Shown: one piece after another, positions 1-64,000 of the stretch | How the letters are laid out: each line of letters starts with the position of its first letter | Position numbering within the stretch: the first letter of the stretch is position 1 | Virus record (IMG/VR): IMGVR_UViG_3300044625_001067 | Coordinates: 124,001-188,000 of that record | DNA: 64,000 nt | Strand: one strand, 5' to 3' | Program-made: the position numbers and the translations under genes | Notes under the pieces: generated by a model | Told to the model about the DNA's origin: nothing | Database searches by the model: none | The model's input: only the letters and a program-made list of their open reading frames with translations

Positions 1-608
1 CGTTTGTCTCCTCTGCCGTCCTCGTCGTAGGCGTAACAATGAATGACATCACCGGGGCTAAGAGACTGCGTGAGGAGCCCAAACATACGTCTTACGGTGA
101 GTGCCGCTTTGACTTTGTCGCGAGGGTCTTCTATACTACCGTAGTCGTACTCGCCATTTACAAGAAAATCAACTTCCTTCGTGTTCCCCTTGAACTTTAG
201 GGAAACTTCGTCAAAGTCGTTCAGTCTTCTCTTTAAGGATACAAAAGTCTGGTTCGACACGACAACTGTGGACCCATCGTCTAAGTTTCGTATGTTGTTG
301 GCCTTGTCACGATTTAGGTTAAACCTCTTGATAGCAATATCTCGTCTTTCGGGCTCATCAACTAGCTTTTCATTAATCTGTTTGGTCCACCAGCGATCTT
401 CGTACTCTTGTTCCTGTTTCTCCTCGTCGGACCTCTTCACCGCCCTGCGCAGGATTTCCTTCGCCTGCTCTACACCTTTACGGCACTTTCCCGATGTCCC
501 GTACGCAGTACCGTCCTTCCTAACGCAACGTGCGAAGTCGAGCGTGTAACCCTCAGGCAAAAGTTGCGAGAGTTTTTGAAAACTTTCGTGAGAAAAAGAA
601 CTTTGCAC
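1..608 (-). CDS. hypothetical protein (3'-truncated by window) with N-terminal 'FARCVRKDGTAYGTSGKCRKG' Cys motif
   Basis: Manual translation: open frame from GTG at 608 to the window edge (MQSSFSHESF...DFARCVRKDGTAYGTSGKCRKGVEQ...). Absent from the ORF track because incomplete. Motif shared with 43659..44171. Confidence 0.8.
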   Translation of the reverse strand, partial: MQSSFSHESFQKLSQLLPEGYTLDFARCVRKDGTAYGTSGKCRKGVEQAKEILRRAVKRSDEEKQEQEYEDRWWTKQINEKLVDEPERRDIAIKRFNLNRDKANNIRNLDDGSTVVVSNQTFVSLKRRLNDFDEVSLKFKGNTKEVDFLVNGEYDYGSIEDPRDKVKAALTVRRMFGLLTQSLSPGDVIHCYAYDEDGRGDK

Positions 609-660
609 TTGAAGATGGCACTCTTACAAATTTACCCTCTTACCTGGAAATCATCCGTAA

Positions 661-732
661 AAGCTGTAGCAGGAATCGAACCTGCGACCCACTCCGTATG
701 AAAGAGCTGTTCTACCGCTGAACTATACAGCC
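661..732 (-). tRNA. trnM: tRNA-Met or Ile2 (CAT)
   Basis: Cloverleaf GGCTGTA/TACAGCT, loop TT-CAT-AC, T loop TTCGATT; no encoded CCA. Confidence 0.9.
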
Positions 733-779
733 TTGTTCCCGCCGTGTGGCGGGGTTTTGAACCAAGGTTTATTGTACCC

Positions 780-971
780 TCAGCTAAGATTCGTAAACGC
801 ACTGAGCTGCTTCAGGAGCCAAATAGAGTGAACAATTCCGCTCACGAACGCAACGCCAATGAGACCACTTACCCAACCGACTCTGCGTTCGTGCCGCATT
901 ATTTTTTCATCAGCAATCTCGCTGGCGATACGGGTTATTTCTGCCAGGGTGGGCGGGTCGAGGAGTGTCAT
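780..971 (-). CDS. small membrane protein
   Basis: 63 aa ORF with one hydrophobic segment, co-oriented with neighbours. Confidence 0.6.
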   Translation of the reverse strand: MTLLDPPTLAEITRIASEIADEKIMRHERRVGWVSGLIGVAFVSGIVHSIWLLKQLSAFTNLS

Positions 972-978
972 TGTTTGC

Positions 979-1251
979 TCAACATTTCATCCTGGTGGTC
1001 GATGTACGATGTTCTCCGTGCGCCGTAGGGTGTCCCGACTCTGGACACGTGGATTCACTCTGTGGCAACCCTGAGTGAAGCCTATTTAGGGCTTCTTGTT
1101 CTTTCGGGCCACCAAAGGAAGGGTCAATCTCGTGGTGGAAAACCATGCTCAAGTGGTTTCGAATCATTTGAACTCGCGTCGGTGTGAGTGTGACCGGTTC
1201 GGCAAGCTCGAAGAACCCTTGAAGCCAGTAGCAAAAGTCGCGTGATTTCAT
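979..1251 (-). CDS. hypothetical protein, 'F..WLQGF' paralog 1
   Basis: MKSRDFCYWLQGFFEL; motif shared with 1291..1503 and 2752..3162. Confidence 0.8.
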   Translation of the reverse strand: MKSRDFCYWLQGFFELAEPVTLTPTRVQMIRNHLSMVFHHEIDPSFGGPKEQEALNRLHSGLPQSESTCPESGHPTAHGEHRTSTTRMKC

Positions 1252-1290
1252 TTTGGTTTAGTACTGCAATAAGTTGTGTGAAGGTTCAAG

Positions 1291-1503
1291 TCAGCAGCGG
1301 TAAATTTCACCGTTCGGGCCGGTGCCGCCAGGACTCCACGGGGTCGTACCCGTGAGTGTCTCTGTGACGGGGGTATTGGCCGTGTCAGACTTCACCTTGT
1401 TCAGGTTACTCTTAATGAGACTCACTTGGGCCTCGTTCAGTTCTACACCTGTTACCCCAAGGATAAACCCTTGGAGCCATGTTGAAAATTCGTCTTTGTT
1501 CAT
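1291..1503 (-). CDS. hypothetical protein, 'F..WLQGF' paralog 2
   Basis: Start moved to ATG 1503 (MNKDEFSTWLQGFILG) by alignment with the paralogs. Confidence 0.75.
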   Translation of the reverse strand: MNKDEFSTWLQGFILGVTGVELNEAQVSLIKSNLNKVKSDTANTPVTETLTGTTPWSPGGTGPNGEIYRC

Positions 1504-1534
1504 TTTGTATGAAGATGTGAGTGAAGTGAAGAAG

Positions 1535-2704
1535 TTAGATTGAAGTGAGCCACCTCTCCCTCTCGTCGGACCTGAGAATGACTTGTTCGCCATCTTTGAC
1601 AGCTTCCTTTGCAATTTTGTAGAGGCCAATGGCGCGACGAAACACTTCAGCCGCATTCAGTCCAGTAATTTCCTGAATCTCGTGAAACTCTTGTGCGAGT
1701 TCGTCGCTCATTCTTACCTCAAAGTGGTTGCATGGAGTTGTAGGGCTGAGCAAAGATTCTTGGTCATACAGGGGCCACTCCTCCTTTTCTATATTGTCTT
1801 CTTCGGTGCGAACAACATCTTGGACAACTGAGAGAAGAATCTTGTGTCCGTCCAAGTCAGTGTTCTGGCTACCCTCGTGTCCCCCCGGAGTCCACAGCTT
1901 TCGGGTCTTGTCCATGAAAGTATCAAGGATAATCCCCTTTAGGCAGTCTGAGAGAAACTCTTTCAGGTTGCACAGTCTTTCTTCCTGGCTAAGGCTCTCT
2001 GCTGTCGCAATACTAAAGACAATATCATCAACATTTAACGATGAAGCCGTCCTGTTGCCACTAAACAGCCCAGACAGTAATTGCTCTGTAAACAACGAGC
2101 CTGACCAGTCTAAGATATACTTGATTTTGTGCAACTCGGGGAATTTTGCGGAAAATACCCAGGTTGGCCCATACCCGTTATTCCGGTCGTTGAAAGCCCT
2201 TTCAATTTTCTCAGCTATCGCTTCAATCTGTTTCAAACAGTCGTGGTAAGTGTAAGATTTTGAATCTTGGTAGTTGTATAACGAGAAGCGGTTCAGGACC
2301 CCGTCTACAACGTCTTTGCGCATCATCGTAAATTTCACTGGCCTATTGCCCCTGTGGCTGGAAACTTGAAGGCGGTCTTCGTGACAGGACTCGAAGAACT
2401 TATCAATGTCGAACTCGTCGCGCTTCACGGCGATGTCATGGTAGCTATTCGCTCCAACTTCAAGCTCAACGAGGTTCTTTCGTAAGCCATCGAGGAGGTA
2501 GGGAAGGCTAATGCCAGAGGAGTTCTCTCCGCCACCGTAATCGTCGTACACGCTGGTGAACGGCACAAGACACGGTGTGTAAAGGCAGCTGGAATAGCAA
2601 AAGTTGTCCTTGTTTACATTTTCCTCAAGAATAAACACATAGACTGGTTGCCCAGCATGAATGTGAAGATTGGATAGACCACAAGTTTTGTTCCAACTGC
2701 CCAT
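1535..2704 (-). CDS. hypothetical protein with C-terminal ribbon-helix-helix-like segment
   Basis: 389 aa ORF. C-terminal FEVRMSDELAQEF...AAEVFRRAIGLY resembles CopG/RHH and 23282..23617. Confidence 0.8.
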   Translation of the reverse strand: MGSWNKTCGLSNLHIHAGQPVYVFILEENVNKDNFCYSSCLYTPCLVPFTSVYDDYGGGENSSGISLPYLLDGLRKNLVELEVGANSYHDIAVKRDEFDIDKFFESCHEDRLQVSSHRGNRPVKFTMMRKDVVDGVLNRFSLYNYQDSKSYTYHDCLKQIEAIAEKIERAFNDRNNGYGPTWVFSAKFPELHKIKYILDWSGSLFTEQLLSGLFSGNRTASSLNVDDIVFSIATAESLSQEERLCNLKEFLSDCLKGIILDTFMDKTRKLWTPGGHEGSQNTDLDGHKILLSVVQDVVRTEEDNIEKEEWPLYDQESLLSPTTPCNHFEVRMSDELAQEFHEIQEITGLNAAEVFRRAIGLYKIAKEAVKDGEQVILRSDERERWLTSI

Positions 2705-2751
2705 TTTATTGTATTAGCGAGATGTGAAGTTTCGGTGAAGTTGTGCGCCAG

Positions 2752-3162
2752 TCAACAATTTAAGAGAGGAAGGTTCCAAGTTTGTGTTACAGCTGGCCCC
2801 CTATAAACGTACTTGTGGGGGTTCCAGGGTTCGATACCAGGGTGCCTGTAAGGGTTGTACGGAGTGGGGATTTGAACCGGGGCTTGCGGCGACCACGGAG
2901 AGGGTACGAAGGGCGAAAGAGGGACTTTCTTCTCCCGGTCTCTCAAGTACTCGTCGTAGACCCTGCGAAGTTCCTCCGATACTGAGTCGCTGGTGCGGCA
3001 ATCTGAGTCGGGATTAAAATGTGTAAAAACTGCGTGGAGCTTTTCTTTTAGGACAGAAAGCTGGTTGGATGTAAGTTCACTGCCAGCTCCCTCTAAGAAG
3101 CCTTGAAGCCAGATGCAAAATGTTGCCGGTGTTGTCTTCGGTTGTGTGTCTGTCATGGTCAC
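2752..3162 (-). CDS. hypothetical protein, 'F..WLQGF' paralog 3
   Basis: ATFCIWLQGFLEG...LTSNQLSVLKEKL with a Pro-rich tail. Confidence 0.8.
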   Translation of the reverse strand: MTMTDTQPKTTPATFCIWLQGFLEGAGSELTSNQLSVLKEKLHAVFTHFNPDSDCRTSDSVSEELRRVYDEYLRDREKKVPLSPFVPSPWSPQAPVQIPTPYNPYRHPGIEPWNPHKYVYRGPAVTQTWNLPLLNC

Positions 3163-3488
3163 TCGTCTAGGTTTTCACAAGGGTCATAGGGACTAGGCAC
3201 GCCTCGGATTGTATCAAGGTGCCACCACAGGGACTTTCCAGGCTTGTCACTTATTTCCGGGAACAACGCGATAAGGGCACTCCCTTCTTCCTGCGTTATC
3301 ACTTCTGCACGCCGAAAGCCGTTTCCTCGAAAGGGGTTACCATCCGAGTCGACAATGTCGTGTCTAACTTTGGTGTACTGAGTGAGGGGTTTATGGTAAG
3401 ATCCCACACAGAAATGATCACAGGGGTCGCCGTCGTCGTACTTGGTGGCGAGGACGTAGTCCCCTTCCTTTAGTGTTTCTCCCATCAT
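3159..3488 (-). CDS. hypothetical phage protein
   Basis: 3' part of ORF 3159..3704; start moved to ATG 3488 to avoid overlap with the upstream gene. Confidence 0.7.
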   Translation of the reverse strand: MMGETLKEGDYVLATKYDDGDPCDHFCVGSYHKPLTQYTKVRHDIVDSDGNPFRGNGFRRAEVITQEEGSALIALFPEISDKPGKSLWWHLDTIRGVPSPYDPCENLDE

Positions 3489-3489
3489 T

Positions 3490-3729
3490 CTATCTACTCT
3501 CAACAACAACGTAGTCTTTGAGCCGAGACTCTGGGATCGCTTTGGGATCCCCGTTCGCAAACATACGCTGGGCTGCCAGGTAGCCCCCAGTGCGCAAATG
3601 CGGTGTAATAAGATAGACCCTATAAAGGTTTCCATCCCGTTTGTTCCGGAAAACAGTGGTGTCGTCGCTACGTGGAGCTTTGTCAAAGGCAAACCCTCGG
3701 TCAACGAGTTGTTTCAGAGTTGTTTTCAT
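3490..3729 (-). CDS. hypothetical protein
   Basis: MKTTLKQLVDRGF..., ATG at 3729, tightly packed. Confidence 0.65.
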   Translation of the reverse strand: MKTTLKQLVDRGFAFDKAPRSDDTTVFRNKRDGNLYRVYLITPHLRTGGYLAAQRMFANGDPKAIPESRLKDYVVVESR

Positions 3730-3780
3730 GGGGATTTTAGAGGGGTTTATGGGGGCCACCAAGGAGGCAGCCCCGTGAGA

Positions 3781-4002
3781 CTAGGCGGATGGGGCCAACT
3801 CAACCCAGTATGCGGTTGGACATCCCTCTTCTCGGATTTTCGTGCTCACAACGAGTCCCTTTTTGACCAGACTCCCGAGAGTTCCGTTGGTGCTTAGGCT
3901 CTCATCGGCCAGCTCGTGTAGCCAACCTGATCCAGGTGCGTCCATACCTTTGGTAATGGAGTTCAGAAGGGAAGTTTCTTGGGGAGTGAGGGTGGCGGTC
4001 AT
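3781..4002 (-). CDS. hypothetical protein (winged-helix-like, low confidence)
   Basis: 73 aa ORF directly downstream of promoter cassette 4026..4090. Confidence 0.7.
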   Translation of the reverse strand: MTATLTPQETSLLNSITKGMDAPGSGWLHELADESLSTNGTLGSLVKKGLVVSTKIREEGCPTAYWVELAPSA

Positions 4003-4025
4003 GGCTGAGTTGGTTCGCTGTAATT

Positions 4026-4090
4026 ATTATACCGTTTCTGCGCCGCAGAAACAAGGGTGGAAACCGTCGGTTTAGGTTCGGTAAACCGCC
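4026..4090 (-). promoter_or_regulatory. repeated promoter cassette
   Basis: Two dyads 22 bp apart, TTGTTT-17-TATAAT, spacer dyad TTTCTGC-GGC-GCAGAAA. Confidence 0.85.
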
Positions 4091-4119
4091 CACTTTAGTG
4101 TAACCTTGCGACAGGGACC

Positions 4120-4359
4120 TCAGTCGTACTCGGCCAAAGTCACCTCCGGCTCATTTTGTACACCGTAGAAAACATTACCTTTTACAACTTCCCTGTGTGC
4201 TTCAAACTCCCATACGCTTACACTCTTCCCCTCATCGCCATCTATTTTACAGATAAGGGGTACCTCTAACGCTTTGTCCACAGCGTCTTCTTTGTCCACA
4301 GCGTCCACAATCATTATGACGCTCATTGTACAGGGGAGAATGACTTCGAACTTAGGCAT
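4120..4359 (-). CDS. hypothetical protein
   Basis: MPKFEVILPC..., ATG at 4359. Confidence 0.65.
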   Translation of the reverse strand: MPKFEVILPCTMSVIMIVDAVDKEDAVDKALEVPLICKIDGDEGKSVSVWEFEAHREVVKGNVFYGVQNEPEVTLAEYD

Positions 4360-4430
4360 GGTTTGACTTAGGTTGATAAGGGATGTGAGTTTAGGTTGCC
4401 CAGCGACACTATCACAGGTGGGTCCGCAAG

Positions 4431-4727
4431 TCAAGGTAAAACAGTGGCCCGGTACATCCAAGACGCGGAGTAATGCTGCAACTCAGCCAACTTGCTGAAC
4501 ATATCCTCCCGGTCAAGTTGGGCTTGCTTCCAGGCACCCTCTGAGTGAAAGTCCCGGGCGTCGCAAGTGGCGGCTGCCAGAGCCTCGCAGGCCCGGTTAA
4601 GCGCCTGGTGTGCAGCCTGGTACTCGTCGGCTAGCTCTCTAGCTCCAGTGCCGGAGCCTTCTGAGTGGGCCGTGGGCAGTTCATAAGGCTCTACGTATCT
4701 TTCTGCGGGAATAGAGTAGCGTGACAA
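4431..4727 (-). CDS. hypothetical protein
   Basis: 3' part of ORF 4431..4829; TTG start at 4727 is a guess that avoids overlap. Confidence 0.55.
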   Translation of the reverse strand: MSRYSIPAERYVEPYELPTAHSEGSGTGARELADEYQAAHQALNRACEALAAATCDARDFHSEGAWKQAQLDREDMFSKLAELQHYSASWMYRATVLP

Positions 4728-4750
4728 TTCACTTAGCAGGGTGGGGTGGT

Positions 4751-4948
4751 TTAGGGTCCAATACGCCGAGCAGGAACCACACGTAAACACTCTGGAGCGA
4801 CTACTCCGGCGGCAGCAAGCTCGTAGCAAGCTGACTCCGCGTCTCCTTCAGTGTGCCAGCGGTTGTCTCCTTCAGTGGCGCCATGGCCCAGGAAGCTGGG
4901 GTCGTCGGTCCATCCGAGAGTCTTAGACAAAGTTTCGATTTTAAACAT
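4751..4948 (-). CDS. hypothetical protein
   Basis: 65 aa ORF, ATG start, fits the packing. Confidence 0.65.
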   Translation of the reverse strand: MFKIETLSKTLGWTDDPSFLGHGATEGDNRWHTEGDAESACYELAAAGVVAPECLRVVPARRIGP

Positions 4949-4959
4949 GGGTCACGTAG

Positions 4960-5178
4960 TTAGGATTTAAGACACCAGTCGAACCTGCTAAACCTGTCAA
5001 TTTCGGCAGGGAAGTCATGTATTCCCCTCATTCTCGTAGCGTGTTTCCTTATGAAATCAGGGCAAACACGCGGATAGTCGGCTACCACCTTTTCAACTGC
5101 GGCTGTCCCATGATAGTCTAACCAAGACTGACTTTCTTTTAGTAGTCTAGTCCTTGTTTTCTCAGAAATCGGTACCAT
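4960..5178 (-). CDS. hypothetical protein
   Basis: 72 aa ORF, fits the packing. Confidence 0.6.
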   Translation of the reverse strand: MVPISEKTRTRLLKESQSWLDYHGTAAVEKVVADYPRVCPDFIRKHATRMRGIHDFPAEIDRFSRFDWCLKS

Positions 5179-5202
5179 GCGCCAATGCAGTGAGTTGGGG
5201 GC

Positions 5203-5418
5203 TCAGGTAGCTTTGCTACGCTTCAGCTGCTGTAACAAAATGTAGTGATTACCGCTGTTGGGCTTGCAATCTGAGTTGCCCATACAGAAGTCGAAGGCTT
5301 CGCAAAGCCGTCGAACTTCTGCGTCTGTCAGAAGTAGTCGGTGCAGCTTGGCGTCTGGAATCGGAAGAGTACCGTTGGTAAGGGTGCTGGCCAGACTGTT
5401 TCGCTTGTCTTTTGACAT
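5203..5418 (-). CDS. hypothetical protein
   Basis: ATG 5418 (MSKDKRNSL) lies just downstream of promoter cassette 5441..5505. Confidence 0.65.
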   Translation of the reverse strand: MSKDKRNSLASTLTNGTLPIPDAKLHRLLLTDAEVRRLCEAFDFCMGNSDCKPNSGNHYILLQQLKRSKAT

Positions 5419-5440
5419 GGAGGTTCCTTTCAACTCCTTT

Positions 5441-5505
5441 ATTATACCGTTTCTCCCCCGCAGAAACAAGGGGGGAAACCGTCAGTGTAGGTACGGTAAA
5501 CCGCC
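5441..5505 (-). promoter_or_regulatory. repeated promoter cassette
   Basis: Two dyads 22 bp apart, TTGTTT-17-TATAAT. Confidence 0.85.
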
Positions 5506-5524
5506 CCATTGGGCCGATTACAGC

Positions 5525-5944
5525 CTAAAACCCAAACTTCTTGATGGCTTCTCTTTCTTCGACTGTCAATTTGGCTAACGCACTACGGTGGGCGGCACGG
5601 TCTTTTCGTCTGGTCTCGTTAGCTTGCGTCCCCCTTTCAACACGAGAAGTCCATTCCTCGTCTGTTTCAGGACGATCACGAAAGTACCTTGTCTCAGCAC
5701 TACTTCGTGCTTCACCGTACTCGTCGAGATTAGCCGAGACAAAAGTATATATGTTGTCGAACCCCTTTTCTTTCACTCGCGTAAGGTAATCAACCACTTC
5801 TGCTATGCTCCCGGAAAAGATTTGGTCCGGGTAATCAGTGTGTATCCCGCGATAGGATGAATTCCATGTTGAAGAAAGAGGGGATTCTAACATCCACTCC
5901 CGAACGGTGTGGCGGGGATGAAATCTTGGGTTTGGGGTTTCCAC
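5525..5944 (-). CDS. hypothetical protein
   Basis: 139 aa ORF. Confidence 0.7.
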   Translation of the reverse strand: METPNPRFHPRHTVREWMLESPLSSTWNSSYRGIHTDYPDQIFSGSIAEVVDYLTRVKEKGFDNIYTFVSANLDEYGEARSSAETRYFRDRPETDEEWTSRVERGTQANETRRKDRAAHRSALAKLTVEEREAIKKFGF

Positions 5945-6009
5945 GTTGTTAATCGGTTTTAGTTTAAGGGTAGCTTTTACGGGCTACCCCGGAAGCCTTA
6001 AGCGTCGTG

Positions 6010-6462
6010 TCAGATGCAAGTTTGAGAGAGGATGTCAAGATTGGCATCGACCCACTCTTTCCCGTTGCTGTACACCTCGTCTTTAACCCCAATCGCAATA
6101 TAGTCAGGGTGGTACACTTTCGTGTCACCTTCAAGGGTCTCAAGGGTGATCTCGAAGCCGGGGGGCACGGCTACTATTTTGGCCAGAGCCTTGCGGCGAT
6201 ACACTCCCACTCCCGAGTTCGGCACAGTCTCTTCCCAGCTATCTGCAAAGATGTCAATCTTGCAAGGGTAGGGGTGGGACCCGTCTAAAGGTTCGAGTAC
6301 GTAATCGACCCCTTGAACCGCTGTCAAGTCTCCGTAAGACAAAGAGAAGACTTCTTCTCCAACCGCTTCACGTTTTTTCACCAAAGTCTTTCGACGGGCA
6401 AGGATCGGGGCACCGAACTGAGCTTCAACTTGGGCACCGGTTGAGAAAGTTAGTCGTTTCAC
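6010..6462 (-). CDS. hypothetical protein (PGDYG-like family, tentative)
   Basis: 150 aa ORF containing GDLTAVQGVDYVLEP...YPCKIDIF. Confidence 0.7.
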   Translation of the reverse strand: MKRLTFSTGAQVEAQFGAPILARRKTLVKKREAVGEEVFSLSYGDLTAVQGVDYVLEPLDGSHPYPCKIDIFADSWEETVPNSGVGVYRRKALAKIVAVPPGFEITLETLEGDTKVYHPDYIAIGVKDEVYSNGKEWVDANLDILSQTCI

Positions 6463-6509
6463 TGTTGTTTAAGTGTGAGGAGATGAATTGGCGTGCCCCC
6501 GAAGGGGAA

Positions 6510-6582
6510 AGTTCCAGGTCGGATTCGAACCGACGATACGGGCTTTGCAGGCCCGCGCCTTAGGCCGCTTGGCGACTGGAAC
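6510..6582 (-). tRNA. trnC: tRNA-Cys (GCA)
   Basis: GTTCCAG/CTGGAAC, loop CT-GCA-AA, U73 discriminator. Confidence 0.95.
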
Positions 6583-6709
6583 ATTAAACCCTGTTTAAGG
6601 GTGCCCAAGGGGGGAGTAAACTATTTAGAGCCGGACGGTGTTGAAGCATTCTGTACCAATCTAAGACGTGTTCGAGAGATAAGTTTCCAAAGGTGACACA
6701 TCAAAGACC

Positions 6710-7015
6710 TCAGTGGCTGGGGGATGATAACCCACAAACAGTACTTCCCGAAGGTATCGGCCTTGGTTTCTGCTCACGGGTTTGCCATTTCTTTTCGAGG
6801 AACTCAGTATCCCGCTGAATAATTTCGTTAAGCCTTTCGTAAAATCGTTCTAACTTTTGATCGACCTCTTCTCTGTCTAACGTCCGTGGCATACTGTAGC
6901 GACCCTTTTCTAGTGCGACTAATGCGTCACGAACTAAAGTTTTGAGAGATCCCACTTGACTCCCAAGATGATACATCTCGTCTCGCTGCTGGACCAGGGA
7001 ATTAATGTTTGCCAT
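6710..7015 (-). CDS. hypothetical coiled-coil protein
   Basis: 101 aa ORF. Confidence 0.7.
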   Translation of the reverse strand: MANINSLVQQRDEMYHLGSQVGSLKTLVRDALVALEKGRYSMPRTLDREEVDQKLERFYERLNEIIQRDTEFLEKKWQTREQKPRPIPSGSTVCGLSSPSH

Positions 7016-7046
7016 GACTTTGTAAGCGAAGGAACTTGGATTGAGA

Positions 7047-7283
7047 TCAGTTAAGCAATAATTGTTCTATTTGACCAAGGATGGACTCTGTATAACCGGC
7101 AATGAAGCCGTAGGCTTGCCTGGGGTCGGTTTCCCCCCGGACCCCTACACAACCGCATTCTGCGCAGTAGTGCTTTTTACGGGGCTTTTTAGGCCCGTCA
7201 GTTTGACCGGACAGAGCCTTGGACCGGGCTTCCTTCTCCGACTGAATGAGTCGGAGGATTTGTTGCTTGGTGGTGTCTTCCAT
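7047..7283 (-). CDS. hypothetical protein with CxxC
   Basis: 78 aa ORF directly after promoter cassette 7290..7354. Confidence 0.7.
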   Translation of the reverse strand: MEDTTKQQILRLIQSEKEARSKALSGQTDGPKKPRKKHYCAECGCVGVRGETDPRQAYGFIAGYTESILGQIEQLLLN

Positions 7284-7289
7284 GCACTT

Positions 7290-7354
7290 ACTATACCGTT
7301 TCTGCGGGGCAGAACCAAGCCGGGAAACCGGCCAAGGAAAGGCGGTTAACCGCC
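7290..7354 (-). promoter_or_regulatory. repeated promoter cassette
   Basis: Distal dyad is the perfect palindrome GGCGGTTAACCGCC (7341-7354); TTGGTT-17-TATAGT. Confidence 0.85.
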
Positions 7355-7409
7355 TTCAACCGAACGGGAACTTACAAACTCTTTTAGCTTCTGCAGGACT
7401 CCTATGGCG

Positions 7410-7775
7410 TTAAATCTGTGAAAAGACCAGGGCCAAGTAAGTGAGTTGGTGAAGAAGCTGGTCAATGCCGATGAGAACCCAGAACTCCTTGTTGGTGGGT
7501 GAGAGCCTTAGGGTTCGAGCGAGATTTTGCTTTAACCAGTCAATGTGATAGTGTAGCACACCATCAATCAACCCTAAGAGGATGGACTCGGTGGGAAAGA
7601 AGGGTAGGAACACGAGCATTGTTGCAAGTGCATGCTTCGCCGAGTGCTGTATTCCAACAGGATGGAGGTAGGTGCCCTTGTGCTTCACCTCGTCGTCTGT
7701 TTGCAACAACCAGTCCACAACAAAGTGCTTGACAAGGAGCAAAGTCACAAGGAGCAAGACTCGTGAGGAATCCAT
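7410..7775 (-). CDS. DUF3307-like membrane protein
   Basis: KHFVVDWLLQT...HSAKHALAT...LHYHIDWLK...IGIDQLLHQL motifs; ATG at 7775 chosen. Confidence 0.8.
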   Translation of the reverse strand: MDSSRVLLLVTLLLVKHFVVDWLLQTDDEVKHKGTYLHPVGIQHSAKHALATMLVFLPFFPTESILLGLIDGVLHYHIDWLKQNLARTLRLSPTNKEFWVLIGIDQLLHQLTYLALVFSQI

Positions 7776-7798
7776 ACAAATACTCGCACTCAAAGATA

Positions 7799-7869
7799 AG
7801 CCCCCAGCGAGAGTTGAACTCGCGTCTCCTCCTTACCAAAGAGGTACTCTGCCACTGAGCTATGGGGGC
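7799..7869 (-). tRNA. trnT: tRNA-Thr (GGT)
   Basis: GCCCCCA/TGGGGGC, loop TT-GGT-AA. Confidence 0.93.
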
Positions 7870-7984
7870 GTTCACCAGGAAGAACCTGGAAACCGGCACG
7901 GTAGCTACATACCTGAGATGCGAAGGCGCATTGCCAGATTTCCACATTGTGAAAACTTTGCCCTTCCTCCAGATTCAGAGCAAA

Positions 7985-8056
7985 TGGGAGATACTGGGAT
8001 CGAACCAGTGACGGCCTGTTTGTAGGACAGGTGCTCTACCGCTGAGCTAATCTCCC
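7985..8056 (-). tRNA. trnV: tRNA-Val (TAC), atypical C33
   Basis: GGGAGAT/ATCTCCC, loop CC-TAC-AA. Confidence 0.9.
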
Positions 8057-8087
8057 GATAAGGGGCAACTTTAATTGCCCGCGTATT

Positions 8088-8282
8088 TCAGTCCAGGAGG
8101 ACAAAAACGGAGTTTTGTATCACGTCCGACCCAAAGAAGACAGGACCGTCCTCCGTATCAAAATTGAAGTACTCAAGATCCTTCAGCTTAGTAGTTAACA
8201 TCTGGGTGAGTTCTTTCCTTTGGTTTAGGTGAAGATCCACATACACGAAGACCCCCATAGGGGTGATTGCTCTGATTTTCAT
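8088..8282 (-). CDS. hypothetical protein
   Basis: 64 aa ORF. Confidence 0.65.
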   Translation of the reverse strand: MKIRAITPMGVFVYVDLHLNQRKELTQMLTTKLKDLEYFNFDTEDGPVFFGSDVIQNSVFVLLD

Positions 8283-8297
8283 CGTTGGCTCTAGGGT

Positions 8298-8537
8298 TCA
8301 GGGGGCGAGTCGAAGGTAGTTAACTACCAGCTCAATAAAGAAGTCGTCGGTGTGCCCGTTCCCATGAATCTGAACAAACTCACGAAGCCGGTTCCGAATC
8401 TCACTGTGAGTTACAGTACCGTTGTCGAGAAGGTCAATTAGCTGTCCAGAAATGGACACGCAAAGCTCGTTCTCTTCACGAGCACTGAGGCACCGAATGC
8501 TGCCGAAGGAAGTTTCAGGCATTGGAGAGGAGTTCAT
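8298..8537 (-). CDS. hypothetical protein, paralog of 14840..15064
   Basis: Shared LSAR.E.ELCVSI.G.L..LL...TH.EI...HGNGH.DDFF. Confidence 0.8.
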   Translation of the reverse strand: MNSSPMPETSFGSIRCLSAREENELCVSISGQLIDLLDNGTVTHSEIRNRLREFVQIHGNGHTDDFFIELVVNYLRLAP

Positions 8538-8724
8538 GCTCGCGGCCTGCCTCGATCCCTGCGTCTAAGAGAGCCATAACAAGGGATAGAAACCTCGCTT
8601 GAGACACAGGGTCTGGGTCAATGTGGCTTTCGGAAAACCGCTTGACACGGTCAAGCAGACCGGGGGTTTCGTTTAGGGGCTTGACACGGTCAAGCAGACC
8701 GGGGGTTTCGTTTAGGGGGTCCAT
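8515..8724 (-). CDS. hypothetical protein with duplicated 13-aa unit
   Basis: PLNETPGLLDRVK twice; follows promoter cassette 8748. Confidence 0.65.
   Translation of the reverse strand: MDPLNETPGLLDRVKPLNETPGLLDRVKRFSESHIDPDPVSQARFLSLVMALLDAGIEAGREHELLSNA
8641..8718. repeat. perfect 39-bp tandem duplication
   Basis: cttgacacggtcaagcagaccgggggtttcgtttagggg at 8641-8679 and 8680-8718. Confidence 0.95.
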
Positions 8725-8747
8725 GGTGCTTTGGTTTCAGCCTAACT

Positions 8748-8812
8748 ACTATAGCGTGTCTGCGGCGCAGAAACAAGGGTGGAAACCGTCCGGGTTGGGG
8801 CGGTAACCCCTG
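8748..8812 (-). promoter_or_regulatory. repeated promoter cassette
   Basis: Two dyads 22 bp apart, TTGTTT-17-TATAGT. Confidence 0.85.
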
Positions 8813-8831
8813 CTATCCAAAGGTTAGGGCC

Positions 8832-9395
8832 TCAAGTTTGAAAACACCCGTAGTAGGCTCGTCCGTAGCACCCGAACTCGGACAGGTTGGTGGTGCAGCC
8901 TGGCTGGCCTATCCACTCATTGAGAGAAACTTCGGTGAGTTCGTGAGGGTGGCCATCGTGGGCAGGAACGTCAACCCACTCGAAAATTCGAAAAATCGGT
9001 GCGGCTCGCAGGGCGTTCCGAATGATTTTGGCGGGGTCTACGGTGTGCTGGAGGCAATTGTACATCCATACCTCGTCCCACCCTTCCTCTTCAATTTCTT
9101 CACCCAACGAAACTGAGACCGAGATATTTTTACTCGCGTACCGGTCAACGGTCCATTGGGGGTAGACAATTGGGTCTACAACTTTCCCTTCAGATAGGTT
9201 TACAGCTTTTAGGAGAAGACTACTCGGGCCACCCCCAATATCAAGGACTCTCTTTCCGGCCACGTCAAAACCGTAGTGAGTCTGACGCAATCCCATTAAT
9301 CGACCGTAGACAAACTGCTTCGTTTCTTCGTCGTAAGTATTGCAACAGTCGCCCCAATAGGCTTTTTCAAACTCATAGTCTTCGTCGTGACTCAT
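8832..9395 (-). CDS. class I SAM-dependent methyltransferase
   Basis: RVLDIGGGPSSLL motif I; ATG at 9395 (MSHDEDYEF). Confidence 0.8.
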   Translation of the reverse strand: MSHDEDYEFEKAYWGDCCNTYDEETKQFVYGRLMGLRQTHYGFDVAGKRVLDIGGGPSSLLLKAVNLSEGKVVDPIVYPQWTVDRYASKNISVSVSLGEEIEEEGWDEVWMYNCLQHTVDPAKIIRNALRAAPIFRIFEWVDVPAHDGHPHELTEVSLNEWIGQPGCTTNLSEFGCYGRAYYGCFQT

Positions 9396-9439
9396 TTTAG
9401 AGTACCGTGGTTTACGGGGGGTTTGCGCTAGCAAAACAA

Positions 9440-9522
9440 TGGGTGTGGTAAGGATTCGAACCTACGTGTGCATAACAAACCGGGTTACAGCCGGTTCCCT
9501 TCGACCGCTCGGGCACACACCC
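9440..9522 (-). tRNA. trnY: tRNA-Tyr (GTA)
   Basis: GGGTGTG/CACACCC, loop CT-GTA-AC, long variable arm. Confidence 0.93.
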
Positions 9523-9556
9523 TTTTACTTTGAGCTGTGACTCAAAGGTTGTACAA

Positions 9557-9605
9557 GATGATTGTTTTTCTACCAAAAAGAAATTTGTGAATCGCTGAAT
9601 CATCT
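9557..9605 (-). repeat. stem-closed CAGCGA loop element, copy 1
   Basis: AGATGATT...AATCATCT stem; identical to the copy at ~10345-10393. Confidence 0.8.
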
Positions 9606-9627
9606 TAGTTTTGCATTCGCAAAACAG

Positions 9628-9699
9628 TCCGAGAGGGGAATTTCGAAATCCCGACTTCTGGTTCCCAAAACCAGCGCTCTTCCTCTGAGCTACCCCCGG
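9628..9699 (-). tRNA. trnP: tRNA-Pro (TGG)
   Basis: CCGGGGG/CTCTCGG, loop TT-TGG-GA. Confidence 0.9.
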
Positions 9700-9759
9700 T
9701 TAGAGCCGTTTCGTCTTATATAGACCCGGACGGACAGACCGGGTGGGGTATTTCCCGAG

Positions 9760-9832
9760 TGGAACCATGGGGTTACGATCCCCATACCCCCTGCTTGCAA
9801 AACAGGTGCTCTACCAATTGAGCTATGGCCCC
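9760..9832 (-). tRNA. trnA: tRNA-Ala (TGC), atypical T loop ATCGTAA
   Basis: G3:U70, loop TT-TGC-AA. Confidence 0.88.
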
Positions 9833-9878
9833 TTGCGCTAAGCGTGTAACTTAGGTGTTTTACCCTACTAGGGGCAAA

Positions 9879-9950
9879 TTGCTCTACCAGGAGTCGAACC
9901 TGGGTCTCCCCCCTTATAATGGGGGCGTCCTACCGTTAGACTATGGAGCG
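9879..9950 (-). tRNA. atypical tRNA with TAT (Ile) anticodon
   Basis: Cloverleaf with CCCCC-ATTATAA-GGGGG arm; C1:A72 and C6:A67 mismatches; D arm identical to the tRNA-Trp here. Confidence 0.75.
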
Positions 9951-10152
9951 GAGCTCTCTTTATGCTAACGACTGCCAATCGTTTCGCAGAGAGGGTTGTT
10001 TACTTGGCGAGTACTCAACCTGGGACTCTCACCCTTTTGCAAGGTTGTTAGTTTCCCTATGCTAAATCCAACTACTTTCAAGGTCGGTGAACTTAGGCAT
10101 TTTCGTCACTTGCTCGGCGAATCCAACCGCTCAGGGCCCATAGCGGTTGGTA

Positions 10153-10224
10153 TCGGAATGGCCGGGATCGAACCGACGACTTCTCGCCCCCCAGACGAGC
10201 GCTCTCCCTCTGAGCTACATTCCG
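10153..10224 (-). tRNA. trnP: tRNA-Pro (GGG)
   Basis: CGGAATG/CATTCCG, loop CT-GGG-GG. Confidence 0.92.
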
Positions 10225-10242
10225 TTATAGACCGTTTACCCG

Positions 10243-10335
10243 CCACGGTCAAGGGGATTTACTTAACTCTCCAGCTAAAACTGTGAGCAGTGTCGGCACC
10301 ACTTTCTAAGTCAGTTCCGAAGCTTGTAACCGTGG
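10243..10335 (-). ncRNA. candidate multibranch structured RNA
   Basis: CCACGGT/ACCGTGG plus CAAG/CTTG closing helix; inner ACTTA/TAAGT, AGTG/CACT and CTC-CAG/CTG-GAG helices. Confidence 0.45.
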
Positions 10336-10344
10336 GGTTAAACA

Positions 10345-10393
10345 AGATGATTGTTTTTCTACCAAAAAGAAATTTGTGAATCGCTGAATCATC
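10345..10393 (-). repeat. stem-closed CAGCGA loop element, copy 2
   Basis: Identical to copy 1. Confidence 0.8.
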
Positions 10394-10433
10394 TTCGAAA
10401 ATGCTATCGCATTTCTACCCTGTTAAGGGAAGA

Positions 10434-10505
10434 TCGGAAATCTCGGCATCGAACCGAGTACTCACGGGCTTCAACCGTGCGCTTTACCCTTCAAGCTCAT
10501 TTCCG
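10434..10505 (-). tRNA. trnF: tRNA-Phe (GAA), atypical (G8, G37)
   Basis: CGGAAAT/ATTTCCG, loop TT-GAA-GC. Confidence 0.85.
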
Positions 10506-10564
10506 TTGTGTCCCAGGTTTGAACCCCGGAAATTTATCACCTTGGGTGGTACCCCGAAGGCAAA

Positions 10565-10635
10565 CTGGGCGCACGGGACTCGAACCCGCAACCTTCCCCA
10601 TCTCAGAGGACGCTCTGCCATTGAGCTAGCACCCA
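10565..10635 (-). tRNA. tRNA, anticodon undetermined
   Basis: Good acceptor (TGGGTGC/GCGCCCA, G73), D and T arms; anticodon arm TCCTC-TGAGAT-GGGGA has a 6-nt loop. Confidence 0.7.
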
Positions 10636-10737
10636 AAACTCCCTAGCACAGTATCTGCAAATACCATTTTAAGGAGGGTTAAGCAATTGCAGTCGCTTCA
10701 CCTGGGGACTTTCACCCGTTTCCCCGGTGTGGGGTCA

Positions 10738-10808
10738 CGATCCTGAGGGGACTCGAACCCCCCTTCACCGGTAGACAGCCGGTGGCCTTCCCTGACGGCA
10801 ACAGGACC
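10738..10808 (-). tRNA. trnD: tRNA-Asp (GTC)
   Basis: GGTCCTG/CAGGATC, loop CT-GTC-TA, G73. Confidence 0.9.
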
Positions 10809-10859
10809 ATATTCCCGGAGTAAATCCGGGAGGGGCCAGGAAACCACTCCTGGACTTTT

Positions 10860-11050
10860 GCTGGGCTAGAGCACAAACCTCGCCCACAGTGAGTTATCGG
10901 CTCATGTCAGGTATCTCACTAACCTTGCACCCCGCTCTTTTTCGTACACGGGGAGTCCCTTGAGCTGGGCACGCTGTATCTTTCTGGTTAGGGGGCCAAC
11001 AGTGCCCTTGCCCGCTTTACTGTATTCCTGACACCGCAACGTGGCGGTCG
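10860..11050 (-). ncRNA. candidate pseudoknotted structured RNA (~190 nt)
   Basis: TGTCAGG/CCTGACA, GGGCAC/GTGCCC, CCCCG/CGGGG, crossing CTAACC/GGTTAG and AGTGAG/CTCACT, TGGGC/GCCCA; no ORF. Confidence 0.55.
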
Positions 11051-11074
11051 GTTCTTGCTTAAGCGTTGAGGCAA

Positions 11075-11148
11075 CACCCTGGGATGGAGTTGAACCATCG
11101 ATCTTCCGGTTCGTAGCCGGACGCTCTAGTCCACTGAGCTACCAGGGC
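11075..11148 (-). tRNA. trnR: tRNA-Arg (ACG)
   Basis: GCCCTGG/CCAGGGT, loop CT-ACG-AA. Confidence 0.93.
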
Positions 11149-11176
11149 ATTGTTTTAAGTTCCCGTTAAGAGAACA

Positions 11177-11258
11177 TACCGACCGAGAGACTCGAACTCT
11201 CACTCCTTTCGGAACCTGATTTTGAGTCAGGCGCGACTACCAATTCCGCCAGGCCGGC
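11177..11258 (-). tRNA. trnL: tRNA-Leu (CAA)
   Basis: GCCGGCC/GGTCGGT, loop CT-CAA-AA, long variable arm. Confidence 0.95.
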
Positions 11259-11333
11259 AATGTTTAAATTTTCAAGTTGCCCCGGAAAACCGGGTCGGGG
11301 GGTGAGAAACAAAGCTCTCTCAACCACTCCTTT

Positions 11334-11378
11334 AGTATAACCGGTTTCGCCGTGGGGCGAAAGGGCGGTTTACCGTCC
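11334..11378 (-). promoter_or_regulatory. promoter cassette heading a tRNA operon
   Basis: Dyad GGCGGTTTACCGTC, TTTCGC-17-TATACT, followed by conserved leader GGTGGTTG...GGCAACTTGAAAATTT. Confidence 0.85.
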
Positions 11379-11393
11379 CTTTGCTGGGGGTCT

Positions 11394-11564
11394 TCAGGTT
11401 AATACGGTGTCCCACACCACCCCAGTAACTGCATCGACAATGTAAATGTCCTCACCAGTTGAGCGGGAAATGTCGCGAGCTGCGTTTATTGCCTCGCCGT
11501 AGCTTGGGTAGCTTTCACCCCCAACAGAATCCCCGGTCACGGCTTTCTTGAGATAAAAGGTCAT
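11394..11564 (-). CDS. hypothetical protein
   Basis: MTFYLKKAV..., downstream of promoter 11588. Confidence 0.6.
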   Translation of the reverse strand: MTFYLKKAVTGDSVGGESYPSYGEAINAARDISRSTGEDIYIVDAVTGVVWDTVLT

Positions 11565-11587
11565 GAGTTTGTTCCGGCTACAGTGCA

Positions 11588-11636
11588 ATCATAGCGCCTT
11601 TCCACCGAAGAGTAAAGGGCGGGTGACCGAACCGCC
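11588..11636 (-). promoter_or_regulatory. repeated promoter cassette
   Basis: TTTACT-17-TATGAT with an adjacent degenerate dyad. Confidence 0.7.
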
Positions 11637-11715
11637 ACCCGAAATTTCTCTCAAGTAGCGGGGTTACGCACCTACTATAGTGCTACCCTGGCAAAGTAAA
11701 CGTGAAACACGCAGG

Positions 11716-11886
11716 TTAGAGGTAAGCGGAGCCAAGGATCACTTGTTCGCTCAGTTCATTAGTTCTCTTCAAGACTTGAGCAGCTTTTAGGAACTTTAAC
11801 GCCACTATGGGGTTAAGCCCACGAGATTGCTTGTACTTCCCCATTAAAGAAAGGTAAAGTTTTTCCGAGTTAGTTAATGTATTCAT
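11716..11886 (-). CDS. hypothetical protein
   Basis: MNTLTNSEKLYLSL..., ATG at 11886. Confidence 0.6.
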   Translation of the reverse strand: MNTLTNSEKLYLSLMGKYKQSRGLNPIVALKFLKAAQVLKRTNELSEQVILGSAYL

Positions 11887-11905
11887 GAGGGGTTCTTTAG
11901 AAGAC

Positions 11906-13066
11906 TTACACACCCTTGTATAGGAGGCTAACTAGATCTTTAGCGTCCGCTTCCGAAAGTTTGGACCAAGGGCCTTGCTCAAAAGTCTTGAGTGGGGATT
12001 GTGTACCATGCATATATAGGGCAACCACCTCGTCTTCTGACAAACCGAACTTTTCTTTTAGTTGCTTATCAACTTGAAACCTGTTTCTTCTAACAGTTCC
12101 CAGTATAGGAAGGTCTTCTTCCAACTTTTTCACGGAGGGCTTCATACTAGCTTTGTCTACTCTATGCATACCCATGACTTTCCACTCACGGGTTTGCCAA
12201 TTTCCGTAATTACCTAAAATAGCTCCTGTAGCATCCGCAGGAACTAGGGCTTCTGACCCTTTCCCGTGCTCCATGCCGGGGAAGTAGAAGGCACCAAGGG
12301 ACTCGGCCAAGGAAGCTTTAAAGCTTTGTTGGGAAAGCCCGAAGTCCACCCACCTCCCCTTTCCTGTCTTCTCTTCTACAAACAGGTTTCCTGGGTGTGC
12401 GTCGTTGTGAGCTACACCTAGTCGATGGAGGTCTGCCAAAGCTTTCCAATAAATATCGGCTGCAGGTGTGCCGGATACTTTTTGTTCGGGATTAGTAGCG
12501 AGAGACTCTATATCTCGCCCTGGAACTTTAGTCATGGCTATTCTACCGTGCCTCAACCCCAAGTGCTCCATGCCCATTTCGTCTGTTCCTTGAGTCTTCA
12601 ATCTGCCGTTTAAGTCAGCGGCTATTAAGTCCGGGCCGAGATCTTTAGCTCCTACTTTCTTTAAAATACTTGCCTCATTCTCTCCGAGAATTCCTCTCTT
12701 TATATATTGCCCCTTTTCGTTCACGGTTACGAACCCGTAAGCACCGCGTCCGGCCACCTGAGCTACGCTGCCTTTCTTGTCGGACCAGTCTTCAAAATCA
12801 GGGTTACCTGTTCTTTTGAGAATTTTGCTCTCAAGTTTTTTGTCATAACTATGCTCGTTGGACATATCCCAATCTTCTCGTCTTGTTGCGGTATCCTTGA
12901 TTTTATTAGTTTTATCTACGTCTTTCGTTGCATTACCAGAAAGTTTATCCTCAATGGAAATCAAAGACTTTGAAACTTGTGGACTAAGAGTTGCAGAACA
13001 CTTTTTAGAACTTTGAACACAGGATGCCCCACAACTCTTTCCGGCTTTACAATTCTTCTTAGTCAT
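11906..13066 (-). CDS. protein kinase-like protein with N-terminal Cys motif
   Basis: GRGAYG Gly loop, LHRLGVAHNDAHPGN catalytic loop, VDFGL; N-terminal CKAGKSCGASCVQSSKKC. Confidence 0.85.
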   Translation of the reverse strand: MTKKNCKAGKSCGASCVQSSKKCSATLSPQVSKSLISIEDKLSGNATKDVDKTNKIKDTATRREDWDMSNEHSYDKKLESKILKRTGNPDFEDWSDKKGSVAQVAGRGAYGFVTVNEKGQYIKRGILGENEASILKKVGAKDLGPDLIAADLNGRLKTQGTDEMGMEHLGLRHGRIAMTKVPGRDIESLATNPEQKVSGTPAADIYWKALADLHRLGVAHNDAHPGNLFVEEKTGKGRWVDFGLSQQSFKASLAESLGAFYFPGMEHGKGSEALVPADATGAILGNYGNWQTREWKVMGMHRVDKASMKPSVKKLEEDLPILGTVRRNRFQVDKQLKEKFGLSEDEVVALYMHGTQSPLKTFEQGPWSKLSEADAKDLVSLLYKGV

Positions 13067-13121
13067 GTGTGTTTGCGCCGATAGCTTAACTTACCCTTAC
13101 GAGTGATCTTTTAGTTCTGTA

Positions 13122-13192
13122 CACGTGGTAGAGGATTCGAACCCCTACGGGGAGTTTTGGAGACTCCAGTCCTACCGTTAGACGAACCACGT
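13122..13192 (-). tRNA. trnW: tRNA-Trp (CCA)
   Basis: ACGTGGT/ACCACGT, loop CT-CCA-AA. Confidence 0.92.
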
Positions 13193-13216
13193 AGGTTTGA
13201 GTTTCGCGTTAGCGAA

Positions 13217-13298
13217 AGCGGGTAACAGGATTCGAACCTGCGTGAACTATTCGCCTCTTGTTTGGAAAACAAGTGCTCTACCGCTGAGCTATACCCGC
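13217..13298 (-). tRNA. trnG: tRNA-Gly (TCC) with 15-nt variable arm
   Basis: GCGGGTA/TACCCGC, loop TT-TCC-AA, variable region AGGCGAATAGTTCAC. Confidence 0.9.
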
Positions 13299-13329
13299 AT
13301 TTTACTTGAGTTTTTTCGTGAGAGAAAAG

Positions 13330-13402
13330 AGCGGTCGACGTGACTCGAACACGCGACTTTCTACTTGGAAGGAAGACACTCTACCGACTGAGTTACGACC
13401 GC
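13330..13402 (-). tRNA. trnG: tRNA-Gly (TCC)
   Basis: GCGGTCG/CGACCGC, loop CT-TCC-AA. Confidence 0.9.
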
Positions 13403-13438
13403 ATTTTGCTTTAGTGTAATTTTCGCGTAAGCGAAAAG

Positions 13439-13511
13439 GGTGATAGACGGGACTCGAACCCGCTAATTACTGGTTCACAACCAGTTGCCCATCCCTTAGG
13501 CTTCTACCACC
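13439..13511 (-). tRNA. trnH: tRNA-His (GTG)
   Basis: Encoded G-1:C73 pair, loop TT-GTG-AA. Confidence 0.92.
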
Positions 13512-13542
13512 ATTGTAGGGGAGTTTCTGACTAATTTAAGCT

Positions 13543-13589
13543 AGATGATTGTGTTTCCAATAACGAAGGAGTTAATTGCTGAATCATCT
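13543..13589 (-). repeat. stem-closed CAGCAA loop element, copy 3 (diverged interior)
   Basis: Same AGATGATT-CAGC.A...AATCATCT frame with a different inner sequence. Confidence 0.7.
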
Positions 13590-13610
13590 ACTTTTCTGCA
13601 GAGCAGAAAA

Positions 13611-13684
13611 TGGCGGACCGGGGAATTGAACCCCTGTTCCTCTGGGTTATGGGCCCAGCGTGACTACCGTGACACTCGTCCGCG
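13611..13684 (-). tRNA. trnfM: initiator-type tRNA-fMet (CAT), C33
   Basis: Unpaired C1:C72, GGG/CCC anticodon stem, loop CC-CAT-AA. Confidence 0.82.
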
Positions 13685-13735
13685 TTACACCTATACTATA
13701 GCGTTTTTAGCTAGGAGTAAACTTCTCAAGGCAAG

Positions 13736-13806
13736 TTCCTAAGATAGGATTCGAACCTATATAATCTCCTTCAAAGGGAGGTGTCCTTCCGTTAGACGAC
13801 TCAGGA
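13736..13806 (-). tRNA. trnQ: tRNA-Gln (TTG)
   Basis: TCCTGAG/CTTAGGA (U1:A72), loop CT-TTG-AA. Confidence 0.88.
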
Positions 13807-13881
13807 TCGGCTGCCTTAAGTAGGGAGGCTATTATAGCCCCCTAAGATGAAAGTAAACTCTTGGCTAAGGTAGCAAGGAAA

Positions 13882-14000
13882 GGAGCAAGGTTGGACTTGA
13901 ACCAACGGCTTGCTTTGCCCTCCAGCGTTACGGTCCTTTACCGAGGGTCTCTTGCGAGACTCAGAGGAGGTTGCCGCTCTACCAACTGAGCTACTTGCTC
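13882..14000 (-). ncRNA. tRNA-like RNA A (anticodon arm replaced by branched domain)
   Basis: Perfect acceptor GAGCAAG/CTTGCTC, canonical D and T arms, ~65-nt insert with two hairpins. Confidence 0.8.
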
Positions 14001-14050
14001 TTTGCACCCTGAATTAAGTCAAGGAGCTAGAGTTCTCCGTAAAGAGAACA

Positions 14051-14132
14051 TACCCGCCGGGAGACTCGAACTCCCACGCCTTTCGGCACTAGTTCCTAAA
14101 ACTAGCGTATATACCAGTTTCACCAGGCGGGC
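14051..14132 (-). tRNA. trnL: tRNA-Leu (TAG)
   Basis: GCCCGCC/GGCGGGT, loop TT-TAG-GA. Confidence 0.94.
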
Positions 14133-14160
14133 TTGACTGTGATCCCTATGAAAGGGAAAG

Positions 14161-14232
14161 AGCGAACGAAGGGATTTGAACCCTCGACATTCTCGTTGGC
14201 AACGAGGTACTCTACCGCTGAGTTACGTTCGC
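14161..14232 (-). tRNA. trnG: tRNA-Gly (GCC)
   Basis: GCGAACG/CGTTCGC, loop TT-GCC-AA. Confidence 0.95.
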
Positions 14233-14274
14233 ATTGCTCCTTGGAGCAGTTTTCTTCTGCTTTTACAGAAGGTA

Positions 14275-14362
14275 CGGAGAGAACAGGAATCGAACCTGCG
14301 CAGGGGGTCTCCCCCCTGTAACCGTTTTCAAGACGGTCTCCTCGTCCAGCCGGACTCTCTCC
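14275..14362 (-). tRNA. trnS: tRNA-Ser (TGA), atypical D arm
   Basis: GGAGAGA/TCTCTCC, loop CT-TGA-AA, 7-bp variable stem with GAGA loop. Confidence 0.88.
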
Positions 14363-14411
14363 AGTTACCGTAGCACGGTAAGTTTTAGCTAGAAAACCGG
14401 AAGGTTTTCAA

Positions 14412-14570
14412 TGGGAAATGTTGGATTTGAACCAACGCTCTCTCAACTGATCAGGTTGTGAGCGTGCTGTTACAAAGGCGAAGGTCGGGGATCAATCCGC
14501 CATTCGACACTCGTACTGAAGCACTCACCTGGGTAATGTGCCCAGGGCTCTACCGCTGAGCTAATTTCCC
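14412..14570 (-). ncRNA. tRNA-like RNA B (~95-nt variable region)
   Basis: Acceptor GGGAAAT/ATTTCCC, canonical D and T arms, arm CCTGGG-CACATTA-CCCAGG, large structured insert. Confidence 0.8.
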
Positions 14571-14637
14571 GTTAACTCTGTTGACCGGAATTGAATCGGT
14601 CCCTGAACGTGCTGCCGTTTTTCTGCAAAGCAGAAAA

Positions 14638-14709
14638 TGGGGCATCTCGGATTCGAACCGAGGACTGACCGGTTAAAAGCCGGATACTCTACCGCTGAGT
14701 TAATGCCCC
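14638..14709 (-). tRNA. trnK: tRNA-Lys (TTT)
   Basis: GGGGCAT/ATGCCCC, loop CT-TTT-AA. Confidence 0.95.
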
Positions 14710-14792
14710 CCGTATTAAATTTTCAAGTTGCCTTTTGCTTTCGCAAAAGCGGGGAGGAGGTGAAGGCGAAGCCCTCTCTCAACCACCCCTTT

Positions 14793-14836
14793 AGTATAAC
14801 CGGTTTCGCCGAAAGGTGAAAGGGCGGGAAACCGCC
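14793..14836 (-). promoter_or_regulatory. promoter cassette heading a tRNA operon
   Basis: Dyad GGCGGGAAACCGCC, TTTCAC-17-TATACT, conserved leader. Confidence 0.85.
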
Positions 14837-14839
14837 GTA

Positions 14840-15064
14840 TCAAAGGGTGAACTCAAATACAACCTTGCGAACAAAGAAATCGTCAAGGTGCCCGTTGCCG
14901 TACATCCTGACGCAGTCCTGCAGCTTCGCAAGAATCTCGTCGTGGGTGGGAGCGGATGCCCCCTCTTCCAAAAGCTCGGTGAGTTCTCCAGCGATGGAGA
15001 CACAAAGTTCGTGCTCCTTACGAGCACTCAACCCTTTAAGGGTGCCGAAAGTTGCTTGAGCCAT
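14840..15064 (-). CDS. hypothetical protein, paralog of 8298..8537
   Basis: ATG 15064 (MAQATFGTLKGLSARKEHELCVSI). Confidence 0.8.
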   Translation of the reverse strand: MAQATFGTLKGLSARKEHELCVSIAGELTELLEEGASAPTHDEILAKLQDCVRMYGNGHLDDFFVRKVVFEFTL

Positions 15065-15095
15065 TTTGACTTGGAGGACCAACGGTAACAATTTA

Positions 15096-15161
15096 AGTTT
15101 AGCTGGTTTCACCGTGAAGCGAAAGGGTGGGAAACCGCCCCGGTTCGTTCGGTTAACTGAG
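15096..15161 (-). promoter_or_regulatory. repeated promoter cassette
   Basis: TTTCGC-17-TAAACT with dyads upstream. Confidence 0.7.
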
Positions 15162-15176
15162 CGAGTCACGGAGCAA

Positions 15177-15247
15177 AGCCCTGCCAGGGAATCGAACCCT
15201 GCTCTGCAGTTTACAAAACTGCTGCATCACCACAATGCTTGAAGGGC
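15177..15247 (-). tRNA. trnT: tRNA-Thr (TGT)
   Basis: Loop TT-TGT-AA; one acceptor mismatch. Confidence 0.85.
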
Positions 15248-15277
15248 ATTTTCCTTGTAGTTCTTCGGGGAGAACAA

Positions 15278-15366
15278 CGGAAGATGTGAGATTCGAACTC
15301 ACGGAGCTGCTTGCGCAGCTCAACGGTTTAGCAAACCGTCGCCTTCAACCACTCGGCCAATCTTCC
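15278..15366 (-). tRNA. trnS: tRNA-Ser (GCT)
   Basis: GGAAGAT/ATCTTCC, loop TT-GCT-AA, long variable arm. Confidence 0.94.
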
Positions 15367-15386
15367 AAAATTTCTCGTTAGAGAAA

Positions 15387-15459
15387 TTGCCCCAACCGGA
15401 TTCGAACCGGTATTTCCACCTTGAGAGGGTAGCGACCTAAGCCATTAGTCGATGAGGCC
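15387..15459 (-). tRNA. trnE: tRNA-Glu (CTC)
   Basis: Loop CT-CTC-AA, G1:A72 mismatch. Confidence 0.88.
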
Positions 15460-15496
15460 GTTTTCTGCGAAAAACAGAGAGTTTGCTTAAGCAAAG

Positions 15497-15569
15497 TAGG
15501 AATGACAGGATTCGAACCTGTGTATCTCGGTAATCGGCCGAAGGTATTAGGCCACTATACGACATTCTC
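15497..15569 (-). tRNA. trnI: atypical tRNA-Ile (GAT), C33/U37
   Basis: Loop CC-GAT-TA, weak acceptor end. Confidence 0.7.
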
Positions 15570-15630
15570 AGAAAACGAGCAGTTACGTATGATGCTCAGC
15601 ACAGGTTCCCCAGCAAAAGGGCTGAGAGGA

Positions 15631-15702
15631 TGGGAGCACTCGGGAACGACCCGAGGGCCTTTTCCGTGTCAAAGAAACGCTCTACCACTGAGCTATGCTC
15701 CC
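15631..15702 (-). tRNA. trnV: tRNA-Val (GAC), atypical T loop GTCGTTC
   Basis: GGGAGCA/TGCTCCC, loop TT-GAC-AC. Confidence 0.87.
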
Positions 15703-15813
15703 AACCGGAGCAGTCACGCTCCGTACCTAGTTTCCTATAATTGCCTACTCGTGTCATCGCGGAAGTTGACGAAACTTCTAGAACTTTCGGCTCAAGTGGT
15801 GTTAGGCACCTGA

Positions 15814-15968
15814 TTAAAGTGGAGAGACTCGAACTCCCATAGCAGGATTACGTCTAGCTGTCACCTGCACGGTGGTTGCAACCATGAGCTAGGAGGTTGC
15901 TATTTGTTCACAACCCCATCCGTATTGGCTGAATCCACACCGCCGTATACCAATTCCGGCACACTTTG
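15814..15968 (-). ncRNA. tRNA-like RNA C (Leu-type body, expanded anticodon and variable arms)
   Basis: AAAGTG/CACTTT acceptor, Leu-type D arm CCG-GAATTGGTATA-CGG, T arm GGGAG-TTCGAGT-CTCTC, ~65-nt insert closed by GGTG/CACC, GCAGG/CCTGC variable stem. Confidence 0.78.
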
Positions 15969-16027
15969 TTCTTAGCGTTTGAGGAGAACCTGAAGTAGGT
16001 CCCTCTTCTTTCTCTCTGTAAGAGAAA

Positions 16028-16100
16028 CTGGAGTGGGAGGGTTCGAACCTCCAACGAAGCGGTTAACAGCCGCACGATCTGCCAATTGATCTACACCCCA
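16028..16100 (-). tRNA. trnN: tRNA-Asn (GTT)
   Basis: TGGGGTG/CACTCCA, loop CT-GTT-AA. Confidence 0.92.
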
Positions 16101-16252
16101 TTGAGCCCTGCATTACGGCAGAGGGTACTAAGAAGCACTCCGGGGTCGCGAGCGTCCCCATACGAGTAGGAATCGTTACTGAAACCGGTTATTACTGTCC
16201 CTTAAGTTGCAAACCGACAACCTCGCTTAAGGAATTTTCGCGAGTGCGAAAA

Positions 16253-16325
16253 TGGAGACAATCGGAATTGAACCGATCACAAGTCGCTTGCGAAGCGTCC
16301 TCGCCACCCTGGAACATGTGCCCCC
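16253..16325 (-). tRNA. trnA: tRNA-Ala (CGC), atypical D arm
   Basis: G3:U70, loop TT-CGC-AA. Confidence 0.8.
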
Positions 16326-16431
16326 GTTTTCCTATCGGAAAACAAAAGTTAGCCGATAGGGGACAGAGCGTCTCACCTCTGCGAGGAACGTTTCAGTTCG
16401 TTTTCCCCTTAGGGAAGTTGCCCGAAGGCAA

Positions 16432-16504
16432 TGGGTTTGGTGGGATTCGAACCCACAACATACCGGGTAAGAGCCGGTTACTCTGCCAATTGAGCTACAA
16501 ACCC
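16432..16504 (-). tRNA. trnK: tRNA-Lys (CTT)
   Basis: GGGTTTG/CAAACCC, loop CT-CTT-AC. Confidence 0.94.
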
Positions 16505-16567
16505 GAACCCCAAGTTTAGAAAGCACCATCGCAGGTACTTGGGCAACCTTTTTCGCTAACGCGAAAA

Positions 16568-16640
16568 TGGGAACGGCCTGATTTGAACAGGCGGCCTATC
16601 GGTTATCAACCGATTGCTCTTACCGCTGAGCTACGCTCCC
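16568..16640 (-). tRNA. trnI: tRNA-Ile (GAT)
   Basis: GGGAGCG/CGTTCCC, loop TT-GAT-AA. Confidence 0.93.
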
Positions 16641-16715
16641 TTGGTACTAAATTGTCAAGTTGCCCCCCGGAAACCGGGTCAGTAAGGAAAGCGGAAGCTT
16701 TCCAACCACCCCTTT

Positions 16716-16759
16716 AGTATAACCGGTTTTGCCGTAGGGCGAAAGGGCGGTTTACCGCC
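16716..16759 (-). promoter_or_regulatory. promoter cassette heading a tRNA operon
   Basis: Dyad GGCGGTTTACCGCC, TTTCGC-17-TATACT, conserved leader. Confidence 0.85.
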
Positions 16760-16817
16760 CCCTTCACCCCTGGTCAACATTGAAGTATTCACTCAGGAAT
16801 GCTTGCGTAAGCAAACA

Positions 16818-16892
16818 TGGCGAGAGGCAGGATTTGAACCTGCGATCTCCAGCTTATGAGACTGGCGAGATACCGGGCTTCTCCACTCCGCT
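16818..16892 (-). tRNA. trnM: tRNA-Met (CAT)
   Basis: Loop CT-CAT-AA; acceptor needs a 1-nt bulge. Confidence 0.82.
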
Positions 16893-16948
16893 ATAAAGAC
16901 CTAGTATTTCAGTTCGGTTTTCGTTTTACGAAAAATGCCCAAGGGCAA

Positions 16949-17056
16949 TGGGTATGGACAGGATTCGAACCTGCAATGCCAGAGGCGACTGCTGTACTTA
17001 CAGCCCACTATTCCCAAGAACCGTGTACACAATTCCTGCTTCAGTGAGACATACCC
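16949..17056 (-). ncRNA. tRNA-like RNA D (Tyr-derived, expanded D arm, 4-nt anticodon loop)
   Basis: GGGTATG/CATACCC acceptor, T arm GCAGG-TTCGAAT-CCTGT, long hairpin in the D position, GCTGT-AAGT-ACAGC arm, GCC-TCT-GGC variable arm. Confidence 0.72.
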
Positions 17057-17079
17057 GTGAAGTTTCCGATAGGAAACAA

Positions 17080-17162
17080 TGGGAGCGGTAGGATTCGAAC
17101 CTACGAAGCATTGAGCAACCGGGTTACAGCCGGTCTCCTTTGACCACTCGGAGAACACTCCC
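17080..17162 (-). tRNA. trnY: tRNA-Tyr (GTA)
   Basis: GGGAGTG/CGCTCCC, loop CT-GTA-AC. Confidence 0.93.
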
Positions 17163-17169
17163 ATTTTGC

Positions 17170-17358
17170 TCTGCAGACACTGCTTTGGGTTGAGCCACCC
17201 CCTACTTTGTATCTCTAAAGTAGTAAAATAGGTTCTTCTAATTGCGGTTTTAACCGCATAACGAGAGAAGTTTTTGGATTTCGAAGAAACCTTTGCACCC
17301 CTTAAACTACCCAAGCATGGAGCTCAGGGGCTGAGTCGAACAGCCATTTCTCTCTTTT
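17170..17358 (-). ncRNA. possible circularly permuted tRNA-like/tmRNA-like element
   Basis: Orphan T arm GGCTG-TTCGACT-CAGCC followed by ...GAGCTCCA; downstream GGGGTGCAAAGGTTTC and several hairpins. Confidence 0.35.
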
Positions 17359-17377
17359 ATTTTCGCGTGAGCGAAAA

Positions 17378-17458
17378 TGGGTCAGGTGGGACTCGAACCC
17401 ACGGTGTTTGTATATCCGGTTAAAAGCCGGGACCTGTCGCCGCTAAGGTAACTGACCC
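17378..17458 (-). tRNA. trnK: atypical tRNA-Lys (TTT) with 12-nt variable loop
   Basis: GGGTCAG/CTGACCC, loop CT-TTT-AA, variable TATACAAACACC. Confidence 0.8.
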
Positions 17459-17533
17459 ATGGTGTTAAATTGTCAAGTTGCCTCCCGCAAGAGCGGAAGC
17501 GAGGCGGAAGCCGAGCTTCCCAACCACCCCTTT

Positions 17534-17576
17534 ACTATAGCGTTTTTCACCGGGCAAGTAAAGCGGGGAAACCGCC
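17534..17576 (-). promoter_or_regulatory. promoter cassette heading a tRNA operon
   Basis: TTTACT-17-TATAGT, dyad, conserved leader. Confidence 0.85.
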
Positions 17577-17616
17577 CTCTTGAACCCCCAGTCGCAAGCT
17601 AGCTTAGCGCACCCTC

Positions 17617-17850
17617 TCAAAAGTAAACCTTTTTAAGGCTGTCGAATACTTCTGCAATCTCGGTGAATCCTAGATAGCGAACGAAGTCCACAAGGAGACC
17701 GTCGGCTTTCACGTGGTCACTCTTTATGTCCCCGATCGTATTTACTTCTTGACTCTCTCTAATCTGATTCAAGTCTTTCAGTGTCTGTTGGGCTTTGAGA
17801 AAGTTTTCAACTTTCTGCTCAATTAAGTAACGTTCGGTATGGTCTTCCAT
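17617..17850 (-). CDS. hypothetical protein
   Basis: 77 aa ORF. Confidence 0.7.
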   Translation of the reverse strand: MEDHTERYLIEQKVENFLKAQQTLKDLNQIRESQEVNTIGDIKSDHVKADGLLVDFVRYLGFTEIAEVFDSLKKVYF

Positions 17851-17884
17851 AATTCTCGCGTGGTTTGCGTAAAGTGAGTATAGG

Positions 17885-18040
17885 TCAGTAACCAGCTTTC
17901 TCTAGAGCTTCGCGTACCCTGTCGATTTCGTCGTCCCAAGCGTACATTCCATCTAAGCTGACTAGCCTTGCGGTCAAGGCATCAAAAGCCAGCAAAATCT
18001 CTTTGCTGTCACGTTCGTTAGCTTTGGTTTCGTTGGACAT
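17885..18040 (-). CDS. hypothetical protein
   Basis: ATG 18040 (MSNETKANE) downstream of promoter 18066. Confidence 0.6.
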   Translation of the reverse strand: MSNETKANERDSKEILLAFDALTARLVSLDGMYAWDDEIDRVREALEKAGY

Positions 18041-18065
18041 GGCGTTGACGGGTTTGACTGTGGTA

Positions 18066-18109
18066 ACTATAGCGGTTTTCACAGGGGAAGTAAAGCCGGG
18101 AAACCGCCC
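18066..18109 (-). promoter_or_regulatory. repeated promoter cassette
   Basis: TTTACT-17-TATAGT, dyad GCCGGGAAACCGCC. Confidence 0.85.
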
Positions 18110-18116
18110 TGCTAGC

Positions 18117-18518
18117 TCAGTTCCAGGGTGCAAACAATTCGCCGCTCCCGTACCCAGTTAGCGTATTCATTACTCGACCCCACCACGAGGTTCTTCGATT
18201 AAGGACTCTGCGTGCCTGGGCGTAAGAGACGGAGGGCACGGATACCTCCGTGACACCGTTGTTCGAGCGAAAGGAAACCCAGTGTCCCACCCACTTCCAA
18301 GGGCTAACCAGAACTGCGTCCCCGTTGCTGCCAAGGTAAGCACTCTCACAGAAGACTATATAAGAGTATTCTCCTACTTCTTCGCCTGTCTCAGGGTGAT
18401 TGAAGTGTGTGGTCACCGTAACCTGCTTGTCTGAGTGATTGTCAATCGAAAACAATGTAGTTTTCTCGATGAGCGAAGGTTTTGTGGAGAACATTGGTTT
18501 GCTTGTGTGTACTAACAA
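18117..18518 (-). CDS. hypothetical protein
   Basis: 133 aa ORF; alternative ATG at 18494. Confidence 0.7.
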   Translation of the reverse strand: MLVHTSKPMFSTKPSLIEKTTLFSIDNHSDKQVTVTTHFNHPETGEEVGEYSYIVFCESAYLGSNGDAVLVSPWKWVGHWVSFRSNNGVTEVSVPSVSYAQARRVLNRRTSWWGRVMNTLTGYGSGELFAPWN

Positions 18519-18524
18519 TGGAGG

Positions 18525-18713
18525 TTAGACTCCGAACTTAACCTTCTCAACTTCGAACCAGTCCCCGTCGTCTTCTGGAGGTTCATTCGGTAAGCCAAGG
18601 TTGAAGCCAGCTGTCAAAGCAGAGACCTCAGTTGAATGGGCAGAGACGAGTCGGCTTTTCCGAATGTCAAAGTCTCCCCATCTGAAAATTAGGAGGACGA
18701 AAATGTGGTCCAT
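18525..18713 (-). CDS. hypothetical protein
   Basis: ATG 18713 (MDHIFVLLIF) downstream of promoter 18740. Confidence 0.6.
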   Translation of the reverse strand: MDHIFVLLIFRWGDFDIRKSRLVSAHSTEVSALTAGFNLGLPNEPPEDDGDWFEVEKVKFGV

Positions 18714-18739
18714 TGTGAGCTGGTGATACTTGCCTTTAA

Positions 18740-18783
18740 AGTATACCGTGTCTGCCGAGCAGGAACAAGGGCGGGAAACCGCC
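18740..18783 (-). promoter_or_regulatory. repeated promoter cassette
   Basis: TTGTTC-17-TATACT, dyad GGCGGGAAACCGCC. Confidence 0.85.
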
Positions 18784-18819
18784 CTTAACGGGACTGTCAA
18801 CCCTACAACCCGTACAAGC

Positions 18820-19260
18820 TTACGGCATTGTGCGATTGAAAAAGTCGTAGCCAGGGTAGTCTCCTCCCCAACTGAAAAATTCGTAAGTGATGTCCTTAAA
18901 CTTCCGGGTACTCGCCAGCTTCTGGTCAATAGACCAGCCGTATTGAAGAAGATTGTAAAGGCTCCTGGCGAACCCTTGATGGAGTCTCAGGAGAAAAACT
19001 GCCTCGTCCGTTCCTTGAACCTTACGAACTTTCCACAGGGCTTTTAGTAGCTTTTCGCACGCCTCATAGAGAACTTTAAACCGTCTTTTCTTACCTACAG
19101 GAAAAATCTTGTACTTTTCGTAGTTTGCTTCCGCCTCAATTACGTCTGCGTGGGCAGTCTCAAAGTCTAGGTCGTTGTCAGCAACCATGAAGAAATTCCC
19201 TGAGACAATCCCACCAGAGCACTCTGTTGGCAGAGCGATGGTGTCGTAGTTGATTTTCAT
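18820..19260 (-). CDS. hypothetical protein
   Basis: ATG 19260 (MKINYDTIAL). Confidence 0.7.
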   Translation of the reverse strand: MKINYDTIALPTECSGGIVSGNFFMVADNDLDFETAHADVIEAEANYEKYKIFPVGKKRRFKVLYEACEKLLKALWKVRKVQGTDEAVFLLRLHQGFARSLYNLLQYGWSIDQKLASTRKFKDITYEFFSWGGDYPGYDFFNRTMP

Positions 19261-19305
19261 GGTTAAATTCGGAGTTTCCAGGGACAAGGTGTAAACTGAG
19301 TCGAG

Positions 19306-19476
19306 TTAAAGCATTGGGAGGGGTTTCAACAGGACCCCGTCGTACCCCTCATCGGTAAGCTCCTGCCGGTACGCTTCAGCGTCCCTCTTATGCACAAAAA
19401 GACGCAGACGGGAATCTTCGAAACCAAAGGAGTCAACAAACCCGTAAGGTTCGATCATTACCGCAAAAACTTCCAT
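19306..19476 (-). CDS. small hypothetical protein (56 aa)
   Basis: Manual translation MEVFAVMIEPYGF...KPLPML; directly after promoter 19515; below the ORF-track cutoff. Confidence 0.6.
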   Translation of the reverse strand: MEVFAVMIEPYGFVDSFGFEDSRLRLFVHKRDAEAYRQELTDEGYDGVLLKPLPML

Positions 19477-19514
19477 GTCCTTTTCCCTGAGGGGCGGTGT
19501 TGCCCTGTGTGTAT

Positions 19515-19579
19515 ATTATAGCGTTTCTGCCGAGCAAACCAAGCTGGAAAACCGCCTTATGGGGGTAGGGTTTACCGCC
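19515..19579 (-). promoter_or_regulatory. repeated promoter cassette (last minus-strand copy)
   Basis: TATAAT, TTGGTT (16-bp spacing), two dyads. Confidence 0.75.
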
Positions 19580-19592
19580 CTTTACGCAGTAA

Positions 19593-19888
19593 AGACCGCC
19601 CTCTTTACATGGAAACACGGAAGGCACTGTTGAGGCTCCAGTCACGAACGCCGAAGGAGACGATCTTGACGACTTGACGAGCTGGGGGAATACGACGGTG
19701 AGAAGGATGGGGTGTGGTCGGACCAGGACCCTAAGTTTGATGGGGTGAACGTTGAGTCCACACACTCCCTGGCGAAGCTACTCACATCAAGTGTTATGGA
19801 GCCTATCATGGAGATCATGTTCGGTTCTGACAACGTCATAGTTGCGACTCGTGCCGGATTTAGTGTAGACCAAGCGGACCACGACTGA
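19593..19888 (+). pseudogene. 5'-truncated, frameshifted remnant of a phage hypothetical gene
   Basis: Startless frames ...LHGNTEGTVEAPVTNAEGDDLDD and, shifted, LDELGEYDGEKDGVW...MFGSDNVIVATRAGFSVDQADHD*; protein-like acidic composition. Confidence 0.45.
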
Positions 19889-19904
19889 CTTGGTGAAGGG
19901 GTTG

Positions 19905-19969
19905 AACGGTTAACCCCCACCCTAGGGCGGTTTACCCCCCTTTGTTCTGCTCCACAGAAACGGTATAGT
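19905..19969 (+). promoter_or_regulatory. repeated promoter cassette (first plus-strand copy)
   Basis: Two dyads 21 bp apart, TTTGTT-17-TATAGT. Confidence 0.8.
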
Positions 19970-19993
19970 TAAAGGGTCAATCAGACAACGAAA

Positions 19994-20524
19994 ATGCTTA
20001 CCCAAACTGCTCAGCCCCTTAATAAGCAGCACGCTGGACAAATTCTCCTTCGTGCTACGCGATTCCTGACTGCACCCACCCTAAGCCCCCGACCCGACGG
20101 GTCTGTGAGAGATGTGGCACTCGACACCCGCTGGCTGGGGCGAGACCTTGTGCGTGAGGTCTTTCGGGGCCGAACTGCTGACGAAACGGATGGAAAGTAC
20201 GTGGACGTTGTTACGGACAACGGTAAAAGACTGCGAGTGTTCACTCGCGTCATTTCACGTAGAGCCGATAACGCACTGGTCGCTTGTGCGAACTCTGCTG
20301 AGATAAGCCCCATCAACTTCGCAACTGAAGCGGATAAGCCAGACTCAGTCTTGCTCGTTGCTGTAAACCCTCAGCGAAACACTGTTGACGTATTTGACTT
20401 CCCCCTTGAAGACCGAGGCGGGAAGAAAGTGACCAGGGAGACCTTGGCCGTGTCCTGGTCTGTGAAAAAACAGAATTACGGTAAGCACCAAGCAAAGCTC
20501 ACGTACAGCTACAAAGCTAACTGA
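19994..20524 (+). CDS. hypothetical protein
   Basis: 176 aa ORF after promoter. Confidence 0.8.
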   Translation: MLTQTAQPLNKQHAGQILLRATRFLTAPTLSPRPDGSVRDVALDTRWLGRDLVREVFRGRTADETDGKYVDVVTDNGKRLRVFTRVISRRADNALVACANSAEISPINFATEADKPDSVLLVAVNPQRNTVDVFDFPLEDRGGKKVTRETLAVSWSVKKQNYGKHQAKLTYSYKAN

Positions 20525-20560
20525 TCTGCTAGTCTCTAGCAGCACTTTCACCGGGCAAGT

Positions 20561-20626
20561 GACGGTTAACCGAACCTTTCGAGGACGGTTTCCCCGCTTG
20601 CCTTTTCAACCGTAAGACGCTATAGT
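20561..20626 (+). promoter_or_regulatory. repeated promoter cassette
   Basis: Two dyads 23 bp apart, TTGCCT-17-TATAGT. Confidence 0.85.
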
Positions 20627-20632
20627 AGGTGT

Positions 20633-21238
20633 ATGGAACTAAAATCAACCCTTTCTGAGTCGTTCTTTCACCGGTTCTGCCCAGATCCCACGGTGATGTA
20701 CGATCTTGGAGAGATTTACGCAGAATTTAACGCCCGCTACTTCACTGGGAACTTACCACTTCTTCCTTGTAAGATTCGGACAGACGAAAACGGAGAAACT
20801 TGGTCGCGATACGACACCCTAAAGTGGGATGGTCGCATGGGTCGCAGAATTCTTGGCACATACAAAACGTCTGCACGACGTGGGTTCGGAACAATTCGCC
20901 TCTCTCGCGTAATTGCAGGTGACCCTGTAAAAACACGAAGCGTCCTCCTGCACGAGATGCTTCACAAGTATCTTGATCTTGAGCGCCGAGACGACGGTAT
21001 TAAGGGTCACGGTGAAAATTTCGTATCCGAAGCAAAGAGAATCAACGAACTTTGTGAAAGCACCAGAGTTAAGCACCGCATTCAATTCTACGACGAAGAG
21101 ATCACACAAGATCAACCGTTCGTCATACCCGAGCTTTTGGATGACAAAGTTAATTGTAGCAAAGATCTAGACATTGCTCGAAACATGCAGTCTGTGATGA
21201 GGGCCGCGTTCTCACAAAAATTCGAGTACTTTCAGTGA
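20633..21238 (+). CDS. SprT-like zinc metalloprotease domain protein
   Basis: FNARYF...IRLS...VLLHEMLH...GHGENF SprT pattern. Confidence 0.8.
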   Translation: MELKSTLSESFFHRFCPDPTVMYDLGEIYAEFNARYFTGNLPLLPCKIRTDENGETWSRYDTLKWDGRMGRRILGTYKTSARRGFGTIRLSRVIAGDPVKTRSVLLHEMLHKYLDLERRDDGIKGHGENFVSEAKRINELCESTRVKHRIQFYDEEITQDQPFVIPELLDDKVNCSKDLDIARNMQSVMRAAFSQKFEYFQ

Positions 21239-21278
21239 TACCTTCGGGTCTCTTTTTATTTCAACCAAAACATGTACT

Positions 21279-21620
21279 ATGAGACCTAAACAAGAACAAT
21301 TGAACGAATGGGGAGAACGTTACTTCTGTGAAGACCAGTCTAAAACCGAACTTTTTGTGCAAGAGGTGGCAGAGTGGGTAGTCAAGGAAATTGCACAGGA
21401 GTTTGACAGGAAAGAACAAGCAGGTGCAAAAGGTTACGGGCCGAGTCTTCCCGCTAAGCTAGTACGACAGTTTGGTTCGCCATCTGGCCCAACACTCAAG
21501 CAGCTTTCCTTGCTTGCTCTAAACGAACTTGTGCCTGTCGAGGACAGGGAGAAAAGTTCATACAAGCTGCTGTTAACCGTTATTTCAACCTTGCCCGAGA
21601 CACCAACCAATACTCTTTAA
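21279..21620 (+). CDS. hypothetical protein
   Basis: 113 aa ORF. Confidence 0.7.
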   Translation: MRPKQEQLNEWGERYFCEDQSKTELFVQEVAEWVVKEIAQEFDRKEQAGAKGYGPSLPAKLVRQFGSPSGPTLKQLSLLALNELVPVEDREKSSYKLLLTVISTLPETPTNTL

Positions 21621-21738
21621 GAGTGTGTGATTGATGTTAATTAGTGACACCTTTTACTAGGGTCAACTCTTTTGTTCAGTCGCAAGAAAAAGAGCCAGTT
21701 AACATCGTTGGGTAATAATTCCTCCCGATCAACCAAAG

Positions 21739-23226
21739 ATGACATTTGTGACAGAAAACTTAACGAAGAGTTCTAAAGCTGCTTCGAACGGAAATGGAAA
21801 ATGCAACGATAACTGTTCTGTGAGTGAAGCCGTTGTCTGTGATTTACGCTCTCGCCCGGAACCTCGTCGAATTGACCTCGACAAACTATACGAGTGCGAC
21901 CCGAAAGACTATATTGGCTATTTTGCCGACGAAACCTCTTACGACAACCTTATTCAAGAAGACTGCGACGTTTATGTGGGCGGAGTGAAAGTTGTTGCCT
22001 TTCGTAAGGCACTTTTTCCGAAGCTGCGCGATGGTTCGAAAGGTAGCCCGGAAACTTGGAAATACTTCCGCTGGGCAGCAAGAGACTTGTACTCAGACCA
22101 ACGAGGCCTAGTTGCTGGTAGAGAACTAACTACCCAACTCGAGATAAGGGTAACCAACGGTATTCTAAACTTCTTCAAGAAGGCGATGGCCGGTCAAGTC
22201 ACTGACGTGGAAGAGGCACTGAAAATTGCTTCTCTCTCCCCCGACATGTCAAAGCTCACTGTCCGAGTGAATGATGTTAAAAAGGACTTCCCAGAAATTG
22301 AGAAAGCTTTAGAATCTATCGAGAAGGAACTTCGCAAGAAAACGCTGAGCGAAGAAAGAAAGGTAGAGCTGAAGGAAGCGAAGGGTAGAGAACTTGCGAA
22401 GTGGTTCCCGACTTGGCTGTCTGAGACTTGGAGTGCATCTACGGATAAGGTTTCTGAGGCGAAACGTGCCGACGACAGGTATGTGGGAAAACAATACCGT
22501 TCAAACAAGTGCTATTCCAACGTGATTGGTGCTTTTGATAGGGGTGCACGTAACCCTTACGGTCGTTTGACCGCAACAACTGTAAAAGACTATGAGGGGT
22601 TCGTAAGCCACACGGATATTTATCAGACCGCGTGCTCTGCGCTCAAAGAGACCTTGAACACTCCGGAAAACCCTCGGTGGGACCTCCTTCACGAACGGTT
22701 CAGTAACGTGAAAGACCCGCACTATAACCTCTTCGGTACGGTGTTCACTGCCCTTACGTTAAACTGGAACTTCCGCTGTGCGATGCACTATGATGGAAAT
22801 AACTGCGAAGGTGGTATTGCCGTTCTTACTGCAATTACTCAGGGCGAATATGACGGTCACTACCTTGTGTTCCCTGAAATTCGTTGCGCTTTTGACCTTC
22901 GCGACGGAGATTTCATTGCAGGCGACAACCAGGGCTTGATTCACGGCAACACCGCGATGATCCCTAAAACTCCGGACGCTGAACGAGTTTCGTTCGTTTT
23001 CTATTCACGAGAGCGCATGACCGCTCTTGACGATATGGAGTGTGAGGAGTGCCGCCGAGATTTCATGCGATACGCAGCAGACAACCACAAGGAATACGGA
23101 AAGGGTCACAAGACATGGAATGGTGTCTGGAGCGGAATGTGGAAATCACCGGAATGGATGACGTATAAAGCCGAACACGGCATGGAACGTTGCTCAAATA
23201 CTAACTATTGGGGCACCGATAATTGA
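21739..23226 (+). CDS. 2OG-Fe(II) dioxygenase, TET/JBP family (copy 1)
   Basis: FTALTLNWNFRCAMHYD (HxD), IHGNT (distal His), ERVSFVFYSRE (2OG Arg), YLVFPE; matches the JBP/TET pattern. Confidence 0.85.
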   Translation: MTFVTENLTKSSKAASNGNGKCNDNCSVSEAVVCDLRSRPEPRRIDLDKLYECDPKDYIGYFADETSYDNLIQEDCDVYVGGVKVVAFRKALFPKLRDGSKGSPETWKYFRWAARDLYSDQRGLVAGRELTTQLEIRVTNGILNFFKKAMAGQVTDVEEALKIASLSPDMSKLTVRVNDVKKDFPEIEKALESIEKELRKKTLSEERKVELKEAKGRELAKWFPTWLSETWSASTDKVSEAKRADDRYVGKQYRSNKCYSNVIGAFDRGARNPYGRLTATTVKDYEGFVSHTDIYQTACSALKETLNTPENPRWDLLHERFSNVKDPHYNLFGTVFTALTLNWNFRCAMHYDGNNCEGGIAVLTAITQGEYDGHYLVFPEIRCAFDLRDGDFIAGDNQGLIHGNTAMIPKTPDAERVSFVFYSRERMTALDDMECEECRRDFMRYAADNHKEYGKGHKTWNGVWSGMWKSPEWMTYKAEHGMERCSNTNYWGTDN

Positions 23227-23281
23227 GTCCTAAAGACTACCAAAGTGGCATTTAACGAACGAAAACACAGGATTACTAACT

Positions 23282-23617
23282 ATGGACACAAACAAACAGC
23301 TTAACGGTGGCGATGCGGAGCGGCAAGTTGCCTCGGGGAGTATTGAACCCAGTGAAGCAACAACCGCCATTACAGTGGAACTCCCGGTAAACTTCGCTGA
23401 GGCTTTTCGAGCACTTGCTGAACGAGAGGAGTTGTCGGAGAGTAACCTTATTGTACGATCGCTCGGGCTCTACTCCGTTGCATCTCAAGCCGAGAGTGAA
23501 GGGTACGGACTGACGTTTACTCGTATTGAGGGAACCAACGACCTGACCGCCAAGGAAGCAATTCGCGTCGAAGATGAGCCCGCGTCTAACTTGATCCTTC
23601 CTGGAAATAGGCAATGA
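23282..23617 (+). CDS. ribbon-helix-helix-like protein
   Basis: ITVELPVNFAEAFRALAERE..SESNLIVRSLGLY; similar to the C-terminus of 1535..2704. Confidence 0.6.
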   Translation: MDTNKQLNGGDAERQVASGSIEPSEATTAITVELPVNFAEAFRALAEREELSESNLIVRSLGLYSVASQAESEGYGLTFTRIEGTNDLTAKEAIRVEDEPASNLILPGNRQ

Positions 23618-25101
23618 TCCGAGAGGTAATATCAAAAGAGTTACAGTCAAGGGTCGAACCCTTACAGATTGATAGGGGTGCTCTTGAAAACTGCCCTCGC
23701 AGTGAATATATTGGACAATTCCCTAAGGCGACAGACTATGACCGCGTAATCGATGAAGACTGTGATGTTTACGTCTCAGGTGTAAAAGTCTTGTCCTTCA
23801 GGAAAGCTCTTTTCCCACTTCTTTCCGAGGGTTCTTCCAAACAGAAGGAGACTTGGGACTTTTTCCGAGCAGCTTCAAAAGAAGTTTACGGCACCCAAAG
23901 AGGTGTCGTTGCGGGCACAGAGTTTACAACTCGCCCCGAATCACGCTTAACCAAAGGACAGGTTGCCTTTTTCGCTAGTGCTTCAGTGGGCTTGATCACA
24001 ACGCTCGCTCAAGCGCGAGAAACCCTAGAAAGTTCGGATGAGCTCACCAGCAAGACTCTGAAAATCAAATACGTGAAGAAAGACTACCCCGAACTTGCGG
24101 AGAAAATGAAACCGTTAGAGGCGGAAATTCGCACACTGAACTCCGGAGACCCGAAACCAGAAAGTCTGAGAAACCAGAGAAGAGAACAGCTTTGGGGTTG
24201 GTTCGAACCTTGGTTACTAGAAGTTTGGCTGCCCTCAGAAAACAAAGTAGAAGAAGTTAAAAAAGTTCTAAACACTTACATAAGTTCCCAGTTGAACTTT
24301 AACCACTGCTACAGTAACGTCCTTGGGGCGATTGACCGTGGGGCTAGATTTCCCTACGGTCGTTTAAGCGGAACCACTCAGAGATACTATGAGCAGTTCT
24401 CAAAATACAGAGACATTTATTACACAGCCTGCGAAGGTTTCAGGTACAATTTTCCGGAGACTTGGGTCAAAGTCAAGGAAGTGATTTCGAGGGCTAAAGA
24501 CCCTAACTACAACTTGTTCGGCACTGCCTTTACGAGTGTAACCGTAAATTTCAATTTCAAGACTGCCTACCACGTTGACAAGAACAATTTGAAAGGGGGT
24601 ATGTCCGTCTTAACTGCTTTTACAAAAGGTGTTTATGAAGGTCACTACTTAGTGTTTCCCGAAGTGAGATTGGCCTTCAATTTAAGAGACGGGGACTTCA
24701 TCGTAGGGGATACTCAAACTTTGCTCCATGGTAACAGCCCCATGACAAAACTTACTGAAGATGCTGAGCGGGTTTCTCTGGTTTTCTACTCACGAGAGAA
24801 CATGAACCGATTGGACGATCTTGAGTGCGAAGAATGCCGAAAACAGTTCATGAAGTTTTCACTTCAGTCTCTGAAAGAACGGGGCAAAGATCATAAAGAT
24901 TGGAGAGGTGTTTGGCAAGGTATGTGGACTTCTCAAGAATGGCTAGACTTTAGAAAAGAAAGAAACTTGGAACACTGTTCAAACTCTAATTGGCAGCTTT
25001 CCTCGCCGTACGAGAACGAAGTTACGAAAGAGGTGAAGTTGTTCAAGGATGATCCAGGCGAAGGGTGGAAACTCGTACAAGTGTTTACACAAGATCGGTA
25101 A
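23614..25101 (+). CDS. 2OG-Fe(II) dioxygenase, TET/JBP family (copy 2)
   Basis: [33 protein letters not shown]; collinear with copy 1 along its length. Confidence 0.85.
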
Positions 25102-25157
25102 ACCGCCCTGAAGCCTTCGGCTTCCCCCTTGTTTCTGCTTCGCATAAATGCTATGAT
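25094..25157 (+). promoter_or_regulatory. repeated promoter cassette
   Basis: TTGTTT-17-TATGAT; distal dyad ATCGGTAAACCGCC. Confidence 0.75.
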
Positions 25158-25162
25158 TGTTT

Positions 25163-25760
25163 TATGGAAATCTACTTCAGCACAGACGTTGAGACCGACG
25201 GACCGATCCCCGGACCTAACAGCATGCTTTCGCTCGGGTCGGCTGCGTTTTCCCCTGAAGGAAAACTCCTAAGCACCTTCTCGGTGAACCTAGAGACCCT
25301 CCCCGGAGCCGAACCGGACCCCACTACCCAAGCGTGGTGGGAGTCTCACCCGGAGGCCTACAGAGCCTCTCGGGAGCATACCCGGAGTCCGGACCAAGCC
25401 ATGTTGCTCTTCTCGGGTTGGGTTGGCCAGACCGTGAAAGCTAACAGTAACCAAGATTCAGGTGGCCGGAAAGCCTTGCCCGTATTCGTGGGTTTTCCTG
25501 CAGGGTTTGACTTTCTTTTCGTGTATTGGTACCTTATTCGGTTCACTGGACAGTCCCCATTTAGCTTCTCGGCGATTGACGGTAAGACCTATGCTATGGC
25601 CTTGCTCAAAAGAGGATACCGGGAGTCCACAAAACGAAACTACCCAAAGGAGTGGTTTCCCATCGAAAACAAGCATACTCACATCGCTGTAGAGGATGCC
25701 ATTGAACAAGGTCGTATTTTCTGCAATATGCTTCGATCCAATCTTAACATCCTACCTTAG
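25163..25760 (+). CDS. DEDDh-type 3'-5' exonuclease
   Basis: [22 protein letters not shown] motifs; ATG 25163 after promoter. Confidence 0.85.
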
Positions 25761-25939
25761 TGACTAACAAAGTTAAAGATTACTGCGAAAAACTTAGCTT
25801 GTCCCTGAAGTTAAGGGGAGAGGGAAACGAGGACGCGGAGGAGGCCTTGCTCGACGAGCTTGACCTTCTGTGGCTGAAGTTGTCAAGAGAAGAGGCCCAG
25901 TGGGTTAATGCCAATATACTGTCGTTGTTACCTAACTAA
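25760..25939 (+). CDS. small hypothetical protein (59 aa)
   Basis: Manual translation; GTG overlaps the upstream stop. Confidence 0.55.
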   Translation: MTNKVKDYCEKLSLSLKLRGEGNEDAEEALLDELDLLWLKLSREEAQWVNANILSLLPN

Positions 25940-25948
25940 TTACCCACC

Positions 25949-26713
25949 GTGACGAAAAATCCTACTTTCCTACTCCAGTCCGGAGGACCACTACAAATCG
26001 AAAAGGTTGCGTGTAGTTTCTCCTGTTACCCTGTCCAATATTGCTCGTTTTATGATCTGTCGAAGTTAGACCCTAAAGGTTTCATGGCTACATTGATTCC
26101 TGTGGGATCGGTGGAATTTGTTCAAGCTTACAGTGAACACGCAGGTGTTGTGCTACCTGAAGACTTTTCTTACGGACACGGTGGGGAACTGGAAAAGTAC
26201 CTTATGAGGTCCGTTCGACAAGGAGTGTACGGTGAAGCAACCTTGGAAGACTTTGTGAAGCCAACCGCAATAAAGTTGTTTACCGGGGACATCAAGAGAG
26301 AGCTCGAACTGAAGATACCTGGACTAATTTCTGATAACACTTCAGTGTGGATCTCTCAGGCTGTGCTTTTTGAGTCGGAATTTAGGTTCTACATTCACGA
26401 CTTCATTGGGGGCGGTAAAATTCAGGGGTGGTCGCGGTATGACGACAAGCCCGTAAGAAACCCAGAACCCGACTTCGGCCTGATTGAAGAGATTATGGGT
26501 GTGCTAGAGGCAAATATTGCGCCCGGTGCTTACACGATTGACATCGGCTGGAGGCCTGACCTGAATCGGTACTGCCTAGTTGAACTTAACGATGCGTGGT
26601 CACTGGGATTTTACGAAAATAGTGACCCGCAATCAAACCCTCCAACTCGACAGCAGTACGCTGACATGCTGGTGTCTCGCTGGAGACAAATTACCTTTTG
26701 CAACCTAGTGTAA
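25949..26713 (+). CDS. ATP-grasp domain protein (DUF4343/R2K-like)
   Basis: FVKPTAIKLFTG, ESEFRFYI, YTIDIG, LVELNDAWSLGFY. Confidence 0.75.
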   Translation: MTKNPTFLLQSGGPLQIEKVACSFSCYPVQYCSFYDLSKLDPKGFMATLIPVGSVEFVQAYSEHAGVVLPEDFSYGHGGELEKYLMRSVRQGVYGEATLEDFVKPTAIKLFTGDIKRELELKIPGLISDNTSVWISQAVLFESEFRFYIHDFIGGGKIQGWSRYDDKPVRNPEPDFGLIEEIMGVLEANIAPGAYTIDIGWRPDLNRYCLVELNDAWSLGFYENSDPQSNPPTRQQYADMLVSRWRQITFCNLV

Positions 26714-26801
26714 CCACTGGATAACACAGTCGGAGATAAGAGGACGCGGCAAACGTCTACTCTTGACGCTCCGACAACAGTCACATCAACTGCACTCAAA
26801 T

Positions 26802-27629
26802 ATGGACTATCAGATTGCCATCCCAACTTACGGAAGGCCCGATGGAGTGAAGAAACTCACTCTAAATTACCTTGAAAAAACAGACATTAATTGTTCCCAC
26901 GTGACTTTGTTCGTGGCAAACGATGAAGAGAAGGAAATTTACCAGAGTTCAAACCCTACATACAATATCGTTGTTGGTGAAAAGGGTTTGACAAAACAAC
27001 GTCACTTCATCTCTAACTTTTACGACAAAGGGACTCCTGTTTTTTCGTTCGACGACGACGTTAGCGCCGTTGAGGAACTTGAGCTCTTAAAAGACCTTGA
27101 GGGGACTCAGAAGCCACTTGACCACCCGTGTCGCCTGAAAACCGTGGTGGAACTCTCGGATCTTATCGATCGCGGCTTCCGAATGTCCAAGCGGCGCAAT
27201 ATTGGCCTGTTCGGTTTCTATGCCGTTCGCAACAAGGGTTTTCTTCACCCAAAGGTGACTGTGGGACTCAAGTTCATTATGGGCCACGCATTCGGTTTCT
27301 ACGCAGGCGACCCAGCCTTTGATCTAATCGCTGAGTACAGTATGAAGGACGATTACTTCTTGTCTCTGTACCACACTGTTAATGGAAACGGAACACTGCG
27401 ATTCGACAACATCTGTGTGAAAGCTAAACAGCACACAGGCGGTGGCGGAACCTGCGAAGACCTGGAGCGAAAGCTTCAGATTAATAACCAAACCGTAGAG
27501 AAACTTTGTGCTGAGTTTCCGGACCTCGCGAGTCCAAAGAGCCGTCGAACAAAGGATGAGTGGCTTTCCCGGTACTCTGAAATCCGCCTCAAAACAATCA
27601 CAAACGAGACAATCTCAGTGCTTAACTGA
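26802..27629 (+). CDS. TET-associated (GREB1-like) GT-A glycosyltransferase
   Basis: IAIPTYGR, GLTKQR, FSFDDD (DxD), KDDYFLSL, GGGG motifs; ATG 26802. Confidence 0.82.
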   Translation: MDYQIAIPTYGRPDGVKKLTLNYLEKTDINCSHVTLFVANDEEKEIYQSSNPTYNIVVGEKGLTKQRHFISNFYDKGTPVFSFDDDVSAVEELELLKDLEGTQKPLDHPCRLKTVVELSDLIDRGFRMSKRRNIGLFGFYAVRNKGFLHPKVTVGLKFIMGHAFGFYAGDPAFDLIAEYSMKDDYFLSLYHTVNGNGTLRFDNICVKAKQHTGGGGTCEDLERKLQINNQTVEKLCAEFPDLASPKSRRTKDEWLSRYSEIRLKTITNETISVLN

Positions 27630-27636
27630 GCACCAA

Positions 27637-27679
27637 GGCGGTTTTCCGCCCTTTACTGTAAGCTCCTCTCCCCTATGTT
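27637..27679 (+). promoter_or_regulatory. repeated promoter cassette
   Basis: Dyad GGCGGTTTTCCGCC, TTTACT-16-TATGTT. Confidence 0.65.
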
Positions 27680-27700
27680 TAGAACAGCTTCCGGCTACCA

Positions 27701-28057
27701 ATGATTCCCGACCCAAAGAAAACCATAGTTTTCGATGTTGACGACACCATCCTCACAACAGAAAACCGCGATTACGAAAACTCTCTACCGAAGATGGAAG
27801 TAATTGTGGGTATGCGAGCAATGAAGGACGCAGGGTGGACGATCATCTTGAATACAGCGAGGGGAATGGGTCGTTCAGACGGTGACATCGAAAGTGTTAG
27901 ACAAGAAGTTATCGAGGAAATCGAAAAGTTCTGCACTAAATTCGATGTACCCTACGATACCATCTTGGTTGGAAAACCTTGGGCGGCATACTACGTAGAC
28001 GACAAAGCAATGACTCCCGCTCAGTTCTCCGCAAAATATAAGGAAATCGCACAATGA
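27701..28057 (+). CDS. HAD phosphatase (capsule-biosynthesis phosphatase-like)
   Basis: VFDVDDTI, TARGM, GKP, YYVDDKA. Confidence 0.85.
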   Translation: MIPDPKKTIVFDVDDTILTTENRDYENSLPKMEVIVGMRAMKDAGWTIILNTARGMGRSDGDIESVRQEVIEEIEKFCTKFDVPYDTILVGKPWAAYYVDDKAMTPAQFSAKYKEIAQ

Positions 28058-28767
28058 AGAACGCACTCATTCTTGCTGCCGGTCGTAGTACTCGGTTTGG
28101 CCGAAACAAACTTGAGGAAAAGTTTGACGGGGTGTCACTTCCTTACCTGGCTGCCAAGTTCGCTCTTGAAAACGGTGCGGAAAACATCTATCTGACGCTC
28201 TCGCGCTCGGCGATTAAGACCGACGGGACTCGCATTTACCACCCTGTTCTAGATGAAGTTTCCAAGATTTGCGACCCGATTGTTCGTTTCCAGAGTGAGG
28301 AAACTTACGGACCAGGCGCTGCGATCACTACGTGGGCAGGCGTGATCAACGGCCCACTCACTGTGCTGTTTGGGGATAATTACTACCACGGAACGATCCC
28401 CCCTGCCGAACGAGTTTTACTTGGCTCTGACCTTGAGAACTCAGTGTGGTTTTCATACCTTCATAAGTCACTAAATCCACGAAATCTTCAACTCGCCACA
28501 GTAATCGACAACTATGTGATTGAAAAACCACACGGACAACTCGAAGGCCGTTACTTCTGTGGTTTTGTCCGTTTCCCTGCGGGATACCTTGACACCATTG
28601 GTGACCTTCGCAAGAGCGACCGTGGCGAGGTTGAAATTACGGATATGATAAACATGGCGGAGCATCGTCAAGCAGTATCACTTTCTTCCATGGGTGTGAT
28701 ATGGGGAGACTTAACTTACGAGGCGGATTGCGCTCGCATTCGGGAGCTTGTTAGTGAAGGGAAGTAG
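28054..28767 (+). CDS. sugar-1-phosphate nucleotidyltransferase (RmlA-like)
   Basis: ILAAGRSTRF, GDN, IEKP, SDRGEVEITD. Confidence 0.87.
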   Translation: MKNALILAAGRSTRFGRNKLEEKFDGVSLPYLAAKFALENGAENIYLTLSRSAIKTDGTRIYHPVLDEVSKICDPIVRFQSEETYGPGAAITTWAGVINGPLTVLFGDNYYHGTIPPAERVLLGSDLENSVWFSYLHKSLNPRNLQLATVIDNYVIEKPHGQLEGRYFCGFVRFPAGYLDTIGDLRKSDRGEVEITDMINMAEHRQAVSLSSMGVIWGDLTYEADCARIRELVSEGK

Positions 28768-29500
28768 TGGGGCCACCCTGGATTTCTCTGGGGATTTCAT
28801 ACGGAAAAAGTGTAAGGATGCCGGTGAGCAGTGCGAGTGGTTTCGCATTGCTTCTCGGTATACCTTGGCACCAAGTGTTCGCCTCCCGCAAACAATCTGT
28901 GTGTCGGACTCAGACTACGACATTGAGTTTATTGAAGGTGTTTGTGGAACACAAATTGAATCTACACGTTTGATTGACACTTTGGTAGACCAGGTCTTCC
29001 TTTGGTCTAAGCTCCCTGCGTCAAGACACACGGACTGGGGGTCTTACAAAGAGCGTCTTCACTTAGAGCACGTTTCTCTGACAGACAGCGAGATAGTTCG
29101 TCGAACTTTCGATTTCCTCGACGAAATAGTTCCACTACCTTCCTCCTTCTCGCATGGTGACCTAACGCTTGAAAACATCATTGTAGAAAATAACGGGGGA
29201 ATAGTTCTGATCGACCCTAATTTCAAGACTAATTTGTTTCAGTCTTACGTTCTCGACTTAGGTAAATTGCTACAGTCTGTCCACAGCGATTATCACCGGT
29301 TGTTCAAATCACACCCAGGATGTGACCCTGCGCCTCTGTGCGCCCACTTGAGACAACGGCTAGGCAAACCCTTATGGACTCAGGCGCTGGCCGCTGAGAT
29401 ATCGCACGTGATCCGCCTGCGCAAGTACCGCCCTTCCGCCCAGTGGCCGACGGTCGACCGGCTGTTGGGGCAGCTGCTGGCTGAAGCCCATGGATGTTAA
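28748..29500 (+). CDS. APH/choline-kinase-fold phosphotransferase (putative sugar kinase)
   Basis: SHGDLTLENII and LIDP motifs; coupled to the nucleotidyltransferase. Confidence 0.82.
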   Translation: MLVKGSSGATLDFSGDFIRKKCKDAGEQCEWFRIASRYTLAPSVRLPQTICVSDSDYDIEFIEGVCGTQIESTRLIDTLVDQVFLWSKLPASRHTDWGSYKERLHLEHVSLTDSEIVRRTFDFLDEIVPLPSSFSHGDLTLENIIVENNGGIVLIDPNFKTNLFQSYVLDLGKLLQSVHSDYHRLFKSHPGCDPAPLCAHLRQRLGKPLWTQALAAEISHVIRLRKYRPSAQWPTVDRLLGQLLAEAHGC

Positions 29501-29602
29501 CCTTACCCTCGCGGTGCGGTCCACCCACTTTCGACAACTTAATAGCATTATTATTACGACCCCAAGCTTGAATACCGTACTCCGCAACGACGAAACTAAG
29601 CA

Positions 29603-30121
29603 ATGTCAAACTCCCAAGACCTAATTGAGAAGCTTAAAGACCAGATAGCGTTCCTAACCGCTGAGCTCGAACGGGCCCAACGAAAGTCAAATTCCCTTTG
29701 GAGCCAAATTCAAGGTGCATTTCTCCAGGAAGGCAACGACGAAGAGAACGCAGACTTTTGGGCCGACAAAATTTCGCAGATTTTATCTGAGTGGGTTCAC
29801 ACTCAGCGAACGAGCCTGTCCCAGAAGATAGTAGAAACAGGAACAATGCCCCCCTATACCGACTGTCTCAACCACCTTGTGGTCAGTCTTTCGCCCCCTG
29901 GGTCAGCTCCCCCGAGCCTTCCCCCTGAGTTCACAGAGCTTACCAACACTCCCTCACCTGGACCAACTTTCAGTCCAACAGGCTTGGAAGCACCGGCTTA
30001 CGGGGGCCTGTCCGCAGACGCGCAAGTGGGACCGCCGAAAGAGCGCAAGATCGGGGTGCCCAAGGCTATTCCCGGTGCGGTACCATTGCCGTTGCCTCCA
30101 CTTTCAGAGGGTTCCCCTTAA
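29603..30121 (+). CDS. hypothetical protein with Pro-rich C-terminus
   Basis: 172 aa ORF. Confidence 0.7.
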   Translation: MSNSQDLIEKLKDQIAFLTAELERAQRKSNSLWSQIQGAFLQEGNDEENADFWADKISQILSEWVHTQRTSLSQKIVETGTMPPYTDCLNHLVVSLSPPGSAPPSLPPEFTELTNTPSPGPTFSPTGLEAPAYGGLSADAQVGPPKERKIGVPKAIPGAVPLPLPPLSEGSP

Positions 30122-30137
30122 GCGGATCTTTTGCTAA

Positions 30138-30205
30138 GGCGGTTTCCCGGTTGCTCTGGGGGCGGTTTACCCTCCTTTGTTTCTGCAGCGCAGAAACGGT
30201 ATACT
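30138..30205 (+). promoter_or_regulatory. repeated promoter cassette
   Basis: Two dyads, TTGTTT-17-TATACT, spacer dyad TTTCTGC-AGC-GCAGAAA. Confidence 0.88.
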
Positions 30206-30229
30206 AAGTACGTTGAAAGCAAATTTCCA

Positions 30230-30514
30230 ATGGAAACTCATCAAGTCACGATCACTTTGTCCCTTAAGCTAGAGGGAGACCCGAGCACTCAAGACATTGC
30301 TAACGCCGCTGCTGCCAGCATGCGAGAACTGCCCCCTTTCCTTGAGGAAGGGTGGCTAAATAGCGTCCAACCCCCATTAAAGAAATTAACTCTTACTCCT
30401 AACCCCAACGCAAAGTGGTTCTTCAGTGTCACAAAGCTTCCACTCACCCCTGTGACTTCCTCTCGTGATTCTACACACGACTGCTACAAGGGTCGCTCAC
30501 CGATGGGTTTTTAA
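30230..30514 (+). CDS. hypothetical protein
   Basis: ATG 30230 (METHQVTITL) after promoter. Confidence 0.6.
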   Translation: METHQVTITLSLKLEGDPSTQDIANAAAASMRELPPFLEEGWLNSVQPPLKKLTLTPNPNAKWFFSVTKLPLTPVTSSRDSTHDCYKGRSPMGF

Positions 30515-30614
30515 AGTTCAGTCCAAGGGCGATAGATAATCGTACGAACGTTAGTTTATTCCCCGCATTCACCAATGGTTTCCGGGGATTCTCTCTAAGC
30601 GAGTCATTTGCTTA

Positions 30615-30679
30615 GGCGGTTTCCCGTTCACCCTGGGGCGGTTTCCCGGCTTGTCTCTGCGGAGCAGAAACGGTATACT
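30615..30679 (+). promoter_or_regulatory. repeated promoter cassette
   Basis: Two dyads 22 bp apart, TTGTCT-17-TATACT. Confidence 0.88.
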
Positions 30680-30712
30680 TAGTGTAACTCCCGAGTCAAG
30701 TACCCAACAACA

Positions 30713-31003
30713 ATGCTAAACCTTAAAGTTTCAAACCGAATCACAGCTGCTGAAGCTTCACAGAGGTTTGTAACTCCCCCGGACCCACAAGCTAACCCTG
30801 AAACCGTGAGGAGATTTTTGGAGCACTGCTACAAAGCCATACGTGAGGATATTAGTAGGGGTTACGGTGTCAAGTATACGAACGTTTACCTTGGAGACTG
30901 CGATTACTCCACTAAAGGGGAAGTTGCTAGAGTTCTAGAAGAAGAAGAAGACGGGTACAAGGTTAGACTAGTTGGGACCCTTCACATTTTAATTTCCTGG
31001 TAA
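30713..31003 (+). CDS. hypothetical protein
   Basis: 96 aa ORF after promoter. Confidence 0.7.
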   Translation: MLNLKVSNRITAAEASQRFVTPPDPQANPETVRRFLEHCYKAIREDISRGYGVKYTNVYLGDCDYSTKGEVARVLEEEEDGYKVRLVGTLHILISW

Positions 31004-31032
31004 TTTAATCACAACTACTTAACCTTGAAACC

Positions 31033-31575
31033 ATGGCAACTATTTACAAACCACCGGCACAGCTACCCCCTTTCTCATCGAGGCTCAGTGTATTTCTTGC
31101 AGGTTCAATAGAAATGGGCTCTGCACCCGACTGGCAAGCTGACCTCGAACGTAGTCTTGCTGACATTGACATTGACATTTACAATCCGCGACGCGACGAT
31201 TGGGACCCAACTTGGGTTCAAAGCGCCGATAACCCGGTGTTTCGAGAGCAGGTTGAGTGGGAGCTTGATGCCCTAGAGATGGCTGGCATGGTTGTCATGT
31301 ATCTGGCACCGGGTACCATTAGTCCTGTTTCTTTGCTCGAACTTGGCTTCGTCGCCGGATTCGGTTTCTACGCTGTCAGAAAAACGGTTGTGTGTTGCCC
31401 AGAGGGGTTCCACCGCAAGGGTAACGTTGACATTTTCTGTGGCCAATACGGAATTCCCCAGGTTTCAAGTCTTGACGGGCTTGAACTGGCTATACGACGA
31501 GAAAATGCAAGGGTACAGAAACTCAAGTCTCATGGGAATCGTGGGAGCATTGAGACGAGAAACCCTGGAGAGTAA
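31033..31575 (+). CDS. nucleoside 2-deoxyribosyltransferase-like protein
   Basis: VFLAGSIEMG, NPRRDDWD, QVEWELDAL, SPVSLLELG. Confidence 0.85.
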   Translation: MATIYKPPAQLPPFSSRLSVFLAGSIEMGSAPDWQADLERSLADIDIDIYNPRRDDWDPTWVQSADNPVFREQVEWELDALEMAGMVVMYLAPGTISPVSLLELGFVAGFGFYAVRKTVVCCPEGFHRKGNVDIFCGQYGIPQVSSLDGLELAIRRENARVQKLKSHGNRGSIETRNPGE

Positions 31576-31577
31576 GC

Positions 31578-31937
31578 ATGACCGGCACCACCTTTAACTA
31601 TCCACCCCATTTACCCGACTTCGATGACATGGACCCGGACGGTGCCATTGAAGTTTTGTTAGGGGAAGACGAGGACGGGTACCAACATACTCGTTTCGAG
31701 AGCGTGGCCTACTACCGGAACACAGGAAAGACCCACCCTTGGCGTCACACCAAAGACTGGGCTCCTCGCTCAAACTACACCGAGGAGGACTTTACCTGGG
31801 CTTTGTCGAGAATTTTGAACACAGTTACCTGTTCTCGTGACCTTCGTAGCAAGGGCCTTGGGCTCACCGACGACGAATGCCGACGCATATACTCAATGCG
31901 GGACCGGGCTAGGGAGGTAGCGAAGCACGATGGGTGA
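31578..31937 (+). CDS. hypothetical protein
   Basis: 119 aa ORF. Confidence 0.7.
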   Translation: MTGTTFNYPPHLPDFDDMDPDGAIEVLLGEDEDGYQHTRFESVAYYRNTGKTHPWRHTKDWAPRSNYTEEDFTWALSRILNTVTCSRDLRSKGLGLTDDECRRIYSMRDRAREVAKHDG

Positions 31938-31993
31938 CCGGTTGCTCCGGGGCGGTTTCCCGCCTTGTTTTCTCGAAGAGAAAACGCTATAGT
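31929..31993 (+). promoter_or_regulatory. repeated promoter cassette
   Basis: Dyad GGCGGTTTCCCGCC, TTGTTT-17-TATAGT, spacer dyad TTTTCTC-GAA-GAGAAAA. Confidence 0.88.
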
Positions 31994-32023
31994 AGTTACA
32001 AGACAAACGCTCCCGAGAAAGAC

Positions 32024-32485
32024 ATGAAAGGACAACTCCTCAATAAAATGCTGGTACTGGCGACCAACTCCCACGCCGATCAGTACGACAAGGGTGGCAA
32101 CCCTTACATTTTGCACCCGCTCAAGGTGATGCATTACCTGAAGACCGACGATGTTGAGCTTCAGTGCATTGCGCTCGGTCACGACATTATTGAAGACACC
32201 AAGGTCACTTACGCAGATTTACGTGATCAGGGGTTCACTGCCCGAATTATCGAAGGCATTCGATGCCTAACGAAAGCACCGGGGGAAACCTACGAAGAGT
32301 ACAAGTTCCGTGTTTTCTCAAACGAAGACGCCATGAGAGTGAAGCTCTGTGACTTGAGGCACAATACTGACGTTCGGCGTCTGAAAGGTGTCACCGATGG
32401 GGACATTGCTCGAACTGTAAAGTACCATGTTTTCTACCTGGAGATTATGGCCCGGCTACCGAAAATTGACGAAGGTGATTCTTGA
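32024..32485 (+). CDS. HD-domain protein, RelA/SpoT hydrolase (Mesh1/SAH)-like
   Basis: HADQYDKGGNPYILHP, ALGHDIIEDT, VKLCDLRHN; ATG 32024. Confidence 0.85.
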   Translation: MKGQLLNKMLVLATNSHADQYDKGGNPYILHPLKVMHYLKTDDVELQCIALGHDIIEDTKVTYADLRDQGFTARIIEGIRCLTKAPGETYEEYKFRVFSNEDAMRVKLCDLRHNTDVRRLKGVTDGDIARTVKYHVFYLEIMARLPKIDEGDS

Positions 32486-32832
32486 GGAGAATTAATCGAG
32501 TTCGCAAAAAGCCAGAATGCTACAGCCCCGGCAGGGCCAAGTCCTACACCGAAATTGCAGAGAACGACTGCTTTACGTGCCCTGAAAGAGTAACTTGCCT
32601 TGAATTTGTTGCTGAAGTTAAGGAAATGGTTGCTGCCGGTGTGTCAACCAGTCACCGTCCCCCACCACTCCCTACCCCTGAGCAAATCATTGCACTGGCT
32701 GAGTCTACGGACCTAGTCTACGTGAATAACTACGGATGCGTCTATTCACCCTACGTTGAAGATACAGATATTCGCGACATCGTGGTGAATTTTGCCATCA
32801 AGCTCCTATACACTTACGGTAACTTGCCATGA
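32482..32832 (+). CDS. hypothetical protein
   Basis: 116 aa ORF overlapping the upstream stop. Confidence 0.6.
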   Translation: MRRINRVRKKPECYSPGRAKSYTEIAENDCFTCPERVTCLEFVAEVKEMVAAGVSTSHRPPPLPTPEQIIALAESTDLVYVNNYGCVYSPYVEDTDIRDIVVNFAIKLLYTYGNLP

Positions 32833-33263
32833 CTGACCCCTCAAAGCCCAAACTAACTTACCTCAAGCCTGTCAAGGAGTACAAGAAACTCGATTGCGTA
32901 CTCCCTTTTCGTTATTTGTATTGGAATACTCTAGAGGAACTGAATACACAGCTTGAAGAGTTCAAAGAAAAACTTAACCAGTTTAAGGAAGAGGGTTGGG
33001 AGGGCATTATGGATAACTACGATGAAGGCCACCCTGTGGTCAATCTCTATAAAACTCACTTCGTAGAAGACGAGGAGTACGACAGGGCAATTACTGTTGC
33101 CTTGCAAAATAAGCCTAGTTGGGATGATTTAGAAGAAGAGGTGATGGCCATCGGACTTCCCCTTTGGGAGTGTGACTATCAATATGAATGGACGTTTTTC
33201 TACCACACTGACCCCTCTAATTGCAGTTTTGTCGAAAACAGACCCAAAACTAATGACAACTGA
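32829..33263 (+). CDS. hypothetical protein
   Basis: 144 aa ORF, ATGA coupling. Confidence 0.7.
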   Translation: MTDPSKPKLTYLKPVKEYKKLDCVLPFRYLYWNTLEELNTQLEEFKEKLNQFKEEGWEGIMDNYDEGHPVVNLYKTHFVEDEEYDRAITVALQNKPSWDDLEEEVMAIGLPLWECDYQYEWTFFYHTDPSNCSFVENRPKTNDN

Positions 33264-33543
33264 ACAAAACCTAAAGGAACCCATAGAAATCCTACTCAGA
33301 GTCTTGCTGGCGGGACACACCGTTACTGACGTAACGGGGCAGGAATATGGTATGGACGACGATGGGCGCCTTTGCATAAAAGCAAACCGGTTCCCCCCTG
33401 AATCCACCCCCAGTAAAGACCCCGAGAAAACATGGCTACAAATACCTTGTGATGTATCTGAGCTGAAGACGATCGCCGACAGGATTGGCCGTGATACCCT
33501 TTGGTTGAAGGCTTGCGAAGTTTCAATGAGATCTCTATTATGA
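33253..33543 (+). CDS. hypothetical protein
   Basis: ATG 33253 (MTTEQNLKEP). Confidence 0.7.
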   Translation: MTTEQNLKEPIEILLRVLLAGHTVTDVTGQEYGMDDDGRLCIKANRFPPESTPSKDPEKTWLQIPCDVSELKTIADRIGRDTLWLKACEVSMRSLL

Positions 33544-33794
33544 CCCACTCCGAAGAGGAGCGAGCTAGACGCGTAAAGCTATCTAAGCTGGCTACAGATA
33601 GTGCCAAAACCACTCTGAAAAGGGGAGATAGGCTACGAGTAACCAGGTGTCCCGGCACAAAGCGATGGGTTACATTCGACCATTGGGATGGATACTGGAT
33701 CGTGACCAAGTCTGGAATCGACGATATTCATGCAATTAACGTTGACAGGGTTAACACTGAGAGTGTTGACTTTACTACGAAAGGGGAGCAATGA
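33540..33794 (+). CDS. hypothetical protein
   Basis: ATGA coupling at 33540. Confidence 0.7.
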   Translation: MTHSEEERARRVKLSKLATDSAKTTLKRGDRLRVTRCPGTKRWVTFDHWDGYWIVTKSGIDDIHAINVDRVNTESVDFTTKGEQ

Positions 33795-34372
33795 GTAACT
33801 GCCCGGACTGGCTGAAGCCCTTTCAACGAGAAACAGAAGCTCTGGCTGCCCAAAATGCTGCGTTCAGAGAAGAAACTGAGAGAATTAGACGAGAAAATGA
33901 CGCGTACCGTCTCAAACAAGACACTCAACTCCGGGCACTCCGGGATCTTAATCGAAATCCGGAAAAAGTCAAACAAGTCTTCGAGTCCTCTAGATTTAAG
34001 ATTAAATCAACGACAACGACAGCACCTTGCGACCCGAACAAACATACAGGTCGCACTACTCGACTGCTCAAGGAAGCCTATAGCCTCGCCTCAGAGGGGA
34101 GGGCAGTTTATGTCCTGGGTCATCAAGAGAGCCACGCAAGTTCCCTGGAATTTATGTTCAACCAACTGTTCGGGTTGGGGGAATCAAGGAGGTTGGGGGT
34201 GAAGTTCGAGACTCCATGTGGGCTACCAAACTTTGACTTCAGAACAATGACACTCGGGAGAGGGGCTCACCCGAACTGCTGCGTTTTAGTCGATCATTAC
34301 ACGATTGAGTCTCACTATGCTAGAATGCTTCAGGAACTTCACCGGTTTGACGCACCTTCGGACACCAATTAG
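33791..34372 (+). CDS. hypothetical protein with degenerate P-loop-like segment
   Basis: 193 aa; HTGRTTRLL and VLVDH. Confidence 0.7.
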   Translation: MSNCPDWLKPFQRETEALAAQNAAFREETERIRRENDAYRLKQDTQLRALRDLNRNPEKVKQVFESSRFKIKSTTTTAPCDPNKHTGRTTRLLKEAYSLASEGRAVYVLGHQESHASSLEFMFNQLFGLGESRRLGVKFETPCGLPNFDFRTMTLGRGAHPNCCVLVDHYTIESHYARMLQELHRFDAPSDTN

Positions 34373-34424
34373 TAGTGCCCCGAAAGAATCCGCAGGGTAA
34401 ACCTTATAGCCCTGACATAACACG

Positions 34425-34829
34425 ATGGATCACTCAGCACCTTTTGACCCGAGAACTGTTGCGGAAAGAATCCGAGACAACAATGCTGTTCTGCAATCGG
34501 TAGCTGAAAGCTATACTCTCGTGTCAAAAGCAGACTTGTACGACACAGAGCAAGCTACAGCTTTCCTTGAGATTGACTCCGACGAAAGTGTAAGTAACTG
34601 GCTTGAAGGCGGGTACTTTCCCGGTGCTTTTCAGTCTGATGGGAGGTGGTTGTTCCCACTCGCGTCACTCATCAAGGTGAGGGAGCGGTTAGATGAACTT
34701 CAGTACAATAACAAACATCGGCTTCTAACCCTTGAAACTGAACCCGAGGACTACTGCAAAGTTTGCGGTGGAATCCCTGTCTTCCTGCCGAATAAGTTGG
34801 GGGTCCTAGCTAGAAACACAACAATTTAA
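34425..34829 (+). CDS. HTH_17/excisionase-like DNA-binding protein
   Basis: YDTEQATAFLEI...VSNWLEGGYFPGA...GRWLFP. Confidence 0.65.
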   Translation: MDHSAPFDPRTVAERIRDNNAVLQSVAESYTLVSKADLYDTEQATAFLEIDSDESVSNWLEGGYFPGAFQSDGRWLFPLASLIKVRERLDELQYNNKHRLLTLETEPEDYCKVCGGIPVFLPNKLGVLARNTTI

Positions 34830-34854
34830 CTCAGGCCACACGCGCCAAGACACC

Positions 34855-35124
34855 ATGCAATCCGTTAAACCTCTCGCAAACGAAACCGAGTACGACCTTG
34901 CCCTTAAGGACATCGACCGCTACTGGGACGCTTCGAAGGGTAGCCCCGAGTACAACCGGTTAGAGACCTTGATAATTTTGGTAGAGGAATACGAGGCTAA
35001 GCACTGGCCCGTTGCGCCTCCAGACTCAACGAGTCTTGGGGAGTTGGCCGAACGACTCCAGTCGCTGGTGGCGGGTGTCCAAGTCGACCTCGACGAGAAC
35101 CTATCGCCGGACGAGACCGACTAG
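34855..35124 (+). CDS. protein resembling the N-terminal part of HigA-type antitoxins (no HTH)
   Basis: KPLANETEYDLAL...GSPEYNRLETLIILVEEYEAKHWPVAPPD. Confidence 0.6.
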   Translation: MQSVKPLANETEYDLALKDIDRYWDASKGSPEYNRLETLIILVEEYEAKHWPVAPPDSTSLGELAERLQSLVAGVQVDLDENLSPDETD

Positions 35125-35196
35125 AAGACCACGCCAGGGAACCTTTACCTCGACTCCGGTCCAGCATACTAATTCACACCCCTAAACCACTGAAAA

Positions 35197-35790
35197 ATGA
35201 GAAACGCCACAATATACACTCTAACTAAAACGGTCGTACCCGTTTATGACAATGACAAATACGTCAGGTACGCTCCACTCTTAGACCCTGACGAGCTATT
35301 CCGCATACCTACAGATGACCCGGATAACGAGGTTTTACTCACGAGGAAGAATCACGTAGAAAGTCTCCCACTACACGAGGTTGGTTTCTGCTCAAGTTTA
35401 CCTCTTCATGATCTTCCTGAGGTTGAACGTTTATACTTAGAGAGTTACGATGAGGGTCGGAAGTCCGGGATCTACGACCCCTCCTACCTTCACTTATTTG
35501 CGATTGAGCCTCAGACCGAGAAGATTTTATCCACCTACATTAACTCCAAACTCCGTAATAAGGTGGTTAAGCTTGAAGACACAATATACGACCAAGGGCA
35601 GAAACTTTGGACGCTAGGGCGAAACCTTGAGAAGTCCCAGAATGATGCTCGTGCCTTAGCAAACTCCCTTAAGGTTACTGAAGGGAGGTTAGAACGGTAC
35701 AGAAAAGAACCGCTGCTCAAGAGACTATGGATTGCCCTTCGACTCCGGCAAGACGGTTCTAACTGTGCGACCTTGATGCCACACTTTTAA
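35197..35790 (+). CDS. hypothetical protein
   Basis: 197 aa ORF. Confidence 0.75.
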   Translation: MRNATIYTLTKTVVPVYDNDKYVRYAPLLDPDELFRIPTDDPDNEVLLTRKNHVESLPLHEVGFCSSLPLHDLPEVERLYLESYDEGRKSGIYDPSYLHLFAIEPQTEKILSTYINSKLRNKVVKLEDTIYDQGQKLWTLGRNLEKSQNDARALANSLKVTEGRLERYRKEPLLKRLWIALRLRQDGSNCATLMPHF

Positions 35791-35820
35791 CTCATTTGAG
35801 CAAACACCGAAGGTTCTAGT

Positions 35821-36012
35821 ATGGAAGAAACTGACTACAAGACAGAGTATATGAGAATTTCAACCCTTGTCGGGTCGCAATTCCCAGAATGCGAAGTTAC
35901 TACGCCAGATATGGTAATACTTTTGATACACGAAAACGACACGTTGCGTATGGCACTAAATTTACCCACGAGACGTGAGGTTCTTTCCAAACTTGACAAG
36001 TTTTACGAATGA
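35821..36012 (+). CDS. hypothetical protein
   Basis: 63 aa ORF. Confidence 0.65.
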   Translation: MEETDYKTEYMRISTLVGSQFPECEVTTPDMVILLIHENDTLRMALNLPTRREVLSKLDKFYE

Positions 36013-36728
36013 CAAACCGAGAAGAAAGAATTAAACTCCAAACAACCGTTACAGCAGTGATTCATCAGGAAGGCCCATGGTGGGTGGGCCGGACTGAAGA
36101 GATTCCAAGGGTGGTTGCCCGGTGGCGTACTAGTGCGGGGTGTTTACACTACCTTGAGAAGGCGCTACGTGGTGAATCAGCGAGTACACTTGACAGCTGG
36201 TCACCACAACCACAAACCCTTGAGCAAGTTGACGAAGGACTGCGCACAGCGTTTCGAGAGTCCCTAAAAGAGTGGGCTTTGACTAAAGATGATGTCCCCC
36301 TTATTGGACCGAGAGTGTCTAATCCACTTGAACAAAATTCCGACGCAATGACTCAGCACAATCCGATTGAAGTCCCCGACGAACTAGTTCATAGTTGGTG
36401 GCCTAGCGAGGGGTATTATGAGCGAGATGGTGATCTAAACATCCTCGCCGACAAAGCCGCACAATGGGGCGCCGACCAGGAGCTTGCTGCTTGCTGCGAC
36501 TGGTTGCGCCTCCAAGAAGATCCTCAGTTTAGTTCCGACGACGGGTGGGTGGGTAAAGACCAGGAACTTCGTGAAGCACGCAGGCCCAACGTACCTACAC
36601 TTAATGAAATCGCCCTGCAATTCATGGGGACTATTGTGAAAGACGGACGGTACCTACCCGAGATTACAAGCACTATTGTGAAAGCTTTGATAGAAGGTGG
36701 CAAAGCTCTAAAAGAGCTCAATGGCTGA
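36009..36728 (+). CDS. hypothetical protein
   Basis: 239 aa ORF, ATGA coupling. Confidence 0.75.
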   Translation: MTNREERIKLQTTVTAVIHQEGPWWVGRTEEIPRVVARWRTSAGCLHYLEKALRGESASTLDSWSPQPQTLEQVDEGLRTAFRESLKEWALTKDDVPLIGPRVSNPLEQNSDAMTQHNPIEVPDELVHSWWPSEGYYERDGDLNILADKAAQWGADQELAACCDWLRLQEDPQFSSDDGWVGKDQELREARRPNVPTLNEIALQFMGTIVKDGRYLPEITSTIVKALIEGGKALKELNG

Positions 36729-36957
36729 TAGATTGTACAAACAGGGGTGCCCGTGCTTTTATTGTGTCAAGGAAAGGGCAAACGCCACAGCGCAACCTTT
36801 GGTTCACCCTATGGCCGTTTGTCCAACTTGCGGCAACAAAAGGTGTCCAAAAGGAACTCACCACTCGTTCAACTGCAGCGGAAGCAACGAAGCAGGGCAG
36901 TTGGGAAGCCGCTACACCTTACCTAGCATTACACACACTAACCTTTCTCCAGCATGA
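36721..36957 (+). CDS. Cys-rich hypothetical protein
   Basis: CPCFYC...CPTCGNKRCPKGTHH. Confidence 0.7.
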   Translation: MADRLYKQGCPCFYCVKERANATAQPLVHPMAVCPTCGNKRCPKGTHHSFNCSGSNEAGQLGSRYTLPSITHTNLSPA

Positions 36958-37163
36958 CGACGCAAGTACCCGTACCCTTTACCGAGCGGTACCCTGGACC
37001 GGAAGACTGTAGTACAAACGGGGAGTTTTGGGTGTTTTGCCCAGGAATCGGTTGTAGAGATTGTTGGACACTCATGCGGTACGACAGCCAGAACTTAGAA
37101 TCTCGAGAGAAATACGGTCTCACTCATTGGTTGCCATACAACTCAATACCCTGCCCTGTTTAA
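36954..37163 (+). CDS. hypothetical protein
   Basis: 69 aa; THWLPY motif shared with the next gene. Confidence 0.7.
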   Translation: MTTQVPVPFTERYPGPEDCSTNGEFWVFCPGIGCRDCWTLMRYDSQNLESREKYGLTHWLPYNSIPCPV

Positions 37164-37164
37164 G

Positions 37165-37530
37165 ATGAACTTGCGTGACGCACGAGAGAAAGCCTTGCAG
37201 ATTTCTGCTGAAACTGAGCATGGCTTATTGAAGGATAGAGAAGCTGAGAGTAAGCTCTACAGAGCTGCTCCCGGTGAAACCTTTGACCCTGTAAGTGTTT
37301 CTGACCGTCTACCTAAACTTTCCGATTCTGACGCCGAAGAACTATGTTGGTGGTGGAGAACCGACGCCGACGGGTCAGCAGTTGAGGGTATGTGGGAAAT
37401 GCTACAATTTGACTGGCCAGTTAGAAAATATAACCTCTCAGGGAGCGGTTACAACTACACACACTGGCTGCCACACTGGGCCATTGTAAATCCTAATGCC
37501 TCCTTAGTTAAAGAACATGGCAAACAATAG
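37165..37530 (+). CDS. hypothetical protein
   Basis: 121 aa; PVSVSDRLP...THWLPH. Confidence 0.7.
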   Translation: MNLRDAREKALQISAETEHGLLKDREAESKLYRAAPGETFDPVSVSDRLPKLSDSDAEELCWWWRTDADGSAVEGMWEMLQFDWPVRKYNLSGSGYNYTHWLPHWAIVNPNASLVKEHGKQ

Positions 37531-37717
37531 ACAATGCTCAACTTGTTTTTACTCAGTTTCTACCCTAGTTATAAACCCTGTACTAGCCTCGATTCCTAAC
37601 ACACACGGCCTGGTAGCGGAACGAATTTCCACAAAGTGCCACATACAAGGTCCACCGAAGGAAGTCAATGCCGATAAAGATTGGTTCTACCAGTGGCGAT
37701 CCAGAGACCGCATATGA
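37517..37717 (+). CDS. hypothetical protein
   Basis: 66 aa ORF with CxxC. Confidence 0.55.
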   Translation: MANNRQCSTCFYSVSTLVINPVLASIPNTHGLVAERISTKCHIQGPPKEVNADKDWFYQWRSRDRI

Positions 37718-37784
37718 AAAAGGCGACGAACTTTACCGGAAAAATCCCAAGCTATACTACCGGCATAGTTAACCGTAGACCCCC

Positions 37785-37964
37785 ATGCTCGCCCTACTTG
37801 CCGTAACTTACCTGCTTGTGGGCTTTGCAAGGCTCCTTTCCGCACTCCCAGACTACGATCTACCGGTTATCGGGCACAGAGTAAGAATTTTGGACGTCTG
37901 TGGTCACGTTTTACTCTGGCCCTGCCCAGCAACCGCAAAGTTTCTAAGGAAGCTACGCCGTTGA
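37785..37964 (+). CDS. small membrane protein (59 aa)
   Basis: Manual translation MLALLAVTYLLVGF... Confidence 0.5.
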   Translation: MLALLAVTYLLVGFARLLSALPDYDLPVIGHRVRILDVCGHVLLWPCPATAKFLRKLRR

Positions 37965-38022
37965 CCCGCTGATCCGGAACCTGGCTCCGCTCATTTAAAC
38001 TTGAACACCACTAGACCCCAAG

Positions 38023-38406
38023 ATGAACGAAAAAACACCTCTACAGCAACTCCAAGAATGGCAAGAGCTTTGTGACCACTTTCGAACCTTGCACACGAAA
38101 GGTGTCGCTGCCCCCGAAAACTCACTGAGTGTTGGAGTTGAGGGGTACATAGATCCTCTTTCCAGGGAAACCACACTAGAAGCAGGGTGGACCCTAAATG
38201 GAAAGAAATTCACACGATCTACAACTTTCTCAACCATTTTATCGGAGTACAAAAACGGGCGGTGTGAGGAGAGTGCAGAAGCCGTTTCAAGACTCGCCGG
38301 ACTAATTGCTAAAGATGTCACAAGGGGGCTCGAAGAAGAAATGTACCGTCTTTTGCTGTCGTCTCCCAATTCAGTCCTACCTCGAAACTTTGCGCCACCG
38401 GAATAG
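38023..38406 (+). CDS. hypothetical protein
   Basis: 127 aa ORF. Confidence 0.65.
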   Translation: MNEKTPLQQLQEWQELCDHFRTLHTKGVAAPENSLSVGVEGYIDPLSRETTLEAGWTLNGKKFTRSTTFSTILSEYKNGRCEESAEAVSRLAGLIAKDVTRGLEEEMYRLLLSSPNSVLPRNFAPPE

Positions 38407-38430
38407 TCCTGTGTCCTTCCCTGTGTAAAG

Positions 38431-38495
38431 TACGGTTGACCGTTTACTTCGAGACGGTTTCCCGCCTTTACTTCCCTGGTGAAAACCGGCATACT
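38431..38495 (+). promoter_or_regulatory. repeated promoter cassette
   Basis: Two dyads 22 bp apart, TTTACT-17-CATACT. Confidence 0.8.
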
Positions 38496-38531
38496 TAGTG
38501 AAAGATGGCCTAACACGTGGGGGGCGAAGCA

Positions 38532-38759
38532 ATGAGCAAAAGCTGCGGGTCTTGTGTCTACTACACCAAGTGGAAAAAAGATTCCCTTGTGCAATCAAAC
38601 GGCGGTGAAGGAGGTGAGTTAGCATCGGGACTGTGTGAGTTTCTCGACACACGCACAAAGCCCGACTGGGGTCACAGCTGCCCACACTGGGTTGGTAAGC
38701 GATACGACCGGACCTCCTTGAAAAGGCAAACACTGAGCGAAATCAACGAGAATGATTAA
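38532..38759 (+). CDS. Cys-rich hypothetical protein
   Basis: MSKSCGSCVYY...GLCEF...CPHW. Confidence 0.7.
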   Translation: MSKSCGSCVYYTKWKKDSLVQSNGGEGGELASGLCEFLDTRTKPDWGHSCPHWVGKRYDRTSLKRQTLSEINEND

Positions 38760-39267
38760 CCGAACTTTGATAGCGAGAATCCAGAGCTACTACCCGAACT
38801 GGTTCCAGGACACGAATTGGAGTGACGAGGACGTTCTCGATGCCATTGCCATAGCAAAGCGTGTTGAGTCCGGAGAAGAAAAAACATATTCCTTTGAGGA
38901 AGCAATGGAAGATCTCGAACTCACCGGGGAACTTGGGTTGGTGACCCGCACCGAGAGGGGATTTGAGGTCATTGACTTTCAAGATCTATACAACAAGGAG
39001 TGCAGCCTGCAACAAAGCTCCCTTGCCGTTTATTGGGAGCCAGGGACGTCTGCGGTTTGGTTGGGCCAAGGGGAAGATAGAATGCACCTTGGGGAAGAAC
39101 AGGTTCAGTCCCTGGTTACTGTTTTGCAAAGGTGGCTGGACACAGGTTCTTTCATTCCCTACCCTACTACAGAAGTATCACCCCTCTCAAAACTTGCTGG
39201 GCGCCTTAAGAACATTTTTGGGCTTGCCTTAAGACCACTCAAATCACTTACAAACCGAAACCAATGA
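38752..39267 (+). CDS. hypothetical protein
   Basis: 171 aa ORF. Confidence 0.7.
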   Translation: MINRTLIARIQSYYPNWFQDTNWSDEDVLDAIAIAKRVESGEEKTYSFEEAMEDLELTGELGLVTRTERGFEVIDFQDLYNKECSLQQSSLAVYWEPGTSAVWLGQGEDRMHLGEEQVQSLVTVLQRWLDTGSFIPYPTTEVSPLSKLAGRLKNIFGLALRPLKSLTNRNQ

Positions 39268-39557
39268 CTTACGATGAAAAGACCCTTCAGTGTATTAAAG
39301 AGATTGGGGAGAAGGTTGATCTTAGGTTGGTTCAGGAATTCACCCTTGAGCAAGAGAGCTTTTTAAGGGCCATCCTGAAACAGGAAACCTTAGCAGCTTT
39401 GGACGAGGGATTAGCCCTTGCGGTTCAAATGATAAGGGAATCCCCACCTGGCTTAACTCGTGACCAACTGGCTAATTTAATTGAGAACTGTATTGGCGAC
39501 AAAAGAGCCTTAGAAGTTGTTTTACCCTCACTGGATCTTTTAACGACCCTAGACTAG
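39264..39557 (+). CDS. hypothetical protein
   Basis: 97 aa ORF, ATGA coupling. Confidence 0.7.
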   Translation: MTYDEKTLQCIKEIGEKVDLRLVQEFTLEQESFLRAILKQETLAALDEGLALAVQMIRESPPGLTRDQLANLIENCIGDKRALEVVLPSLDLLTTLD

Positions 39558-39579
39558 TTTAAAACCAAATGGAAGCTTA

Positions 39580-39780
39580 ATGACACTACACCCTTACAGC
39601 TATTACACAAAGCCCGAAGAGTGGCAAACGTGTTACACCAAGCATTCAGAAGACAGAGAGTCTCCGACTCTGTGTTACGAAGACCTAATTGACACCATTG
39701 TAGACCTTTACGAAAAGATCGCTAAGCTAGAGGCGAGGCTGGACCAAGAAGACACCTATAGGCACGAACAAAATGACTGA
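39580..39780 (+). CDS. hypothetical protein
   Basis: 66 aa ORF. Confidence 0.65.
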   Translation: MTLHPYSYYTKPEEWQTCYTKHSEDRESPTLCYEDLIDTIVDLYEKIAKLEARLDQEDTYRHEQND

Positions 39781-40060
39781 CGGGGACAAACTACTTGCTG
39801 ACTACGACTCCGAAATTTACGGAGAATATACACCCCTGGAACCACTTACTGTTGCATCTCTAATTGAGAGTCACAGACACTTAAGACAAAAAAACTTAGA
39901 GTGGCACGGGGCGTATAACGAAGCAGGAAGAGAAGGTTATGAGCAAGGTTACTCCTTTGGACTGAAGAAGGCAACAGAAGCCATGATCATGATCGAAGAC
40001 CTTCGCAAAATGACTATTCAGGAACTTGCAAATCTAATCGGAGACGAGAATGCCTACTGA
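39773..40060 (+). CDS. hypothetical protein
   Basis: 95 aa ORF. Confidence 0.7.
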   Translation: MTDGDKLLADYDSEIYGEYTPLEPLTVASLIESHRHLRQKNLEWHGAYNEAGREGYEQGYSFGLKKATEAMIMIEDLRKMTIQELANLIGDENAY

Positions 40061-40292
40061 GTCATCTGAGAGCCTAAGTCCTGATGCACAGTCAATAGAC
40101 GATGCTTTTAACGGGTACCATGAGCTGGTGAATCGTCGTGTAAAGATTGCCGCCGTACTCCGCGCAATTGCTGAGCTGTGCGAGCCCGACCTTGTGTTCG
40201 GGTTAAAGACAATTCGCCAGGGGAAACTAATATCTCTTGCCATCGAACTTGAGGGGTCAACGTCTCTCATTACACCTTCAAACAATGATTAA
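40050..40292 (+). CDS. hypothetical protein (AA.LRA motif, similar to 41349..41582)
   Basis: LSPDAQ..DDAF...IAAVLRAIA...IAIELEG. Confidence 0.7.
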   Translation: MPTESSESLSPDAQSIDDAFNGYHELVNRRVKIAAVLRAIAELCEPDLVFGLKTIRQGKLISLAIELEGSTSLITPSNND

Positions 40293-40524
40293 AACTCAAA
40301 TCTCTAGGTTTTCTCTGGTTCAAGAAACTGAACAAACAGGAGTACCTGAGGTCTGGCTTAACGAACTAGAAGAGACTTTACAGTCTTTATTTTTGACTAC
40401 GGTCGAAGAGTTACAACGGTACCACGAAAGTGATGCCGACACCACGGCAAGCGACGAGCTTGCTCGGGTAATCGTCACCAACAAAGTGATTGACTACCTT
40501 AATTCATTTAGTTCAGCTGAATGA
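40285..40524 (+). CDS. hypothetical protein
   Basis: ATG 40285. Confidence 0.6.
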   Translation: MIKTQISRFSLVQETEQTGVPEVWLNELEETLQSLFLTTVEELQRYHESDADTTASDELARVIVTNKVIDYLNSFSSAE

Positions 40525-40535
40525 GCTAAAACACT

Positions 40536-40558
40536 AGCCCCTTAACGGGGGCTTTTTT
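40536..40558 (+). terminator. intrinsic terminator
   Basis: AGCCCC-TTAACG-GGGGCT followed by a T run. Confidence 0.8.
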
Positions 40559-40675
40559 GTCCAGCAATTCCGCTGACACAGACTCCTCCTATGACTCAAA
40601 CACACTAACATAAGATAATGGTAACCGCAGAAGTTTACGCAGCAGCACAAAAGAAAGCTAGCATTCGGGGGCACA

Positions 40676-40906
40676 ATGGCTGAGAAAACTTTTCCGCTAC
40701 AAGTAGTTGGGGTTGAGTATGAATGCGACGAGTGTGAAAGTGGAACAATGCAGCCTTACGGCACCGTTGCCTGGCTAACTGAACCCCTACAATACCCGCA
40801 CAGGTGCTCAACCTGCGGAGCAACTAGGGGGCTTCCCGAGAAGTACCCCACCGTGCGTCACTTACGCATACTACCCGTCGATGACATTCCTGTTGATGAA
40901 TGGTGA
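40676..40906 (+). CDS. zinc-ribbon protein
   Basis: CDEC...HRCSTC. Confidence 0.75.
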   Translation: MAEKTFPLQVVGVEYECDECESGTMQPYGTVAWLTEPLQYPHRCSTCGATRGLPEKYPTVRHLRILPVDDIPVDEW

Positions 40907-40911
40907 AGTAA

Positions 40912-41271
40912 ATGAGTAGCATCCCTGGTCTCACCCTTGAGTCCTACGTAATGTGGAACCATAATCTTGTCGTTATTGGGTATCTCAGTGCAAACACATC
41001 TCTTCAGATTGCTGAAGCACTCGGAGTAAACACCCGCAGGGTAAGCCTATCCAAGGCGCAATTTGACACGATCCTCGCGATTTACGAACCGTACCGAACA
41101 ACCGTGGAGACCCGGTTGGAAGACTTTGACGAAGAGACTCAGTCGTGGCGAACCTACGCTGGTTCCTGCTTCAATGACATAGAGGACGCCATTGGAGACG
41201 AGGTGTCACTGACTTTACACAATTTTTCTACTGAGAGGGCCATGAAACAACTGCCAGGCGACAATGTTTGA
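40912..41271 (+). CDS. hypothetical protein
   Basis: 119 aa ORF. Confidence 0.65.
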   Translation: MSSIPGLTLESYVMWNHNLVVIGYLSANTSLQIAEALGVNTRRVSLSKAQFDTILAIYEPYRTTVETRLEDFDEETQSWRTYAGSCFNDIEDAIGDEVSLTLHNFSTERAMKQLPGDNV

Positions 41272-41348
41272 AATTTTGTACCCAACTCTGGGCACGATTG
41301 CCAGTTGTTTCTTGCTGTCCATTCTAATTATCAACTTTCTGGGAATAA

Positions 41349-41582
41349 ATGACTAAGCACAAACTCAGCCCTGAAGCCGAAGCCGCATGGAACGCCTACT
41401 GCGATGTTGCAGACCGAATCGGAGTTTTTGAAGACACCGGGGAAGCACTAGCTGCTTTTCTTCGAGAACTGATAACGCAGATTGAATTTCGAGGTGAACT
41501 CGGACTTACACCGCTTGGCGCACACGGGCACTACCAAGAGAAGTTGTACGCGATTGCAACTGAGTTGGATGGGTACGGTTAA
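41349..41582 (+). CDS. hypothetical protein
   Basis: LSPEAEAAWNAY...LAAFLRE...IATELDG; similar to 40050..40292. Confidence 0.7.
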   Translation: MTKHKLSPEAEAAWNAYCDVADRIGVFEDTGEALAAFLRELITQIEFRGELGLTPLGAHGHYQEKLYAIATELDGYG

Positions 41583-41638
41583 CCGCTTGCTCTGGGGCGG
41601 TTTCCCGGCTAGGTTTCTCGAAGGGAAACCGGTATAGT
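41574..41638 (+). promoter_or_regulatory. repeated promoter cassette
   Basis: Two dyads 22 bp apart, TAGGTT-17-TATAGT. Confidence 0.8.
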
Positions 41639-41674
41639 TGCCTTATACGTACTCGCGCAGACTCAACTTTTAAC

Positions 41675-42451
41675 ATGCAACCGGCAGACTTTTACGTTCG
41701 ACTTTCGAAGTCCATTGAGTGGCTCGGGTCTATTTCCTCCAACGGTGGTGTTCTTGAAACTATTTGTCCGGAAATCACGTTCGTCACATCCGCGCACGAG
41801 TTCCGGTCCGAAATCAGGCGCATAGCCAAACGGGACGACTTTCACTCTCCTGAAGAGGGTTGGCCCTGGAAATGGAAAACCAGCGCATCTACCGACTTTT
41901 GCTATGTCTTTACGAAGGACCAAGTGGAGGTCTACAAGTTTGGCCGAAAGAGGTCTTTCACCGAAGACGACACCGCCGTATACTCTAGCCGAAAAGACAC
42001 TTGGTTCCCGGACATGTCGAGTGCTAAGAGCACGGTTAGCCTCTCCGGCACTAGTACTCCAAAACTAGAGTATCTTGAGCTATCCGCAGAAGTGCGGTAC
42101 TGGGGAGACGCGACAGTCAATGAGACGATTGATAAAGAGGGGACACTCATCCCTTTAAGGACCGGTAAATGTTGGACTCCAACAATTCGCCTGAAAGACG
42201 GCCAGGTAATGGAGTGGCCCTACGGAGTCACCGCCGAAATTTACTACAAAGTGTGCGACCAAGGTGAGTACTGGCTCAGAGACTCGGAGCACCGCTTATT
42301 TAAGTACCGTGGGGAGTACGTTCCTGACGAGTATTTGTGCAAAGGTGACGCGGGGTTCGGCGACTACATTATCTTGTCTATCGACAAAGCCGGTAAAGTT
42401 CGAAACTGGTGGCGACCGAAATTCAAGGCGAACGAGTGGGAGGCTGTATGA
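41675..42451 (+). CDS. two-domain hypothetical protein
   Basis: 258 aa; WPWKWKTS in the first half, YVPD...GFGDYIILSID..G in the second. Confidence 0.8.
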   Translation: MQPADFYVRLSKSIEWLGSISSNGGVLETICPEITFVTSAHEFRSEIRRIAKRDDFHSPEEGWPWKWKTSASTDFCYVFTKDQVEVYKFGRKRSFTEDDTAVYSSRKDTWFPDMSSAKSTVSLSGTSTPKLEYLELSAEVRYWGDATVNETIDKEGTLIPLRTGKCWTPTIRLKDGQVMEWPYGVTAEIYYKVCDQGEYWLRDSEHRLFKYRGEYVPDEYLCKGDAGFGDYIILSIDKAGKVRNWWRPKFKANEWEAV

Positions 42452-42528
42452 GCTATCCCACAGGTATTAAGGAAGATTGTCCCATAACATTTCGCCTAGC
42501 ATTTTCTAGGTAACACTACTGCAACACA

Positions 42529-43635
42529 ATGAAAACAAAAACCGCAAAAACCGCAGCAACTGTCTTGGCTTTGACTTTCGCCTTAGCAACCCTGCTCTCG
42601 GCAACACCGGCACTCGCAGCGTCAGCCGGACGAATAAGCGGACGGAGCTTTCGCAGTTCGTCTAGCTATAACCGACCATCTCGGTCCCCAAGTTATAAGA
42701 GTAGCCGCTCCAGCTCTCCAAGCTATAGGGCCTCTCCCTCACCGGTGCTAAGAAGCATCCCTGCACCGGGGCTGAGTAGAAGTTCAAGCTACTACGGTGG
42801 CGGCCCTTCGAGAGCGTACCGAAAAACACTACCCTATAGCAACCCCGGAAACAACAGAACGAACATTATTGTCATGCCGGACATGACACCGAACGTTTAT
42901 CCGATTGCTCCTCCACTTTATTCGTCGCAAGTGGCACCAGTGCCGCAAACACCTGTGAGCCCTGCGTTCTTTTTCGTACTCCTTGCTGTGTTGGGGGCTG
43001 GGGGCTTGGCTATCTTTCTGCTGGCTGGGGGTTGGGACGACTTTGTGAGCCCATGGGTGAGTACTCAGCGGGACAAGCTTAGAAAGACGACCGTGGTGAG
43101 GCAGCGAGTGGCCTTGCTCGCCTCTGCAAAGGACCTACAAACAGACCTAATACGACTCGCTCGGCGAGGGGACACGGACAGTGCTGAGGGTCTCTCGAAG
43201 ATCCTGCAAGAAACTTCCCTCGCCCTTCTTCGCCACCCCGACAAAGTTGTTTACGCGTGGAGCAGTACTGAGCAGGTGGCGTCAGGAGAGGCAGAAAGCC
43301 GATTCGACCAACTTTCCATGGAAGAACGCTCGAAGGCATCAGAGGAAGTTCTCACGAATGTGGGCGGGAGCATCTCAGAGCGTAAGGTCAAACCACAAAG
43401 AGACGTCACGGAAAACGAGTATATCCTTGTGAGCGTGCTTGTGGCATCGGACCGAAAGCTGGGTCTCAAACTGTCGGACTCGCATGAGAGCCTAAACGCC
43501 AATCTTGTAACCCTTGGTTCAGTCTCTCCTGAGGATCTGGTGGCACTGGAAGTTATTTGGCAGCCCGAAGACGAGTTTGATGTTCTGTCAAAGGATGAAC
43601 TTTTGAGCCTGTACCCTGACTTGAACGTGCTTTAA
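42529..43635 (+). CDS. DUF1517 family protein (cyanobacterial / plant FLAP1-like)
   Basis: Signal peptide, ASAGRISGRSF, one TM segment, then RGDTDSAEGL..ILQETSLALLRHP...FDQLSMEERSK..EYILV..ALEVIWQP. Confidence 0.85.
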   Translation: MKTKTAKTAATVLALTFALATLLSATPALAASAGRISGRSFRSSSSYNRPSRSPSYKSSRSSSPSYRASPSPVLRSIPAPGLSRSSSYYGGGPSRAYRKTLPYSNPGNNRTNIIVMPDMTPNVYPIAPPLYSSQVAPVPQTPVSPAFFFVLLAVLGAGGLAIFLLAGGWDDFVSPWVSTQRDKLRKTTVVRQRVALLASAKDLQTDLIRLARRGDTDSAEGLSKILQETSLALLRHPDKVVYAWSSTEQVASGEAESRFDQLSMEERSKASEEVLTNVGGSISERKVKPQRDVTENEYILVSVLVASDRKLGLKLSDSHESLNANLVTLGSVSPEDLVALEVIWQPEDEFDVLSKDELLSLYPDLNVL

Positions 43636-43658
43636 GGAGGGGTAAAATAAAAACATAG

Positions 43659-44171
43659 GTGAACCCCCTCGTAACTTTCACACTTCCACCCATGAACAAA
43701 CTCGACCACTGTTACCTCGAAGCCCTTTCAGAAGCACTGAAAGGTAACTTAGGCGAAGCTTTAGAACTCCGCAATGAAGCGGATGCGTTAGCATCCGAAG
43801 GCTTCGCCTTCTCCGAAAATTACGGGAATAAATACCCATTCATTGAAGAAGCGGTGAATACACTCCTTGGCTCTTTTGACTTTACAAGATGTGTCCGAGC
43901 CGACGGCTCGGCCTATGGTACACGAGGAAAGTGTAAGAAGGGTACCGAACAGAGCTCAGCCAAGGGTCCGAATAGTATTTACGGGGACATTCACGAGACC
44001 ATTCTTAGAGGGCTTGAAAAACAGAGCTCAGTCAAGGTTCCGACTAGTGTTCTAAAGGCCCGTATTAGAAGGCTTGAAAAAGCTATGGACGACACCTATT
44101 CAACTACAGAACAAGAGAGAATTTCCACAGCCATTCGGAAACTCAAGAAGACAATAGATGAAGCAGGTTAG
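43659..44171 (+). CDS. hypothetical protein with 'FTRCVRADGSAYGTRGKCKKG' motif
   Basis: Motif shared with 1..608; alternative ATG at 43692. Confidence 0.8.
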   Translation: MNPLVTFTLPPMNKLDHCYLEALSEALKGNLGEALELRNEADALASEGFAFSENYGNKYPFIEEAVNTLLGSFDFTRCVRADGSAYGTRGKCKKGTEQSSAKGPNSIYGDIHETILRGLEKQSSVKVPTSVLKARIRRLEKAMDDTYSTTEQERISTAIRKLKKTIDEAG

Positions 44172-44183
44172 GGCAAAAGAAAG

Positions 44184-44199
44184 AAAAAAAAAAAAAAAA
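44184..44199. repeat. 16-nt poly(A) tract
   Basis: Direct reading; intergenic. Confidence 0.9.
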
Positions 44200-44269
44200 G
44201 TCTAACTAAACCCCTTCTGAAGAAAAACTCCCCAAAGCTACAAACAATGAAAGAAACATAAGACTAGCA

Positions 44270-44461
44270 ATGGATCGTCGTAGTTTGGCGTTGATGAAGC
44301 AAATCTCGAAAGAACTAAACAAAGACGAGGGAAGTTTAGAGGTTTTAAAAGAACTAAGCAAACGACAAAAAACTGATGAAAAGTTTACAGCTTTGCGTTC
44401 CAGAGCTGTAGAAATTGTTAAAGGACTAAGGGCACAACAAAAGAAAAAGACAGACCTTTGA
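44270..44461 (+). CDS. basic hypothetical protein
   Basis: 63 aa ORF. Confidence 0.55.
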   Translation: MDRRSLALMKQISKELNKDEGSLEVLKELSKRQKTDEKFTALRSRAVEIVKGLRAQQKKKTDL

Positions 44462-44471
44462 CTGGGGTTAA

Positions 44472-44669
44472 ATGAAAGGGGAAAGTGCCACTTGGCAGTG
44501 GGGTGACGAGCTACAAGAACGAAAGCTACCGTCTCCTGAGGAACAAGCCTTAGCTGACGCCGAGCACTCACTGCGAATGGTAGCGGCAGGCCTACAGCTA
44601 GAAAAAGCGGATAACCGCCCTGAGCGGGGCGGTTTAGGCCCTTGCTTTAACGCGACAAACACGCTATAA
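44472..44669 (+). CDS. hypothetical protein
   Basis: 65 aa ORF; the 3' end runs through a promoter cassette. Confidence 0.45.
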   Translation: MKGESATWQWGDELQERKLPSPEEQALADAEHSLRMVAAGLQLEKADNRPERGGLGPCFNATNTL

Positions 44670-44670
44670 T
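44606..44670 (+). promoter_or_regulatory. repeated promoter cassette
   Basis: Two dyads 22 bp apart, TTGCTT-17-TATAAT. Confidence 0.8.
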
Positions 44671-44692
44671 AGTTTTTGTTTGGGGAACCACT

Positions 44693-45328
44693 GTGAAAAT
44701 CAGATTCATCGGTGATGTTCATTGCAAATGGTCGAAGTATGAGAAGCTAATTAGAGAATGCAACCGCTCTCTTCAAGTCGGGGACTTCGGTGTGGGTTTC
44801 ATCGACCCGAAGACCGAGAAGCCATACAGCAGCCCACCCTACGACGCGATGTCAAAAGGCGAGCACTTTTTCGTACGAGGAAACCACGACAGTCCCGGTG
44901 CCTGCAAAAGACACCCTTACTGGGTGAAAGACGGGGGCTCGATGTTCGGGCGCGACGACATTTTTTGTGTGGGTGGAGCTTACTCCATCGATAGGGACCG
45001 ACGCACAGAGCGCTACGACTGGTGGCCTGACGAAGAGCTTTCTTACGGCGAGCTTTGCAACATTACGGACGCGTATGAGCTTGTGAAGCCGAAGGTTGTC
45101 GTCACGCATGAGTGCCCGGACTCTGTAATTTCTCTGGTTTGTCACAAAGTGGGGATGCACAAATTTGACATCCCTTCGGTAACACGAAGGTGTTTTGACA
45201 ACATGCTCGAGATTCATAAACCGGACCTTTGGATTCATGGCCACTGGCATCTAAATCACCATACGGTGTACAAAGGTGTGGAATTTATTGGTCTTGGTGA
45301 GCTATCCTTCCTCGACATGGACGTTTAA
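44693..45328 (+). CDS. calcineurin-like metallophosphoesterase
   Basis: IGDVH, VGDFG, RGNHD, VTHECP, HGHWH. Confidence 0.9.
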   Translation: MKIRFIGDVHCKWSKYEKLIRECNRSLQVGDFGVGFIDPKTEKPYSSPPYDAMSKGEHFFVRGNHDSPGACKRHPYWVKDGGSMFGRDDIFCVGGAYSIDRDRRTERYDWWPDEELSYGELCNITDAYELVKPKVVVTHECPDSVISLVCHKVGMHKFDIPSVTRRCFDNMLEIHKPDLWIHGHWHLNHHTVYKGVEFIGLGELSFLDMDV

Positions 45329-45456
45329 TCAAGCCCCCACTCATAGGGAACGTCGTACGAAGGTCAATTACAAGGAATCTACACCGCTATACTAAGTTTG
45401 TGGCCCCCCCTTCTTTCTACCTATAAGCCTTAAATCAAAACCACCATTAAAGCAAA

Positions 45457-46026
45457 ATGACAACAGTAATTAACCTCTTCGGCGGGTCCGGTTGCGGAAA
45501 ATCAACCACAGCTGCGCTCCTCTTCGCCAGAATGAAGCTGGCCGGCATTCACGTTGAACTTGTAAGAGAGTATGTGAAGTACTGGGCGTGGAACGACCGC
45601 AAAGTGCGTGAGTGGGACCAACTCTACCTCCTCGGTAAGCAAAGCGCCTACGAGAGCATGCTGTACGGCAAAGTTGACTACATTGTTACCGACAGCCCTA
45701 TACTTCTGGCAGGAATCTACCAAGACTACCGGTCTCAAGGCAAAGACACGTACGTAAGTTCCGCCGCTCAATCCTTCATGGCTCACGCAGAGGAAAGGGG
45801 TGTAACGTACAAGAATTTCTTCCTAAATCGCATCAAGCCCTTCGACCCTCGCGGACGTTACGAAACCGAAGACCAAGCCAAAAGAGTTGACGAGTTTGTC
45901 TACGACTATCTGTGCAAGTACAGTGGGTTCCGTCCAATCTCAATATCTGGACCGGACGAACGCAGGGACACAGAGATTTTGAGCTATCTTGGTGAGCTAC
46001 ATTTTAAGGAGGCTCCCTCGCTGTGA
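45457..46026 (+). CDS. P-loop nucleotide kinase (NadR/AAA_28-like)
   Basis: NLFGGSGCGKST, VTDSPILL, GRYETE. Confidence 0.85.
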   Translation: MTTVINLFGGSGCGKSTTAALLFARMKLAGIHVELVREYVKYWAWNDRKVREWDQLYLLGKQSAYESMLYGKVDYIVTDSPILLAGIYQDYRSQGKDTYVSSAAQSFMAHAEERGVTYKNFFLNRIKPFDPRGRYETEDQAKRVDEFVYDYLCKYSGFRPISISGPDERRDTEILSYLGELHFKEAPSL

Positions 46027-46208
46027 CACTAACTTTCCGAGAACTTTTAGAAAGTTTGCAGACTTTTGCTAACGATGACCTGGACAAGGACGCTACTGTG
46101 GAGGTAGACGGGGAATTTTTTGGAGTGTCGCACTTTGGAGTGTCCACCTGTTTGGATGACACACCGCTTGATGAAGGGCACCCCTTTCTTTCAACTGCAA
46201 CAAGGTAA
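46023..46208 (+). CDS. hypothetical protein
   Basis: 61 aa ORF, GTGA coupling. Confidence 0.6.
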   Translation: MTLTFRELLESLQTFANDDLDKDATVEVDGEFFGVSHFGVSTCLDDTPLDEGHPFLSTATR

Positions 46209-46221
46209 AGTGTTGCCTTAG

Positions 46222-46264
46222 GATGGTTCCCCGGCTTGCTTTGCTGGGGCAAAACAGCTATAAT
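46222..46264 (+). promoter_or_regulatory. repeated promoter cassette
   Basis: TTGCTT-17-TATAAT with a degenerate dyad. Confidence 0.75.
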
Positions 46265-46287
46265 ACGCTCATAAATCCTGAAAACCA

Positions 46288-46464
46288 ATGTCATACAACC
46301 CGGACTCAGATACCTACCCCTTCAACGACAGCGAGACTCTGTTAAACTTCCTGGACCGTCTTCTACTGGAGTCCGTGTCGTGCGAAGGAGGCCTTGTGCC
46401 CCTCACTTCTTCTCGGTTTCAACGCCTTTCCAGGCTTGTTGAAGGTGTCTCAATTGACGATTGA
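46288..46464 (+). CDS. small hypothetical protein (58 aa)
   Basis: Manual translation MSYNPDSDTYPF...; after promoter. Confidence 0.55.
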   Translation: MSYNPDSDTYPFNDSETLLNFLDRLLLESVSCEGGLVPLTSSRFQRLSRLVEGVSIDD

Positions 46465-46486
46465 CCTTGACCCCCGTTGGGCGGTG

Positions 46487-46550
46487 AGCGGTTAGCCCCC
46501 TTGCCTTGGGCGGTTTCCCCGTTTGTTTTCCAGAAGGAAAACGCTATAGT
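46487..46550 (+). promoter_or_regulatory. repeated promoter cassette (last copy in window)
   Basis: Two dyads 22 bp apart, TTGTTT-16-TATAGT. Confidence 0.82.
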
Positions 46551-46574
46551 ATTTACGTGACCTTCGAAGAACCA

Positions 46575-46841
46575 ATGTCATTCAACCCAGACTGGGCTTC
46601 ACCTCCAGGGTCTATCGTAAGGGAGTTACGTCTGGAGCGTAGAATTTCTCTTCACGACTTTGCGGGAGAAACAGGGTTAACCGTACCCGAAGTTCTTGAA
46701 CTTGAGGAAGGGAACCTTCGCATCGACCCTCATCTAGCGGAGCGCCTTGAGTACGTGTTCGGACAACCAACTGAAAAGTTTTGGCTCACCCTTCAACTAA
46801 ACTACGACAATGACCTTAAAAGAGGAAGAAAGCATGATTGA
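46575..46841 (+). CDS. HigA/VapI-like XRE-family HTH protein
   Basis: PPG..VRE....SLHDFA...GL...LEEGNLRID..LAERLE.VFG...FWLTLQ.NYD; ATG 46575. Confidence 0.8.
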   Translation: MSFNPDWASPPGSIVRELRLERRISLHDFAGETGLTVPEVLELEEGNLRIDPHLAERLEYVFGQPTEKFWLTLQLNYDNDLKRGRKHD

Positions 46842-47109
46842 GCTACTTGTAACGGAGAACAAAAGTATTGATCCCGCACGATTTTACCGAAACCGAGTTC
46901 GTGTCTTTCTCGATAGAAACTACAACTATGGTATGTGGGTAGACGAAGACAAATTGTTTGACCTTTTGTCGCTGGAGCAGAAAAAACAGTACCTTGTTGA
47001 CAGATCCTCTAGTGGATGCAAGTACAATGTTACACGAGAGGTAGCACAGAGGGTTCTTGCAGTGGGACACACTCACCTCAGTAAGCAGAAACTTCGCCCA
47101 TGCTTGTGA
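46834..47109 (+). CDS. hypothetical protein
   Basis: ATG 46834. Confidence 0.65.
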   Translation: MIELLVTENKSIDPARFYRNRVRVFLDRNYNYGMWVDEDKLFDLLSLEQKKQYLVDRSSSGCKYNVTREVAQRVLAVGHTHLSKQKLRPCL

Positions 47110-47315
47110 CTCCTCGCAGGGTCGGTGACGCTGCTAGAAAAGTTATTGAGACACTTCGCGAGCTTGGTCTATCCCACTTGTACAAAGAGGACCAAGTTCT
47201 GAGAGAGATGCTGGAAAAGTTTAACAGCAAGGACTCGTGGGGTTGGACCTCCCAGACTCTTGCCGATCACTGGCTGCAGAGCAATGGCTTGTGGGATTTG
47301 AACGACAATAATTAA
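47100..47315 (+). CDS. hypothetical protein
   Basis: 71 aa ORF. Confidence 0.6.
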   Translation: MLVTPRRVGDAARKVIETLRELGLSHLYKEDQVLREMLEKFNSKDSWGWTSQTLADHWLQSNGLWDLNDNN

Positions 47316-47361
47316 TACACCCTTCTTTAACAACCAAATTAGCTCAGCAATTACCCTTGAA

Positions 47362-49383
47362 ATGACAAACACTGTCAATGTAAACCTAGTCCAGCAAATT
47401 CAGGACGATTACCTTGCCTACTCGCTCAGTGTAATCGTGGGGCGAGCATTCCCCCGGTACACGGACGGGTGTAAGAGTATCTCTCGACGCATTGTAACAG
47501 CCATGAAGTGGCTCAACTTGAAGCCGGACGGTCGCTACATGAAGAGCGCTAGGGTAGAGGGGGAGGTTATGGGTAAATTGAGCCCCCACGGCGGAAGCTA
47601 CAGCTCTATTGTCACTTTGGCTGCCCCATGGAATAATATGGCCCCGCTCGTAGACGGGCACGGGAATTGGGGGTCTTCGACAGACTCTGCGGCGTCGTCA
47701 AGGTACACTGAGTGCAAGCTCTCCCCTTTCGCCTGGGACTGCCTCCTCGACGACTCAGAAACCTGGGAGACGATGTCAAACTACGACGGTACGCTGCAGG
47801 AGCCAATCGAGTTGAACGCAAAGATCCCTTACGTTTTGCTCAATGGTCAAGAGGGCATTGGCGTGGGATACGCCTGTAAAATCGCCTCTCACAGTCTCCG
47901 TTCGATTGTTGAAGCAACCAAGCTGGTTTGCAAGGAAGCAACAACGTTTGAGGCACGCGCAGAGAACCTACGAAAAGCACGGGAGGTTCTCTCCCCTGAC
48001 TTTCCAACTGGGACCCAGATTGTAAAAGACGATCAGTTGGAACAGTACTCACTAACAGGTATTGGCAGCATTCGCTGCATGGCGAAGGTTGAGATTGGTA
48101 CCCAGACCCGTAGTGGAAAGGCAAAGGACCGTCCTTCCTTATCCTTTACGAACTTACCGCCAGGAACCAATCCTGAGAAAATCGGTGAGCAAGTGAAAAA
48201 TGAGGTTGAGAAGGGAAGGATTGATGGTGTCGCTGAAGTCAATGACCTGTCCGATCTTACGGGGGACTGCGTTCAAATTGTGGCCAAGCCCGGTGTGAGC
48301 CCGGAAAAGCTAAGAGATCAACTTTACGCCTACACAGACCTTGATTCCAAGTTTTCAGCGAGAACCTTAGTTATCGACGGCACGAAGCCCGTAGAGCTCT
48401 CCCCGGTGGAAATTGTAGAGAAATGGGTGACATGGAGGTTGGGTAGATTACAAGTTAAATTCGAGAATGAGCTCACTCATCGAGAGGCTCGCCTGGAAAT
48501 TGTTCAGGGACTGCTCAAGGCCATTGACACGATGGACTTGATTATTAAGCGTATTCGTGCGGCAAAAGACAAGTCTGAGGCGAAAGTCGCTCTAACGACT
48601 GCACCTCTGAAGTTCTCGGATAAGCAAGCTGAGGCCATTCTAGACATGCGCTTGCGCCAGCTTACGAACCTTGATCAAAACGATCTTATTGTCGAAGATA
48701 ACTACCTTCAAGGCCGGATTCAAGAGCTGGTAGAGCTGTCCAGCGACGAAACCAGAGGGACTACCGCGAGACAAGTGTATATGCTCAATGAGCTGACCGA
48801 GATAGGAAAACGCCACGGAGAGGCTCGCCGAAGCCCCCTCATAGACCCCCCAACTGGCGGTGTGACCCGTGCTCCTGGGGAAAGCGTGAAGCGCCCTGCA
48901 GCCGCACCAAAGCCACGATTCCTGAAGATTGACTCGAAGAAGGGCACTGTTGAGCAGGTGAAAGGGCCACGTGGAGCTCTTGTCGTAGACCCCAAAGACA
49001 AGGTTATTCTTATGACTGAGGACGGGACACTGAAAAAGGTGTCAGCAACCTTCAAGGGAGTTATCTCAACAGCGTACTCCGCTGTTTGCTTGGCGAAGAA
49101 GGAGTCCGACGTTTCCTCGAAAAAGTACCTAGTTGTGCTCGAACTCGACGGGCAGCTCAAGGCACTGACCCTGAGCGGAGAAGACCTTTGCAAGGTGACG
49201 AGTAAAGGCAAGAGATGGCTACCCGAAGGTTCCACACTGAGGCACTTTGGAGAGGGGGGTTTCACCCTGGACTGGGTTTCAACTCGAAAGAAGGCAATGA
49301 AACTCGACCTGTCAGTAAAGCTCGGGAAGCCGGGGGGCAAAGGAATTAAAGTCGCAAATATAGATGAGGTGAAACTACCTTAG
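47362..49383 (+). CDS. gyrA: type IIA topoisomerase subunit A (GyrA/ParC-like)
   Basis: DYLAYSLSVIVGRA, DGCK, KSAR, SPHG, LVDGHGNWGS, ASSRYTE (catalytic Tyr), LLNGQEGIGVG; short C-terminal domain. Confidence 0.92.
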   Translation: MTNTVNVNLVQQIQDDYLAYSLSVIVGRAFPRYTDGCKSISRRIVTAMKWLNLKPDGRYMKSARVEGEVMGKLSPHGGSYSSIVTLAAPWNNMAPLVDGHGNWGSSTDSAASSRYTECKLSPFAWDCLLDDSETWETMSNYDGTLQEPIELNAKIPYVLLNGQEGIGVGYACKIASHSLRSIVEATKLVCKEATTFEARAENLRKAREVLSPDFPTGTQIVKDDQLEQYSLTGIGSIRCMAKVEIGTQTRSGKAKDRPSLSFTNLPPGTNPEKIGEQVKNEVEKGRIDGVAEVNDLSDLTGDCVQIVAKPGVSPEKLRDQLYAYTDLDSKFSARTLVIDGTKPVELSPVEIVEKWVTWRLGRLQVKFENELTHREARLEIVQGLLKAIDTMDLIIKRIRAAKDKSEAKVALTTAPLKFSDKQAEAILDMRLRQLTNLDQNDLIVEDNYLQGRIQELVELSSDETRGTTARQVYMLNELTEIGKRHGEARRSPLIDPPTGGVTRAPGESVKRPAAAPKPRFLKIDSKKGTVEQVKGPRGALVVDPKDKVILMTEDGTLKKVSATFKGVISTAYSAVCLAKKESDVSSKKYLVVLELDGQLKALTLSGEDLCKVTSKGKRWLPEGSTLRHFGEGGFTLDWVSTRKKAMKLDLSVKLGKPGGKGIKVANIDEVKLP

Positions 49384-49473
49384 GACGAAAAACGGAGTGA
49401 AACCGGGTAAAATTGGGTACGGGACTTTACGTAGGATCTTGCCCGGCTAAACTCTTAATAGTTGAACAGAACC

Positions 49474-50019
49474 ATGACTGTAGTCTATCCGGTTTCCAGG
49501 TTACTTTCAAACCCCCGAATTTTCCTAGCTATCTCAAATCATTTGGGAGGAGTTCTAGATGCAGAGGTACTGAGAGACGTTTTTTACGAACTCCTGGAAG
49601 TAGAAATTAACGGGTCTCCTGACGAAGAATGTGAGTTTTCCGCAGAAGAGGCGTGCTTTGAAGTTGAGGAGGACGGGCTTGTTTACCATATCTACTTTGA
49701 CACGGGTGCGTCGTTCAAACTCGAAGTTACAGAAGACGGTTTCCACCCTCAAATTTCCACCGAGTTTGAGTTGGCGACAGCATCTGCAGTGAACAACCGG
49801 CTCATCTCAGCAATCGAAGACTCCCACCCGGAGCTCAAAGACGATATTTCGTTCGAGCACCCCCCAACACCGGGAAACAGCTTCTTAAGTTCAAAAGACG
49901 GGGAAGGATTCTCCGGTAGTTTTCACCTTCGATCGGACCCCGACAAAAAGTTTTCCTTTACAATAACCTCAGTAGACCCTGAGTCTGACCACTTAGAAGC
50001 CAAAATCAAACCCCTTTAA
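49474..50019 (+). CDS. acidic hypothetical protein
   Basis: ATG 49474 within ORF 49462..50019. Confidence 0.75.
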   Translation: MTVVYPVSRLLSNPRIFLAISNHLGGVLDAEVLRDVFYELLEVEINGSPDEECEFSAEEACFEVEEDGLVYHIYFDTGASFKLEVTEDGFHPQISTEFELATASAVNNRLISAIEDSHPELKDDISFEHPPTPGNSFLSSKDGEGFSGSFHLRSDPDKKFSFTITSVDPESDHLEAKIKPL

Positions 50020-50031
50020 AGCGAAACACCC

Positions 50032-50898
50032 ATGATGGATAACATAGTGTTTGCAACCGATAGCATGAGGTCTTCGGTTTCTTCACTCAAGAAAAAAATA
50101 TCAAATTTCAAGATCAGCATCGAACAACTCAGTTCGGAAGTAGAAAAAATTGATACAAAGTTTGACAAGCTTTTAACACAAACTGAGATATACAAGGCTA
50201 AGCTAGAACGAGAAATGGGTCGCGAGGTGAGGCGTCTTGAGCTTGAACTTACCAAGCTTCGAAAACAAGTGAAAGAGTCACTCCCCCCTGAATCTCCTTT
50301 GGAGGACGAGACAGAGCTCGGAATAGCGTCAACACTTGCCATTATCGAGTGCCTTCTGAGGCATATCTGCGAAGGAGCAGACGACTTTAGGCTAATGAGC
50401 TACTCCTTCCTCTTCCCGGCTGTGATAGAAAGAGTTGCATCGTCTGACGACCCCGCGTACTTCATGGAAACTCTCCCAGAGTCTGCACAAGTTGTGATTG
50501 ACCGGGGGAGGCAGTACGTTGCATACCTAAGAGGAGACTGCAAAACTCACGTCACAGATCCCGACGCATGGGAGCAATACATAGACCAAGTTACAGACTG
50601 GTGGAGGAACGACGCTCTTCCTTTGCTTTACGGGCAACGAGACGAACAATGGGACACAGACGTCCCGCTCTCTCTTGTTGAGATTCTAATGTGGCGTGAC
50701 GAACCGGGTGAGCGACCCCTACACTTCTCACCGATTTTCGACGCCTACGAAACCTACAAGCTTCACAAAGACGCTGTTTACACAAGCAGCGGTGTTCGAG
50801 CTTTCGACCTAAAAATGCACAAATTCGACTCCGGAGCCCCCGAGGAAGAAGTGAAGCCCCCAGTCATTCTGACACGACCTGTTTACAGGAAGCCTTAA
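50032..50898 (+). CDS. hypothetical protein with N-terminal coiled coil
   Basis: 288 aa ORF. Confidence 0.8.
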   Translation: MMDNIVFATDSMRSSVSSLKKKISNFKISIEQLSSEVEKIDTKFDKLLTQTEIYKAKLEREMGREVRRLELELTKLRKQVKESLPPESPLEDETELGIASTLAIIECLLRHICEGADDFRLMSYSFLFPAVIERVASSDDPAYFMETLPESAQVVIDRGRQYVAYLRGDCKTHVTDPDAWEQYIDQVTDWWRNDALPLLYGQRDEQWDTDVPLSLVEILMWRDEPGERPLHFSPIFDAYETYKLHKDAVYTSSGVRAFDLKMHKFDSGAPEEEVKPPVILTRPVYRKP

Positions 50899-50954
50899 AG
50901 CTTCCGATACGACAACCCCCCCTACGATAAACTAAATCATAACAATTCAACGAC

Positions 50955-53885
50955 ATGAGAACCAGCGAACTCGGCTACCCTGTCCTGTCTACCCCACTGC
51001 ACACTAAGGTTTTCGGCAAACAAAAGGCAGCTTCAATGGGAGTTAAGGCACGTCAAAAGGCCGAGCGACTCTTAAAGCAATTTGGTATATCTGTCCCTGT
51101 TGATCACCCGGACAACCTGTACGATGGTCCCTTGCCCCTTCCAAGCTTAAGGGGTAGCAATTTACAGGAGCACTTTGAAAACATAGCAACAGAGCAGGTA
51201 GGGGTGTACAAAACCCTTGCGAATTCTCTAGCGGGGTGCAAACTCCCAAAACTCCCTGCAGTTTCCGACTTCGTCTATCAGGCGGGATGGACACGCTATG
51301 AGTTTGTAGACGGAAAGTTTCTTGTAGAGTCCGTACCATGCCCACTCGAAGAAGCTTTCACGTACGACACTGAAACCTTCGTAAAAGCGGGTGCGTTTCC
51401 GATTATTGGGACGGCGCTAAGTGAAAAAGCAACCTACATTTGGCTCGCGGCAGAGCTTATTGACCCAACCATACCGGAGGAAGAGTGGGACCAACACGAT
51501 CTCATTCCCATTGGTGAGAACAGGTTTGTAGCGGGACACAATATTAGCTACGACCGAGTGAGAACACGGGAAGGATACTCACTTAGCCGTAACAAGCCTG
51601 AAAACTTCTACTTTGACACACTCTCCGCGCATATTGGAGTGTCGGGTTTGGCCTCAGGTCAACGGTGGTTGTACCTTCTTGCGGCGAAAGACCCCGAAAA
51701 CCTGACTGAAGAGGAAAAGAGAAAACTCAGGTATGCTCCAAAGTGGCTAGACGAGGGATCAACAAACAGTTTGGTGCAATGCTACAACTTTCACGTTTAC
51801 GAGGTTCGTAAGTACTTCGGCGATGACACTGTCCGCCCACTCAACCAAGGGGACAAAAAGGTACGGGACATTTTTGTAGACGCTACGCATATCTCGCAAA
51901 TCACCGCAGTTCTTGAGAAGGCCGTAGAATACGCGGTAAGGGATGCTTTTTACACGGCGGAGCTTTTTCAGGCTTTGTGGCCGAAGTATCTCGATAGCAC
52001 TCCCTCAATGGTGGGCCTTTGCGGCCACTACCACTTAAACGGCTCGGTCGTACCCCTGGTAGAAAACTGGGCTGAGTGGATTCAGAACACAGAAAGAGTG
52101 TTCCATGAGCACAGCCAGGAAATGACTGAGTTGTGCAGGGAGCTCGTATGGAAGACGTACAACGAGTGGAAGGCTGTCCTCAACAGCGTGGAGGACCCGG
52201 AGCGGGGCCTCGCGAAAGCACAGGAGTGGGCAGAGCAAGACCCTTGGGTGTCTCAGCTTAATTGGGAGCTTTGGAGTAGAAAAGGTAAGTACGCGTGGGT
52301 CCCTACTTGGGTGCAACCCTTTGTGAAAGATCCGCAACAACACATCGGAGTGAAGTCTCAATTGGCTCACTTGCTGTTGAAGCTCAAATACGAGGGATCA
52401 CACATTGTTCAAACCAAAACAGAGGGCTGGTGCTACTACGATGAAACAGGTAGCCTTGTAAAAGTTCCCCACCCCAAAGGAACCGGGGATAATACCGGAG
52501 TGTTACTCAGCAAGGACTTTGTCCAAGATATGGAAACCGGGAGGCTAAGTAGCGATCTCCCTGAAGCTAAGAGAGCTCTGGAGATTTCAAACGCTATTTC
52601 TTACTGGACTTCTGTTCGTAAGCGGGTGATGGACCGGATCTTCCTCCGCGCTGAAAACCCGCATGGTTCATCCGCCCTGGTGACTCTTCCTGAGATTCTC
52701 TGCCACGGAACGGTAACTCGCAGAACAGTTGAAAGCTTGATGGCAACCATGTGCTCCACGAAAAACTGGAGAATTGGCACGGAGTTGAAAACACGAGTGC
52801 AGGCCCCCGAAGGCTGGAAAATTGTAAGCGCCGACTACGATGGTCAAGAGCTTCAGATCGCATCCATATACAGCGATACTTGGGAAGGTGGCTTTGTCGG
52901 GTGCTCGCCGATGGGGTACAACGTCCTGTCTGGGTCCAAGGAAAACGGCACTGATCCTCACACCGCTCTTGCTCGTGCTATTCTCCCTGAGATGTATAAG
53001 GGGCTTGTGTGGGACAGGAAGCTAGGAATTTGTTACAGTCATGAGAGTGAACCGTTGAATGTACCAAATTGTGTAAAGGCTGGAGAAAAATGGTTAAGCC
53101 CAATTGAACCCCAGTTGTACAAACTCCTGGCGAAAGCCAGAGACCTGAGTAAGATTGTCGGTTTTGCAACCTTGTACGGGGGGAGCGTAAGAGCCCTGAG
53201 CACTCCAATTCGACGAACTTTTCCTGAGAAAGGAGAGAGAGAAGTTAAGGATTTCGCACTGAAAGCACTGTCCTCGAAAAAAGGTGTTCTTGTGAATGGA
53301 GTGTATGAAGGTGGTTCTGACTCCGGCGCATTCAACTTGATGGAGCAAATATCCATGAAGACAAAGGTCCCTCAGCTACCCTGCCTTGGTACCAAAATTT
53401 CGACTGCAATGCGACCTGCGGCAGTTGGGACCGACTTTAGGACAGGACGCACAAACTGGGCCATCCAGGCATCGGGTGCCGAAATTCTATCCATAACGCT
53501 CACGGCTGTCGCGTGGCTAGCGGAAGAGTACAAAATTCCCTACCGCTTCATTATCAGCATTCATGATGAACTCCACTTCATGACCCCTGAGAGGTACGCC
53601 ACTCAGTTTGCCGTGCTGTTTCAAATTGCCCATCTTTATACCTGGGCGAATTTCCATAGCGCAATGGACATACCGGAGCTTCCACTGAGTCGTGCTTTCT
53701 TCTCCTCAGTAGCAATTGACTCTCGGATTCGTAAGTCCCCAAAAGAGTGCACGGTAACACCTTCAAACCCCCACGGTGCGAAAGAACCTAACGGAGTTGA
53801 GTACTCGATGACCGAACTCGGTGAGATTGGGGCTGTAGACAAGCTAAAGACACGATACGAAGCTATTCAAAAAGGATTGATTTGA
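50955..53885 (+). CDS. family A DNA polymerase, mitochondrial Pol gamma-like
   Basis: Exo motifs YDTET, GHNISYDR; HGTVTRR, IGTELK..VQAPEGWKIVSADYDGQEL, GTDPH, GFATLYGG, RTNWAIQASGAEIL, ISIHDEL. Confidence 0.92.
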   Translation: MRTSELGYPVLSTPLHTKVFGKQKAASMGVKARQKAERLLKQFGISVPVDHPDNLYDGPLPLPSLRGSNLQEHFENIATEQVGVYKTLANSLAGCKLPKLPAVSDFVYQAGWTRYEFVDGKFLVESVPCPLEEAFTYDTETFVKAGAFPIIGTALSEKATYIWLAAELIDPTIPEEEWDQHDLIPIGENRFVAGHNISYDRVRTREGYSLSRNKPENFYFDTLSAHIGVSGLASGQRWLYLLAAKDPENLTEEEKRKLRYAPKWLDEGSTNSLVQCYNFHVYEVRKYFGDDTVRPLNQGDKKVRDIFVDATHISQITAVLEKAVEYAVRDAFYTAELFQALWPKYLDSTPSMVGLCGHYHLNGSVVPLVENWAEWIQNTERVFHEHSQEMTELCRELVWKTYNEWKAVLNSVEDPERGLAKAQEWAEQDPWVSQLNWELWSRKGKYAWVPTWVQPFVKDPQQHIGVKSQLAHLLLKLKYEGSHIVQTKTEGWCYYDETGSLVKVPHPKGTGDNTGVLLSKDFVQDMETGRLSSDLPEAKRALEISNAISYWTSVRKRVMDRIFLRAENPHGSSALVTLPEILCHGTVTRRTVESLMATMCSTKNWRIGTELKTRVQAPEGWKIVSADYDGQELQIASIYSDTWEGGFVGCSPMGYNVLSGSKENGTDPHTALARAILPEMYKGLVWDRKLGICYSHESEPLNVPNCVKAGEKWLSPIEPQLYKLLAKARDLSKIVGFATLYGGSVRALSTPIRRTFPEKGEREVKDFALKALSSKKGVLVNGVYEGGSDSGAFNLMEQISMKTKVPQLPCLGTKISTAMRPAAVGTDFRTGRTNWAIQASGAEILSITLTAVAWLAEEYKIPYRFIISIHDELHFMTPERYATQFAVLFQIAHLYTWANFHSAMDIPELPLSRAFFSSVAIDSRIRKSPKECTVTPSNPHGAKEPNGVEYSMTELGEIGAVDKLKTRYEAIQKGLI

Positions 53886-53893
53886 GACTAACT

Positions 53894-54091
53894 ATGAAAA
53901 CACCCATCAAGATCAAAAAGCCACGAGTTCAATCCGCAGACATATACCCATGCAGAACAAAAGTAGGCATGTACTGGTGGCCGATCCCGTTTGACAAGAA
54001 CGGAAGATTCATCCCGTCGTCTGTGGACTGTTTGTACTCACAAGAGTACTTCTCCCAAGGTGATGCAATTCGCATGCTTCGTTCTCTATAA
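53894..54091 (+). CDS. hypothetical protein
   Basis: ATG 53894. Confidence 0.65.
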   Translation: MKTPIKIKKPRVQSADIYPCRTKVGMYWWPIPFDKNGRFIPSSVDCLYSQEYFSQGDAIRMLRSL

Positions 54092-54108
54092 CTAACAAGA
54101 GCTTAATT

Positions 54109-55128
54109 GTGGGACACTACTTAGAAAAGCTACTAAAGTGGTTGGGGTTTGGTTCCTATGAGAGGGACTCAGTTTGCGCAGATTCGGGTAGCTCTATCGA
54201 GTTTTTAGAAAGCTGTGACGACTTTCTTGAGTGGGTGAATAACCCGACCACGTCTATCGCCGATCTTGAAAATTACGGAAAAGACAATCCCATAACATTT
54301 TTTGATAAAACCCTAACTTTCCCACCAAACCCATCGAAAGGGCAAATATACCACTGTCCAGCCGAGGGTAGGAGGTATATTTGGATGGAGACCGCGAGTA
54401 GCTCAAACTGGGTGCCCCTGCTCGACCAAGCTTGTGTCTCACCTTTGGGGAGTCTTGTGCAGGGGTCCGGTGGTGCAGGTGGTGCTGGCGTAGTTAGTCT
54501 TATGCAGGGGTCCGGTGGCGCGGCGGGTGCGACGGGGATAGAGCTCGCGTACACTCCGTGGAACTACCTACCACCCACAAAAGCTGTTACAATTCTGGCG
54601 CACGAGAGCGGCGACAGCAACCACCCACCTTCGGGATCCTACATAGATGGTTCCACATGGGTTCACCCGTTGTCAGAAGAATCCCACCTACTTGTACTTG
54701 TGGTGAAAGAGGGTAAATGGCGGCTCACTCATGAGTCAGCCGAAGAGTTAGAGACCTACTTGCGTTTGTATCCCAACACAAGATTCAACACTTACTTGAC
54801 CGATGCGCAAATTAGAGATGCTGTGAAGTTACTCCTGCTCAACACCCTTGGGAGTTCAGGTATATCGGACTACAACAGTTTAACTAAGCAGTTTGCAATT
54901 AGGGATGGAAAAGAGTCCTGGAGTTTATTTTGGGAGTTTTTACACGACCTAACCCCTTCTGCTTTTGTTGGGGATATAGAAAAGACTCGTATAGAGAAGG
55001 GGTTAAAGGGAAGGGAGTACGACCACTGGCTGGAGCGACAACCACTGACAAAACTCAATTCTCAAGAAGTAAAACAGCAGAAAATGCTCCATAAGCTGAA
55101 GAGAAGAGGTGCATTTATCAACCTTTAG
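54109..55128 (+). CDS. hypothetical protein with FP.NP..GQ.Y...W module and Gly-rich linker
   Basis: 339 aa ORF. Confidence 0.75.
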   Translation: MGHYLEKLLKWLGFGSYERDSVCADSGSSIEFLESCDDFLEWVNNPTTSIADLENYGKDNPITFFDKTLTFPPNPSKGQIYHCPAEGRRYIWMETASSSNWVPLLDQACVSPLGSLVQGSGGAGGAGVVSLMQGSGGAAGATGIELAYTPWNYLPPTKAVTILAHESGDSNHPPSGSYIDGSTWVHPLSEESHLLVLVVKEGKWRLTHESAEELETYLRLYPNTRFNTYLTDAQIRDAVKLLLLNTLGSSGISDYNSLTKQFAIRDGKESWSLFWEFLHDLTPSAFVGDIEKTRIEKGLKGREYDHWLERQPLTKLNSQEVKQQKMLHKLKRRGAFINL

Positions 55129-55150
55129 CCAACTTTCACACTTCCTTAAC

Positions 55151-55366
55151 ATGCCGTTCCCTATCCCCCTAGACCCTGACTTTCGGAAAGAAGTCATACA
55201 GAGTTGGATCGAAGACATTTACGATCGCCTAGGTGGTGGTGACGTAGAAAGTGCGAAGAAAAGTTGGGAAATAGCAAATAATCTTTATCTCTCCCTCCCA
55301 GTTGGGCAGGGGGATTTTTTCATTGAGGAAAGGCTCTTAGAAGCTAGGGTAAAACTAGAGCGGTAA
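55151..55366 (+). CDS. hypothetical protein
   Basis: ATG 55151. Confidence 0.65.
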   Translation: MPFPIPLDPDFRKEVIQSWIEDIYDRLGGGDVESAKKSWEIANNLYLSLPVGQGDFFIEERLLEARVKLER

Positions 55367-55381
55367 AGATACAACATCACC

Positions 55382-55705
55382 ATGCGAACTGTAACTACAG
55401 AACCAAACCCACCCGCAGAACCAAACACCCGTCACGATCTTCTAACCTTTAGCGGAGCCTTGTCGGACGGAAGGCAGATCACAGTTCGTGAAATGACTGG
55501 ACGAGACCTGCTCTATATCGAGGACGAATTGTCGGCACTCGGGGAGACACGGCAGAGCTTTCACCTTGTTGAACGACTAAACGTGGGGCCTGAAAAAGTG
55601 TCCTTTGACGAAGTTGCAGACATGGGTGCTCGAGACCTGAAGGTTGTAGTCGGGTTGATTAAACAGGCTAACGGGTCCGACGAAGAAAAGAAAGACCCAA
55701 AATAA
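55382..55705 (+). CDS. tail assembly chaperone (gpG/Mu gp41-like)
   Basis: LSDGRQITVREMTGRDL...VSFDEV.DM..RDL; ends at a slippery site. Confidence 0.75.
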   Translation: MRTVTTEPNPPAEPNTRHDLLTFSGALSDGRQITVREMTGRDLLYIEDELSALGETRQSFHLVERLNVGPEKVSFDEVADMGARDLKVVVGLIKQANGSDEEKKDPK

Positions 55706-56127
55706 CCGTTGAAGAACTCGAAGACTTTTCCTTTTTAGTCTCAGTAGGGCGAAACAAGGCAGTTCATGTTCGGGACATTGTTCCGAAAGACTTTATCTTC
55801 GCCAGAGTTCTACAAGACAAGGGTTTAAGTGCTATGGGGCTACTTGTCAGGTTAATAAAGAACCCTGAAAGTCTTGAGACTTTATCTTCCACCAACTTTC
55901 GAGCCCTCTACAAGTGGGTCACGGATAATATTCTCAACGAGAGTATTCTCACTCCGGAAAGTTGGATGGAGATTTCGTTTCACTTGAACAAGCAACGCTG
56001 GGACGGCGGAATAGACTGGTTGGACTCTCAACCAATGGCACGAATAAAGCGCATGATTGAAATAAACCAGAAAGTCGCTGAGCAGCAGCAAGACGAGATC
56101 AAAAAGTCAAGGAGAGCAGGCCGCTAA
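55696..56127 (+). CDS. -1 frameshift extension of tail chaperone (G-T-type fusion 55382..56127)
   Basis: Slippery C CCA AAA at 55696-55702 just before TAA; the -1 frame is open from 55696 through ORF 55834..56127. Confidence 0.7.
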   Translation, partial: PKITVEELEDFSFLVSVGRNKAVHVRDIVPKDFIFARVLQDKGLSAMGLLVRLIKNPESLETLSSTNFRALYKWVTDNILNESILTPESWMEISFHLNKQRWDGGIDWLDSQPMARIKRMIEINQKVAEQQQDEIKKSRRAGR

Positions 56128-56537
56128 TGTTCAAGTTTAACCTAAGAACACCTTTCAGAGGTGAGCCATTCAACCCGAATTGGTGGGAACCAACGAAGTT
56201 AGAGTGGGCTCCTGTACTCCTAAACGAAAACAAACCGTACTGGAAGAACCAAACTGACACGAACGGTCGAGCCTGGCGCCCACTTACAACACAGTACCGT
56301 GCTTGGAAGAGAAAGCAGTACGGCGATCTCCCAATTCTCAGGGTAACAGGAAAGATGCAGGATACTGCAAAAGTCTTATCTTACCTTAAAAACGATCGCT
56401 TTGCGGTCCTTACAACTAGTGTAGGACCCTACCACCAGTTTGGTACAAAAAACATGGCTGCAAGGCCGTGGATGGGGGTGCCTAAGTCATCTCTCGAAAA
56501 ACTTTCAGGAATCGCCTGGAAACACATTCTCAATTAA
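56127..56537 (+). CDS. phage virion morphogenesis protein (Mu gpG-like)
   Basis: W.PL...Y..WK....PIL..TGKM...YHQFGTKNM.ARPWMG. Confidence 0.82.
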   Translation: MFKFNLRTPFRGEPFNPNWWEPTKLEWAPVLLNENKPYWKNQTDTNGRAWRPLTTQYRAWKRKQYGDLPILRVTGKMQDTAKVLSYLKNDRFAVLTTSVGPYHQFGTKNMAARPWMGVPKSSLEKLSGIAWKHILN

Positions 56538-56546
56538 CTCATCACC

Positions 56547-56960
56547 ATGACAAAGACAAGAGCGAAGGACGACAAGGGACAATTTCTTGGAGACAACCCC
56601 GCAACGCCGGACGTAGACGAGGCGTGGGTCGAAGACAAGAGCGAAGTTGCACCTGCCGAGGGGAACAACGCCGATTCAACCGTTGAGGACAAGGTTGAGA
56701 AACTGTCGCAAGAGCCCGCCACGGTGGAGATTAAGACATCTGAAACGACCGCAGTGAAAGAAAAGCAGAGCAAGGAGTCCATTGAAGCTTCCGTACAAGA
56801 AAAGCTCTCAAAAAGACTAGACGGTGAAGTAGACCCCTTCATCCCGTCGGCACAGCTTCAAAAGGAAGTTAAAGAGATTGCAAGTCAGGAGGGTTTCCAA
56901 CTCACACGTGGAACCGAAGCTGGTGCGGCTCTCATGGCCCGCGCACGTAGGTCTGCTTAA
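56547..56960 (+). CDS. hypothetical virion-region protein
   Basis: RAKDDKGQFLGDNPATPDVDEAW motif. Confidence 0.75.
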   Translation: MTKTRAKDDKGQFLGDNPATPDVDEAWVEDKSEVAPAEGNNADSTVEDKVEKLSQEPATVEIKTSETTAVKEKQSKESIEASVQEKLSKRLDGEVDPFIPSAQLQKEVKEIASQEGFQLTRGTEAGAALMARARRSA

Positions 56961-56962
56961 TC

Positions 56963-57325
56963 GTGAAATCATTTGTCTTCCAACCTGGAATGACCTGGAG
57001 AAAGCTAGGGTACGGGTTTCACTCGGACTCCTTGGCTTACCGGGAAGTTCTAAACTACAACCCCAAGTGGTCTGTCGTTGAGCTCCCCCCTCCAGGAACA
57101 GTTCTTCAAGAGGGGGCAAACACAGCAGGGTCAGGGGCATCACAGCAGTCCCCAATATTCGGTAGAAGTTCAGGGCAGACATCCTTGGACTTCTACCCCT
57201 TTTCAAGCGAAGCAGAATACTTTTTGTCCTTGTCATCCTACAATCGGTCCGCCCTTCGTGAAGTGAGCAGGTTGAACGGGTGGTCACTCGATAGCTCCGA
57301 AGTTGTTACCGGACAGGTAGGGTAA
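56963..57325 (+). CDS. tail X/LysM-like protein
   Basis: PGMTWRKLGY....AYREVLNYNP......LPPPG. Confidence 0.6.
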   Translation: MKSFVFQPGMTWRKLGYGFHSDSLAYREVLNYNPKWSVVELPPPGTVLQEGANTAGSGASQQSPIFGRSSGQTSLDFYPFSSEAEYFLSLSSYNRSALREVSRLNGWSLDSSEVVTGQVG

Positions 57326-57423
57326 AACCTCCAGGTATACACCCTAAACCTTTGGCCTACGGGCACCACCGCCGGACTTATCCTCGCCGGCACAAAGGTA
57401 AGGAAAAGGAGGAATCTACCCAA

Positions 57424-60400
57424 ATGGCAACTTTTTCTTTCGGCACCGGTATAGTCCCCGGAGCACCAGGTACATATATCAACGAGCGTGTTGGAAATGT
57501 AGCTTCCGCAGGTATTGCCTCGTTCAACACAACTTACATGTTGGTTGAAACTGAGGAAGACGTCACTGTCGCACGTTTCCCATTCAACACACCAGTTCCA
57601 GTATCTTCACTAACTGACTACAAAGCCTTGGTAGGGAAAGTTCCCGAAGCCCGAATCCCACTTCTTAGCTACAACTGTGTGAATGCATTCTTTTTGAATG
57701 CGCAAGTTGGCGATCTTCGAGTAGTTCGTGTTGGAACTCCAAACCAGATCGTAGAAATTGAGATTCTTCCGTCGGGCTCCAAGATTAGTAGCACCGGCCT
57801 TCCATCTACCCTTAAAGCTGGCGACGTAGTTTATGCACAGCTCATCTTAAACGGATTGAAGCTTGTTGCTGGAGACGGCTCAAACGGATACACATCCGAA
57901 GGGGAATGGCTCGGCGTGCCAACAGTAATTCCTGTTGATTACATTTCCGGTGACAAGGTCAATAACCGCAAAATTTCTGCCGCAATTTCAAGCTCAATCG
58001 CCGCAGCTATTCAAAGTAATCCAAGTGTAAGCAGTGCCATATTCGTTCGTGACTCGGGCCTCGCAAACGATTTGCTCCCTTCCTCAAACTCGGAAAGCGG
58101 CTACGTAACAATTGCAGCAGCCACCTACGACGGGAGTGTTTCCGTAGTAACCGAGCAGCTGCCAGTTGGAGCGCAAAAGGTCTTAATGCAGACCGCGTAC
58201 AGTATTCAAAATGTCGTTGGCCTTCAAAACAATCTTGAGCGAGTTCCTCAGGATTACGTTCAGTGTATTAACACTGCCTTTGACGGACAAGCAAACCAAG
58301 GGTACCTTGTAACTCCCACCGCGTACGCTCAGTTCGACGCCGAAGGCCGGTCCCTAGTTGGAGCAGCAGCTGCCGCACACTGCCAGGACAACAACTTTAT
58401 GTGGATGGCCGCAGCAGACCCAGGCTCCTTTCTTGTTACCGACGTAAACAAGTACAAAGAGTACACTCCGCATCAGCCCGCAGAAGACCTTGTAACCGAC
58501 AACCTGTACCTGGTTGATAACGCCATCTATCAGTGGAAGGGTGAAGAAGTAACATACGACCGTCTAAAACACCAGACCCTAGTTCCCGGCTACGACCCTA
58601 AGGTTGCTGTTCAGTCGTCAGTGGAGGGAGTAGCGGAGGGCGAAACTGTTGGCCTCCTAGACTTAGCCAAGTTCACAGTCACATCCTCTGCCTCTCTAGC
58701 AAACCGGGGAGTCTTCGCCCTGGGGTCAAGCACAGTTTGGCCGGTAGACTACCAGATTCAACGAGTAACATTGAGTGGCCTTGGCGCGGATTTTCTGCCC
58801 CTACTTCCACTTGGAGAAACCTCAACTGAGGTGTACTTCGTAGCACCCCCACTTTCCAGTGCCCAATACGGAACGTACCCATCAGACGGACAAGTACAAT
58901 ACGTGTATATCGCACAAACTTCTACTCAAGCTGTGTCAATTCTGGCTGAAGTTACAGCCTTGGGAGGTACCAGTGCTGCATTAAACGCACCTTTAACTCC
59001 CTCCGGAGCATTCAGTGTTGCATCCCCAACTTCAAGTACAGCTCAAGCGACTTACACCACACCCCAGTGGGATTTACCTGCAACTATTGAGGGTCAGACC
59101 TCAAACTTGATTCACAATCTGACTGGTGCTCCTGCTTTTGTGAACACTCTCCACTTACCTGGAAGCTTACAGAACACCACCGATGACTACCGCCTATCCT
59201 TTGTAAGCCGCTCACTATTCAACCCCTCAACTGTGCTTTCCTCAAGCACTGTCCCAGGATACACCGGTGCCGCTTCCTTCGGAGTAACATCTCACAAATT
59301 AGTTAACGGACAGAAACTTTTCTTTACTAAGCCCATTCTGGCAGGCGCTGCAACCCTCTTTAAGGCAACAGTTAGAAACAATCTACAAGCTTATTATGTT
59401 AAGGTAATTGACCCCGATAAGTTTGTACTTGCAACTTCTAGCTCCAACTACCTTGCAGGTTCTTACGTTCCCTATCCTGTTGGGATGGTAAGCATTTCCA
59501 CGAGTCCCACCATCTTATACACTTCGGTCCTGGGCGGTGGGTTAACTACTGTAAACCTCTCGGAGTTGAGCGTTGTTCCGTTGGTTCGAGGGAGAAAGTA
59601 CGGACTGGCTTCGGGTACAATCGCAGACCGTGCGTACGATCACAACTTGCTCACGGCGAACGACGATCCAACTGTATCCCTGTACCTGAACTCAAGTCCT
59701 TTAGTTATTGGGTCGGAGCACGTCTACCCGTACGGTGAAACTGCTAACGCGGGGTGGTTACCCTCTTTAGAACTTGTGGGGCCTGGGGAAACCTCAACGA
59801 GTGTTGAGAACTTTCTTTGCACCCCCACTGTGGACCAAAACTTCTCCTCGGAAGCACACATCGTCCCGGTGATTGATCCGATTTTCGGAGGAAACTTCAG
59901 CGCAAGTACCACTGTTGTCCTCGGAACGCTTGCTTCTGTAACGCCATACGTCACCGCTTGTGGTCTCCTCGTTGACAGCACTGGAGTTGAAATTCAAGCA
60001 GCTCTCTCAAAATTGAGCGGAGTTTATTTTAACGTTACGGTTGCACCGGCGAACTCCGTTGCCCCTGACGGAGTTACACGAGTCGTTGTCGGGGACAGGT
60101 TGGCGGTTACATTTGACGGCTCATCCTACAGTTGGGTTGTTGTGCCGGCGAACACCCTTGGCGGTGACTTGAGCACAGTTTCCACTGTTTGTTACGGTTC
60201 ACAAGTTGAATTTGCCCTCACTCCTGAACAAACACCAAGCGCAAATCTGTGGAGATTCGAGACCATCACGTCTACCGAAATTATCGACGAAGCACTTCGT
60301 GGTGTTGGATTTGCAGGCGAACCCCAAGCTGTGTTTATCGAAGCAGGTGTTGACAATGTCAATAGACTATTCGAGGACAGCCAGCGCTACTTCAATGCCT

Positions 60401-61077
60401 TTGGCTTCATCGCTTTCTACGGCCCATACGTGGAGAACTCGGCAGGACAATTTGTCTCCCCCTCACCGTATGTGACCGGTATCGCAGCTCGCCGTTACCG
60501 CTCTGAAGGATTCCAGTTCCCACCTGCAGGTACCAAGTACCAACTCGCAGACGCTGCTGGCGTTCAAATTTCTGTGAACTCGGCTCAGCAAAACTTGCTC
60601 AACCCTGACGGCTGCAATGTTCTTCGTTCCTTGCCAGGGTACCCCAACACTGCGGTGTTTGTCTGGGGTGGCCGCACTCGAATCAAAAAGGCAGTTGCGG
60701 ATCAGCGTAAGTTCCAATTTGTGAACACTCGTGTGATTCAGAATGTTGTTTACGGTTCTCTTCGCAATGCTTTCGACAACCAGATCTTCTCGGTTGTTGA
60801 CGGGTTTGGTATTGTGTTCAACCAAATTGTTTCTATTGGGAACAGCGTTCTGAGCCAGCTTTACCTCTCCGGTGCACTCTTCGGTGCGAGACCCTCAGAC
60901 GCATTCCAAGTGATTTGTGACGAGCGCATTAACAGCGGAGACAACCTCGAGAACGGTGTTGTGTTTGTGAAGGTGTTTGACACCCCCGTACCAACACTGG
61001 AAAGAATCGAGGTTGATCTTATTCGCGTCTCTGTTGGCCAAATGAACAGAGAACTTGATTCTCAGGGCCTAGGTTGA
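57424..61077 (+). CDS. contractile tail sheath protein (unusually large)
   Basis: APGTYINE N-terminus; C-terminal PS..V.GI...GFQFPPAG, N.L..G.NV, VWGGRT, FVNTRVI, FQVICDERIN. Start moved to ATG 57424. Confidence 0.9.
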   Translation: MATFSFGTGIVPGAPGTYINERVGNVASAGIASFNTTYMLVETEEDVTVARFPFNTPVPVSSLTDYKALVGKVPEARIPLLSYNCVNAFFLNAQVGDLRVVRVGTPNQIVEIEILPSGSKISSTGLPSTLKAGDVVYAQLILNGLKLVAGDGSNGYTSEGEWLGVPTVIPVDYISGDKVNNRKISAAISSSIAAAIQSNPSVSSAIFVRDSGLANDLLPSSNSESGYVTIAAATYDGSVSVVTEQLPVGAQKVLMQTAYSIQNVVGLQNNLERVPQDYVQCINTAFDGQANQGYLVTPTAYAQFDAEGRSLVGAAAAAHCQDNNFMWMAAADPGSFLVTDVNKYKEYTPHQPAEDLVTDNLYLVDNAIYQWKGEEVTYDRLKHQTLVPGYDPKVAVQSSVEGVAEGETVGLLDLAKFTVTSSASLANRGVFALGSSTVWPVDYQIQRVTLSGLGADFLPLLPLGETSTEVYFVAPPLSSAQYGTYPSDGQVQYVYIAQTSTQAVSILAEVTALGGTSAALNAPLTPSGAFSVASPTSSTAQATYTTPQWDLPATIEGQTSNLIHNLTGAPAFVNTLHLPGSLQNTTDDYRLSFVSRSLFNPSTVLSSSTVPGYTGAASFGVTSHKLVNGQKLFFTKPILAGAATLFKATVRNNLQAYYVKVIDPDKFVLATSSSNYLAGSYVPYPVGMVSISTSPTILYTSVLGGGLTTVNLSELSVVPLVRGRKYGLASGTIADRAYDHNLLTANDDPTVSLYLNSSPLVIGSEHVYPYGETANAGWLPSLELVGPGETSTSVENFLCTPTVDQNFSSEAHIVPVIDPIFGGNFSASTTVVLGTLASVTPYVTACGLLVDSTGVEIQAALSKLSGVYFNVTVAPANSVAPDGVTRVVVGDRLAVTFDGSSYSWVVVPANTLGGDLSTVSTVCYGSQVEFALTPEQTPSANLWRFETITSTEIIDEALRGVGFAGEPQAVFIEAGVDNVNRLFEDSQRYFNAFGFIAFYGPYVENSAGQFVSPSPYVTGIAARRYRSEGFQFPPAGTKYQLADAAGVQISVNSAQQNLLNPDGCNVLRSLPGYPNTAVFVWGGRTRIKKAVADQRKFQFVNTRVIQNVVYGSLRNAFDNQIFSVVDGFGIVFNQIVSIGNSVLSQLYLSGALFGARPSDAFQVICDERINSGDNLENGVVFVKVFDTPVPTLERIEVDLIRVSVGQMNRELDSQGLG

Positions 61078-61079
61078 AA

Positions 61080-61361
61080 ATGAGTGAGTTAACAGACAAG
61101 GAAGTAAATCTACAGATTCCTGACTCACTCTTCCTTTCACTTACAAGAAAAGCAAAACAGCAGGGTGTCTCAATTGAGGCACTCTGTGTTTCTCTACTTG
61201 AAGGAGAGCAAGTTTTCGTAGAGCCGTCCCTATACCCCTCAATGGGTAATGGGGACTTACGAGCGGAAATTCAAAAGCTTATGCAAAGCTCTCTACCGAA
61301 AGACGAGGTAAATAAGCGAGTGCGGAAGTTAGAAGCACAACTCTTAAGGCTAATACGATGA
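61080..61361 (+). CDS. CopG/RHH-like protein
   Basis: VNLQIPDSLFLSLTRKAKQQGVSIEALC. Confidence 0.65.
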   Translation: MSELTDKEVNLQIPDSLFLSLTRKAKQQGVSIEALCVSLLEGEQVFVEPSLYPSMGNGDLRAEIQKLMQSSLPKDEVNKRVRKLEAQLLRLIR

Positions 61362-61735
61362 CGGTACCACAAACTTTATCGCCGTCAGTGCGAGGCTTGT
61401 CTTACCCGTTGAGGGTGTTGAACGGAAACTTAGCCACAAGTACGGACTATGACTTGAAGACGCAGGAAATTCGAAGTGTCGTTGAAACGAGGTTCTTTGA
61501 GCGAGTAATGAGGGCGGACTACGGCGTCGGAGACCACACCCTCGACATAATCGACCCCGGACAAATTAACTCAGAGTTTCAAAATTCGATACAAACCCAT
61601 GTGTCCGGGTTGTCGTCCCTCGTCGTGAAAGGGGACTGGATCACCTCGGGAGAGGACGGAATATACAAAGTGTACATAATTTACCAAGTCAACGGAATTC
61701 CTCAACCGCCGCTCGAATTCTCCCTCGGAAACTAA
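61358..61735 (+). CDS. baseplate wedge protein gp25/gpW-like
   Basis: GLSYPLRV..G...QEIRSVVET...ERVMRADYG. Confidence 0.82.
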   Translation: MTVPQTLSPSVRGLSYPLRVLNGNLATSTDYDLKTQEIRSVVETRFFERVMRADYGVGDHTLDIIDPGQINSEFQNSIQTHVSGLSSLVVKGDWITSGEDGIYKVYIIYQVNGIPQPPLEFSLGN

Positions 61736-61795
61736 GCGGGTAAAACCTACACAGGAAATAAATGCCGAAACCAAAACGTGTGAAAAGAGGTAACT

Positions 61796-63307
61796 TTGGC
61801 AAATAGGTTTAAGACTGCCCCGGTACCAAAGGGAGAGATTTCAAGTTATACGAGCGACCCCTATAACTTATCCAGTATTTACATGTTTGGGAGCTCTTCT
61901 CCCTTTACTGGATCCGGAAATAGCATCGTTCGACCAAGTGACGACCTTCTCATCCAGAAGGGAGGGAACCGTGCGCTTTCCGTCTATCAGCGGCTTTTCT
62001 TTGACGAGCACGTACAAAGTTCGTTCTCAAAGTTAGTTCAAGAGGTTGTATCGAGACCGTGGTACGTTGAGGAATACAGCTCAAAGCCTGGCGATACTGC
62101 AGTAAGGGACTTCGTAGCAGAAATCCTCGAAGAACTACCCTTAGATGAGATATATAAGGGACTTGCTGAAGCTCTTATCGTGGGGTTTAGTGTTGGCGAA
62201 ATAATGTGGAAGAAATCAAAACGCGGGGTAATACCCTTTGACATTAGAATTAGAGACCAGCGCCGATTTGTTTTCCAAGAAGCGGAAGACTCACAAACAG
62301 GCTTCACAATGAGGTGCTTAACCTTCAATCGTATGTTTGAGGGGGTTGAGCTCCCTGCTCGAAAATTCGTCGTAAATCGCTACTGGACTCAGCACAACGG
62401 GGACCCATACGGAACTTCGCTAGGGCGAGTTCTTTACCCCCTGGTGAAATTCCGGAGAAGAGCCCTTGAGTCCTACGTTCTCTATGGGGACCGGTATGCG
62501 ACACCCACAGCTGTTGCGACCGCACCCCTAAGCGCGTCTTCTGCTGAAATTGACACGATCTATGATCATATCTCAAACTTATCTCAGGAAACTGCGCTTA
62601 TTTTGCCGGAAGGGTACAAGCTTGAGTTTGTTAACCCGAGCGGAACTCCGGATGTGTTTAAGGGACTGATTGACTATATCGACAAGGAAATTAGCCTCAT
62701 ACTTTGCGGGGAAAACGAGGCTGGGCAAGCTGAGTCTGGATCCAGAGCTTCTTCGCAGGTTGCAAACGTTGTTCGAGTTGTGAAGGCAGCGGAAATTTCC
62801 GAAGCGATCTCTCACACTCTGACTCGCACTCTGGTACGATGGATTGTAGACCTTAACTTCGGTGTAGACGTTGCAGCGCCAACCCTCACAAGGGAGTTTC
62901 GAATTGAGGAGTCTTCCCTCACTGCCACCGACCTGGGTTCCCTTATCGACAAGGGGTACAAACCGCGTAGGGAGTGGGTTGAGAGGCATTTTCGTATTGA
63001 GCTTGAAGACGAAGCTCCTGAGTTCATGACGAAAGAGGAAGAAGGGAATACCACCTATAGCCCTGACGAGGACGAGGACCTTTACGGATCTATTTTTGGT
63101 GCTGACGGGGAGTACCCCGAAGGAAGTCTGGAGGACGAGCCGGAGGGTGGCGACGAGCCAAAGCCGGAGGAAGAACCATCTGGTGAGCAAACCACGTACA
63201 ACCCTGAAGAAGACGGAAACCTTTACGACTCAGTGTTCGGGAATGACTTAGAACCCGCTGAAGAAGGCGAAAAGAAGGGTAAAAACGTGTATGAGTACAA
63301 CGAGTAG
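61796..63307 (+). CDS. portal protein, DUF935 (Mu gp29-like)
   Basis: D.HV.S...V.SRPW, ALIVGFSVGEIMW, NPYG.SLGR..Y, YGDRYATP, ISLILCG; acidic C-terminal tail. Confidence 0.88.
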   Translation: MANRFKTAPVPKGEISSYTSDPYNLSSIYMFGSSSPFTGSGNSIVRPSDDLLIQKGGNRALSVYQRLFFDEHVQSSFSKLVQEVVSRPWYVEEYSSKPGDTAVRDFVAEILEELPLDEIYKGLAEALIVGFSVGEIMWKKSKRGVIPFDIRIRDQRRFVFQEAEDSQTGFTMRCLTFNRMFEGVELPARKFVVNRYWTQHNGDPYGTSLGRVLYPLVKFRRRALESYVLYGDRYATPTAVATAPLSASSAEIDTIYDHISNLSQETALILPEGYKLEFVNPSGTPDVFKGLIDYIDKEISLILCGENEAGQAESGSRASSQVANVVRVVKAAEISEAISHTLTRTLVRWIVDLNFGVDVAAPTLTREFRIEESSLTATDLGSLIDKGYKPRREWVERHFRIELEDEAPEFMTKEEEGNTTYSPDEDEDLYGSIFGADGEYPEGSLEDEPEGGDEPKPEEEPSGEQTTYNPEEDGNLYDSVFGNDLEPAEEGEKKGKNVYEYNE

Positions 63308-63311
63308 CAAA

Positions 63312-64000
63312 GTGTTTTCAAAACGTGTTCATGTTTTTACGGCGGGACCCCAGGTTTCTGCCCAGGGCGTAGAAAGGGACTTCACACCCCAAGACCTTCA
63401 GCAAGTTGTTGATTCCTACGACCCCCAAACACATGAGGCACCCCTTGTTATTGGTCATACTGGGGACAACGACAGTGTTCCTTCTTTTGGGTGGGTCAAA
63501 AAGTTGGTCAGAAGCGGAGAGAAGCTATACGCAGACGTTGACTTCACTGACACTGCTAAAGATTTAGTGAAAAAAGGGCATTACCGCAAAGTCTCCATAT
63601 CCTTCTACTCTCCAAACTCTCCAATTAACCCGCATGAGGGACAGTGGAGCGTTCGGCACTTGGCACTTTTGGGAGCGTCGCCCCCTGCGGTTAAGGGCCT
63701 GGAGCCTTTCTCGTTCTCTGAGGAAGGTGACGGAGTGTTCAACTTCGCTTCAGCCCTCTCTCCCGAAGACATCTTTGACGATGAGCTCGGCCCCACACTT
63801 CTTGTTGAGCGAGGCCCGTTGGAAATCCTAAAGGAAAAGCTTGAGGAAATTCGTGGAGACATGAGTTCTTCTCTTCAAGAGCTACAAGAAAACCAAGACG
63901 ATCAGACTGAAACAGACGTCGATTCGACACAAACTACAAATTCGGCGGATGAAAGTACCGCCCCCGAAAACCCTAACCAGCAATTTTCCGAAATGAAAAA
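63312..64000 (+). CDS. Mu-like prohead protease (3'-truncated by window)
   Basis: Manual translation from GTG 63312: VHVFTAG...EAPLVIGH...SFGWV...YRKVSISFY...LALLGASPPAVKGL. Confidence 0.88.
   Translation, partial: MFSKRVHVFTAGPQVSAQGVERDFTPQDLQQVVDSYDPQTHEAPLVIGHTGDNDSVPSFGWVKKLVRSGEKLYADVDFTDTAKDLVKKGHYRKVSISFYSPNSPINPHEGQWSVRHLALLGASPPAVKGLEPFSFSEEGDGVFNFASALSPEDIFDDELGPTLLVERGPLEILKEKLEEIRGDMSSSLQELQENQDDQTETDVDSTQTTNSADESTAPENPNQQFSEMK

What the first reader, a model, noticed from the sequence alone, without database searches (positions are those of the whole stretch)
4026..46550. About 25-copy promoter cassette with paired 14-bp dyads spaced two helical turns: a phage-wide regulon
I count 13 minus-strand and 12 plus-strand copies, always oriented with the downstream genes. 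The layout is [dyad]-8 bp-[dyad]-(-35: TTGYYT or TTTMCY)-17 bp-(-10: TATAVT). The dyad consensus is GGCGG-WWWM-CCGCC (perfect GGCGGTTAACCGCC at 7341), and centre-to-centre spacing is 22 bp in most double copies (21-23 in a few). The proximal dyad abuts the -35, like a class II activator site. None occurs after 46.55 kb among replication and structural genes. I do not recognise the dyad as a known cyanobacterial site (not NtcA, LexA or HLR1). Candidate binders encoded here are the XRE protein 46575..46841, which follows the last copy, the HTH 34425..34829 and the RHH proteins.
Basis: partly seen in the sequence, partly recalled or inferred. Interest (0 to 1): 0.66.

Follow-up and report, generated by a model that had tools for sequence, protein, structure and literature searches.

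The report
Cyanophage-wide early promoter cassette family
A 277-kb lake cyanophage drives nearly all its non-structural genes from about 95 copies of one 50-70 bp promoter, which combines a normal bacterial -10 box with conserved GC-rich protein-binding sites and a self-complementary spacer; the promoter role is well supported, but what binds it is unknown.

Summary
I find 24 strong copies and one weak copy in the window (13 minus, 12 plus). All point the same way as their genes, and shuffled sequence gives none. The window is part of a 277-kb virus record with about 95 copies. They cover the early two-thirds of the genome and are absent from the structural block.

Each copy has a TATAnT -10 box with G two bases upstream and a weak -35 (TTG or TTTAC) 17 bp away. 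A purine sits 7 nt after the -10. A start codon lies exactly there (leaderless) or 14-27 nt further on. A CGG-N4-CC element abuts the -35. In 35 of 95 copies a true CGG-N4-CCG palindrome lies 22 bp upstream.

The dyad arms outside the CGG/CCG core do not co-vary, so these look like protein sites, not hairpins.

Relatives carry the cassette too, including the cultured Synechococcus phage S-CBWM1. Bacterial genomes hold it only at chance level. Structural genes use a different motif, GGGTAAAAC. Two phage sigma genes are present; one lies directly behind a cassette.

Best reading: early promoters for host RNA polymerase plus an unidentified dyad-binding factor. No transcription start could be mapped.

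The parts
4019..4090 (-). Cassette with distal and proximal sites 22 bp apart, -35 TTGTTT, spacer repeat 8 of 8 pairs, -10 TATAAT at 4026-4031
5434..5505 (-). Cassette with double site, spacer repeat 7 of 8 pairs, -10 TATAAT; ATG 16 nt after the inferred start
7283..7354 (-). Cassette whose distal site is the perfect GGCGGTTAACCGCC at 7341-7354; the proximal site is GCCGG..CCGGC; leaderless ATG
8741..8812 (-). Cassette with double site, spacer repeat 7 of 8 pairs, -10 TATAGT
11327..11377 (-). Class-B cassette (single dyad, -35 TTTCGC, -10 TATACT) placed 69 nt before tRNA-Leu
11581..11631 (-). Cassette with single site, -35 TTTACT, -10 TATGAT
14786..14836 (-). Class-B cassette with a perfect dyad at 14823-14836, placed 78 nt before tRNA-Lys
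15089..15161 (-). Cassette with double site, -10 TAAACT
16709..16759 (-). Class-B cassette with a perfect dyad at 16746-16759, placed 70 nt before tRNA-Ile
17527..17576 (-). Cassette with single site, -35 TTTACT, placed 69 nt before tRNA-Lys
18059..18108 (-). Cassette with single site, -35 TTTACT, -10 TATAGT
18733..18783 (-). Cassette with a perfect dyad at 18770-18783, -10 TATACT
19508..19579 (-). Last minus-strand cassette (sites 23 bp apart); it diverges from the next copy
19905..19976 (+). First plus-strand cassette (sites 21 bp apart), -10 TATAGT
20561..20633 (+). Cassette with double site and leaderless ATG at 20633
25094..25164 (+). Weak-scoring cassette with a degenerate proximal site, -10 TATGAT and a leaderless ATG
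27637..27690 (+). Probable 25th copy: a perfect dyad at 27637-27650 and TTTACT but a poor -10 (TATGTT); below the matrix threshold; lies upstream of ORF 27701-28057
30138..30212 (+). Cassette with double site (23 bp apart), spacer repeat 8 of 8 pairs, -10 TATACT
30615..30686 (+). Highest-scoring window cassette, with double site
31929..32000 (+). Cassette with a perfect proximal dyad at 31951-31964 and spacer repeat TTTTCTC-GAA-GAGAAAA (8 of 8 pairs)
38431..38502 (+). Cassette with double site, -35 TTTACT, -10 CATACT
41574..41645 (+). Cassette with double site, spacer repeat 7 of 8 pairs
44606..44677 (+). Cassette with double site, -10 TATAAT
46220..46271 (+). Cassette with a degenerate upstream element, -10 TATAAT
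46487..46557 (+). Last cassette, -10 at 46545-46550; it drives the XRE-like ORF and the genes ahead of the gyrase gene

Best explanation
Each copy is a composite early (or delayed-early) promoter read by the host's sigma-70-type RNA polymerase. The core is a near-consensus -10 box (TATAnT, with G two bases upstream, as in an extended -10) and a weak -35 (TTG or TTTAC) 17 bp away. Transcription is inferred to start at the purine 7 nt after the -10 box. That gives either leaderless mRNAs or leaders of 14-27 nt, or, in one sub-class, a leader of about 70 nt ahead of a tRNA gene. The element that abuts the -35 (core CGGTTTMCC, centred near -42.5) and the optional palindrome CGG-N4-CCG 22 bp upstream (near -64.5) are sequence-specific protein-binding sites on one face of the helix. 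They most likely recruit or stabilise polymerase at a promoter with a poor -35, as a class II plus upstream activator arrangement would. No early-type core promoter without a dyad was found. The factor would therefore have to be present at the start of infection: either host-encoded or delivered with the virion. A separate 8-bp inverted repeat with a 3-nt loop, centred near -24 in the spacer, is a second control element. It could be an operator for shut-off or a supercoil-sensitive structure. The phage has two sigma-factor genes, and one lies directly behind a cassette. The structural genes carry a different motif, GGGTAAAAC. Together these give a two-stage programme. Shown here: the anatomy, the statistics, the conservation and the positional coupling. 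Inferred: the start site, the polymerase, the sign of regulation and the binder.
For: There are 95-99 sites against 0 in shuffles, all co-oriented with their genes and filling the intergenic gaps. The upstream ORF usually ends 36-100 nt before the -10. Position +12 from the start of the -10 box is a purine in 89 of 95 copies. The distance from there to the start codon is bimodal: 0, or 14-27 with a peak at 17. In the relative G002, 25 of 33 copies have ATG exactly at that position. Dyad and core promoter are coupled. No core-promoter match lacks a dyad, and 62 of 67 near-perfect dyads lie inside cassettes. Spacing to the -10 varies by only +/-1 bp, and dyad-to-dyad spacing is 22 bp in three genomes. 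The dyad arms outside the CGG/CCG core show no co-variation (z from -2.8 to 1.7), and arm variants mix freely. The left half-site and the -10 box change least between orthologous copies of two strains: 3-5% against 9.5-11% in the linker and loop. The cassette is conserved in G001, G002, G003 and S-CBWM1, including the copy in front of a sigma gene. It occurs in 82 stretches from about 47 viral contigs, against 6 chance-level hits in 596 Gb of bacterial genomes. The late motif has the complementary distribution, and phage sigma genes are present.
Against: No transcription start has been measured. The metatranscriptome runs are held only as contigs and show neither starts nor strand. No binder was identified. 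The small phage proteins conserved in all four phages show no DNA-binding domain apart from the sigma factors. The host genome could not be searched for the site. Position alone cannot tell an activator from a repressor. In some copies the proximal dyad plus the T-rich -35 passes a simple terminator scan. The generic sigma-70 consensus scan picks up only one of the copies in 28-47 kb, because the -35 boxes are weak.
Confidence: 0.6

Rival explanations
1. PeSL-type composite terminator/promoter. On this reading the GC-rich dyads act as RNA stem-loops that terminate or attenuate transcription arriving from the upstream unit. The repeated cassettes also serve as recombination sites that shuffle small genes.
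For: PeSLs of T4-like phages have the same general build: a GGGG..CCCC-type stem-loop next to a sigma-70-like early promoter, found between small orphan genes (PMC2839356, PMC4122927). Here several proximal dyads pass a terminator-like scan. S-CBWM1 dyads are perfect 6-bp GC stems. Between two strains about 95% identical, 8 of 64 early-region alignment breakpoints fall inside cassette footprints against 4.1% expected (P = 0.005). Three indels run from cassette to cassette.
Against: The hairpins are weak. Mean RNA folding energy is -7.2 kcal/mol in this genome and -2.9 in G002. Only 18 of 92 and 1 of 32 copies combine a hairpin of -8 or better with a T-rich tail. The arms do not co-vary. The right arm of the proximal element is degenerate while the left arm is fixed. 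A terminator would not need spacing to the -10 held within +/-1 bp. Most indel breakpoints are not at cassettes.
Confidence: 0.15
2. The dyads are operators for a phage-encoded repressor that switches off all early promoters together at the move to late transcription. The core promoter would need no help.
For: The -10 box is near consensus and has an extended -10-like G. A site directly upstream of and touching the -35 could block sigma region 4 or the alpha subunits. Every early promoter carries the site, as a global shut-off would require. The spacer inverted repeat lies where repressors usually bind.
Against: The -35 is weak in most copies: TTG only, which the generic scan misses. In S-CBWM1 the -10 is weak instead. 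Both suggest the core needs help. No conserved phage repressor was found. Fixed helical phasing of two sites upstream of -35 is more typical of activators; this last point rests on established knowledge of CRP, NtcA, Mor and C promoters and is an inference here.
Confidence: 0.15
3. The cassettes are middle promoters read by host core polymerase carrying one of the two phage sigma factors. The GC-rich element would then be part of that sigma's recognition sequence.
For: Two ORFs with sigma-70 region 2 are encoded, one of 204 aa and one of 242 aa. They are conserved in S-CBWM1. There are two motif classes and two sigmas.
Against: One sigma gene lies directly behind a cassette in this phage and in S-CBWM1, so that sigma could not make its own first transcript. 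TATAAT with TTG at 17 bp is the signature of a primary sigma. The distal site is a true palindrome, which does not fit recognition by a single sigma domain.
Confidence: 0.07
4. An N4-type hairpin promoter. The spacer inverted repeat would extrude as a DNA hairpin that a phage polymerase recognises directly.
For: The stem is 8 bp with a 3-nt loop and shows compensatory changes. Several loops are C-GAA-G, a very stable DNA mini-hairpin motif; this point comes from my own knowledge.
Against: There is no single-subunit polymerase match and no giant ORF; the largest is 1590 aa. About 45% of copies lack the repeat, and S-CBWM1 largely lacks it. The leaderless ATG sits 7 nt after the -10 box, not about 11 nt after the loop.
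Confidence: 0.02

Closest known systems
PeSLs (promoter-early stem-loops) of T4-like phages (Arbiol et al. 2010, PMC2839356; Comeau et al. 2014, PMC4122927)
   Same: Both are dozens of near-identical intergenic cassettes that join a G/C-rich inverted repeat to a host-type early promoter. Both sit in front of small orphan genes in plastic early regions. Some strain-to-strain indels run from cassette to cassette.
   Different: In PeSLs the stem-loop is a tested terminator, followed by an AT-rich UP-like region. Here the repeat abuts the -35 at fixed spacing and is a weak hairpin whose arms do not co-vary. It often occurs twice, 22 bp apart, and there is no AT-rich tract. The spacer inverted repeat and the leaderless starts have no PeSL counterpart that I know of.
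Activator-dependent phage promoters with a dyad touching the -35: Mu Pm/Mor and Mu late promoters/C; T4 middle promoters with MotA/AsiA (from my own knowledge)
   Same: A good -10 box, a poor -35, and a conserved protein site placed where it can replace or assist the -35 contact. The arrangement is used for a whole temporal class of phage genes.
   Different: Those systems have a known phage-encoded activator made from earlier promoters, and they involve a handful to a few dozen promoters. Here no activator gene was found, no earlier promoter class was seen, and the site sequence (CGG-N4-CCG) differs.
Class II/class I bacterial promoters (CRP; cyanobacterial NtcA, GTA-N8-TAC at -41.5) (from my own knowledge)
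   Same: A 14-bp dyad is centred one base from the canonical -41.5 position. A second site lies two helical turns upstream.
   Different: The half-sites are only 7 bp apart centre to centre, against 11 in the CRP family. The sequence matches none of the cyanobacterial sites I know (NtcA, LexA, HLR1, Pho box). The proximal site is asymmetric.
Halovirus HF2 intergenic repeats that carry promoters (PMC8707807, seen)
   Same: Long conserved intergenic repeats (58 bp) spread through a viral genome and shown to be promoters.
   Different: That system is archaeal and uses AT-rich TATA/BRE-type promoters. No dyad pair or spacer palindrome was noted in what I saw of the abstract (only its opening lines).
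Phage N4 early promoters (DNA hairpin with 5-7 bp stem and 3-nt loop) (from my own knowledge)
   Same: A short stem with a 3-nt loop inside a phage early promoter.
   Different: N4 uses a giant virion polymerase and has no -10/-35 boxes. Here the boxes are present and no such polymerase is encoded.

Membership tests
Sigma-70-type (primary sigma) bacterial promoter | -10 hexamer close to TATAAT | tested here: met
   T at position 1 in 98%, A at position 2 in 100%, T at position 6 in 98% of 95 copies. G two bases upstream in 97%.
Sigma-70-type (primary sigma) bacterial promoter | -35 hexamer close to TTGACA, 17 +/- 1 bp upstream | tested here: inconclusive
   Only TTG (54 copies) or TTT/TTTAC (22 copies) is kept at 17 bp. 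The generic scan calls only one copy in 28-47 kb. S-CBWM1 has TTTACA.
Sigma-70-type (primary sigma) bacterial promoter | Transcription starts about 7 nt after the -10 box | not testable with these tools
   The support is indirect. There is a purine at that position in 89 of 95 copies. ATG sits exactly there in 25 of 33 G002 copies. The RNA runs are held as contigs only.
PeSL composite terminator/promoter cassette | Stable stem-loop that terminates upstream transcription | tested here: inconclusive
   Mean folding energy is -7.2 kcal/mol (this genome) and -2.9 (G002). Terminator-like copies number 18 of 92 and 1 of 32. The arms do not co-vary. Termination itself was not assayed.
PeSL composite terminator/promoter cassette | [quoted passage not shown] | tested here: not met
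   The dyad abuts the -35, and the columns between them are C-rich.
PeSL composite terminator/promoter cassette | Cassettes flank small orphan genes and bound indels between close strains | tested here: met
   Median cassette spacing is 1356 bp. Most of the 68 small window ORFs match no Pfam family. 8 of 64 breakpoints lie in cassettes, P = 0.005, and 3 indels run from cassette to cassette. The enrichment is modest.
Class II activator-dependent promoter | Dyad centred near -41.5, overlapping or touching the -35 | tested here: met
   The 14-mer spans -49 to -36 relative to the inferred start, so its centre is at -42.5.
Class II activator-dependent promoter | An identified activator that binds the dyad and is needed for transcription | not testable with these tools
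   No conserved phage DNA-binding protein was found. The host genome could not be searched.
Intrinsic terminator | G+C-rich hairpin followed directly by a U-run | tested here: not met
   The criterion is met by a minority only: 18 of 92 copies here and 1 of 32 in G002.
N4-type hairpin promoter | A phage-encoded virion RNA polymerase that reads the hairpin | tested here: not met
   PF00940 gave no match, though this control-less search proves little. No ORF exceeds 1590 aa.

The most novel reading that the evidence does not exclude
The cassette may be a three-part promoter code of a kind not yet described. Part one is a primary-sigma core. Part two is a new CGG-N4-CCG recognition module, read by a still unknown host or virion-delivered factor that every early gene of a whole cyanophage clade depends on. 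Part three is a structure-forming spacer palindrome that gates about half of the promoters, for example through DNA supercoiling. Under this reading, timing and strength would be set by DNA shape as well as by proteins.
Probability: 0.15. Interest if true: 0.8.

Novelty: new variant of a known kind. Interest (0 to 1): 0.55.

Why it matters
Very little is known about how cyanophages outside the T4-like and T7-like groups control transcription. Here a single compact sequence explains the expression of about 170 kb of a 277-kb genome, and it splits the genome into early and late parts without any experiment. The cassette also occurs in a cultured phage-host pair, S-CBWM1 and Synechococcus CBW1002. 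The unknown dyad-binding factor, the leaderless starts and the spacer palindrome can therefore be tested directly. The cassette gives a sequence signature for recognising this phage clade and its early genes in lake metagenomes. It is also a compact, apparently strong promoter that could be tried as a tool in picocyanobacteria.

Tried and rejected
1. RNA evidence. Six lake metatranscriptome runs hold the stretch, but they are stored as assembled contigs. Laying four of them on window 29000-34999 gave no starts, ends or strand. It showed only that assemblies break or join wrongly at cassette copies.
2. Host regulon test. I therefore could not ask whether picocyanobacterial genomes use CGG-N4-CCG at -42.5. 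The composite pattern itself is at chance level in bacterial genomes.
3. Rfam. Only tRNAs match in the window. No known RNA family covers the cassettes or the tRNA leaders.
4. Candidate binders. The XRE-like and HTH ORFs are weak Pfam matches and are not conserved across cassette-bearing phages. S-CBWM1 ORFs at the matching position have no DNA-binding domain. The S-CBWM1 ORFs annotated as 'DNA binding' or 'transcription elongation' are a pyrimidine-dimer glycosylase, a B116-like protein and a SprT-like protein.
5. RNA or single-strand polarity of the spacer repeat. G-T mismatches (38) and A-C mismatches (29) are about equal, so no strand is favoured.
6. N4-like and single-subunit polymerase ideas were rejected.
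7. Literature. Searching the dyad strings, S-CBWM1 and cyanophage promoter terms found no description of this motif. The original S-CBWM1 paper is not held, so prior description there cannot be excluded.
8. The large protein searches, structure prediction and complex prediction were not used. No claim here rests on them.

Full report
**Where the window lies.** The window is bases 124001-188000 of a 277,244-bp IMG/VR virus record rated 98% complete. Window proteins include a Mu-type portal, a tail sheath, a family A DNA polymerase with a mitochondrial-type exonuclease domain, and a gyrase A-like protein. There are also two Tet/JBP dioxygenases and a DUF1517 protein. The closest named relative is Synechococcus phage S-CBWM1 (genus Aokuangvirus), with 61% portal identity. 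That phage carries psbA, hli, two sigma factors and tRNA arrays. The stretch occurs in many lake-water metagenomes. This is therefore an uncultivated jumbo freshwater cyanomyovirus.

- The strict dyad GGCGG-N4-CCGCC occurs 6 times in the window, against 0.05 expected.
- A weight matrix from the proximal dyad to the -10 box finds 95-99 sites in the genome and none in five Markov shuffles.
- The window holds 24 of these: 13 on the minus strand and 11 on the plus strand. A weaker plus-strand copy lies at 27637.
- Sites follow the gene strand throughout: plus at 4-44 kb, minus at 50-143.5 kb, plus at 143.9-170.5 kb.
- None lies between 171 and 250 kb, where the structural genes sit. Three lie at 252-268 kb.

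**Anatomy.** Positions are given relative to the first base of the -10 hexamer.
- The -10 box is T(98%) A(100%) T(88%) A(93%) n T(98%).
- G at -2 is present in 97% of copies, like the G of an extended -10.
- TT at -23/-22 is followed by G (63%) or T. This is a weak -35 with a 17-bp spacer.
- C-rich columns occupy -28 to -24.
- GGGCGGTTT occupies about -39 to -30.
- Position +12, the 7th base after the hexamer, is a purine in 89 of 95 copies.

The distance from that purine to the first start codon of an ORF is bimodal. It is exactly 0 in about 20 copies, and 14-27 nt (peak 17) in about 45. In the relative G002, 25 of 33 copies have ATG exactly there. Chance would give 1 in 64. This is the strongest indirect evidence that transcription starts 7 nt after the hexamer and that many of these mRNAs are leaderless.

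The same-strand upstream ORF usually ends 36-100 nt before the hexamer, so the cassette fills the intergenic gap. With the start set at +12, the proximal 14-mer spans -49 to -36 (centre -42.5) and the distal one is centred at -64.5.

**The two upstream elements.** The proximal CGG starts 34-36 bp before the hexamer.
- A perfect distal CGG-N4-CCG is present in 35 of 95 copies here, 26 of 33 in G002 and 7 of 20 in G001.
- Its spacing from the proximal element is 22 bp in 59 of 68 cases.
- The distal centre is mostly TTAA or TAAA, so the distal site is a true palindrome.
- The proximal centre is TTTC or TTTA, oriented with transcription.
- The proximal right arm is CCG in only 49 of 92 copies here and 6 of 32 in G002.

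The phrase 'paired dyads' therefore describes the best copies, not the family. The constant part is a forward CGGTT half-site next to the -35.

Outside the invariant CGG/CCG core, the arms pair no more often than column composition predicts (z from -2.8 to 1.7). Arm variants such as GGGCGG and GTTCGG combine freely with either right arm. As RNA the hairpins are weak: -7.2 kcal/mol here and -2.9 in G002. Few have a T-rich tail. These elements are conserved for their sequence, not for pairing, which points to a protein site.

Between this genome and a strain about 95% identical (G003), 33 orthologous cassettes can be compared. They changed at 3% of positions in the extended -10 box and 4.9% in the proximal dyad. 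The linker changed at 9.5% and the spacer loop at 11%.

The -35/-10 spacer holds an inverted repeat of 8 bp with a 3-nt loop, pairing -21..-14 with -10..-3. Typical versions are:
- TTTCTGC-nnn-GCAGAAA
- TTTTCGC-nnn-GCGAAAA
- TTTTCTC-GAA-GAGAAAA
- CTTTCC-nnnn-GGAAAG

Perfect stems of 5 bp or more occur in 40 copies, against 13 expected from column shuffles. I also ran the formal pair count on 77 copies from the window, G001 and G002:
- 71.9% of cells pair, against 61.1 +/- 1.2 in shuffles.
- 79 cells have changes on both sides, against 39.5.
- The co-variation score is 0.333 against 0.190, and none of 500 shuffles reaches it.
- Structures slid by 1-3 columns score 0.09-0.20.

One caveat applies: related copies inflate such scores. 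G-T mismatches (38) and A-C mismatches (29) are about equal, so neither strand is favoured. The repeat goes with TTG-type -35 boxes (40 of 54) and is rare with TTT-type boxes (4 of 22; P = 2e-5). S-CBWM1 largely lacks it. The dyads thus behave like protein sites, while the spacer repeat behaves like a structure or a set of class-specific operators.

**Coupling and specificity.** At a threshold that keeps 80% of the known copies, no core-promoter match exists without a dyad. Of 67 dyads with at most one arm mismatch, 62 lie in cassettes. A composite pattern (14-mer, TT, 20-22 nt, TATAnT) hits 6 unrelated bacterial genomes in 596 Gb, about the number expected by chance. None of them is a cyanobacterium. 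The same pattern hits 82 stretches from about 47 IMG/VR contigs. S-CBWM1 has about 15 copies of a simpler version: a perfect GGGCGG-N4-CCGCCC, then TTTACA, a 17-bp spacer, and TAAGCT or TAAAGT. One of them sits directly before a sigma-factor gene. The same holds here, where the cassette at genome 252192 lies before the sigma ORF at 252206.

**The other promoter class.** Upstream of the structural genes a different motif recurs, GGGTAAAAC or GGGTAAAGT. GGGTAAAA occurs 30 times on the plus strand and 6 on the minus strand, almost all between 160 and 277 kb. In S-CBWM1 the counts are 33 plus and 1 minus. One phage sigma gene lies directly behind a cassette. Together these facts give a simple cascade: cassette promoters first, then phage sigma, then GGGTAAAAC promoters. 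The cascade is an inference from distribution, not from expression data.

**Mechanism.** The promoter assignment is well supported. For the dyads, four facts favour a factor that helps polymerase in a class II-like way: the fixed +/-1 bp spacing to the core, the two-turn phasing, the weak -35, and the presence of the site at every early promoter. A repressor for global shut-off cannot be excluded. Because I found no earlier promoter class, the factor should be host-encoded or brought in by the virion.

No conserved phage DNA-binding protein turned up among the 68 ORFs shared by all four phages, apart from the sigma factors. No ribbon-helix-helix family matched any small window ORF, though such short domains are easily missed. 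A half-site separation of 7 bp would suit ribbon-helix-helix or AbrB-type binders better than classical helix-turn-helix dimers. That point rests on my own knowledge and is only a lead.

**Comparison with known systems.** The closest described kind is the PeSL of T4-like phages: a G/C-rich stem-loop plus an early promoter, repeated between orphan genes and mediating modular shuffling.
- Shared features: the cassette-like repetition, the orphan-gene context, and some cassette-to-cassette indels between strains. Of 64 breakpoints, 8 fall in cassette footprints against 4.1% expected (P = 0.005), with three clear events.
- Differences: here the hairpin is weak and does not co-vary, there is no AT-rich tract, the second site is phased, and the spacer carries a palindrome.

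I therefore class the finding as a new variant of a known kind.

**Limits.** No transcription start, binder or regulatory sign has been measured. The original S-CBWM1 paper could not be read. Read laying was given 6,000 letters. No genetic code other than table 11 was used.

Noticed in passing
window 43640, 49405, 55347, 57320, 61738, 63277 (plus strand): A second conserved motif, GGGTAAAAC or GGGTAAAGT, lies 20-40 nt upstream of replication-adjacent and structural genes such as sheath and portal. Genome-wide it occurs 30 times on the plus strand and 6 on the minus strand, almost only at 160-277 kb. S-CBWM1 has 33 plus and 1 minus. It is probably the late promoter read by a phage sigma factor.
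   Followed up: partly
window 11259-11327, 14709-14786, 16640-16709, 17459-17527 (minus strand): Four cassettes with a distinct spacer (class B) are followed by a conserved leader of 69-78 nt before a tRNA gene. The leader has GGTGGTTG, then two hairpins whose sequences differ but still pair, then GGCAACTTGAMAATTTAA. More copies lie at genome 40.5-44 kb and in G002. No Rfam family matches. It could be a processing signal or a small RNA.
   Followed up: partly
window 19642 (genome 143642) and genome 45600: The 98-kb block at genome 45.6-143.64 kb is inverted relative to the 95%-identical strain G003. In G001 and G002 all cassettes point one way. The breakpoint splits an ORF that is intact in G003. 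This is either a real inversion or a misassembly of this record. It explains why the window has minus-strand and plus-strand halves.
   Followed up: partly
window 660-17459 (minus strand): ARAGORN finds 34 tRNA genes in the window and 49 in the genome, covering most amino acids. One, at 14274-14363, scores as tRNA-Sec in Rfam but is called tRNA-Ser(tga) by ARAGORN.
   Followed up: no
window 21739-23226 and 23614-25101 (plus strand): Two paralogous 495-aa ORFs carry Tet/JBP dioxygenase domains. This suggests that the phage DNA carries oxidised or hypermodified bases. If so, modification of C in the CGG/CCG cores could affect how the cassette is recognised.
   Followed up: no
window 30203 and 31944: Metatranscriptome contigs from two runs continue at these points into the flanks of a different cassette copy (genome about 4407). 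The repeated cassettes therefore cause chimeric joins in short-read assemblies, which is a caution for contigs of this clade.
   Followed up: partly
window 7283, 20633, 25164; genome-wide in G000 and G002: Leaderless ORFs often begin ATGGAAAAC or ATGAAA. The A-rich first codons may belong to the initial transcribed sequence or to a signal for leaderless translation, rather than reflecting related proteins. I did not test whether the proteins are paralogues.
   Followed up: no
G000:C1 about 196020-196050 (outside the window): A GC hairpin followed by a run of about 28 T lies just upstream of the ORF starting at genome 196065. It looks like a strong terminator, unlike anything at the cassettes.
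   Followed up: no

What the first reader, a model, noticed from the sequence alone, without database searches (positions are those of the whole stretch)
10860..11050. ~190-nt pseudoknotted ncRNA candidate between tRNA-Arg and tRNA-Asp
This ORF-free stretch has at least six helices on the transcribed strand: TGTCAGG/CCTGACA closing; GGGCAC-TGT/ACA-GC-GTGCCC; CCCCG/CGGGG; loop CTAACC pairing with downstream GGTTAG; AGTGAG/CTCACT crossing the closing helix; and TGGGC/GCCCA. It is flanked by the short spacer hairpins that separate tRNAs here, so it may be cut out as its own RNA. It lacks the RNase P, SRP and group I signature motifs that I know. It could be a ribozyme or a new phage RNA class.
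Basis: partly seen in the sequence, partly recalled or inferred. Interest (0 to 1): 0.62.

Follow-up and report, generated by a model that had tools for sequence, protein, structure and literature searches.

The report
Orphan small RNA in phage tRNA array
A roughly 180-base non-coding stretch between two tRNA genes of a freshwater giant phage does seem to build up as its own RNA in one lake sample, but its proposed pseudoknotted fold is no better than chance and nothing related exists elsewhere, so it is a modest candidate rather than a new ribozyme.

Summary
The window is part of a 277-kb freshwater jumbo myovirus. Its DNA polymerase is 57% identical to that of Synechococcus phage S-CBWM1. 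It carries 34 tRNA genes on the minus strand. Their number and strength match dinucleotide shuffles: 12 helices of 5 bp or more against 10.0±2.9, and RNAfold z between 0 and -1 on both strands. No Rfam family matches, even at E≤10.

Related phages have a conserved, non-homologous 64-65-nt spacer between tRNA-Arg(ACG) and tRNA-Asp. The 264-nt spacer here is therefore a lineage-specific replacement. Only three haplotypes at least 95% identical exist, so covariation cannot be tested: 34 of 36 proposed pairs never vary.

One positive result stands. In one lake metatranscriptome, a 181-nt contig covers exactly 10860-11040 at depth 42, while flanking phage contigs sit at 2-3.5.

Best reading: a non-coding, recently acquired spacer segment that is co-transcribed with the tRNAs and accumulates as a stable processing product. 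The closest analogues are T4 RNAC and RNAD, without homology. The ribozyme and new-class readings are unsupported. Interest is modest.

The parts
11074..11149 (-). tRNA-Arg(ACG), the upstream neighbour in the transcription direction
   Evidence: ARAGORN; Rfam tRNA 65.6 bits. Haplotype B carries a different allele here, 29% diverged, while the spacer is kept.
11033..11048 (-). 5' spacer hairpin ACCGC-CACGUU-GCGGU
   Evidence: Present in the MFE folds. Haplotype B changes C11046>U and C11036>U both give G.U pairs. Haplotype C changes the loop at 11042/11041.
10860..11040 (-). Core element, equal to the extent of the 181-nt metatranscriptome contig. The strand is inferred from the tRNA genes, not shown.
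   Evidence: X20 record 18: length 181, maps 1-181 to 10860-11040, 0 mismatches, depth 42.3 against 2-3.5 for the flanks. No Rfam match. No homologue in relatives.
10905..11033 (-). Domain closed by helix H1: UGUCAGG 11033-11027 with CCUGACA 10911-10905. In the 181-nt RNA it can be extended by GUUGCGG 11040-11034 pairing with CCG-AUAAC 10900-10893.
   Evidence: All pairs are invariant in the 3 haplotypes except C11036>U, which gives U.G. z for this domain is -1.05.
10967..11007 (-). Helix H2: GGGCAC(+UGU) with (ACA+)GUGCCC and a 20-nt loop. A flanking helix GGGC 11013-11010 / GCUC 10965-10962 appears in the MFE.
   Evidence: In haplotype B, C10964>U and C10962>U keep G.U pairs.
10930..10953 (-). 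Helix H3: CCCCG/CGGGG hairpin
   Evidence: In haplotype B, U10954>A creates an A-U pair with U10929 and joins C10955-G10928, giving 7 contiguous pairs (inspection).
10919..10991 (-). Proposed pseudoknot PK1: loop CUAACC 10991-10986 with GGUUAG 10924-10919
   Evidence: The words are present. There is one one-sided change, A10989>G, which gives G.U. A 6-bp helix is within chance expectation.
10888..10920 (-). Proposed pseudoknot PK2: AGUGAG 10920-10915 with CUCACU 10893-10888, crossing H1. It overlaps PK1 by 2 nt and the extended closing helix by 1 nt.
   Evidence: The pairs are invariant. Haplotype C has an ACU insertion directly 3' of it.
10862..10886 (-). 3' hairpin H4: UGGGC/GCCCA
   Evidence: The terminal pair U10886-A10862 is broken in haplotypes B and C by A10862>C.
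10813..10853 (-). Two 3' spacer hairpins, CCAGGA/UCCUGG at 10853-10836 and UCCCGGA/UCCGGGA at 10831-10813. They lie outside the RNA contig.
   Evidence: They are identical in haplotypes A and B. X20 has no cover at this depth here.
10737..10809 (-). tRNA-Asp(GUC), the downstream neighbour
   Evidence: ARAGORN; Rfam 37.5 bits. It is identical in haplotypes A and B.
11321..11382 (-). Copy of the 62-nt repeat module D1 upstream of tRNA-Leu(CAA). It is a candidate promoter or leader of the transcription unit Leu-Arg-element-Asp-Leu-Phe.
   Evidence: Five copies, each at the head of a tRNA sub-cluster. The role is inferred.

Best explanation
The 264-nt spacer between tRNA-Arg(ACG) and tRNA-Asp(GUC) is a lineage-specific, non-coding replacement of the short conserved spacer found in related phages. 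It is transcribed on the minus strand as part of a polycistronic tRNA precursor, probably starting near the repeat module at 11321-11382. When the host's tRNA-processing nucleases release tRNA-Arg and tRNA-Asp, a core of about 180 nt (10860 to 11040, possibly up to 11073) survives as a discrete, fairly abundant RNA. Moderately stable terminal helices would protect it: a closing stem at the 5' end and a GGGC/GCCC hairpin at the 3' end.

In kind it resembles the small stable RNAs RNAC and RNAD of the T4 tRNA cluster, whose function is also unknown.

What is shown: the position, the lack of coding capacity, the absence from relatives, and the enrichment in one RNA run.

What is inferred: the strand, the co-transcription, which nucleases cut, and which helices form.

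I think it most likely has no essential or catalytic role. It is probably a tolerated or mildly useful by-product of the tRNA operon.
For: - Context: 34 tRNAs, all on the minus strand, with repeat module D1 heading the sub-clusters.
- Non-coding: only a 45-aa TTG ORF, 1-nt indels in haplotype C, no such gene on record, and no gene called there in JGI records.
- Lineage-specific: relatives at 87% and 68% polymerase identity, and locus L044, have Arg(acg) and Asp(gtc) 64-65 nt apart with a conserved, unrelated spacer. nhmmer and covariance-model searches of their arrays and whole records find nothing. Most other long spacers of the array are conserved in those relatives.
- RNA accumulation: in X20, a 181-nt contig at depth 42.3 sits among phage contigs at depth 2-3.5. 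In DNA run X15 the same region is one continuous 5,987-nt contig at uniform depth 10.3, so extra DNA copies do not explain the excess.
- Precedent: T4 rnaD (119 nt) and rnaC (139 nt) lie directly behind tRNA-Arg in the T4 tRNA cluster. They are described as small RNAs of unknown role in PMC3014915 and PMC9697503.
- Control for the z-score: T4 rnaD itself has z = -0.83, so a null z-score does not exclude a stable RNA.
Against: - Only one of three RNA runs shows the element-specific excess. X21 has no cover of the element although its flanks are covered at about 3x. X19 is covered at 80-105x along the whole sub-cluster.
- All runs were contigs, which cannot show ends, strand or level.
- The contig's 5' end at 11040 abuts the polymorphic 11041/11042, so it may be a graph branch with clipped tips rather than an RNA end.
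- The fold is no more stable than shuffles.
- Haplotype B is no better than random mutants at keeping the MFE.
- The element diverges 5.0% between haplotypes, against 2.6-3.0% for other long spacers.
Confidence: 0.5

Rival explanations
1. One reading: a functional, pseudoknotted structured RNA. It would be either a self-cleaving ribozyme that helps cut the tRNA precursor or the first member of a new phage RNA class.
For: - All proposed helices exist.
- Natural variants break only 1 of the 36 proposed pairs. A10989>G keeps PK1 as G.U and U10954>A lengthens H3.
- Large structured RNAs of unknown function do sit near phage tRNA islands (PMC12286853), and HDV-like theta ribozymes sit beside phage tRNAs (PMC10879173).
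Against: - Helix count and energy are at chance level.
- There is no compensatory change, and 34 of 36 pairs never vary.
- No Rfam ribozyme or ncRNA family matches at E<=10.
- The element starts 27-33 nt from tRNA-Arg, not within 5 nt as theta ribozymes do. The order of the helices is not that of the HDV fold (inspection).
- It is absent from all relatives, which process the same tRNA pair with a 65-nt spacer.
- It is not more conserved than neutral-looking spacers.
- PK1, PK2 and the extended closing stem compete for the same bases.
Confidence: 0.1
2. Plain neutral spacer DNA with no RNA of its own. The 181-nt contig would be an accident of assembly (graph branches at strain polymorphisms, tip clipping) and of uneven cover in one low-depth metatranscriptome.
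For: - The 5' end of the contig is exactly adjacent to the variable 11041/11042.
- X21 shows no cover of the element. In X21 another piece of the array, 9880-10152, is the one enriched, at 11.8 against 3, which suggests haphazard survival of fragments.
- There is no thermodynamic or evolutionary signal.
Against: - A 12- to 20-fold depth excess over all neighbouring phage contigs in the same run cannot come from graph topology.
- The DNA run shows single-copy, uniform depth across the element and its flanks.
- The contig runs through several internal polymorphic sites without breaking.
Confidence: 0.25
3. A decayed gene remnant: a pseudo-tRNA or pair of pseudo-tRNAs, a small protein gene, or a fragment captured from the host or another mobile element.
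For: tRNA arrays in this phage group gain and lose cassettes. Examples are the kinase-like ORF at 11906-13066, which is absent from haplotype B, the swapped tRNA-Arg allele, and the 146-nt indel at 9891-10036. The spacer was replaced wholesale rather than extended.
Against: - Rfam tRNA gives no match at E<=10 in the spacer. ARAGORN at very relaxed thresholds gives only implausible calls.
- There is no similarity to the rest of the phage genome beyond chance.
- A 20-mer scan of 185,579 species genomes gave only three chance hits. IMG/VR gave none.
- The ORF is broken by indels in haplotype C.
Confidence: 0.1

Closest known systems
T4 RNAC (species 1, 139 nt) and RNAD (species 2, 119 nt), small stable RNAs of the T4 tRNA cluster
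   Same: Both are non-coding RNAs of 100-200 nt that lie between or behind tRNA genes on the same strand. In T4 they sit directly behind tRNA-Arg. They are thought to be cut out of the tRNA precursor, they accumulate, and their function is unknown (PMC3014915, PMC9697503). RNAD, like this element, has an unremarkable folding z-score of -0.83.
   Different: There is no sequence or structure similarity; covariance model R1 gives only noise on the T4 region. RNAC has a tRNA-like T-arm and paired ends and z = -4.6; this element has no T-loop. The T4 RNAs abut the tRNA within 1-6 nt. This element is set off by 27-33 nt and 50 nt of hairpin-bearing spacer.
HDV-like theta ribozymes beside phage tRNAs (PMC10879173)
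   Same: A phage tRNA context, and a proposed nested or crossing helix arrangement.
   Different: Theta ribozymes are minimal, with the cleavage site within about 5 nt of the tRNA. Here there is no HDV-like Rfam match at E<=10 and the distance from the tRNA is 27 nt or more. The helix order differs too: the 5' strand of the crossing helix lies directly before the 3' strand of the closing helix, with no P3 between them, which is not the HDV topology.
GOLLD and ROOL large RNAs near phage tRNA islands (PMC12286853)
   Same: Phage-encoded non-coding RNAs of unknown function found next to tRNA arrays. GOLLD was first seen in lake metagenomes.
   Different: Those RNAs are large (many GOLLD members exceed 800 nt), widely conserved and rich in covariation. 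This element is 181 nt and an orphan, and it does not match their Rfam models.
The conserved 64-65-nt Arg-Asp spacer of related phages
   Same: It occupies the same position between the same two tRNA genes and shares the first six bases after the tRNA (TGCCTC).
   Different: Otherwise it is non-homologous; local alignment is no better than shuffles. It is about 200 nt shorter and is conserved across phages whose polymerases are only 68-87% identical to this one, whereas the element occurs only in this species-level lineage.

Membership tests
Any Rfam 15 family (including HDV-like, hammerhead, twister, pistol, hatchet, GOLLD, ROOL, 6S, SRP, RNase P, tmRNA, Y RNA/YrlA) | Covariance-model match at the gathering score, or at least at E<=10 | tested here: not met
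   the only matches in 10700-11200 are the two flanking tRNAs and noise that overlaps them. Nothing lies inside 10810-11073.
HDV-like theta ribozyme | Cleavage site within about 5 nt of a tRNA end | tested here: not met
   The element begins 27-33 nt behind tRNA-Arg and ends 50 nt before tRNA-Asp. The criterion is from PMC10879173.
HDV-like theta ribozyme | Nested double pseudoknot in the order P1-P2-P3-P1'-P4-P2' | tested here: not met
   By inspection of the helices located, the order of strands does not fit. No dedicated theta descriptor was on hand.
HDV-like theta ribozyme / any self-cleaving ribozyme | Self-cleavage of the transcript | not testable with these tools
   This needs in vitro transcription and a cleavage assay.
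Small stable RNAs of phage tRNA clusters (T4 RNAC/RNAD kind) | Non-coding, inside a tRNA gene cluster, on the same strand as the tRNAs | tested here: met
   The strand of the RNA itself is inferred.
Small stable RNAs of phage tRNA clusters (T4 RNAC/RNAD kind) | Accumulates as a discrete RNA species | tested here: inconclusive
   A 181-nt contig at depth 42.3 against 2-3.5 in X20, but no such excess in X21 or X19. The data are contigs only.
Small stable RNAs of phage tRNA clusters (T4 RNAC/RNAD kind) | Homology to T4 rnaC or rnaD | tested here: not met
   Covariance model R1 on the T4 tRNA region with filters off: best 5.1 bits, E 0.66, and not at rnaC or rnaD.
tRNA / pseudo-tRNA / tRNA-like RNA | Acceptor stem plus T-arm with a T-loop, or a tRNA covariance-model match | tested here: not met
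   Rfam tRNA at E<=10 gives none. ARAGORN at default gives none, and at -ps80 only implausible folds.
Bacterial Y RNA (YrlA) with Ro60/Rsr | A Y RNA model match and a TROVE-domain partner encoded nearby | tested here: not met
   No Rfam match. No TROVE (PF05731) or RtcB (PF01139) in the 277-kb genome, and the control genomes did ring.
Small protein gene | An open frame kept intact among variants | tested here: not met
   The 45-aa TTG ORF at 10902-11039 carries a 1-nt deletion in the C-run and another at 109xx in haplotype C. No gene with this product is on record.
Conserved structured ncRNA (general) | Covariation in homologues, or folding energy below shuffles | tested here: inconclusive
The natural variant against random mutants gives p = 0.07-0.76 depending on the structure tested.

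The most novel reading that the evidence does not exclude
A recently acquired, lineage-specific structured RNA of a freshwater jumbo cyanophage that is excised from the tRNA precursor and accumulates during infection. It would have a real pseudoknotted fold and a function of its own, for example assisting precursor processing or acting as a decoy for a host RNA-targeting defence. It would be the founding member of a family that current databases are too thin to reveal.
Probability: 0.1. Interest if true: 0.6.

Novelty: new member of a known kind. Interest (0 to 1): 0.3.

Why it matters
Phage tRNA arrays are known to carry non-tRNA RNAs whose roles remain unsolved decades after their discovery (T4 RNAC/RNAD, GOLLD, ROOL). 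If this is a real stable RNA, it shows that such passengers can arise very recently. Here one would have replaced a conserved 65-nt spacer within a single species-level lineage of an abundant lake phage, and it would be visible in environmental RNA. That gives a natural presence/absence comparison between close relatives for asking what such RNAs do. As it stands, the evidence for a specific fold or activity is at chance level, so the practical value is as a candidate for a northern blot or raw-read check, not as a discovery.

Tried and rejected
- Rfam at the gathering score over the whole window, and at E<=10 over 10700-11200: nothing in the spacer.
- GenBank phages by blastn with 11-base words: no match.
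- IMG/VR exact scans with a 22-mer and a 20-mer of the element: 0 hits. A scan for the tRNA-Arg/spacer junction gave only G002 and one chance hit in a coding region.
- GTDB genomes with the 20-mer: three chance hits with no extended similarity.
- The search for related loci with the kinase-like ORF at 11906-13066: no relatives.
- Search of whole related records by DNA and by covariance model R1, and of S-CBWM1: only tRNAs or nothing.
- Looked for more haplotypes through the neighbouring 187/192-aa ORF in JGI, ENA and Logan contigs: 12 further contigs, all identical to haplotype A or B.
- Antisense or sense matches of the element to the rest of the phage genome: none above the shuffled level.
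- Small-ORF reading: rejected.
- Pseudo-tRNA or tmRNA: rejected.
- Y RNA: rejected.
- A sigma-70-like promoter or intrinsic terminator bounding the element on the minus strand: none. The only terminator-like site, 10836-10853, is on the plus strand, and sites in the region are fewer than in shuffles.
- One paper search failed on a two-letter term.
- No alternative genetic code was used.

Full report
**Setting.** The window is bases 124001-188000 of a 277,244-bp IMG/VR virus record judged 98% complete. It encodes a tail sheath, a portal, topoisomerase II and a gamma-like DNA polymerase. The polymerase's nearest cultured relative is Synechococcus phage S-CBWM1 at 57% identity, and the other hits are all cyanophages. 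Sequencing runs that hold the stretch are lake-water and freshwater metagenomes. The phage is therefore a freshwater jumbo myovirus, probably of a cyanobacterium; the host is an inference. ARAGORN finds 34 tRNA genes, all on the minus strand, between 660 and 17459. Rfam agrees and adds one weak tRNA. The finding is the 264-nt spacer between tRNA-Arg(ACG) at 11074-11149 and tRNA-Asp(GUC) at 10737-10809.

**The observation.** The flanking short hairpins are there too. The only ORF is a 45-codon TTG frame.

These helices are what a sequence of this length and composition gives by chance:
- The 172-nt core holds 12 perfect helices of 5 bp or more, against 10.0±2.9 in 1000 dinucleotide shuffles.
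- It holds 4 helices of 6 bp or more, against 2.5, and 1 of 7 bp or more, against 0.6.
- A greedy, crossing-allowed set of helices scores 92 against 68±16, which 6% of shuffles reach.
- Nested folding energy is unremarkable for every cut tried and on both strands, with z from -1.05 to 0.00.

As a control on how much that means, I folded the two bona fide small stable RNAs of the T4 tRNA cluster. RNAC has z = -4.6 but RNAD only -0.8. A null z-score therefore weakens the case but does not kill it.

**Known families.** Rfam 15 gives nothing inside the spacer at the gathering score or at E<=10. ARAGORN finds no tRNA or tmRNA, and at very relaxed settings only implausible folds. The phage has no Ro60/TROVE or RtcB gene that would suggest a Y RNA. 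The element starts 27-33 nt from tRNA-Arg, whereas theta ribozymes cleave within about 5 nt of their tRNA (PMC10879173). The strand order of the proposed helices is not that of the HDV fold. GOLLD and ROOL also sit near phage tRNA islands (PMC12286853), but they are far larger and their models do not match.

**Relatives.** The DNA polymerase retrieved 26 related IMG/VR loci at 68-100% identity. Three relatives cover the array: G002 (87%), L044 and the complete G003 (68%). In all three, tRNA-Arg(ACG) and tRNA-Asp(GUC) are neighbours separated by only 64-65 nt. That short spacer is almost identical among them, which is better conserved than the tRNAs beside it. Beyond its first six bases it shows no similarity to the spacer here. 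The 264-nt spacer is therefore a lineage-specific replacement.

DNA, nhmmer and covariance-model searches find no copy in:
- the relatives' arrays and whole records;
- S-CBWM1 and GenBank phages;
- IMG/VR;
- 185,579 species genomes.

By contrast, most other spacers of 100 nt or more in this array have clear homologues in the relatives, with E from 1e-5 to 1e-38.

**Variation within the lineage.** The metagenome scan and look-ups through the neighbouring 187/192-aa ORF gave 14 further contigs that hold the spacer. They fall into just three haplotypes. Haplotypes A (the window) and B differ at 9 of 181 positions, or 5.0%. The neighbouring tRNAs differ by 0% and the other long spacers by 2.6-3.0%. 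Haplotype C adds two 1-nt deletions and a 3-nt insertion, which rules out the small ORF.

One changes on one side (A-U to G.U in the CUAACC/GGUUAG pseudoknot), one terminal pair is broken, and none is compensatory. RNAalifold likewise finds 0 compensatory pairs.

I compared haplotype B with 1000 random mutants carrying the same number of transitions and transversions:
- B keeps the MFE no better than the mutants do (54% do as well).
- B keeps A's MFE structure worse than most of them.

This is compatible with a weak structural constraint but is not evidence for one.

**RNA evidence.** Six metatranscriptome runs hold 30-44% of the sampled words of 10560-11260. I laid three of them and one DNA run on 9400-12400.
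- In X20, one contig of 181 nt maps from end to end on 10860-11040 with no mismatch, at depth 42.3. Every other contig of the phage in that run has depth 2-3.5.
- In DNA run X15, the same region is one continuous 5,987-nt contig at depth 10.3. Extra DNA copies therefore do not explain the excess.
- X21 covers the flanks at about 3x but not the element.
- X19, a run holding variant strains, is covered at 80-105x along the whole sub-cluster.

There are caveats. Contigs show neither ends nor strand. The end at 11040 is immediately next to the polymorphic 11041/11042. If two haplotypes coexist and the RNA ends within a few tens of bases upstream, tip clipping would put the contig end exactly there. 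The true 5' end may then lie anywhere up to the tRNA-Arg 3' end at 11073. With the RNA starting at 11040, GUUGCGG can pair with CCG-AUAAC (10900-10893) and extend the closing helix to 14 pairs.

**Mechanism.**
- Shown: a non-coding, orphan insert in a tRNA operon, enriched as RNA in one natural sample.
- Inferred: transcription on the minus strand from a unit headed by the 62-nt repeat module at 11321-11382, which recurs at the head of five tRNA sub-clusters.
- Inferred: release by the nucleases that mature tRNA-Arg and tRNA-Asp, a further cut in the A-rich single strand at about 10856-10860, and protection of the core by its terminal helices.

The closest analogues are T4 RNAC and RNAD. They lie directly behind T4 tRNA-Arg and their roles are still unknown (PMC3014915, PMC9697503). 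There is no homology to them. I therefore file the element as a new, unrelated member of that kind, at about 50% confidence. The main rival, at about 25%, is a meaningless spacer with an assembly accident.

**Verdict.** Interest is 0.3.

Noticed in passing
window 15814-15968 (-), inside spacer 15704-16027; homologues at L037:838-1042, L044:5570-5750, L028:2672-2857(-), L046:5072-5230: A conserved tRNA-like RNA of about 155 nt. It has an acceptor stem AAAGUG/CACUUU, which is GAAGUG/CACUUC in relatives (a compensatory change). It also has a D-arm-like stem, a classical T-arm GAGAG-UUCGAGU-CUCUC, an inserted domain of about 72 nt, and a hairpin with 4 compensatory pairs. ARAGORN at default settings and Rfam tRNA at E<=1 miss it. 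Relaxed ARAGORN calls a dubious 'tRNA-Cys(aca) with 72-nt intron'. This is a better-supported structured RNA than the finding itself.
   Followed up: partly
window 9523-17376, spacers of the tRNA array: Most spacers of 100 nt or more are conserved in the arrays of related phages, with nhmmer E from 1e-5 to 1e-38. The best examples are 15704-16027, 16101-16431, 10225-10433 and 13807-14050. They may hold further non-tRNA RNAs or decayed tRNAs. Rfam sees weak tRNAs at 16253-16323 (26.6 bits) and 13611-13684 (31.2 bits).
   Followed up: partly
window 11321-11382, 14780-14841, 15083-15144, 16703-16764, 17521-17582 (and 18066-18110): A 62-nt repeat module read on the minus strand: two short hairpins followed by GGTTATACTAAAGGAG. 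One copy stands at the head of each tRNA sub-cluster. It is a candidate phage promoter or leader that divides the array into transcription units.
   Followed up: no
L029:1577-1641, L044:8315-8379, L047:8565-8628: The 64-65-nt spacer between tRNA-Arg(ACG) and tRNA-Asp in related phages is nearly identical across phages whose polymerases are only 68-87% identical to this one. That is better conserved than the flanking tRNAs. It contains a GUUC-UUCG-GAAC hairpin and may be a processing signal.
   Followed up: no
window 11906-13066 (-); 9891-10036; 11074-11149: There is cassette-like strain variation inside the array. The 386-aa ORF with weak protein-kinase/ABC1 similarity is absent from haplotype B, where tRNA-Trp and tRNA-Leu(CAA) are 135 nt apart. 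The variant strain also lacks 146 nt at 9891-10036, losing tRNA-Ile(UAU), and carries a 29%-diverged tRNA-Arg allele of the G002 type.
   Followed up: partly
window 9547-9606 and 10336-10395: A 60-nt direct repeat, 97% identical, in two different spacers. It has an internal inverted repeat, AAGATGATT...AATCATCTT, and is also conserved in relatives.
   Followed up: no
window 9880-10152: In RNA run X21, a 273-nt contig covering tRNA-Ile(UAU) plus the 202-nt spacer behind it has depth 11.8, against about 3 for other phage contigs. This may be another accumulating fragment of the array.
   Followed up: no
window 21739-23226 and 23614-25101 (+): Two paralogous 495-aa ORFs of PHROG 24024, function unknown. 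The second has a weak match to queuine tRNA-ribosyltransferase, which could relate to tRNA modification next to the array.
   Followed up: no

What the first reader, a model, noticed from the sequence alone, without database searches (positions are those of the whole stretch)
13882..14000. tRNA-like RNA A: no anticodon; nested helices with GCAA tetraloop hairpin
Minus strand: GAGCAAG TA GCTC-AGTTGGTA-GAGC GGC AA CCTCC [TCTGA GTCTC-GCAA-GAGAC CCT CGGT-AAAGG-ACCG TAACGCT] GGAGG GCAAAGCAA GCC GTTGG-TTCAAGT-CCAAC CTTGCTC C. The GGC/GCC helix abuts the T arm with no variable loop, and no 7-nt anticodon loop exists, so it cannot decode. The near-perfect elbow suggests selection for tRNA mimicry (inference).
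Basis: partly seen in the sequence, partly recalled or inferred. Interest (0 to 1): 0.72.

Follow-up and report, generated by a model that had tools for sequence, protein, structure and literature searches.

The report
Anticodon-less tRNA mimic in phages
A jumbo lake-water phage carries, inside its tRNA gene array, a 119-nt RNA with a normal tRNA body but a conserved branched arm instead of an anticodon loop; it belongs to a previously undescribed family found in at least 24 uncultured phage sequences and probably acts as a non-decoding tRNA look-alike.

Summary
It lies in a 34-tRNA array of a 277-kb uncultured myophage. ARAGORN and default Rfam skip it. With relaxed filters, Rfam's tRNA model scores 45.4 bits with a 59-nt insertion in the anticodon arm.

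I found 24 distinct homologs (99-177 nt) in viral and metagenome contigs. I found none in 185,579 cellular genomes or 50,697 GenBank phage records.

Covariation supports the acceptor stem, inner helix P2 and hairpin 1: 98% of cells pair, against 30-51% in slid controls. The D arm, T arm and a short hairpin with loop (A/G)AAGG are almost invariant.

No single excision gives a canonical anticodon arm in any of 15 members tested. No splice junction and no insert-less allele was found. Acceptor stems and discriminators vary. So it is neither a decoding tRNA nor an intron-containing tRNA gene.

One correction: homologs show a 4-5-nt variable loop, not a GGC/GCC helix abutting the T arm.

Best reading: a tRNA-scaffolded, non-decoding RNA. 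Its function is inferred, most likely as a decoy or binding module. Novel family; interest 0.68.

The parts
13994..14000 (-). Acceptor stem, 5' strand (RNA positions 1-7, GAGCAAG)
   Evidence: Pairs with 13883-13889. Six of 7 pairs show compensatory changes across homologs; there are 13 different acceptor stems in 24 members.
13976..13993 (-). U8, A9 and D arm (GCUC-AGUUGGUA-GAGC, with G18 G19)
   Evidence: Invariant or nearly invariant in the family alignment. Aligned to the D arm by Rfam RF00005.
13971..13975 (-). N26 (G) and outer helix P1, 5' strand (GC, followed by AA)
   Evidence: G27 and C28 pair with 13912-13913. The pair changes on both sides in divergent members (helix 3). In L118, L125, L139 and L128, P1 is 4 Watson-Crick pairs.
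13966..13970 (-). Inner helix P2, 5' strand (CCUCC)
   Evidence: Pairs with 13919-13923. It co-varies: CCUCC/GGAGG, CACCC/GGGUG, CUCCC/GGGAG, CCCAC/GUGGG, UCUGC/GCAGA.
13961..13965 (-). Junction J1 (UCUGA); its first two bases, UC, are conserved
   Evidence: UC (UU in one member) follows the P2 5' strand in nearly all members.
13947..13960 (-). Hairpin 1 (GUCUC-GCAA-GAGAC): variable, dispensable
   Evidence: All 15 short members fold a 5-8-bp hairpin here from unrelated sequences. RNAalifold recovers it with many compensatory pairs. It is absent in L176 and L177. L117 is otherwise about 99% identical to the window RNA but has a different hairpin 1.
13931..13943 (-). Hairpin 2 (CGGU-AAAGG-ACCG): conserved core
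   Evidence: Invariant in the members found with it as bait. In five members found without it in the pattern, it persists as a 3-4-bp stem with loop AAAGG or GAAGG.
13924..13930 (-). Junction J3 (UAACGCU; family consensus N-A-A-N-G-C-Y)
   Evidence: A72, A73, G75 and C76 are invariant in alignment A1. Conserved in A3.
13919..13923 (-). Inner helix P2, 3' strand (GGAGG)
   Evidence: See the P2 5' strand; 3 of 5 pairs have changes on both sides in A3.
13914..13918 (-). A-rich bulge on the 3' strand (GCAAA; family R-Y-A-A-A)
   Evidence: Present in all members as GCAAA, GUAAA, AUAAA, GAAAA, AAUUA or UAAA, between P2 and P1.
13907..13913 (-). P1 3' strand (GC) and variable loop (AAGCC, with C48)
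   Evidence: Rfam aligns AAGCC as the variable loop. Homologs with a longer P1 keep a 4-5-nt loop before the T stem.
13890..13906 (-). T arm (GUUGG-UUCAAGU-CCAAC)
   Evidence: Stem invariant in 23 of 24 members. The loop keeps U54 U55 C56.
13882..13889 (-). Acceptor stem 3' strand (CUUGCUC) and discriminator C; no encoded CCA
   Evidence: The discriminator varies in the family: U 15, C 6, A 3.

Best explanation
RNA A is a phage-encoded, non-decoding tRNA look-alike. It is one member of a conserved family in which a complete tRNA body (acceptor stem, D arm, variable loop, T arm, hence the L-shaped elbow) carries a structured arm in place of the anticodon stem-loop. That arm has a short outer helix P1, an A-rich 3'-strand bulge, a 5-bp helix P2, an optional variable hairpin, and a conserved small hairpin with loop (A/G)AAGG flanked by conserved single-stranded bases. 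Shown here: the family exists, its structure is supported by covariation, it is under stronger constraint than neighbouring tRNAs, and no canonical anticodon arm can be made from it. Inferred: it is co-transcribed with the flanking tRNAs; RNase P and 3' processing cut it out; it receives CCA (the phage encodes a CCA-adding-type enzyme); and its tRNA body makes it stable, much like the engineered 'tRNA scaffold' used to express foreign RNA domains. The conserved arm would then be the working part, a binding surface. My most likely specific mechanism (about 0.3, inference only) is a decoy or competitor for a host factor that recognises tRNA shape, such as a tRNA-targeting defence nuclease. Such a factor could bind it but not cleave or use it at an anticodon loop.
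For: tRNA frame: RF00005 scores 45.4 bits with the insertion confined to the anticodon arm. Family: 24 distinct members from viral and metagenome contigs. Model R1 scores members at 56.7 bits or more and ordinary tRNAs at about 50 or less. Structure: on the MAFFT alignment, 98.0% of cells pair against 30-51% when partners are slid, and 0 of 500 shuffles reach the covariation score. On all 24 members the figure is 98.3%, with 16 of 27 pairs compensatory. RNAalifold independently recovers the acceptor, D, P2, hairpin 1, hairpin 2 and T helices. Constraint: 0.91-0.93 identity (hairpin 1 excluded) against a median of 0.66-0.77 for same-anticodon tRNAs in the same pairs of arrays. It is the only sequence shared between G000 and the mini-cluster phages. 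Not a decoder or intron: no excision restores a cloverleaf. ARAGORN intron calls are inconsistent. No joint skips the insert in 3 RNA runs and 1 DNA run, while unspliced full-length sequence sits in RNA-library contigs. There is no RtcB and no splicing endonuclease. No insert-less allele exists. Processing context: it is 5 nt from a tRNA in the mini-clusters. It has no promoter or terminator of its own on its strand. The genome has a CCA-type nucleotidyltransferase and an Rnl2-type RNA ligase. Non-coding: lengths of 99, 116, 117, 118 and 119 nt.
Against: No direct evidence exists for a mature ~119-nt RNA, its ends, a CCA tail or any partner. The RNA-library evidence consists of assembled contigs, which can contain DNA and drop rare forms. 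The gene is dispensable in some lineages: G002 carries a deleted remnant, and G001, G003 and the nearest isolate S-CBWM1 lack it. The decoy function rests on analogy only. No protein co-occurs with it in the flanks examined. Twenty of the 24 members were found using hairpin 2 as bait, which inflates that hairpin's apparent invariance.
Confidence: 0.6

Rival explanations
1. It is an intron-containing (or otherwise interrupted) tRNA gene. The insert is removed by an unknown phage or host activity and a normal decoding tRNA results, as was proposed for oversized tRNAs in Lak megaphages.
For: Oversized phage tRNAs have been read as intron-bearing (Devoto et al., 10.1101/356790). The phage has an RNA ligase. 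The bases after P2 read C-U-C-N-N, loosely like positions 32-36 of an anticodon loop.
Against: No single excision yields a 5-bp stem plus a 7-nt loop with U33 in any of 15 members. The implied 'anticodons' would differ between near-identical bodies, for example CUG in the window RNA and CAG in L117, which share one acceptor stem. That is incompatible with synthetase identity. There is no RtcB, no splicing endonuclease and no group I or other ribozyme hit. No splice joint was found, and no insert-less allele.
Confidence: 0.07
2. It is a dedicated aminoacyl carrier. It is charged by a synthetase that ignores the anticodon and donates its amino acid to a non-ribosomal enzyme, as Gly-tRNA does for phage Mu Mom or for Fem transferases, and it is kept off the ribosome by its bulky arm.
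For: The acceptor/T minihelix and elbow are intact. Phage enzymes that use aminoacyl-tRNA exist (PMC13219725). The phage has DNA-hypermodification-type genes, namely Tet/JBP oxygenases.
Against: The elements synthetases usually read are not conserved. The discriminator is U, C or A. The first three acceptor pairs vary freely. There is no conserved G3:U70. No candidate transferase was identified.
Confidence: 0.08
3. The arm is a ligand-sensing aptamer or a small ribozyme carried on a tRNA body.
For: It is a compact junction with many invariant unpaired A, G and C bases, as is typical of aptamer cores.
Against: No Rfam riboswitch or ribozyme family matches even at E up to 10. Two members reduce the junction to a simple stem with an internal loop. 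There is no downstream expression platform.
Confidence: 0.1
4. It is a decaying tRNA pseudogene with a junk or selfish insertion and has no function.
For: Deleted remnants exist: G002 for A and a 72-nt replacement in sibling B. Several relatives lack it.
Against: The insert is conserved with compensatory changes across phages whose flanking genes are unrelated. It is more conserved than real tRNAs. The insert is never found outside this tRNA frame.
Confidence: 0.03
5. It binds the ribosome through its AAAGGA loop, a Shine-Dalgarno-like sequence complementary to the 3' tail of 16S rRNA, and modulates translation.
For: The loop AAAGG(A) could pair with CCUUU of a 16S 3' tail (established sequence knowledge; the host's own 16S was not examined). 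The G variant of the first loop base would still pair by wobble.
Against: The phage's own genes show almost no Shine-Dalgarno use: 2-4% have AGGAG or GGAGG upstream. A 5-6-nt complementarity is weak evidence.
Confidence: 0.07

Closest known systems
Canonical tRNA (Rfam RF00005)
   Same: 7-bp acceptor stem, U8, D arm with G18 G19, variable loop with C48, T arm with U54 U55 C56, location in a tRNA array, no encoded CCA. It scores above the family's gathering score (45.4 against 29).
   Different: No 5-bp anticodon stem and no 7-nt loop. Instead there is a 59-nt structured arm. The discriminator and acceptor identity are not conserved among orthologs.
Oversized tRNAs with 'enigmatic introns' in Lak megaphages (Devoto et al. 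2019; 10.1101/356790, PMC6784885)
   Same: Over-length tRNA-like genes in very large phage genomes that bacterial tRNA finders fail to classify. The inserts are highly conserved.
   Different: Those were read as introns with predicted anticodons, and alleles with and without the insert were aligned. Here no excision restores a tRNA and no insert-less allele exists. No sequence comparison with the Lak inserts was possible because their sequences are not held.
Phage T4 stable RNAs species 1 and 2 (rnaC, rnaD)
   Same: Small stable RNAs of unknown function encoded at the end of a phage tRNA cluster. rnaC has a true T arm and an acceptor-like end, and rnaD is also 119 nt.
   Different: No homology. 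rnaC scores only 17.5 bits (against tRNA-Sec) and rnaD does not hit the tRNA model at all. Neither has the full D/T frame or the conserved arm.
Engineered tRNA scaffold for recombinant RNA (Ponchon and Dardel 2007; from my own knowledge; the approach is discussed in PMC13755472, listed)
   Same: The same design: a tRNA body whose anticodon stem-loop is replaced by a cargo RNA, relying on tRNA processing and stability.
   Different: That is a laboratory construct. This is a natural, evolutionarily conserved gene. The similarity is in how it would work, not in descent.
Other tRNA-like domains: tmRNA, bacterial Y RNA YrlA, plant-virus 3' tRNA-like structures
   Same: They mimic the tRNA acceptor/T-arm elbow to engage tRNA-binding machinery.
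   Different: tmRNA lacks a D stem and carries a reading frame and pseudoknots. YrlA closes the acceptor end and opens at the anticodon side, and comes with Ro. This genome has no TROVE gene, and ARAGORN's only tmRNA call is elsewhere.

Membership tests
Canonical decoding tRNA | Acceptor stem, D arm and T arm with the elbow-forming bases (G18 G19, U54 U55 C56, G15-C48) | tested here: met
   RF00005 alignment at 45.4 bits. These bases are invariant or nearly so in alignment A1, and G15 and C48 are unchanged in the aligned rows.
Canonical decoding tRNA | 5-bp anticodon stem closing a 7-nt loop with U33 and a 3-nt anticodon | tested here: not met
   Absent as encoded. No single excision creates one in 15 members.
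Canonical decoding tRNA | Conserved synthetase identity elements (discriminator, first acceptor pairs) among orthologs | tested here: not met
   Discriminator U 15, C 6, A 3. There are 13 different acceptor stems.
Intron-containing tRNA (archaeal/eukaryal bulge-helix-bulge type) | Excision restores a cloverleaf, and a splicing endonuclease and ligase are available | tested here: not met
   Excision test negative. No PF01974 and no RtcB in the genome. An Rnl2-type ligase is present.
Intron-containing tRNA (bacterial group I type) | Group I ribozyme core in the insert | tested here: not met
   No Rfam intron or ribozyme hit at E up to 10. The 59-nt insert is far below group I size.
Intron-containing tRNA (any type) | Spliced form detectable in RNA | tested here: inconclusive
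   No joint across the insert in 3 RNA-library runs, and the unspliced form is present. These are assembled contigs, which drop rare and short forms.
tmRNA | tRNA-like domain plus tag reading frame and pseudoknots | tested here: not met
   ARAGORN tmRNA search gives no call here. The RNA is 119 nt with no reading frame.
Bacterial Y RNA (YrlA) with Ro | Ro-binding stem formed by the 5' and 3' ends, with a Ro (TROVE) gene present | tested here: not met
   The 5' and 3' ends form a tRNA acceptor stem. There is no TROVE gene in G000.
Lak-type oversized phage tRNAs (Devoto 2019) | Alleles with and without the insert in the same tRNA | tested here: not met
   Normal tRNAs with the same D/T frame differ in the acceptor at 3 or more of 14 positions. 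G002's deletion removes half the tRNA body, not just the insert.
Lak-type oversized phage tRNAs (Devoto 2019) | Sequence similarity to the published Lak inserts | not testable with these tools
   The Lak insert sequences (their Table S6) were not retrieved.
New family defined here (model R1) | tRNA frame, P1, A-rich 3' bulge, P2, and hairpin with (A/G)AAGG loop followed by N-A-A-N-G-C-Y | tested here: met
   The window RNA scores 137.6 bits. It is one of the sequences the model was built from, so this is by construction.

The most novel reading that the evidence does not exclude
Large freshwater phages carry a whole class of natural 'tRNA-scaffolded' RNAs. This genome alone has four oversized tRNA-like genes of at least three insert types. 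tRNA processing and stability are used to deliver structured cargo arms. The family described here is an anti-defence decoy that titrates a host tRNA-targeting nuclease or another tRNA-shape reader.
Probability: 0.2. Interest if true: 0.85.

Novelty: new variant of a known kind. Interest (0 to 1): 0.68.

Why it matters
tRNA finders skip these genes or call them oddly, so phage tRNA arrays are being annotated with gaps. This work shows that one such gap holds a conserved, structured RNA family that is under tighter constraint than the real tRNAs beside it. It gives a concrete, testable object for the open question of why large phages carry oversized tRNA-like genes, the 'enigmatic introns' of megaphages. 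It is also a natural counterpart of the engineered tRNA scaffold. If it proves to be a decoy for tRNA-targeting immunity, it would add an RNA-based counter-defence to the tRNA arms race between phages and bacteria.

Tried and rejected
- Close relatives by neighbouring protein (386-aa kinase-like ORF): none found.
- Exact 20-mer from hairpin 1: none found. This was later explained by that hairpin's variability.
- BLAST of A and B in four related large records: only frame fragments and the G002 remnant.
- ARAGORN intron mode, and ARAGORN on all deletion variants: too permissive and inconsistent. Replaced by a strict cloverleaf test.
- Known RNA families for the insert: none.
- Co-occurring protein partner: tblastn of flanking ORFs from ten family loci against G000 and array-type loci found only spurious ORFs overlapping the RNA itself.
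- Cellular genomes and GenBank phages: no member.
- 40 portal-related viral records searched with R1: no A-family members. The two hits were the different-insert RNAs L094 and L096, and most records are fragments far from the array.
- Shine-Dalgarno mimic idea: weakened by the lack of SD use in this phage.
- Shared 'AAAGG' motif across the other oversized tRNA-like types (C, D, L092). In type C it lies half in a stem, so it is not structurally equivalent. I do not claim a common motif.
- Resemblances to the sarcin-ricin loop, GTPase centre, SRP domain IV and lambda boxB were considered from memory and dropped as short word matches without structural agreement.
- T4 rnaC and rnaD: not homologous.
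- Complex prediction was not used, because no candidate partner justified it.

Full report
**Observation**

The window is part of a 277-kb uncultured virus record, estimated 98% complete.
- It encodes a tail sheath, a Mu-type portal, a family A DNA polymerase, a gyrase subunit and Tet/JBP oxygenases.
- The nearest cultured relative by portal protein is Synechococcus phage S-CBWM1, at 61% identity. A picocyanobacterial host is possible, but this is only an inference.
- The same DNA occurs in many lake-water metagenomes.
- ARAGORN finds 34 tRNAs in the window and 49 in the genome, covering all 20 amino acids, plus a tmRNA call.

The finding sits in a gap of the array, between tRNA-Leu(UAG) and tRNA-Gln(UUG). 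ARAGORN and default Rfam skip it. With relaxed filters, Rfam's tRNA model scores 45.4 bits. It aligns acceptor, D and T arms and places a 59-nt insertion in the anticodon arm.

**A family, not a one-off**

I first scanned viral contigs for the same D and T arms separated by 40-70 nt. This gave two clear homologs (L093, L095) and three RNAs with the same frame but other inserts. Using the conserved small hairpin as bait in viral and metagenome contigs, and then a different bait that excludes that hairpin, raised the set to 24 distinct sequences of 99-177 nt.

A covariance model (R1) separates members (56.7 bits or more) from ordinary tRNAs (about 50 or less). No member was found:
- in one genome for each of 185,579 bacterial and archaeal species;
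- in 50,697 GenBank phage records;
- in S-CBWM1.

**Structure**

Reading 5' to 3', the RNA consists of:
- a 7-bp acceptor stem, U8, A9 and the D arm;
- one base (position 26);
- P1, which is GC followed by AA here and 4 Watson-Crick pairs in some members;
- P2, of 5 bp;
- a conserved UC;
- hairpin 1;
- hairpin 2, CGGU-AAAGG-ACCG;
- junction N-A-A-N-G-C-Y;
- the P2 3' strand;
- an A-rich bulge (R-Y-A-A-A);
- the P1 3' strand;
- a 4-5-nt variable loop, the T arm, the acceptor 3' strand and the discriminator.

The evidence for this structure:
- On a MAFFT alignment of 15 members, 98.0% of cells form standard pairs, against 30-51% when partners are slid. No shuffle out of 500 reaches the covariation score. 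Six of 7 acceptor pairs and 2 of 5 P2 pairs change on both sides.
- On all 24 members the figures are 98.3% paired, with 16 of 27 pairs compensatory. That alignment was fitted to the model and misaligns the four longest members, so the MAFFT result is the cleaner one.
- RNAalifold, given no structure, recovers every helix except the 2-bp P1.
- Hairpin 1 folds in all 15 short members from unrelated sequences. It differs even between near-identical relatives, such as the window RNA and L117. It is missing in L176 and L177. So the GCAA tetraloop is not the important part.
- Hairpin 2 persists in the five members found without it as bait. There its loop is AAAGG or GAAGG, on a 3-4-bp stem.
- Lengths of 99, 116, 117, 118 and 119 nt exclude a protein-coding reading of the conservation.

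Position 26 is A or U in most members. Members with a longer P1 show a normal variable loop after it.

**Not a decoder and not an intron**

- A strict test deleted every possible single segment and required one base at position 26, a 5-bp stem, a 7-nt loop with U33 and a 4-5-nt variable loop. It fails in all 15 members: at most 3-4 stem pairs, and never at least 4 pairs together with U33.
- ARAGORN's intron mode gives different positions and anticodons for related RNAs.
- Normal-length tRNAs with the same D and T arms are mostly Asn, Lys and Phe. None shares an acceptor stem with the family, so there is no insert-less allele.
- The genome has no RtcB and no splicing endonuclease. It does have an Rnl2-type RNA ligase and a CCA-adding-type enzyme.
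- The discriminator is U, C or A and the first acceptor pairs vary freely. This argues against a fixed synthetase identity.

**Expression**

Three independent lake metatranscriptome runs contain contigs with the full unspliced RNA and its flanks, for example 13783-14000 in X18 record 2. Several neighbouring stretches are uncovered in all three RNA runs, whereas a DNA run covers the region far more continuously. No joint skips the insert in any run. These are assembled contigs from libraries that can contain DNA. Transcription is therefore likely but not proven, and a rare or short spliced form could be missed.

Within the RNA, one DNA-run contig (13841-14000) shows no differences, while the spacer just downstream carries 7 differences in 113 nt between two contigs of the same run. 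No promoter-like or terminator-like site of its own lies on its strand.

**Constraint and turnover**

- With hairpin 1 excluded, the RNA is 91-93% identical between arrays whose same-anticodon tRNAs have median identity 66-77%.
- One subfamily lies in mini-clusters, 5 nt after a tRNA (for example tRNA-Thr, the RNA, then tRNA-Met), among small phage-type ORFs. Those loci have only 0-3 tRNA calls.
- None of those ORFs has a relative in G000. The only shared sequence is the RNA itself.
- The gene can also be lost. G002 has a remnant in which the D loop is fused to the T stem, while a close relative (L095) with identical flanks keeps the intact gene. G001 and G003 lack it.

**Mechanism**

What is shown: a conserved L-shape-competent tRNA body, a conserved structured arm in place of the anticodon loop, and no route to a decoding tRNA.

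What I infer: it matures by the tRNA pathway and gains stability from its tRNA fold. The arm (bulge, junction and the (A/G)AAGG loop) is the functional surface.

The specific role I consider most likely is a decoy or competitor for a factor that reads tRNA shape, for example a tRNA-targeting defence nuclease. The phage is clearly invested in tRNA supply and repair: 49 tRNAs, a CCA-type enzyme and an RNA ligase. This is analogy, not evidence. The rivals are listed separately with the tests that would decide between them.

**Comparison and novelty**

Oversized phage tRNAs were noted in Lak megaphages and read as introns. T4 has two unexplained stable RNAs in its tRNA cluster, but they are not homologous. 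I found no Rfam family and, in seven full-text searches, no paper describing this family. I rate it a new variant of a known kind (tRNA-like non-coding RNA), of above-average interest because it is conserved, structurally defined and directly testable.

Noticed in passing
window 14412-14570 (-): Sibling 'RNA B', 159 nt. It has a tRNA frame with nearly the same T arm as A, an anticodon-like hairpin CUGGG-CACAUUA-CCCAG (CAU triplet but A33), and then about 88 nt of extra structured sequence before the T arm. RF00005 scores 44.8 bits with a 100-nt insertion. Only a near-identical homolog was found (L121). A strain variant replaces 72 nt (14481-14552) with 4 nt. The variant is present in DNA and RNA runs, so it is a genomic deletion and not splicing.
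   Followed up: partly
G000 59854-59965 (-) and 60765-60886 (-), outside the window (locus L091): Two more oversized tRNA-like genes (112 and 122 nt). They are conserved as a pair in related records G001, G002 and G003, with a co-varying internal hairpin followed by a conserved CAGCAA motif. They belong to a different insert family from RNA A.
   Followed up: partly
L092 4526-4641, L094 984-1090, L096 4178-4293 and 4348-4464, L093 1428-1560: Further oversized tRNA-like genes in other phage contigs. Several have the same D and T arms as RNA A but unrelated inserts. This suggests that a tRNA body with a swapped-in arm is a recurring design.
   Followed up: no
L082 (G002:2066-2105): Deleted remnant of an A-type gene: 5' acceptor and D loop joined directly to the T-stem 3' strand and 3' acceptor, apparently through the GUUGGU repeat shared by the D loop and the T arm.
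   Followed up: yes
window 13611-13684 (-): Weak tRNA-like hit (31.2 bits, several mismatched pairs) that ARAGORN does not call. It may be a decaying tRNA gene.
   Followed up: no
window 14000-14161: In another lake strain (DNA run X7) the stretch holding tRNA-Leu(UAG) is replaced by 958 other bases, starting exactly at the 5' end of RNA A. The array is a mosaic with breakpoints at gene ends.
   Followed up: no
L115 and L134, immediately upstream of their family member; L093 6748-6818: ARAGORN-73-nt tRNAs with a two-base 'anticodon' (tg, aa), that is, shortened anticodon loops.
   Followed up: no
L092 4363-4439: A suppressor-type tRNA with anticodon UUA, which reads the UAA stop, lies next to an oversized tRNA-like gene. 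This hints at stop-codon recoding in that phage.
   Followed up: no
window 21739-23226 and 23614-25101 (+): Two 495-aa ORFs lie side by side. The first has a Tet/JBP 2OG-Fe(II) oxygenase domain, which suggests DNA base hypermodification. The second was not scanned.
   Followed up: no
G000 104340-104723 (-), outside the window: ARAGORN calls a permuted tmRNA with tag ANNIVKFERIAVAV. Not verified.
   Followed up: no
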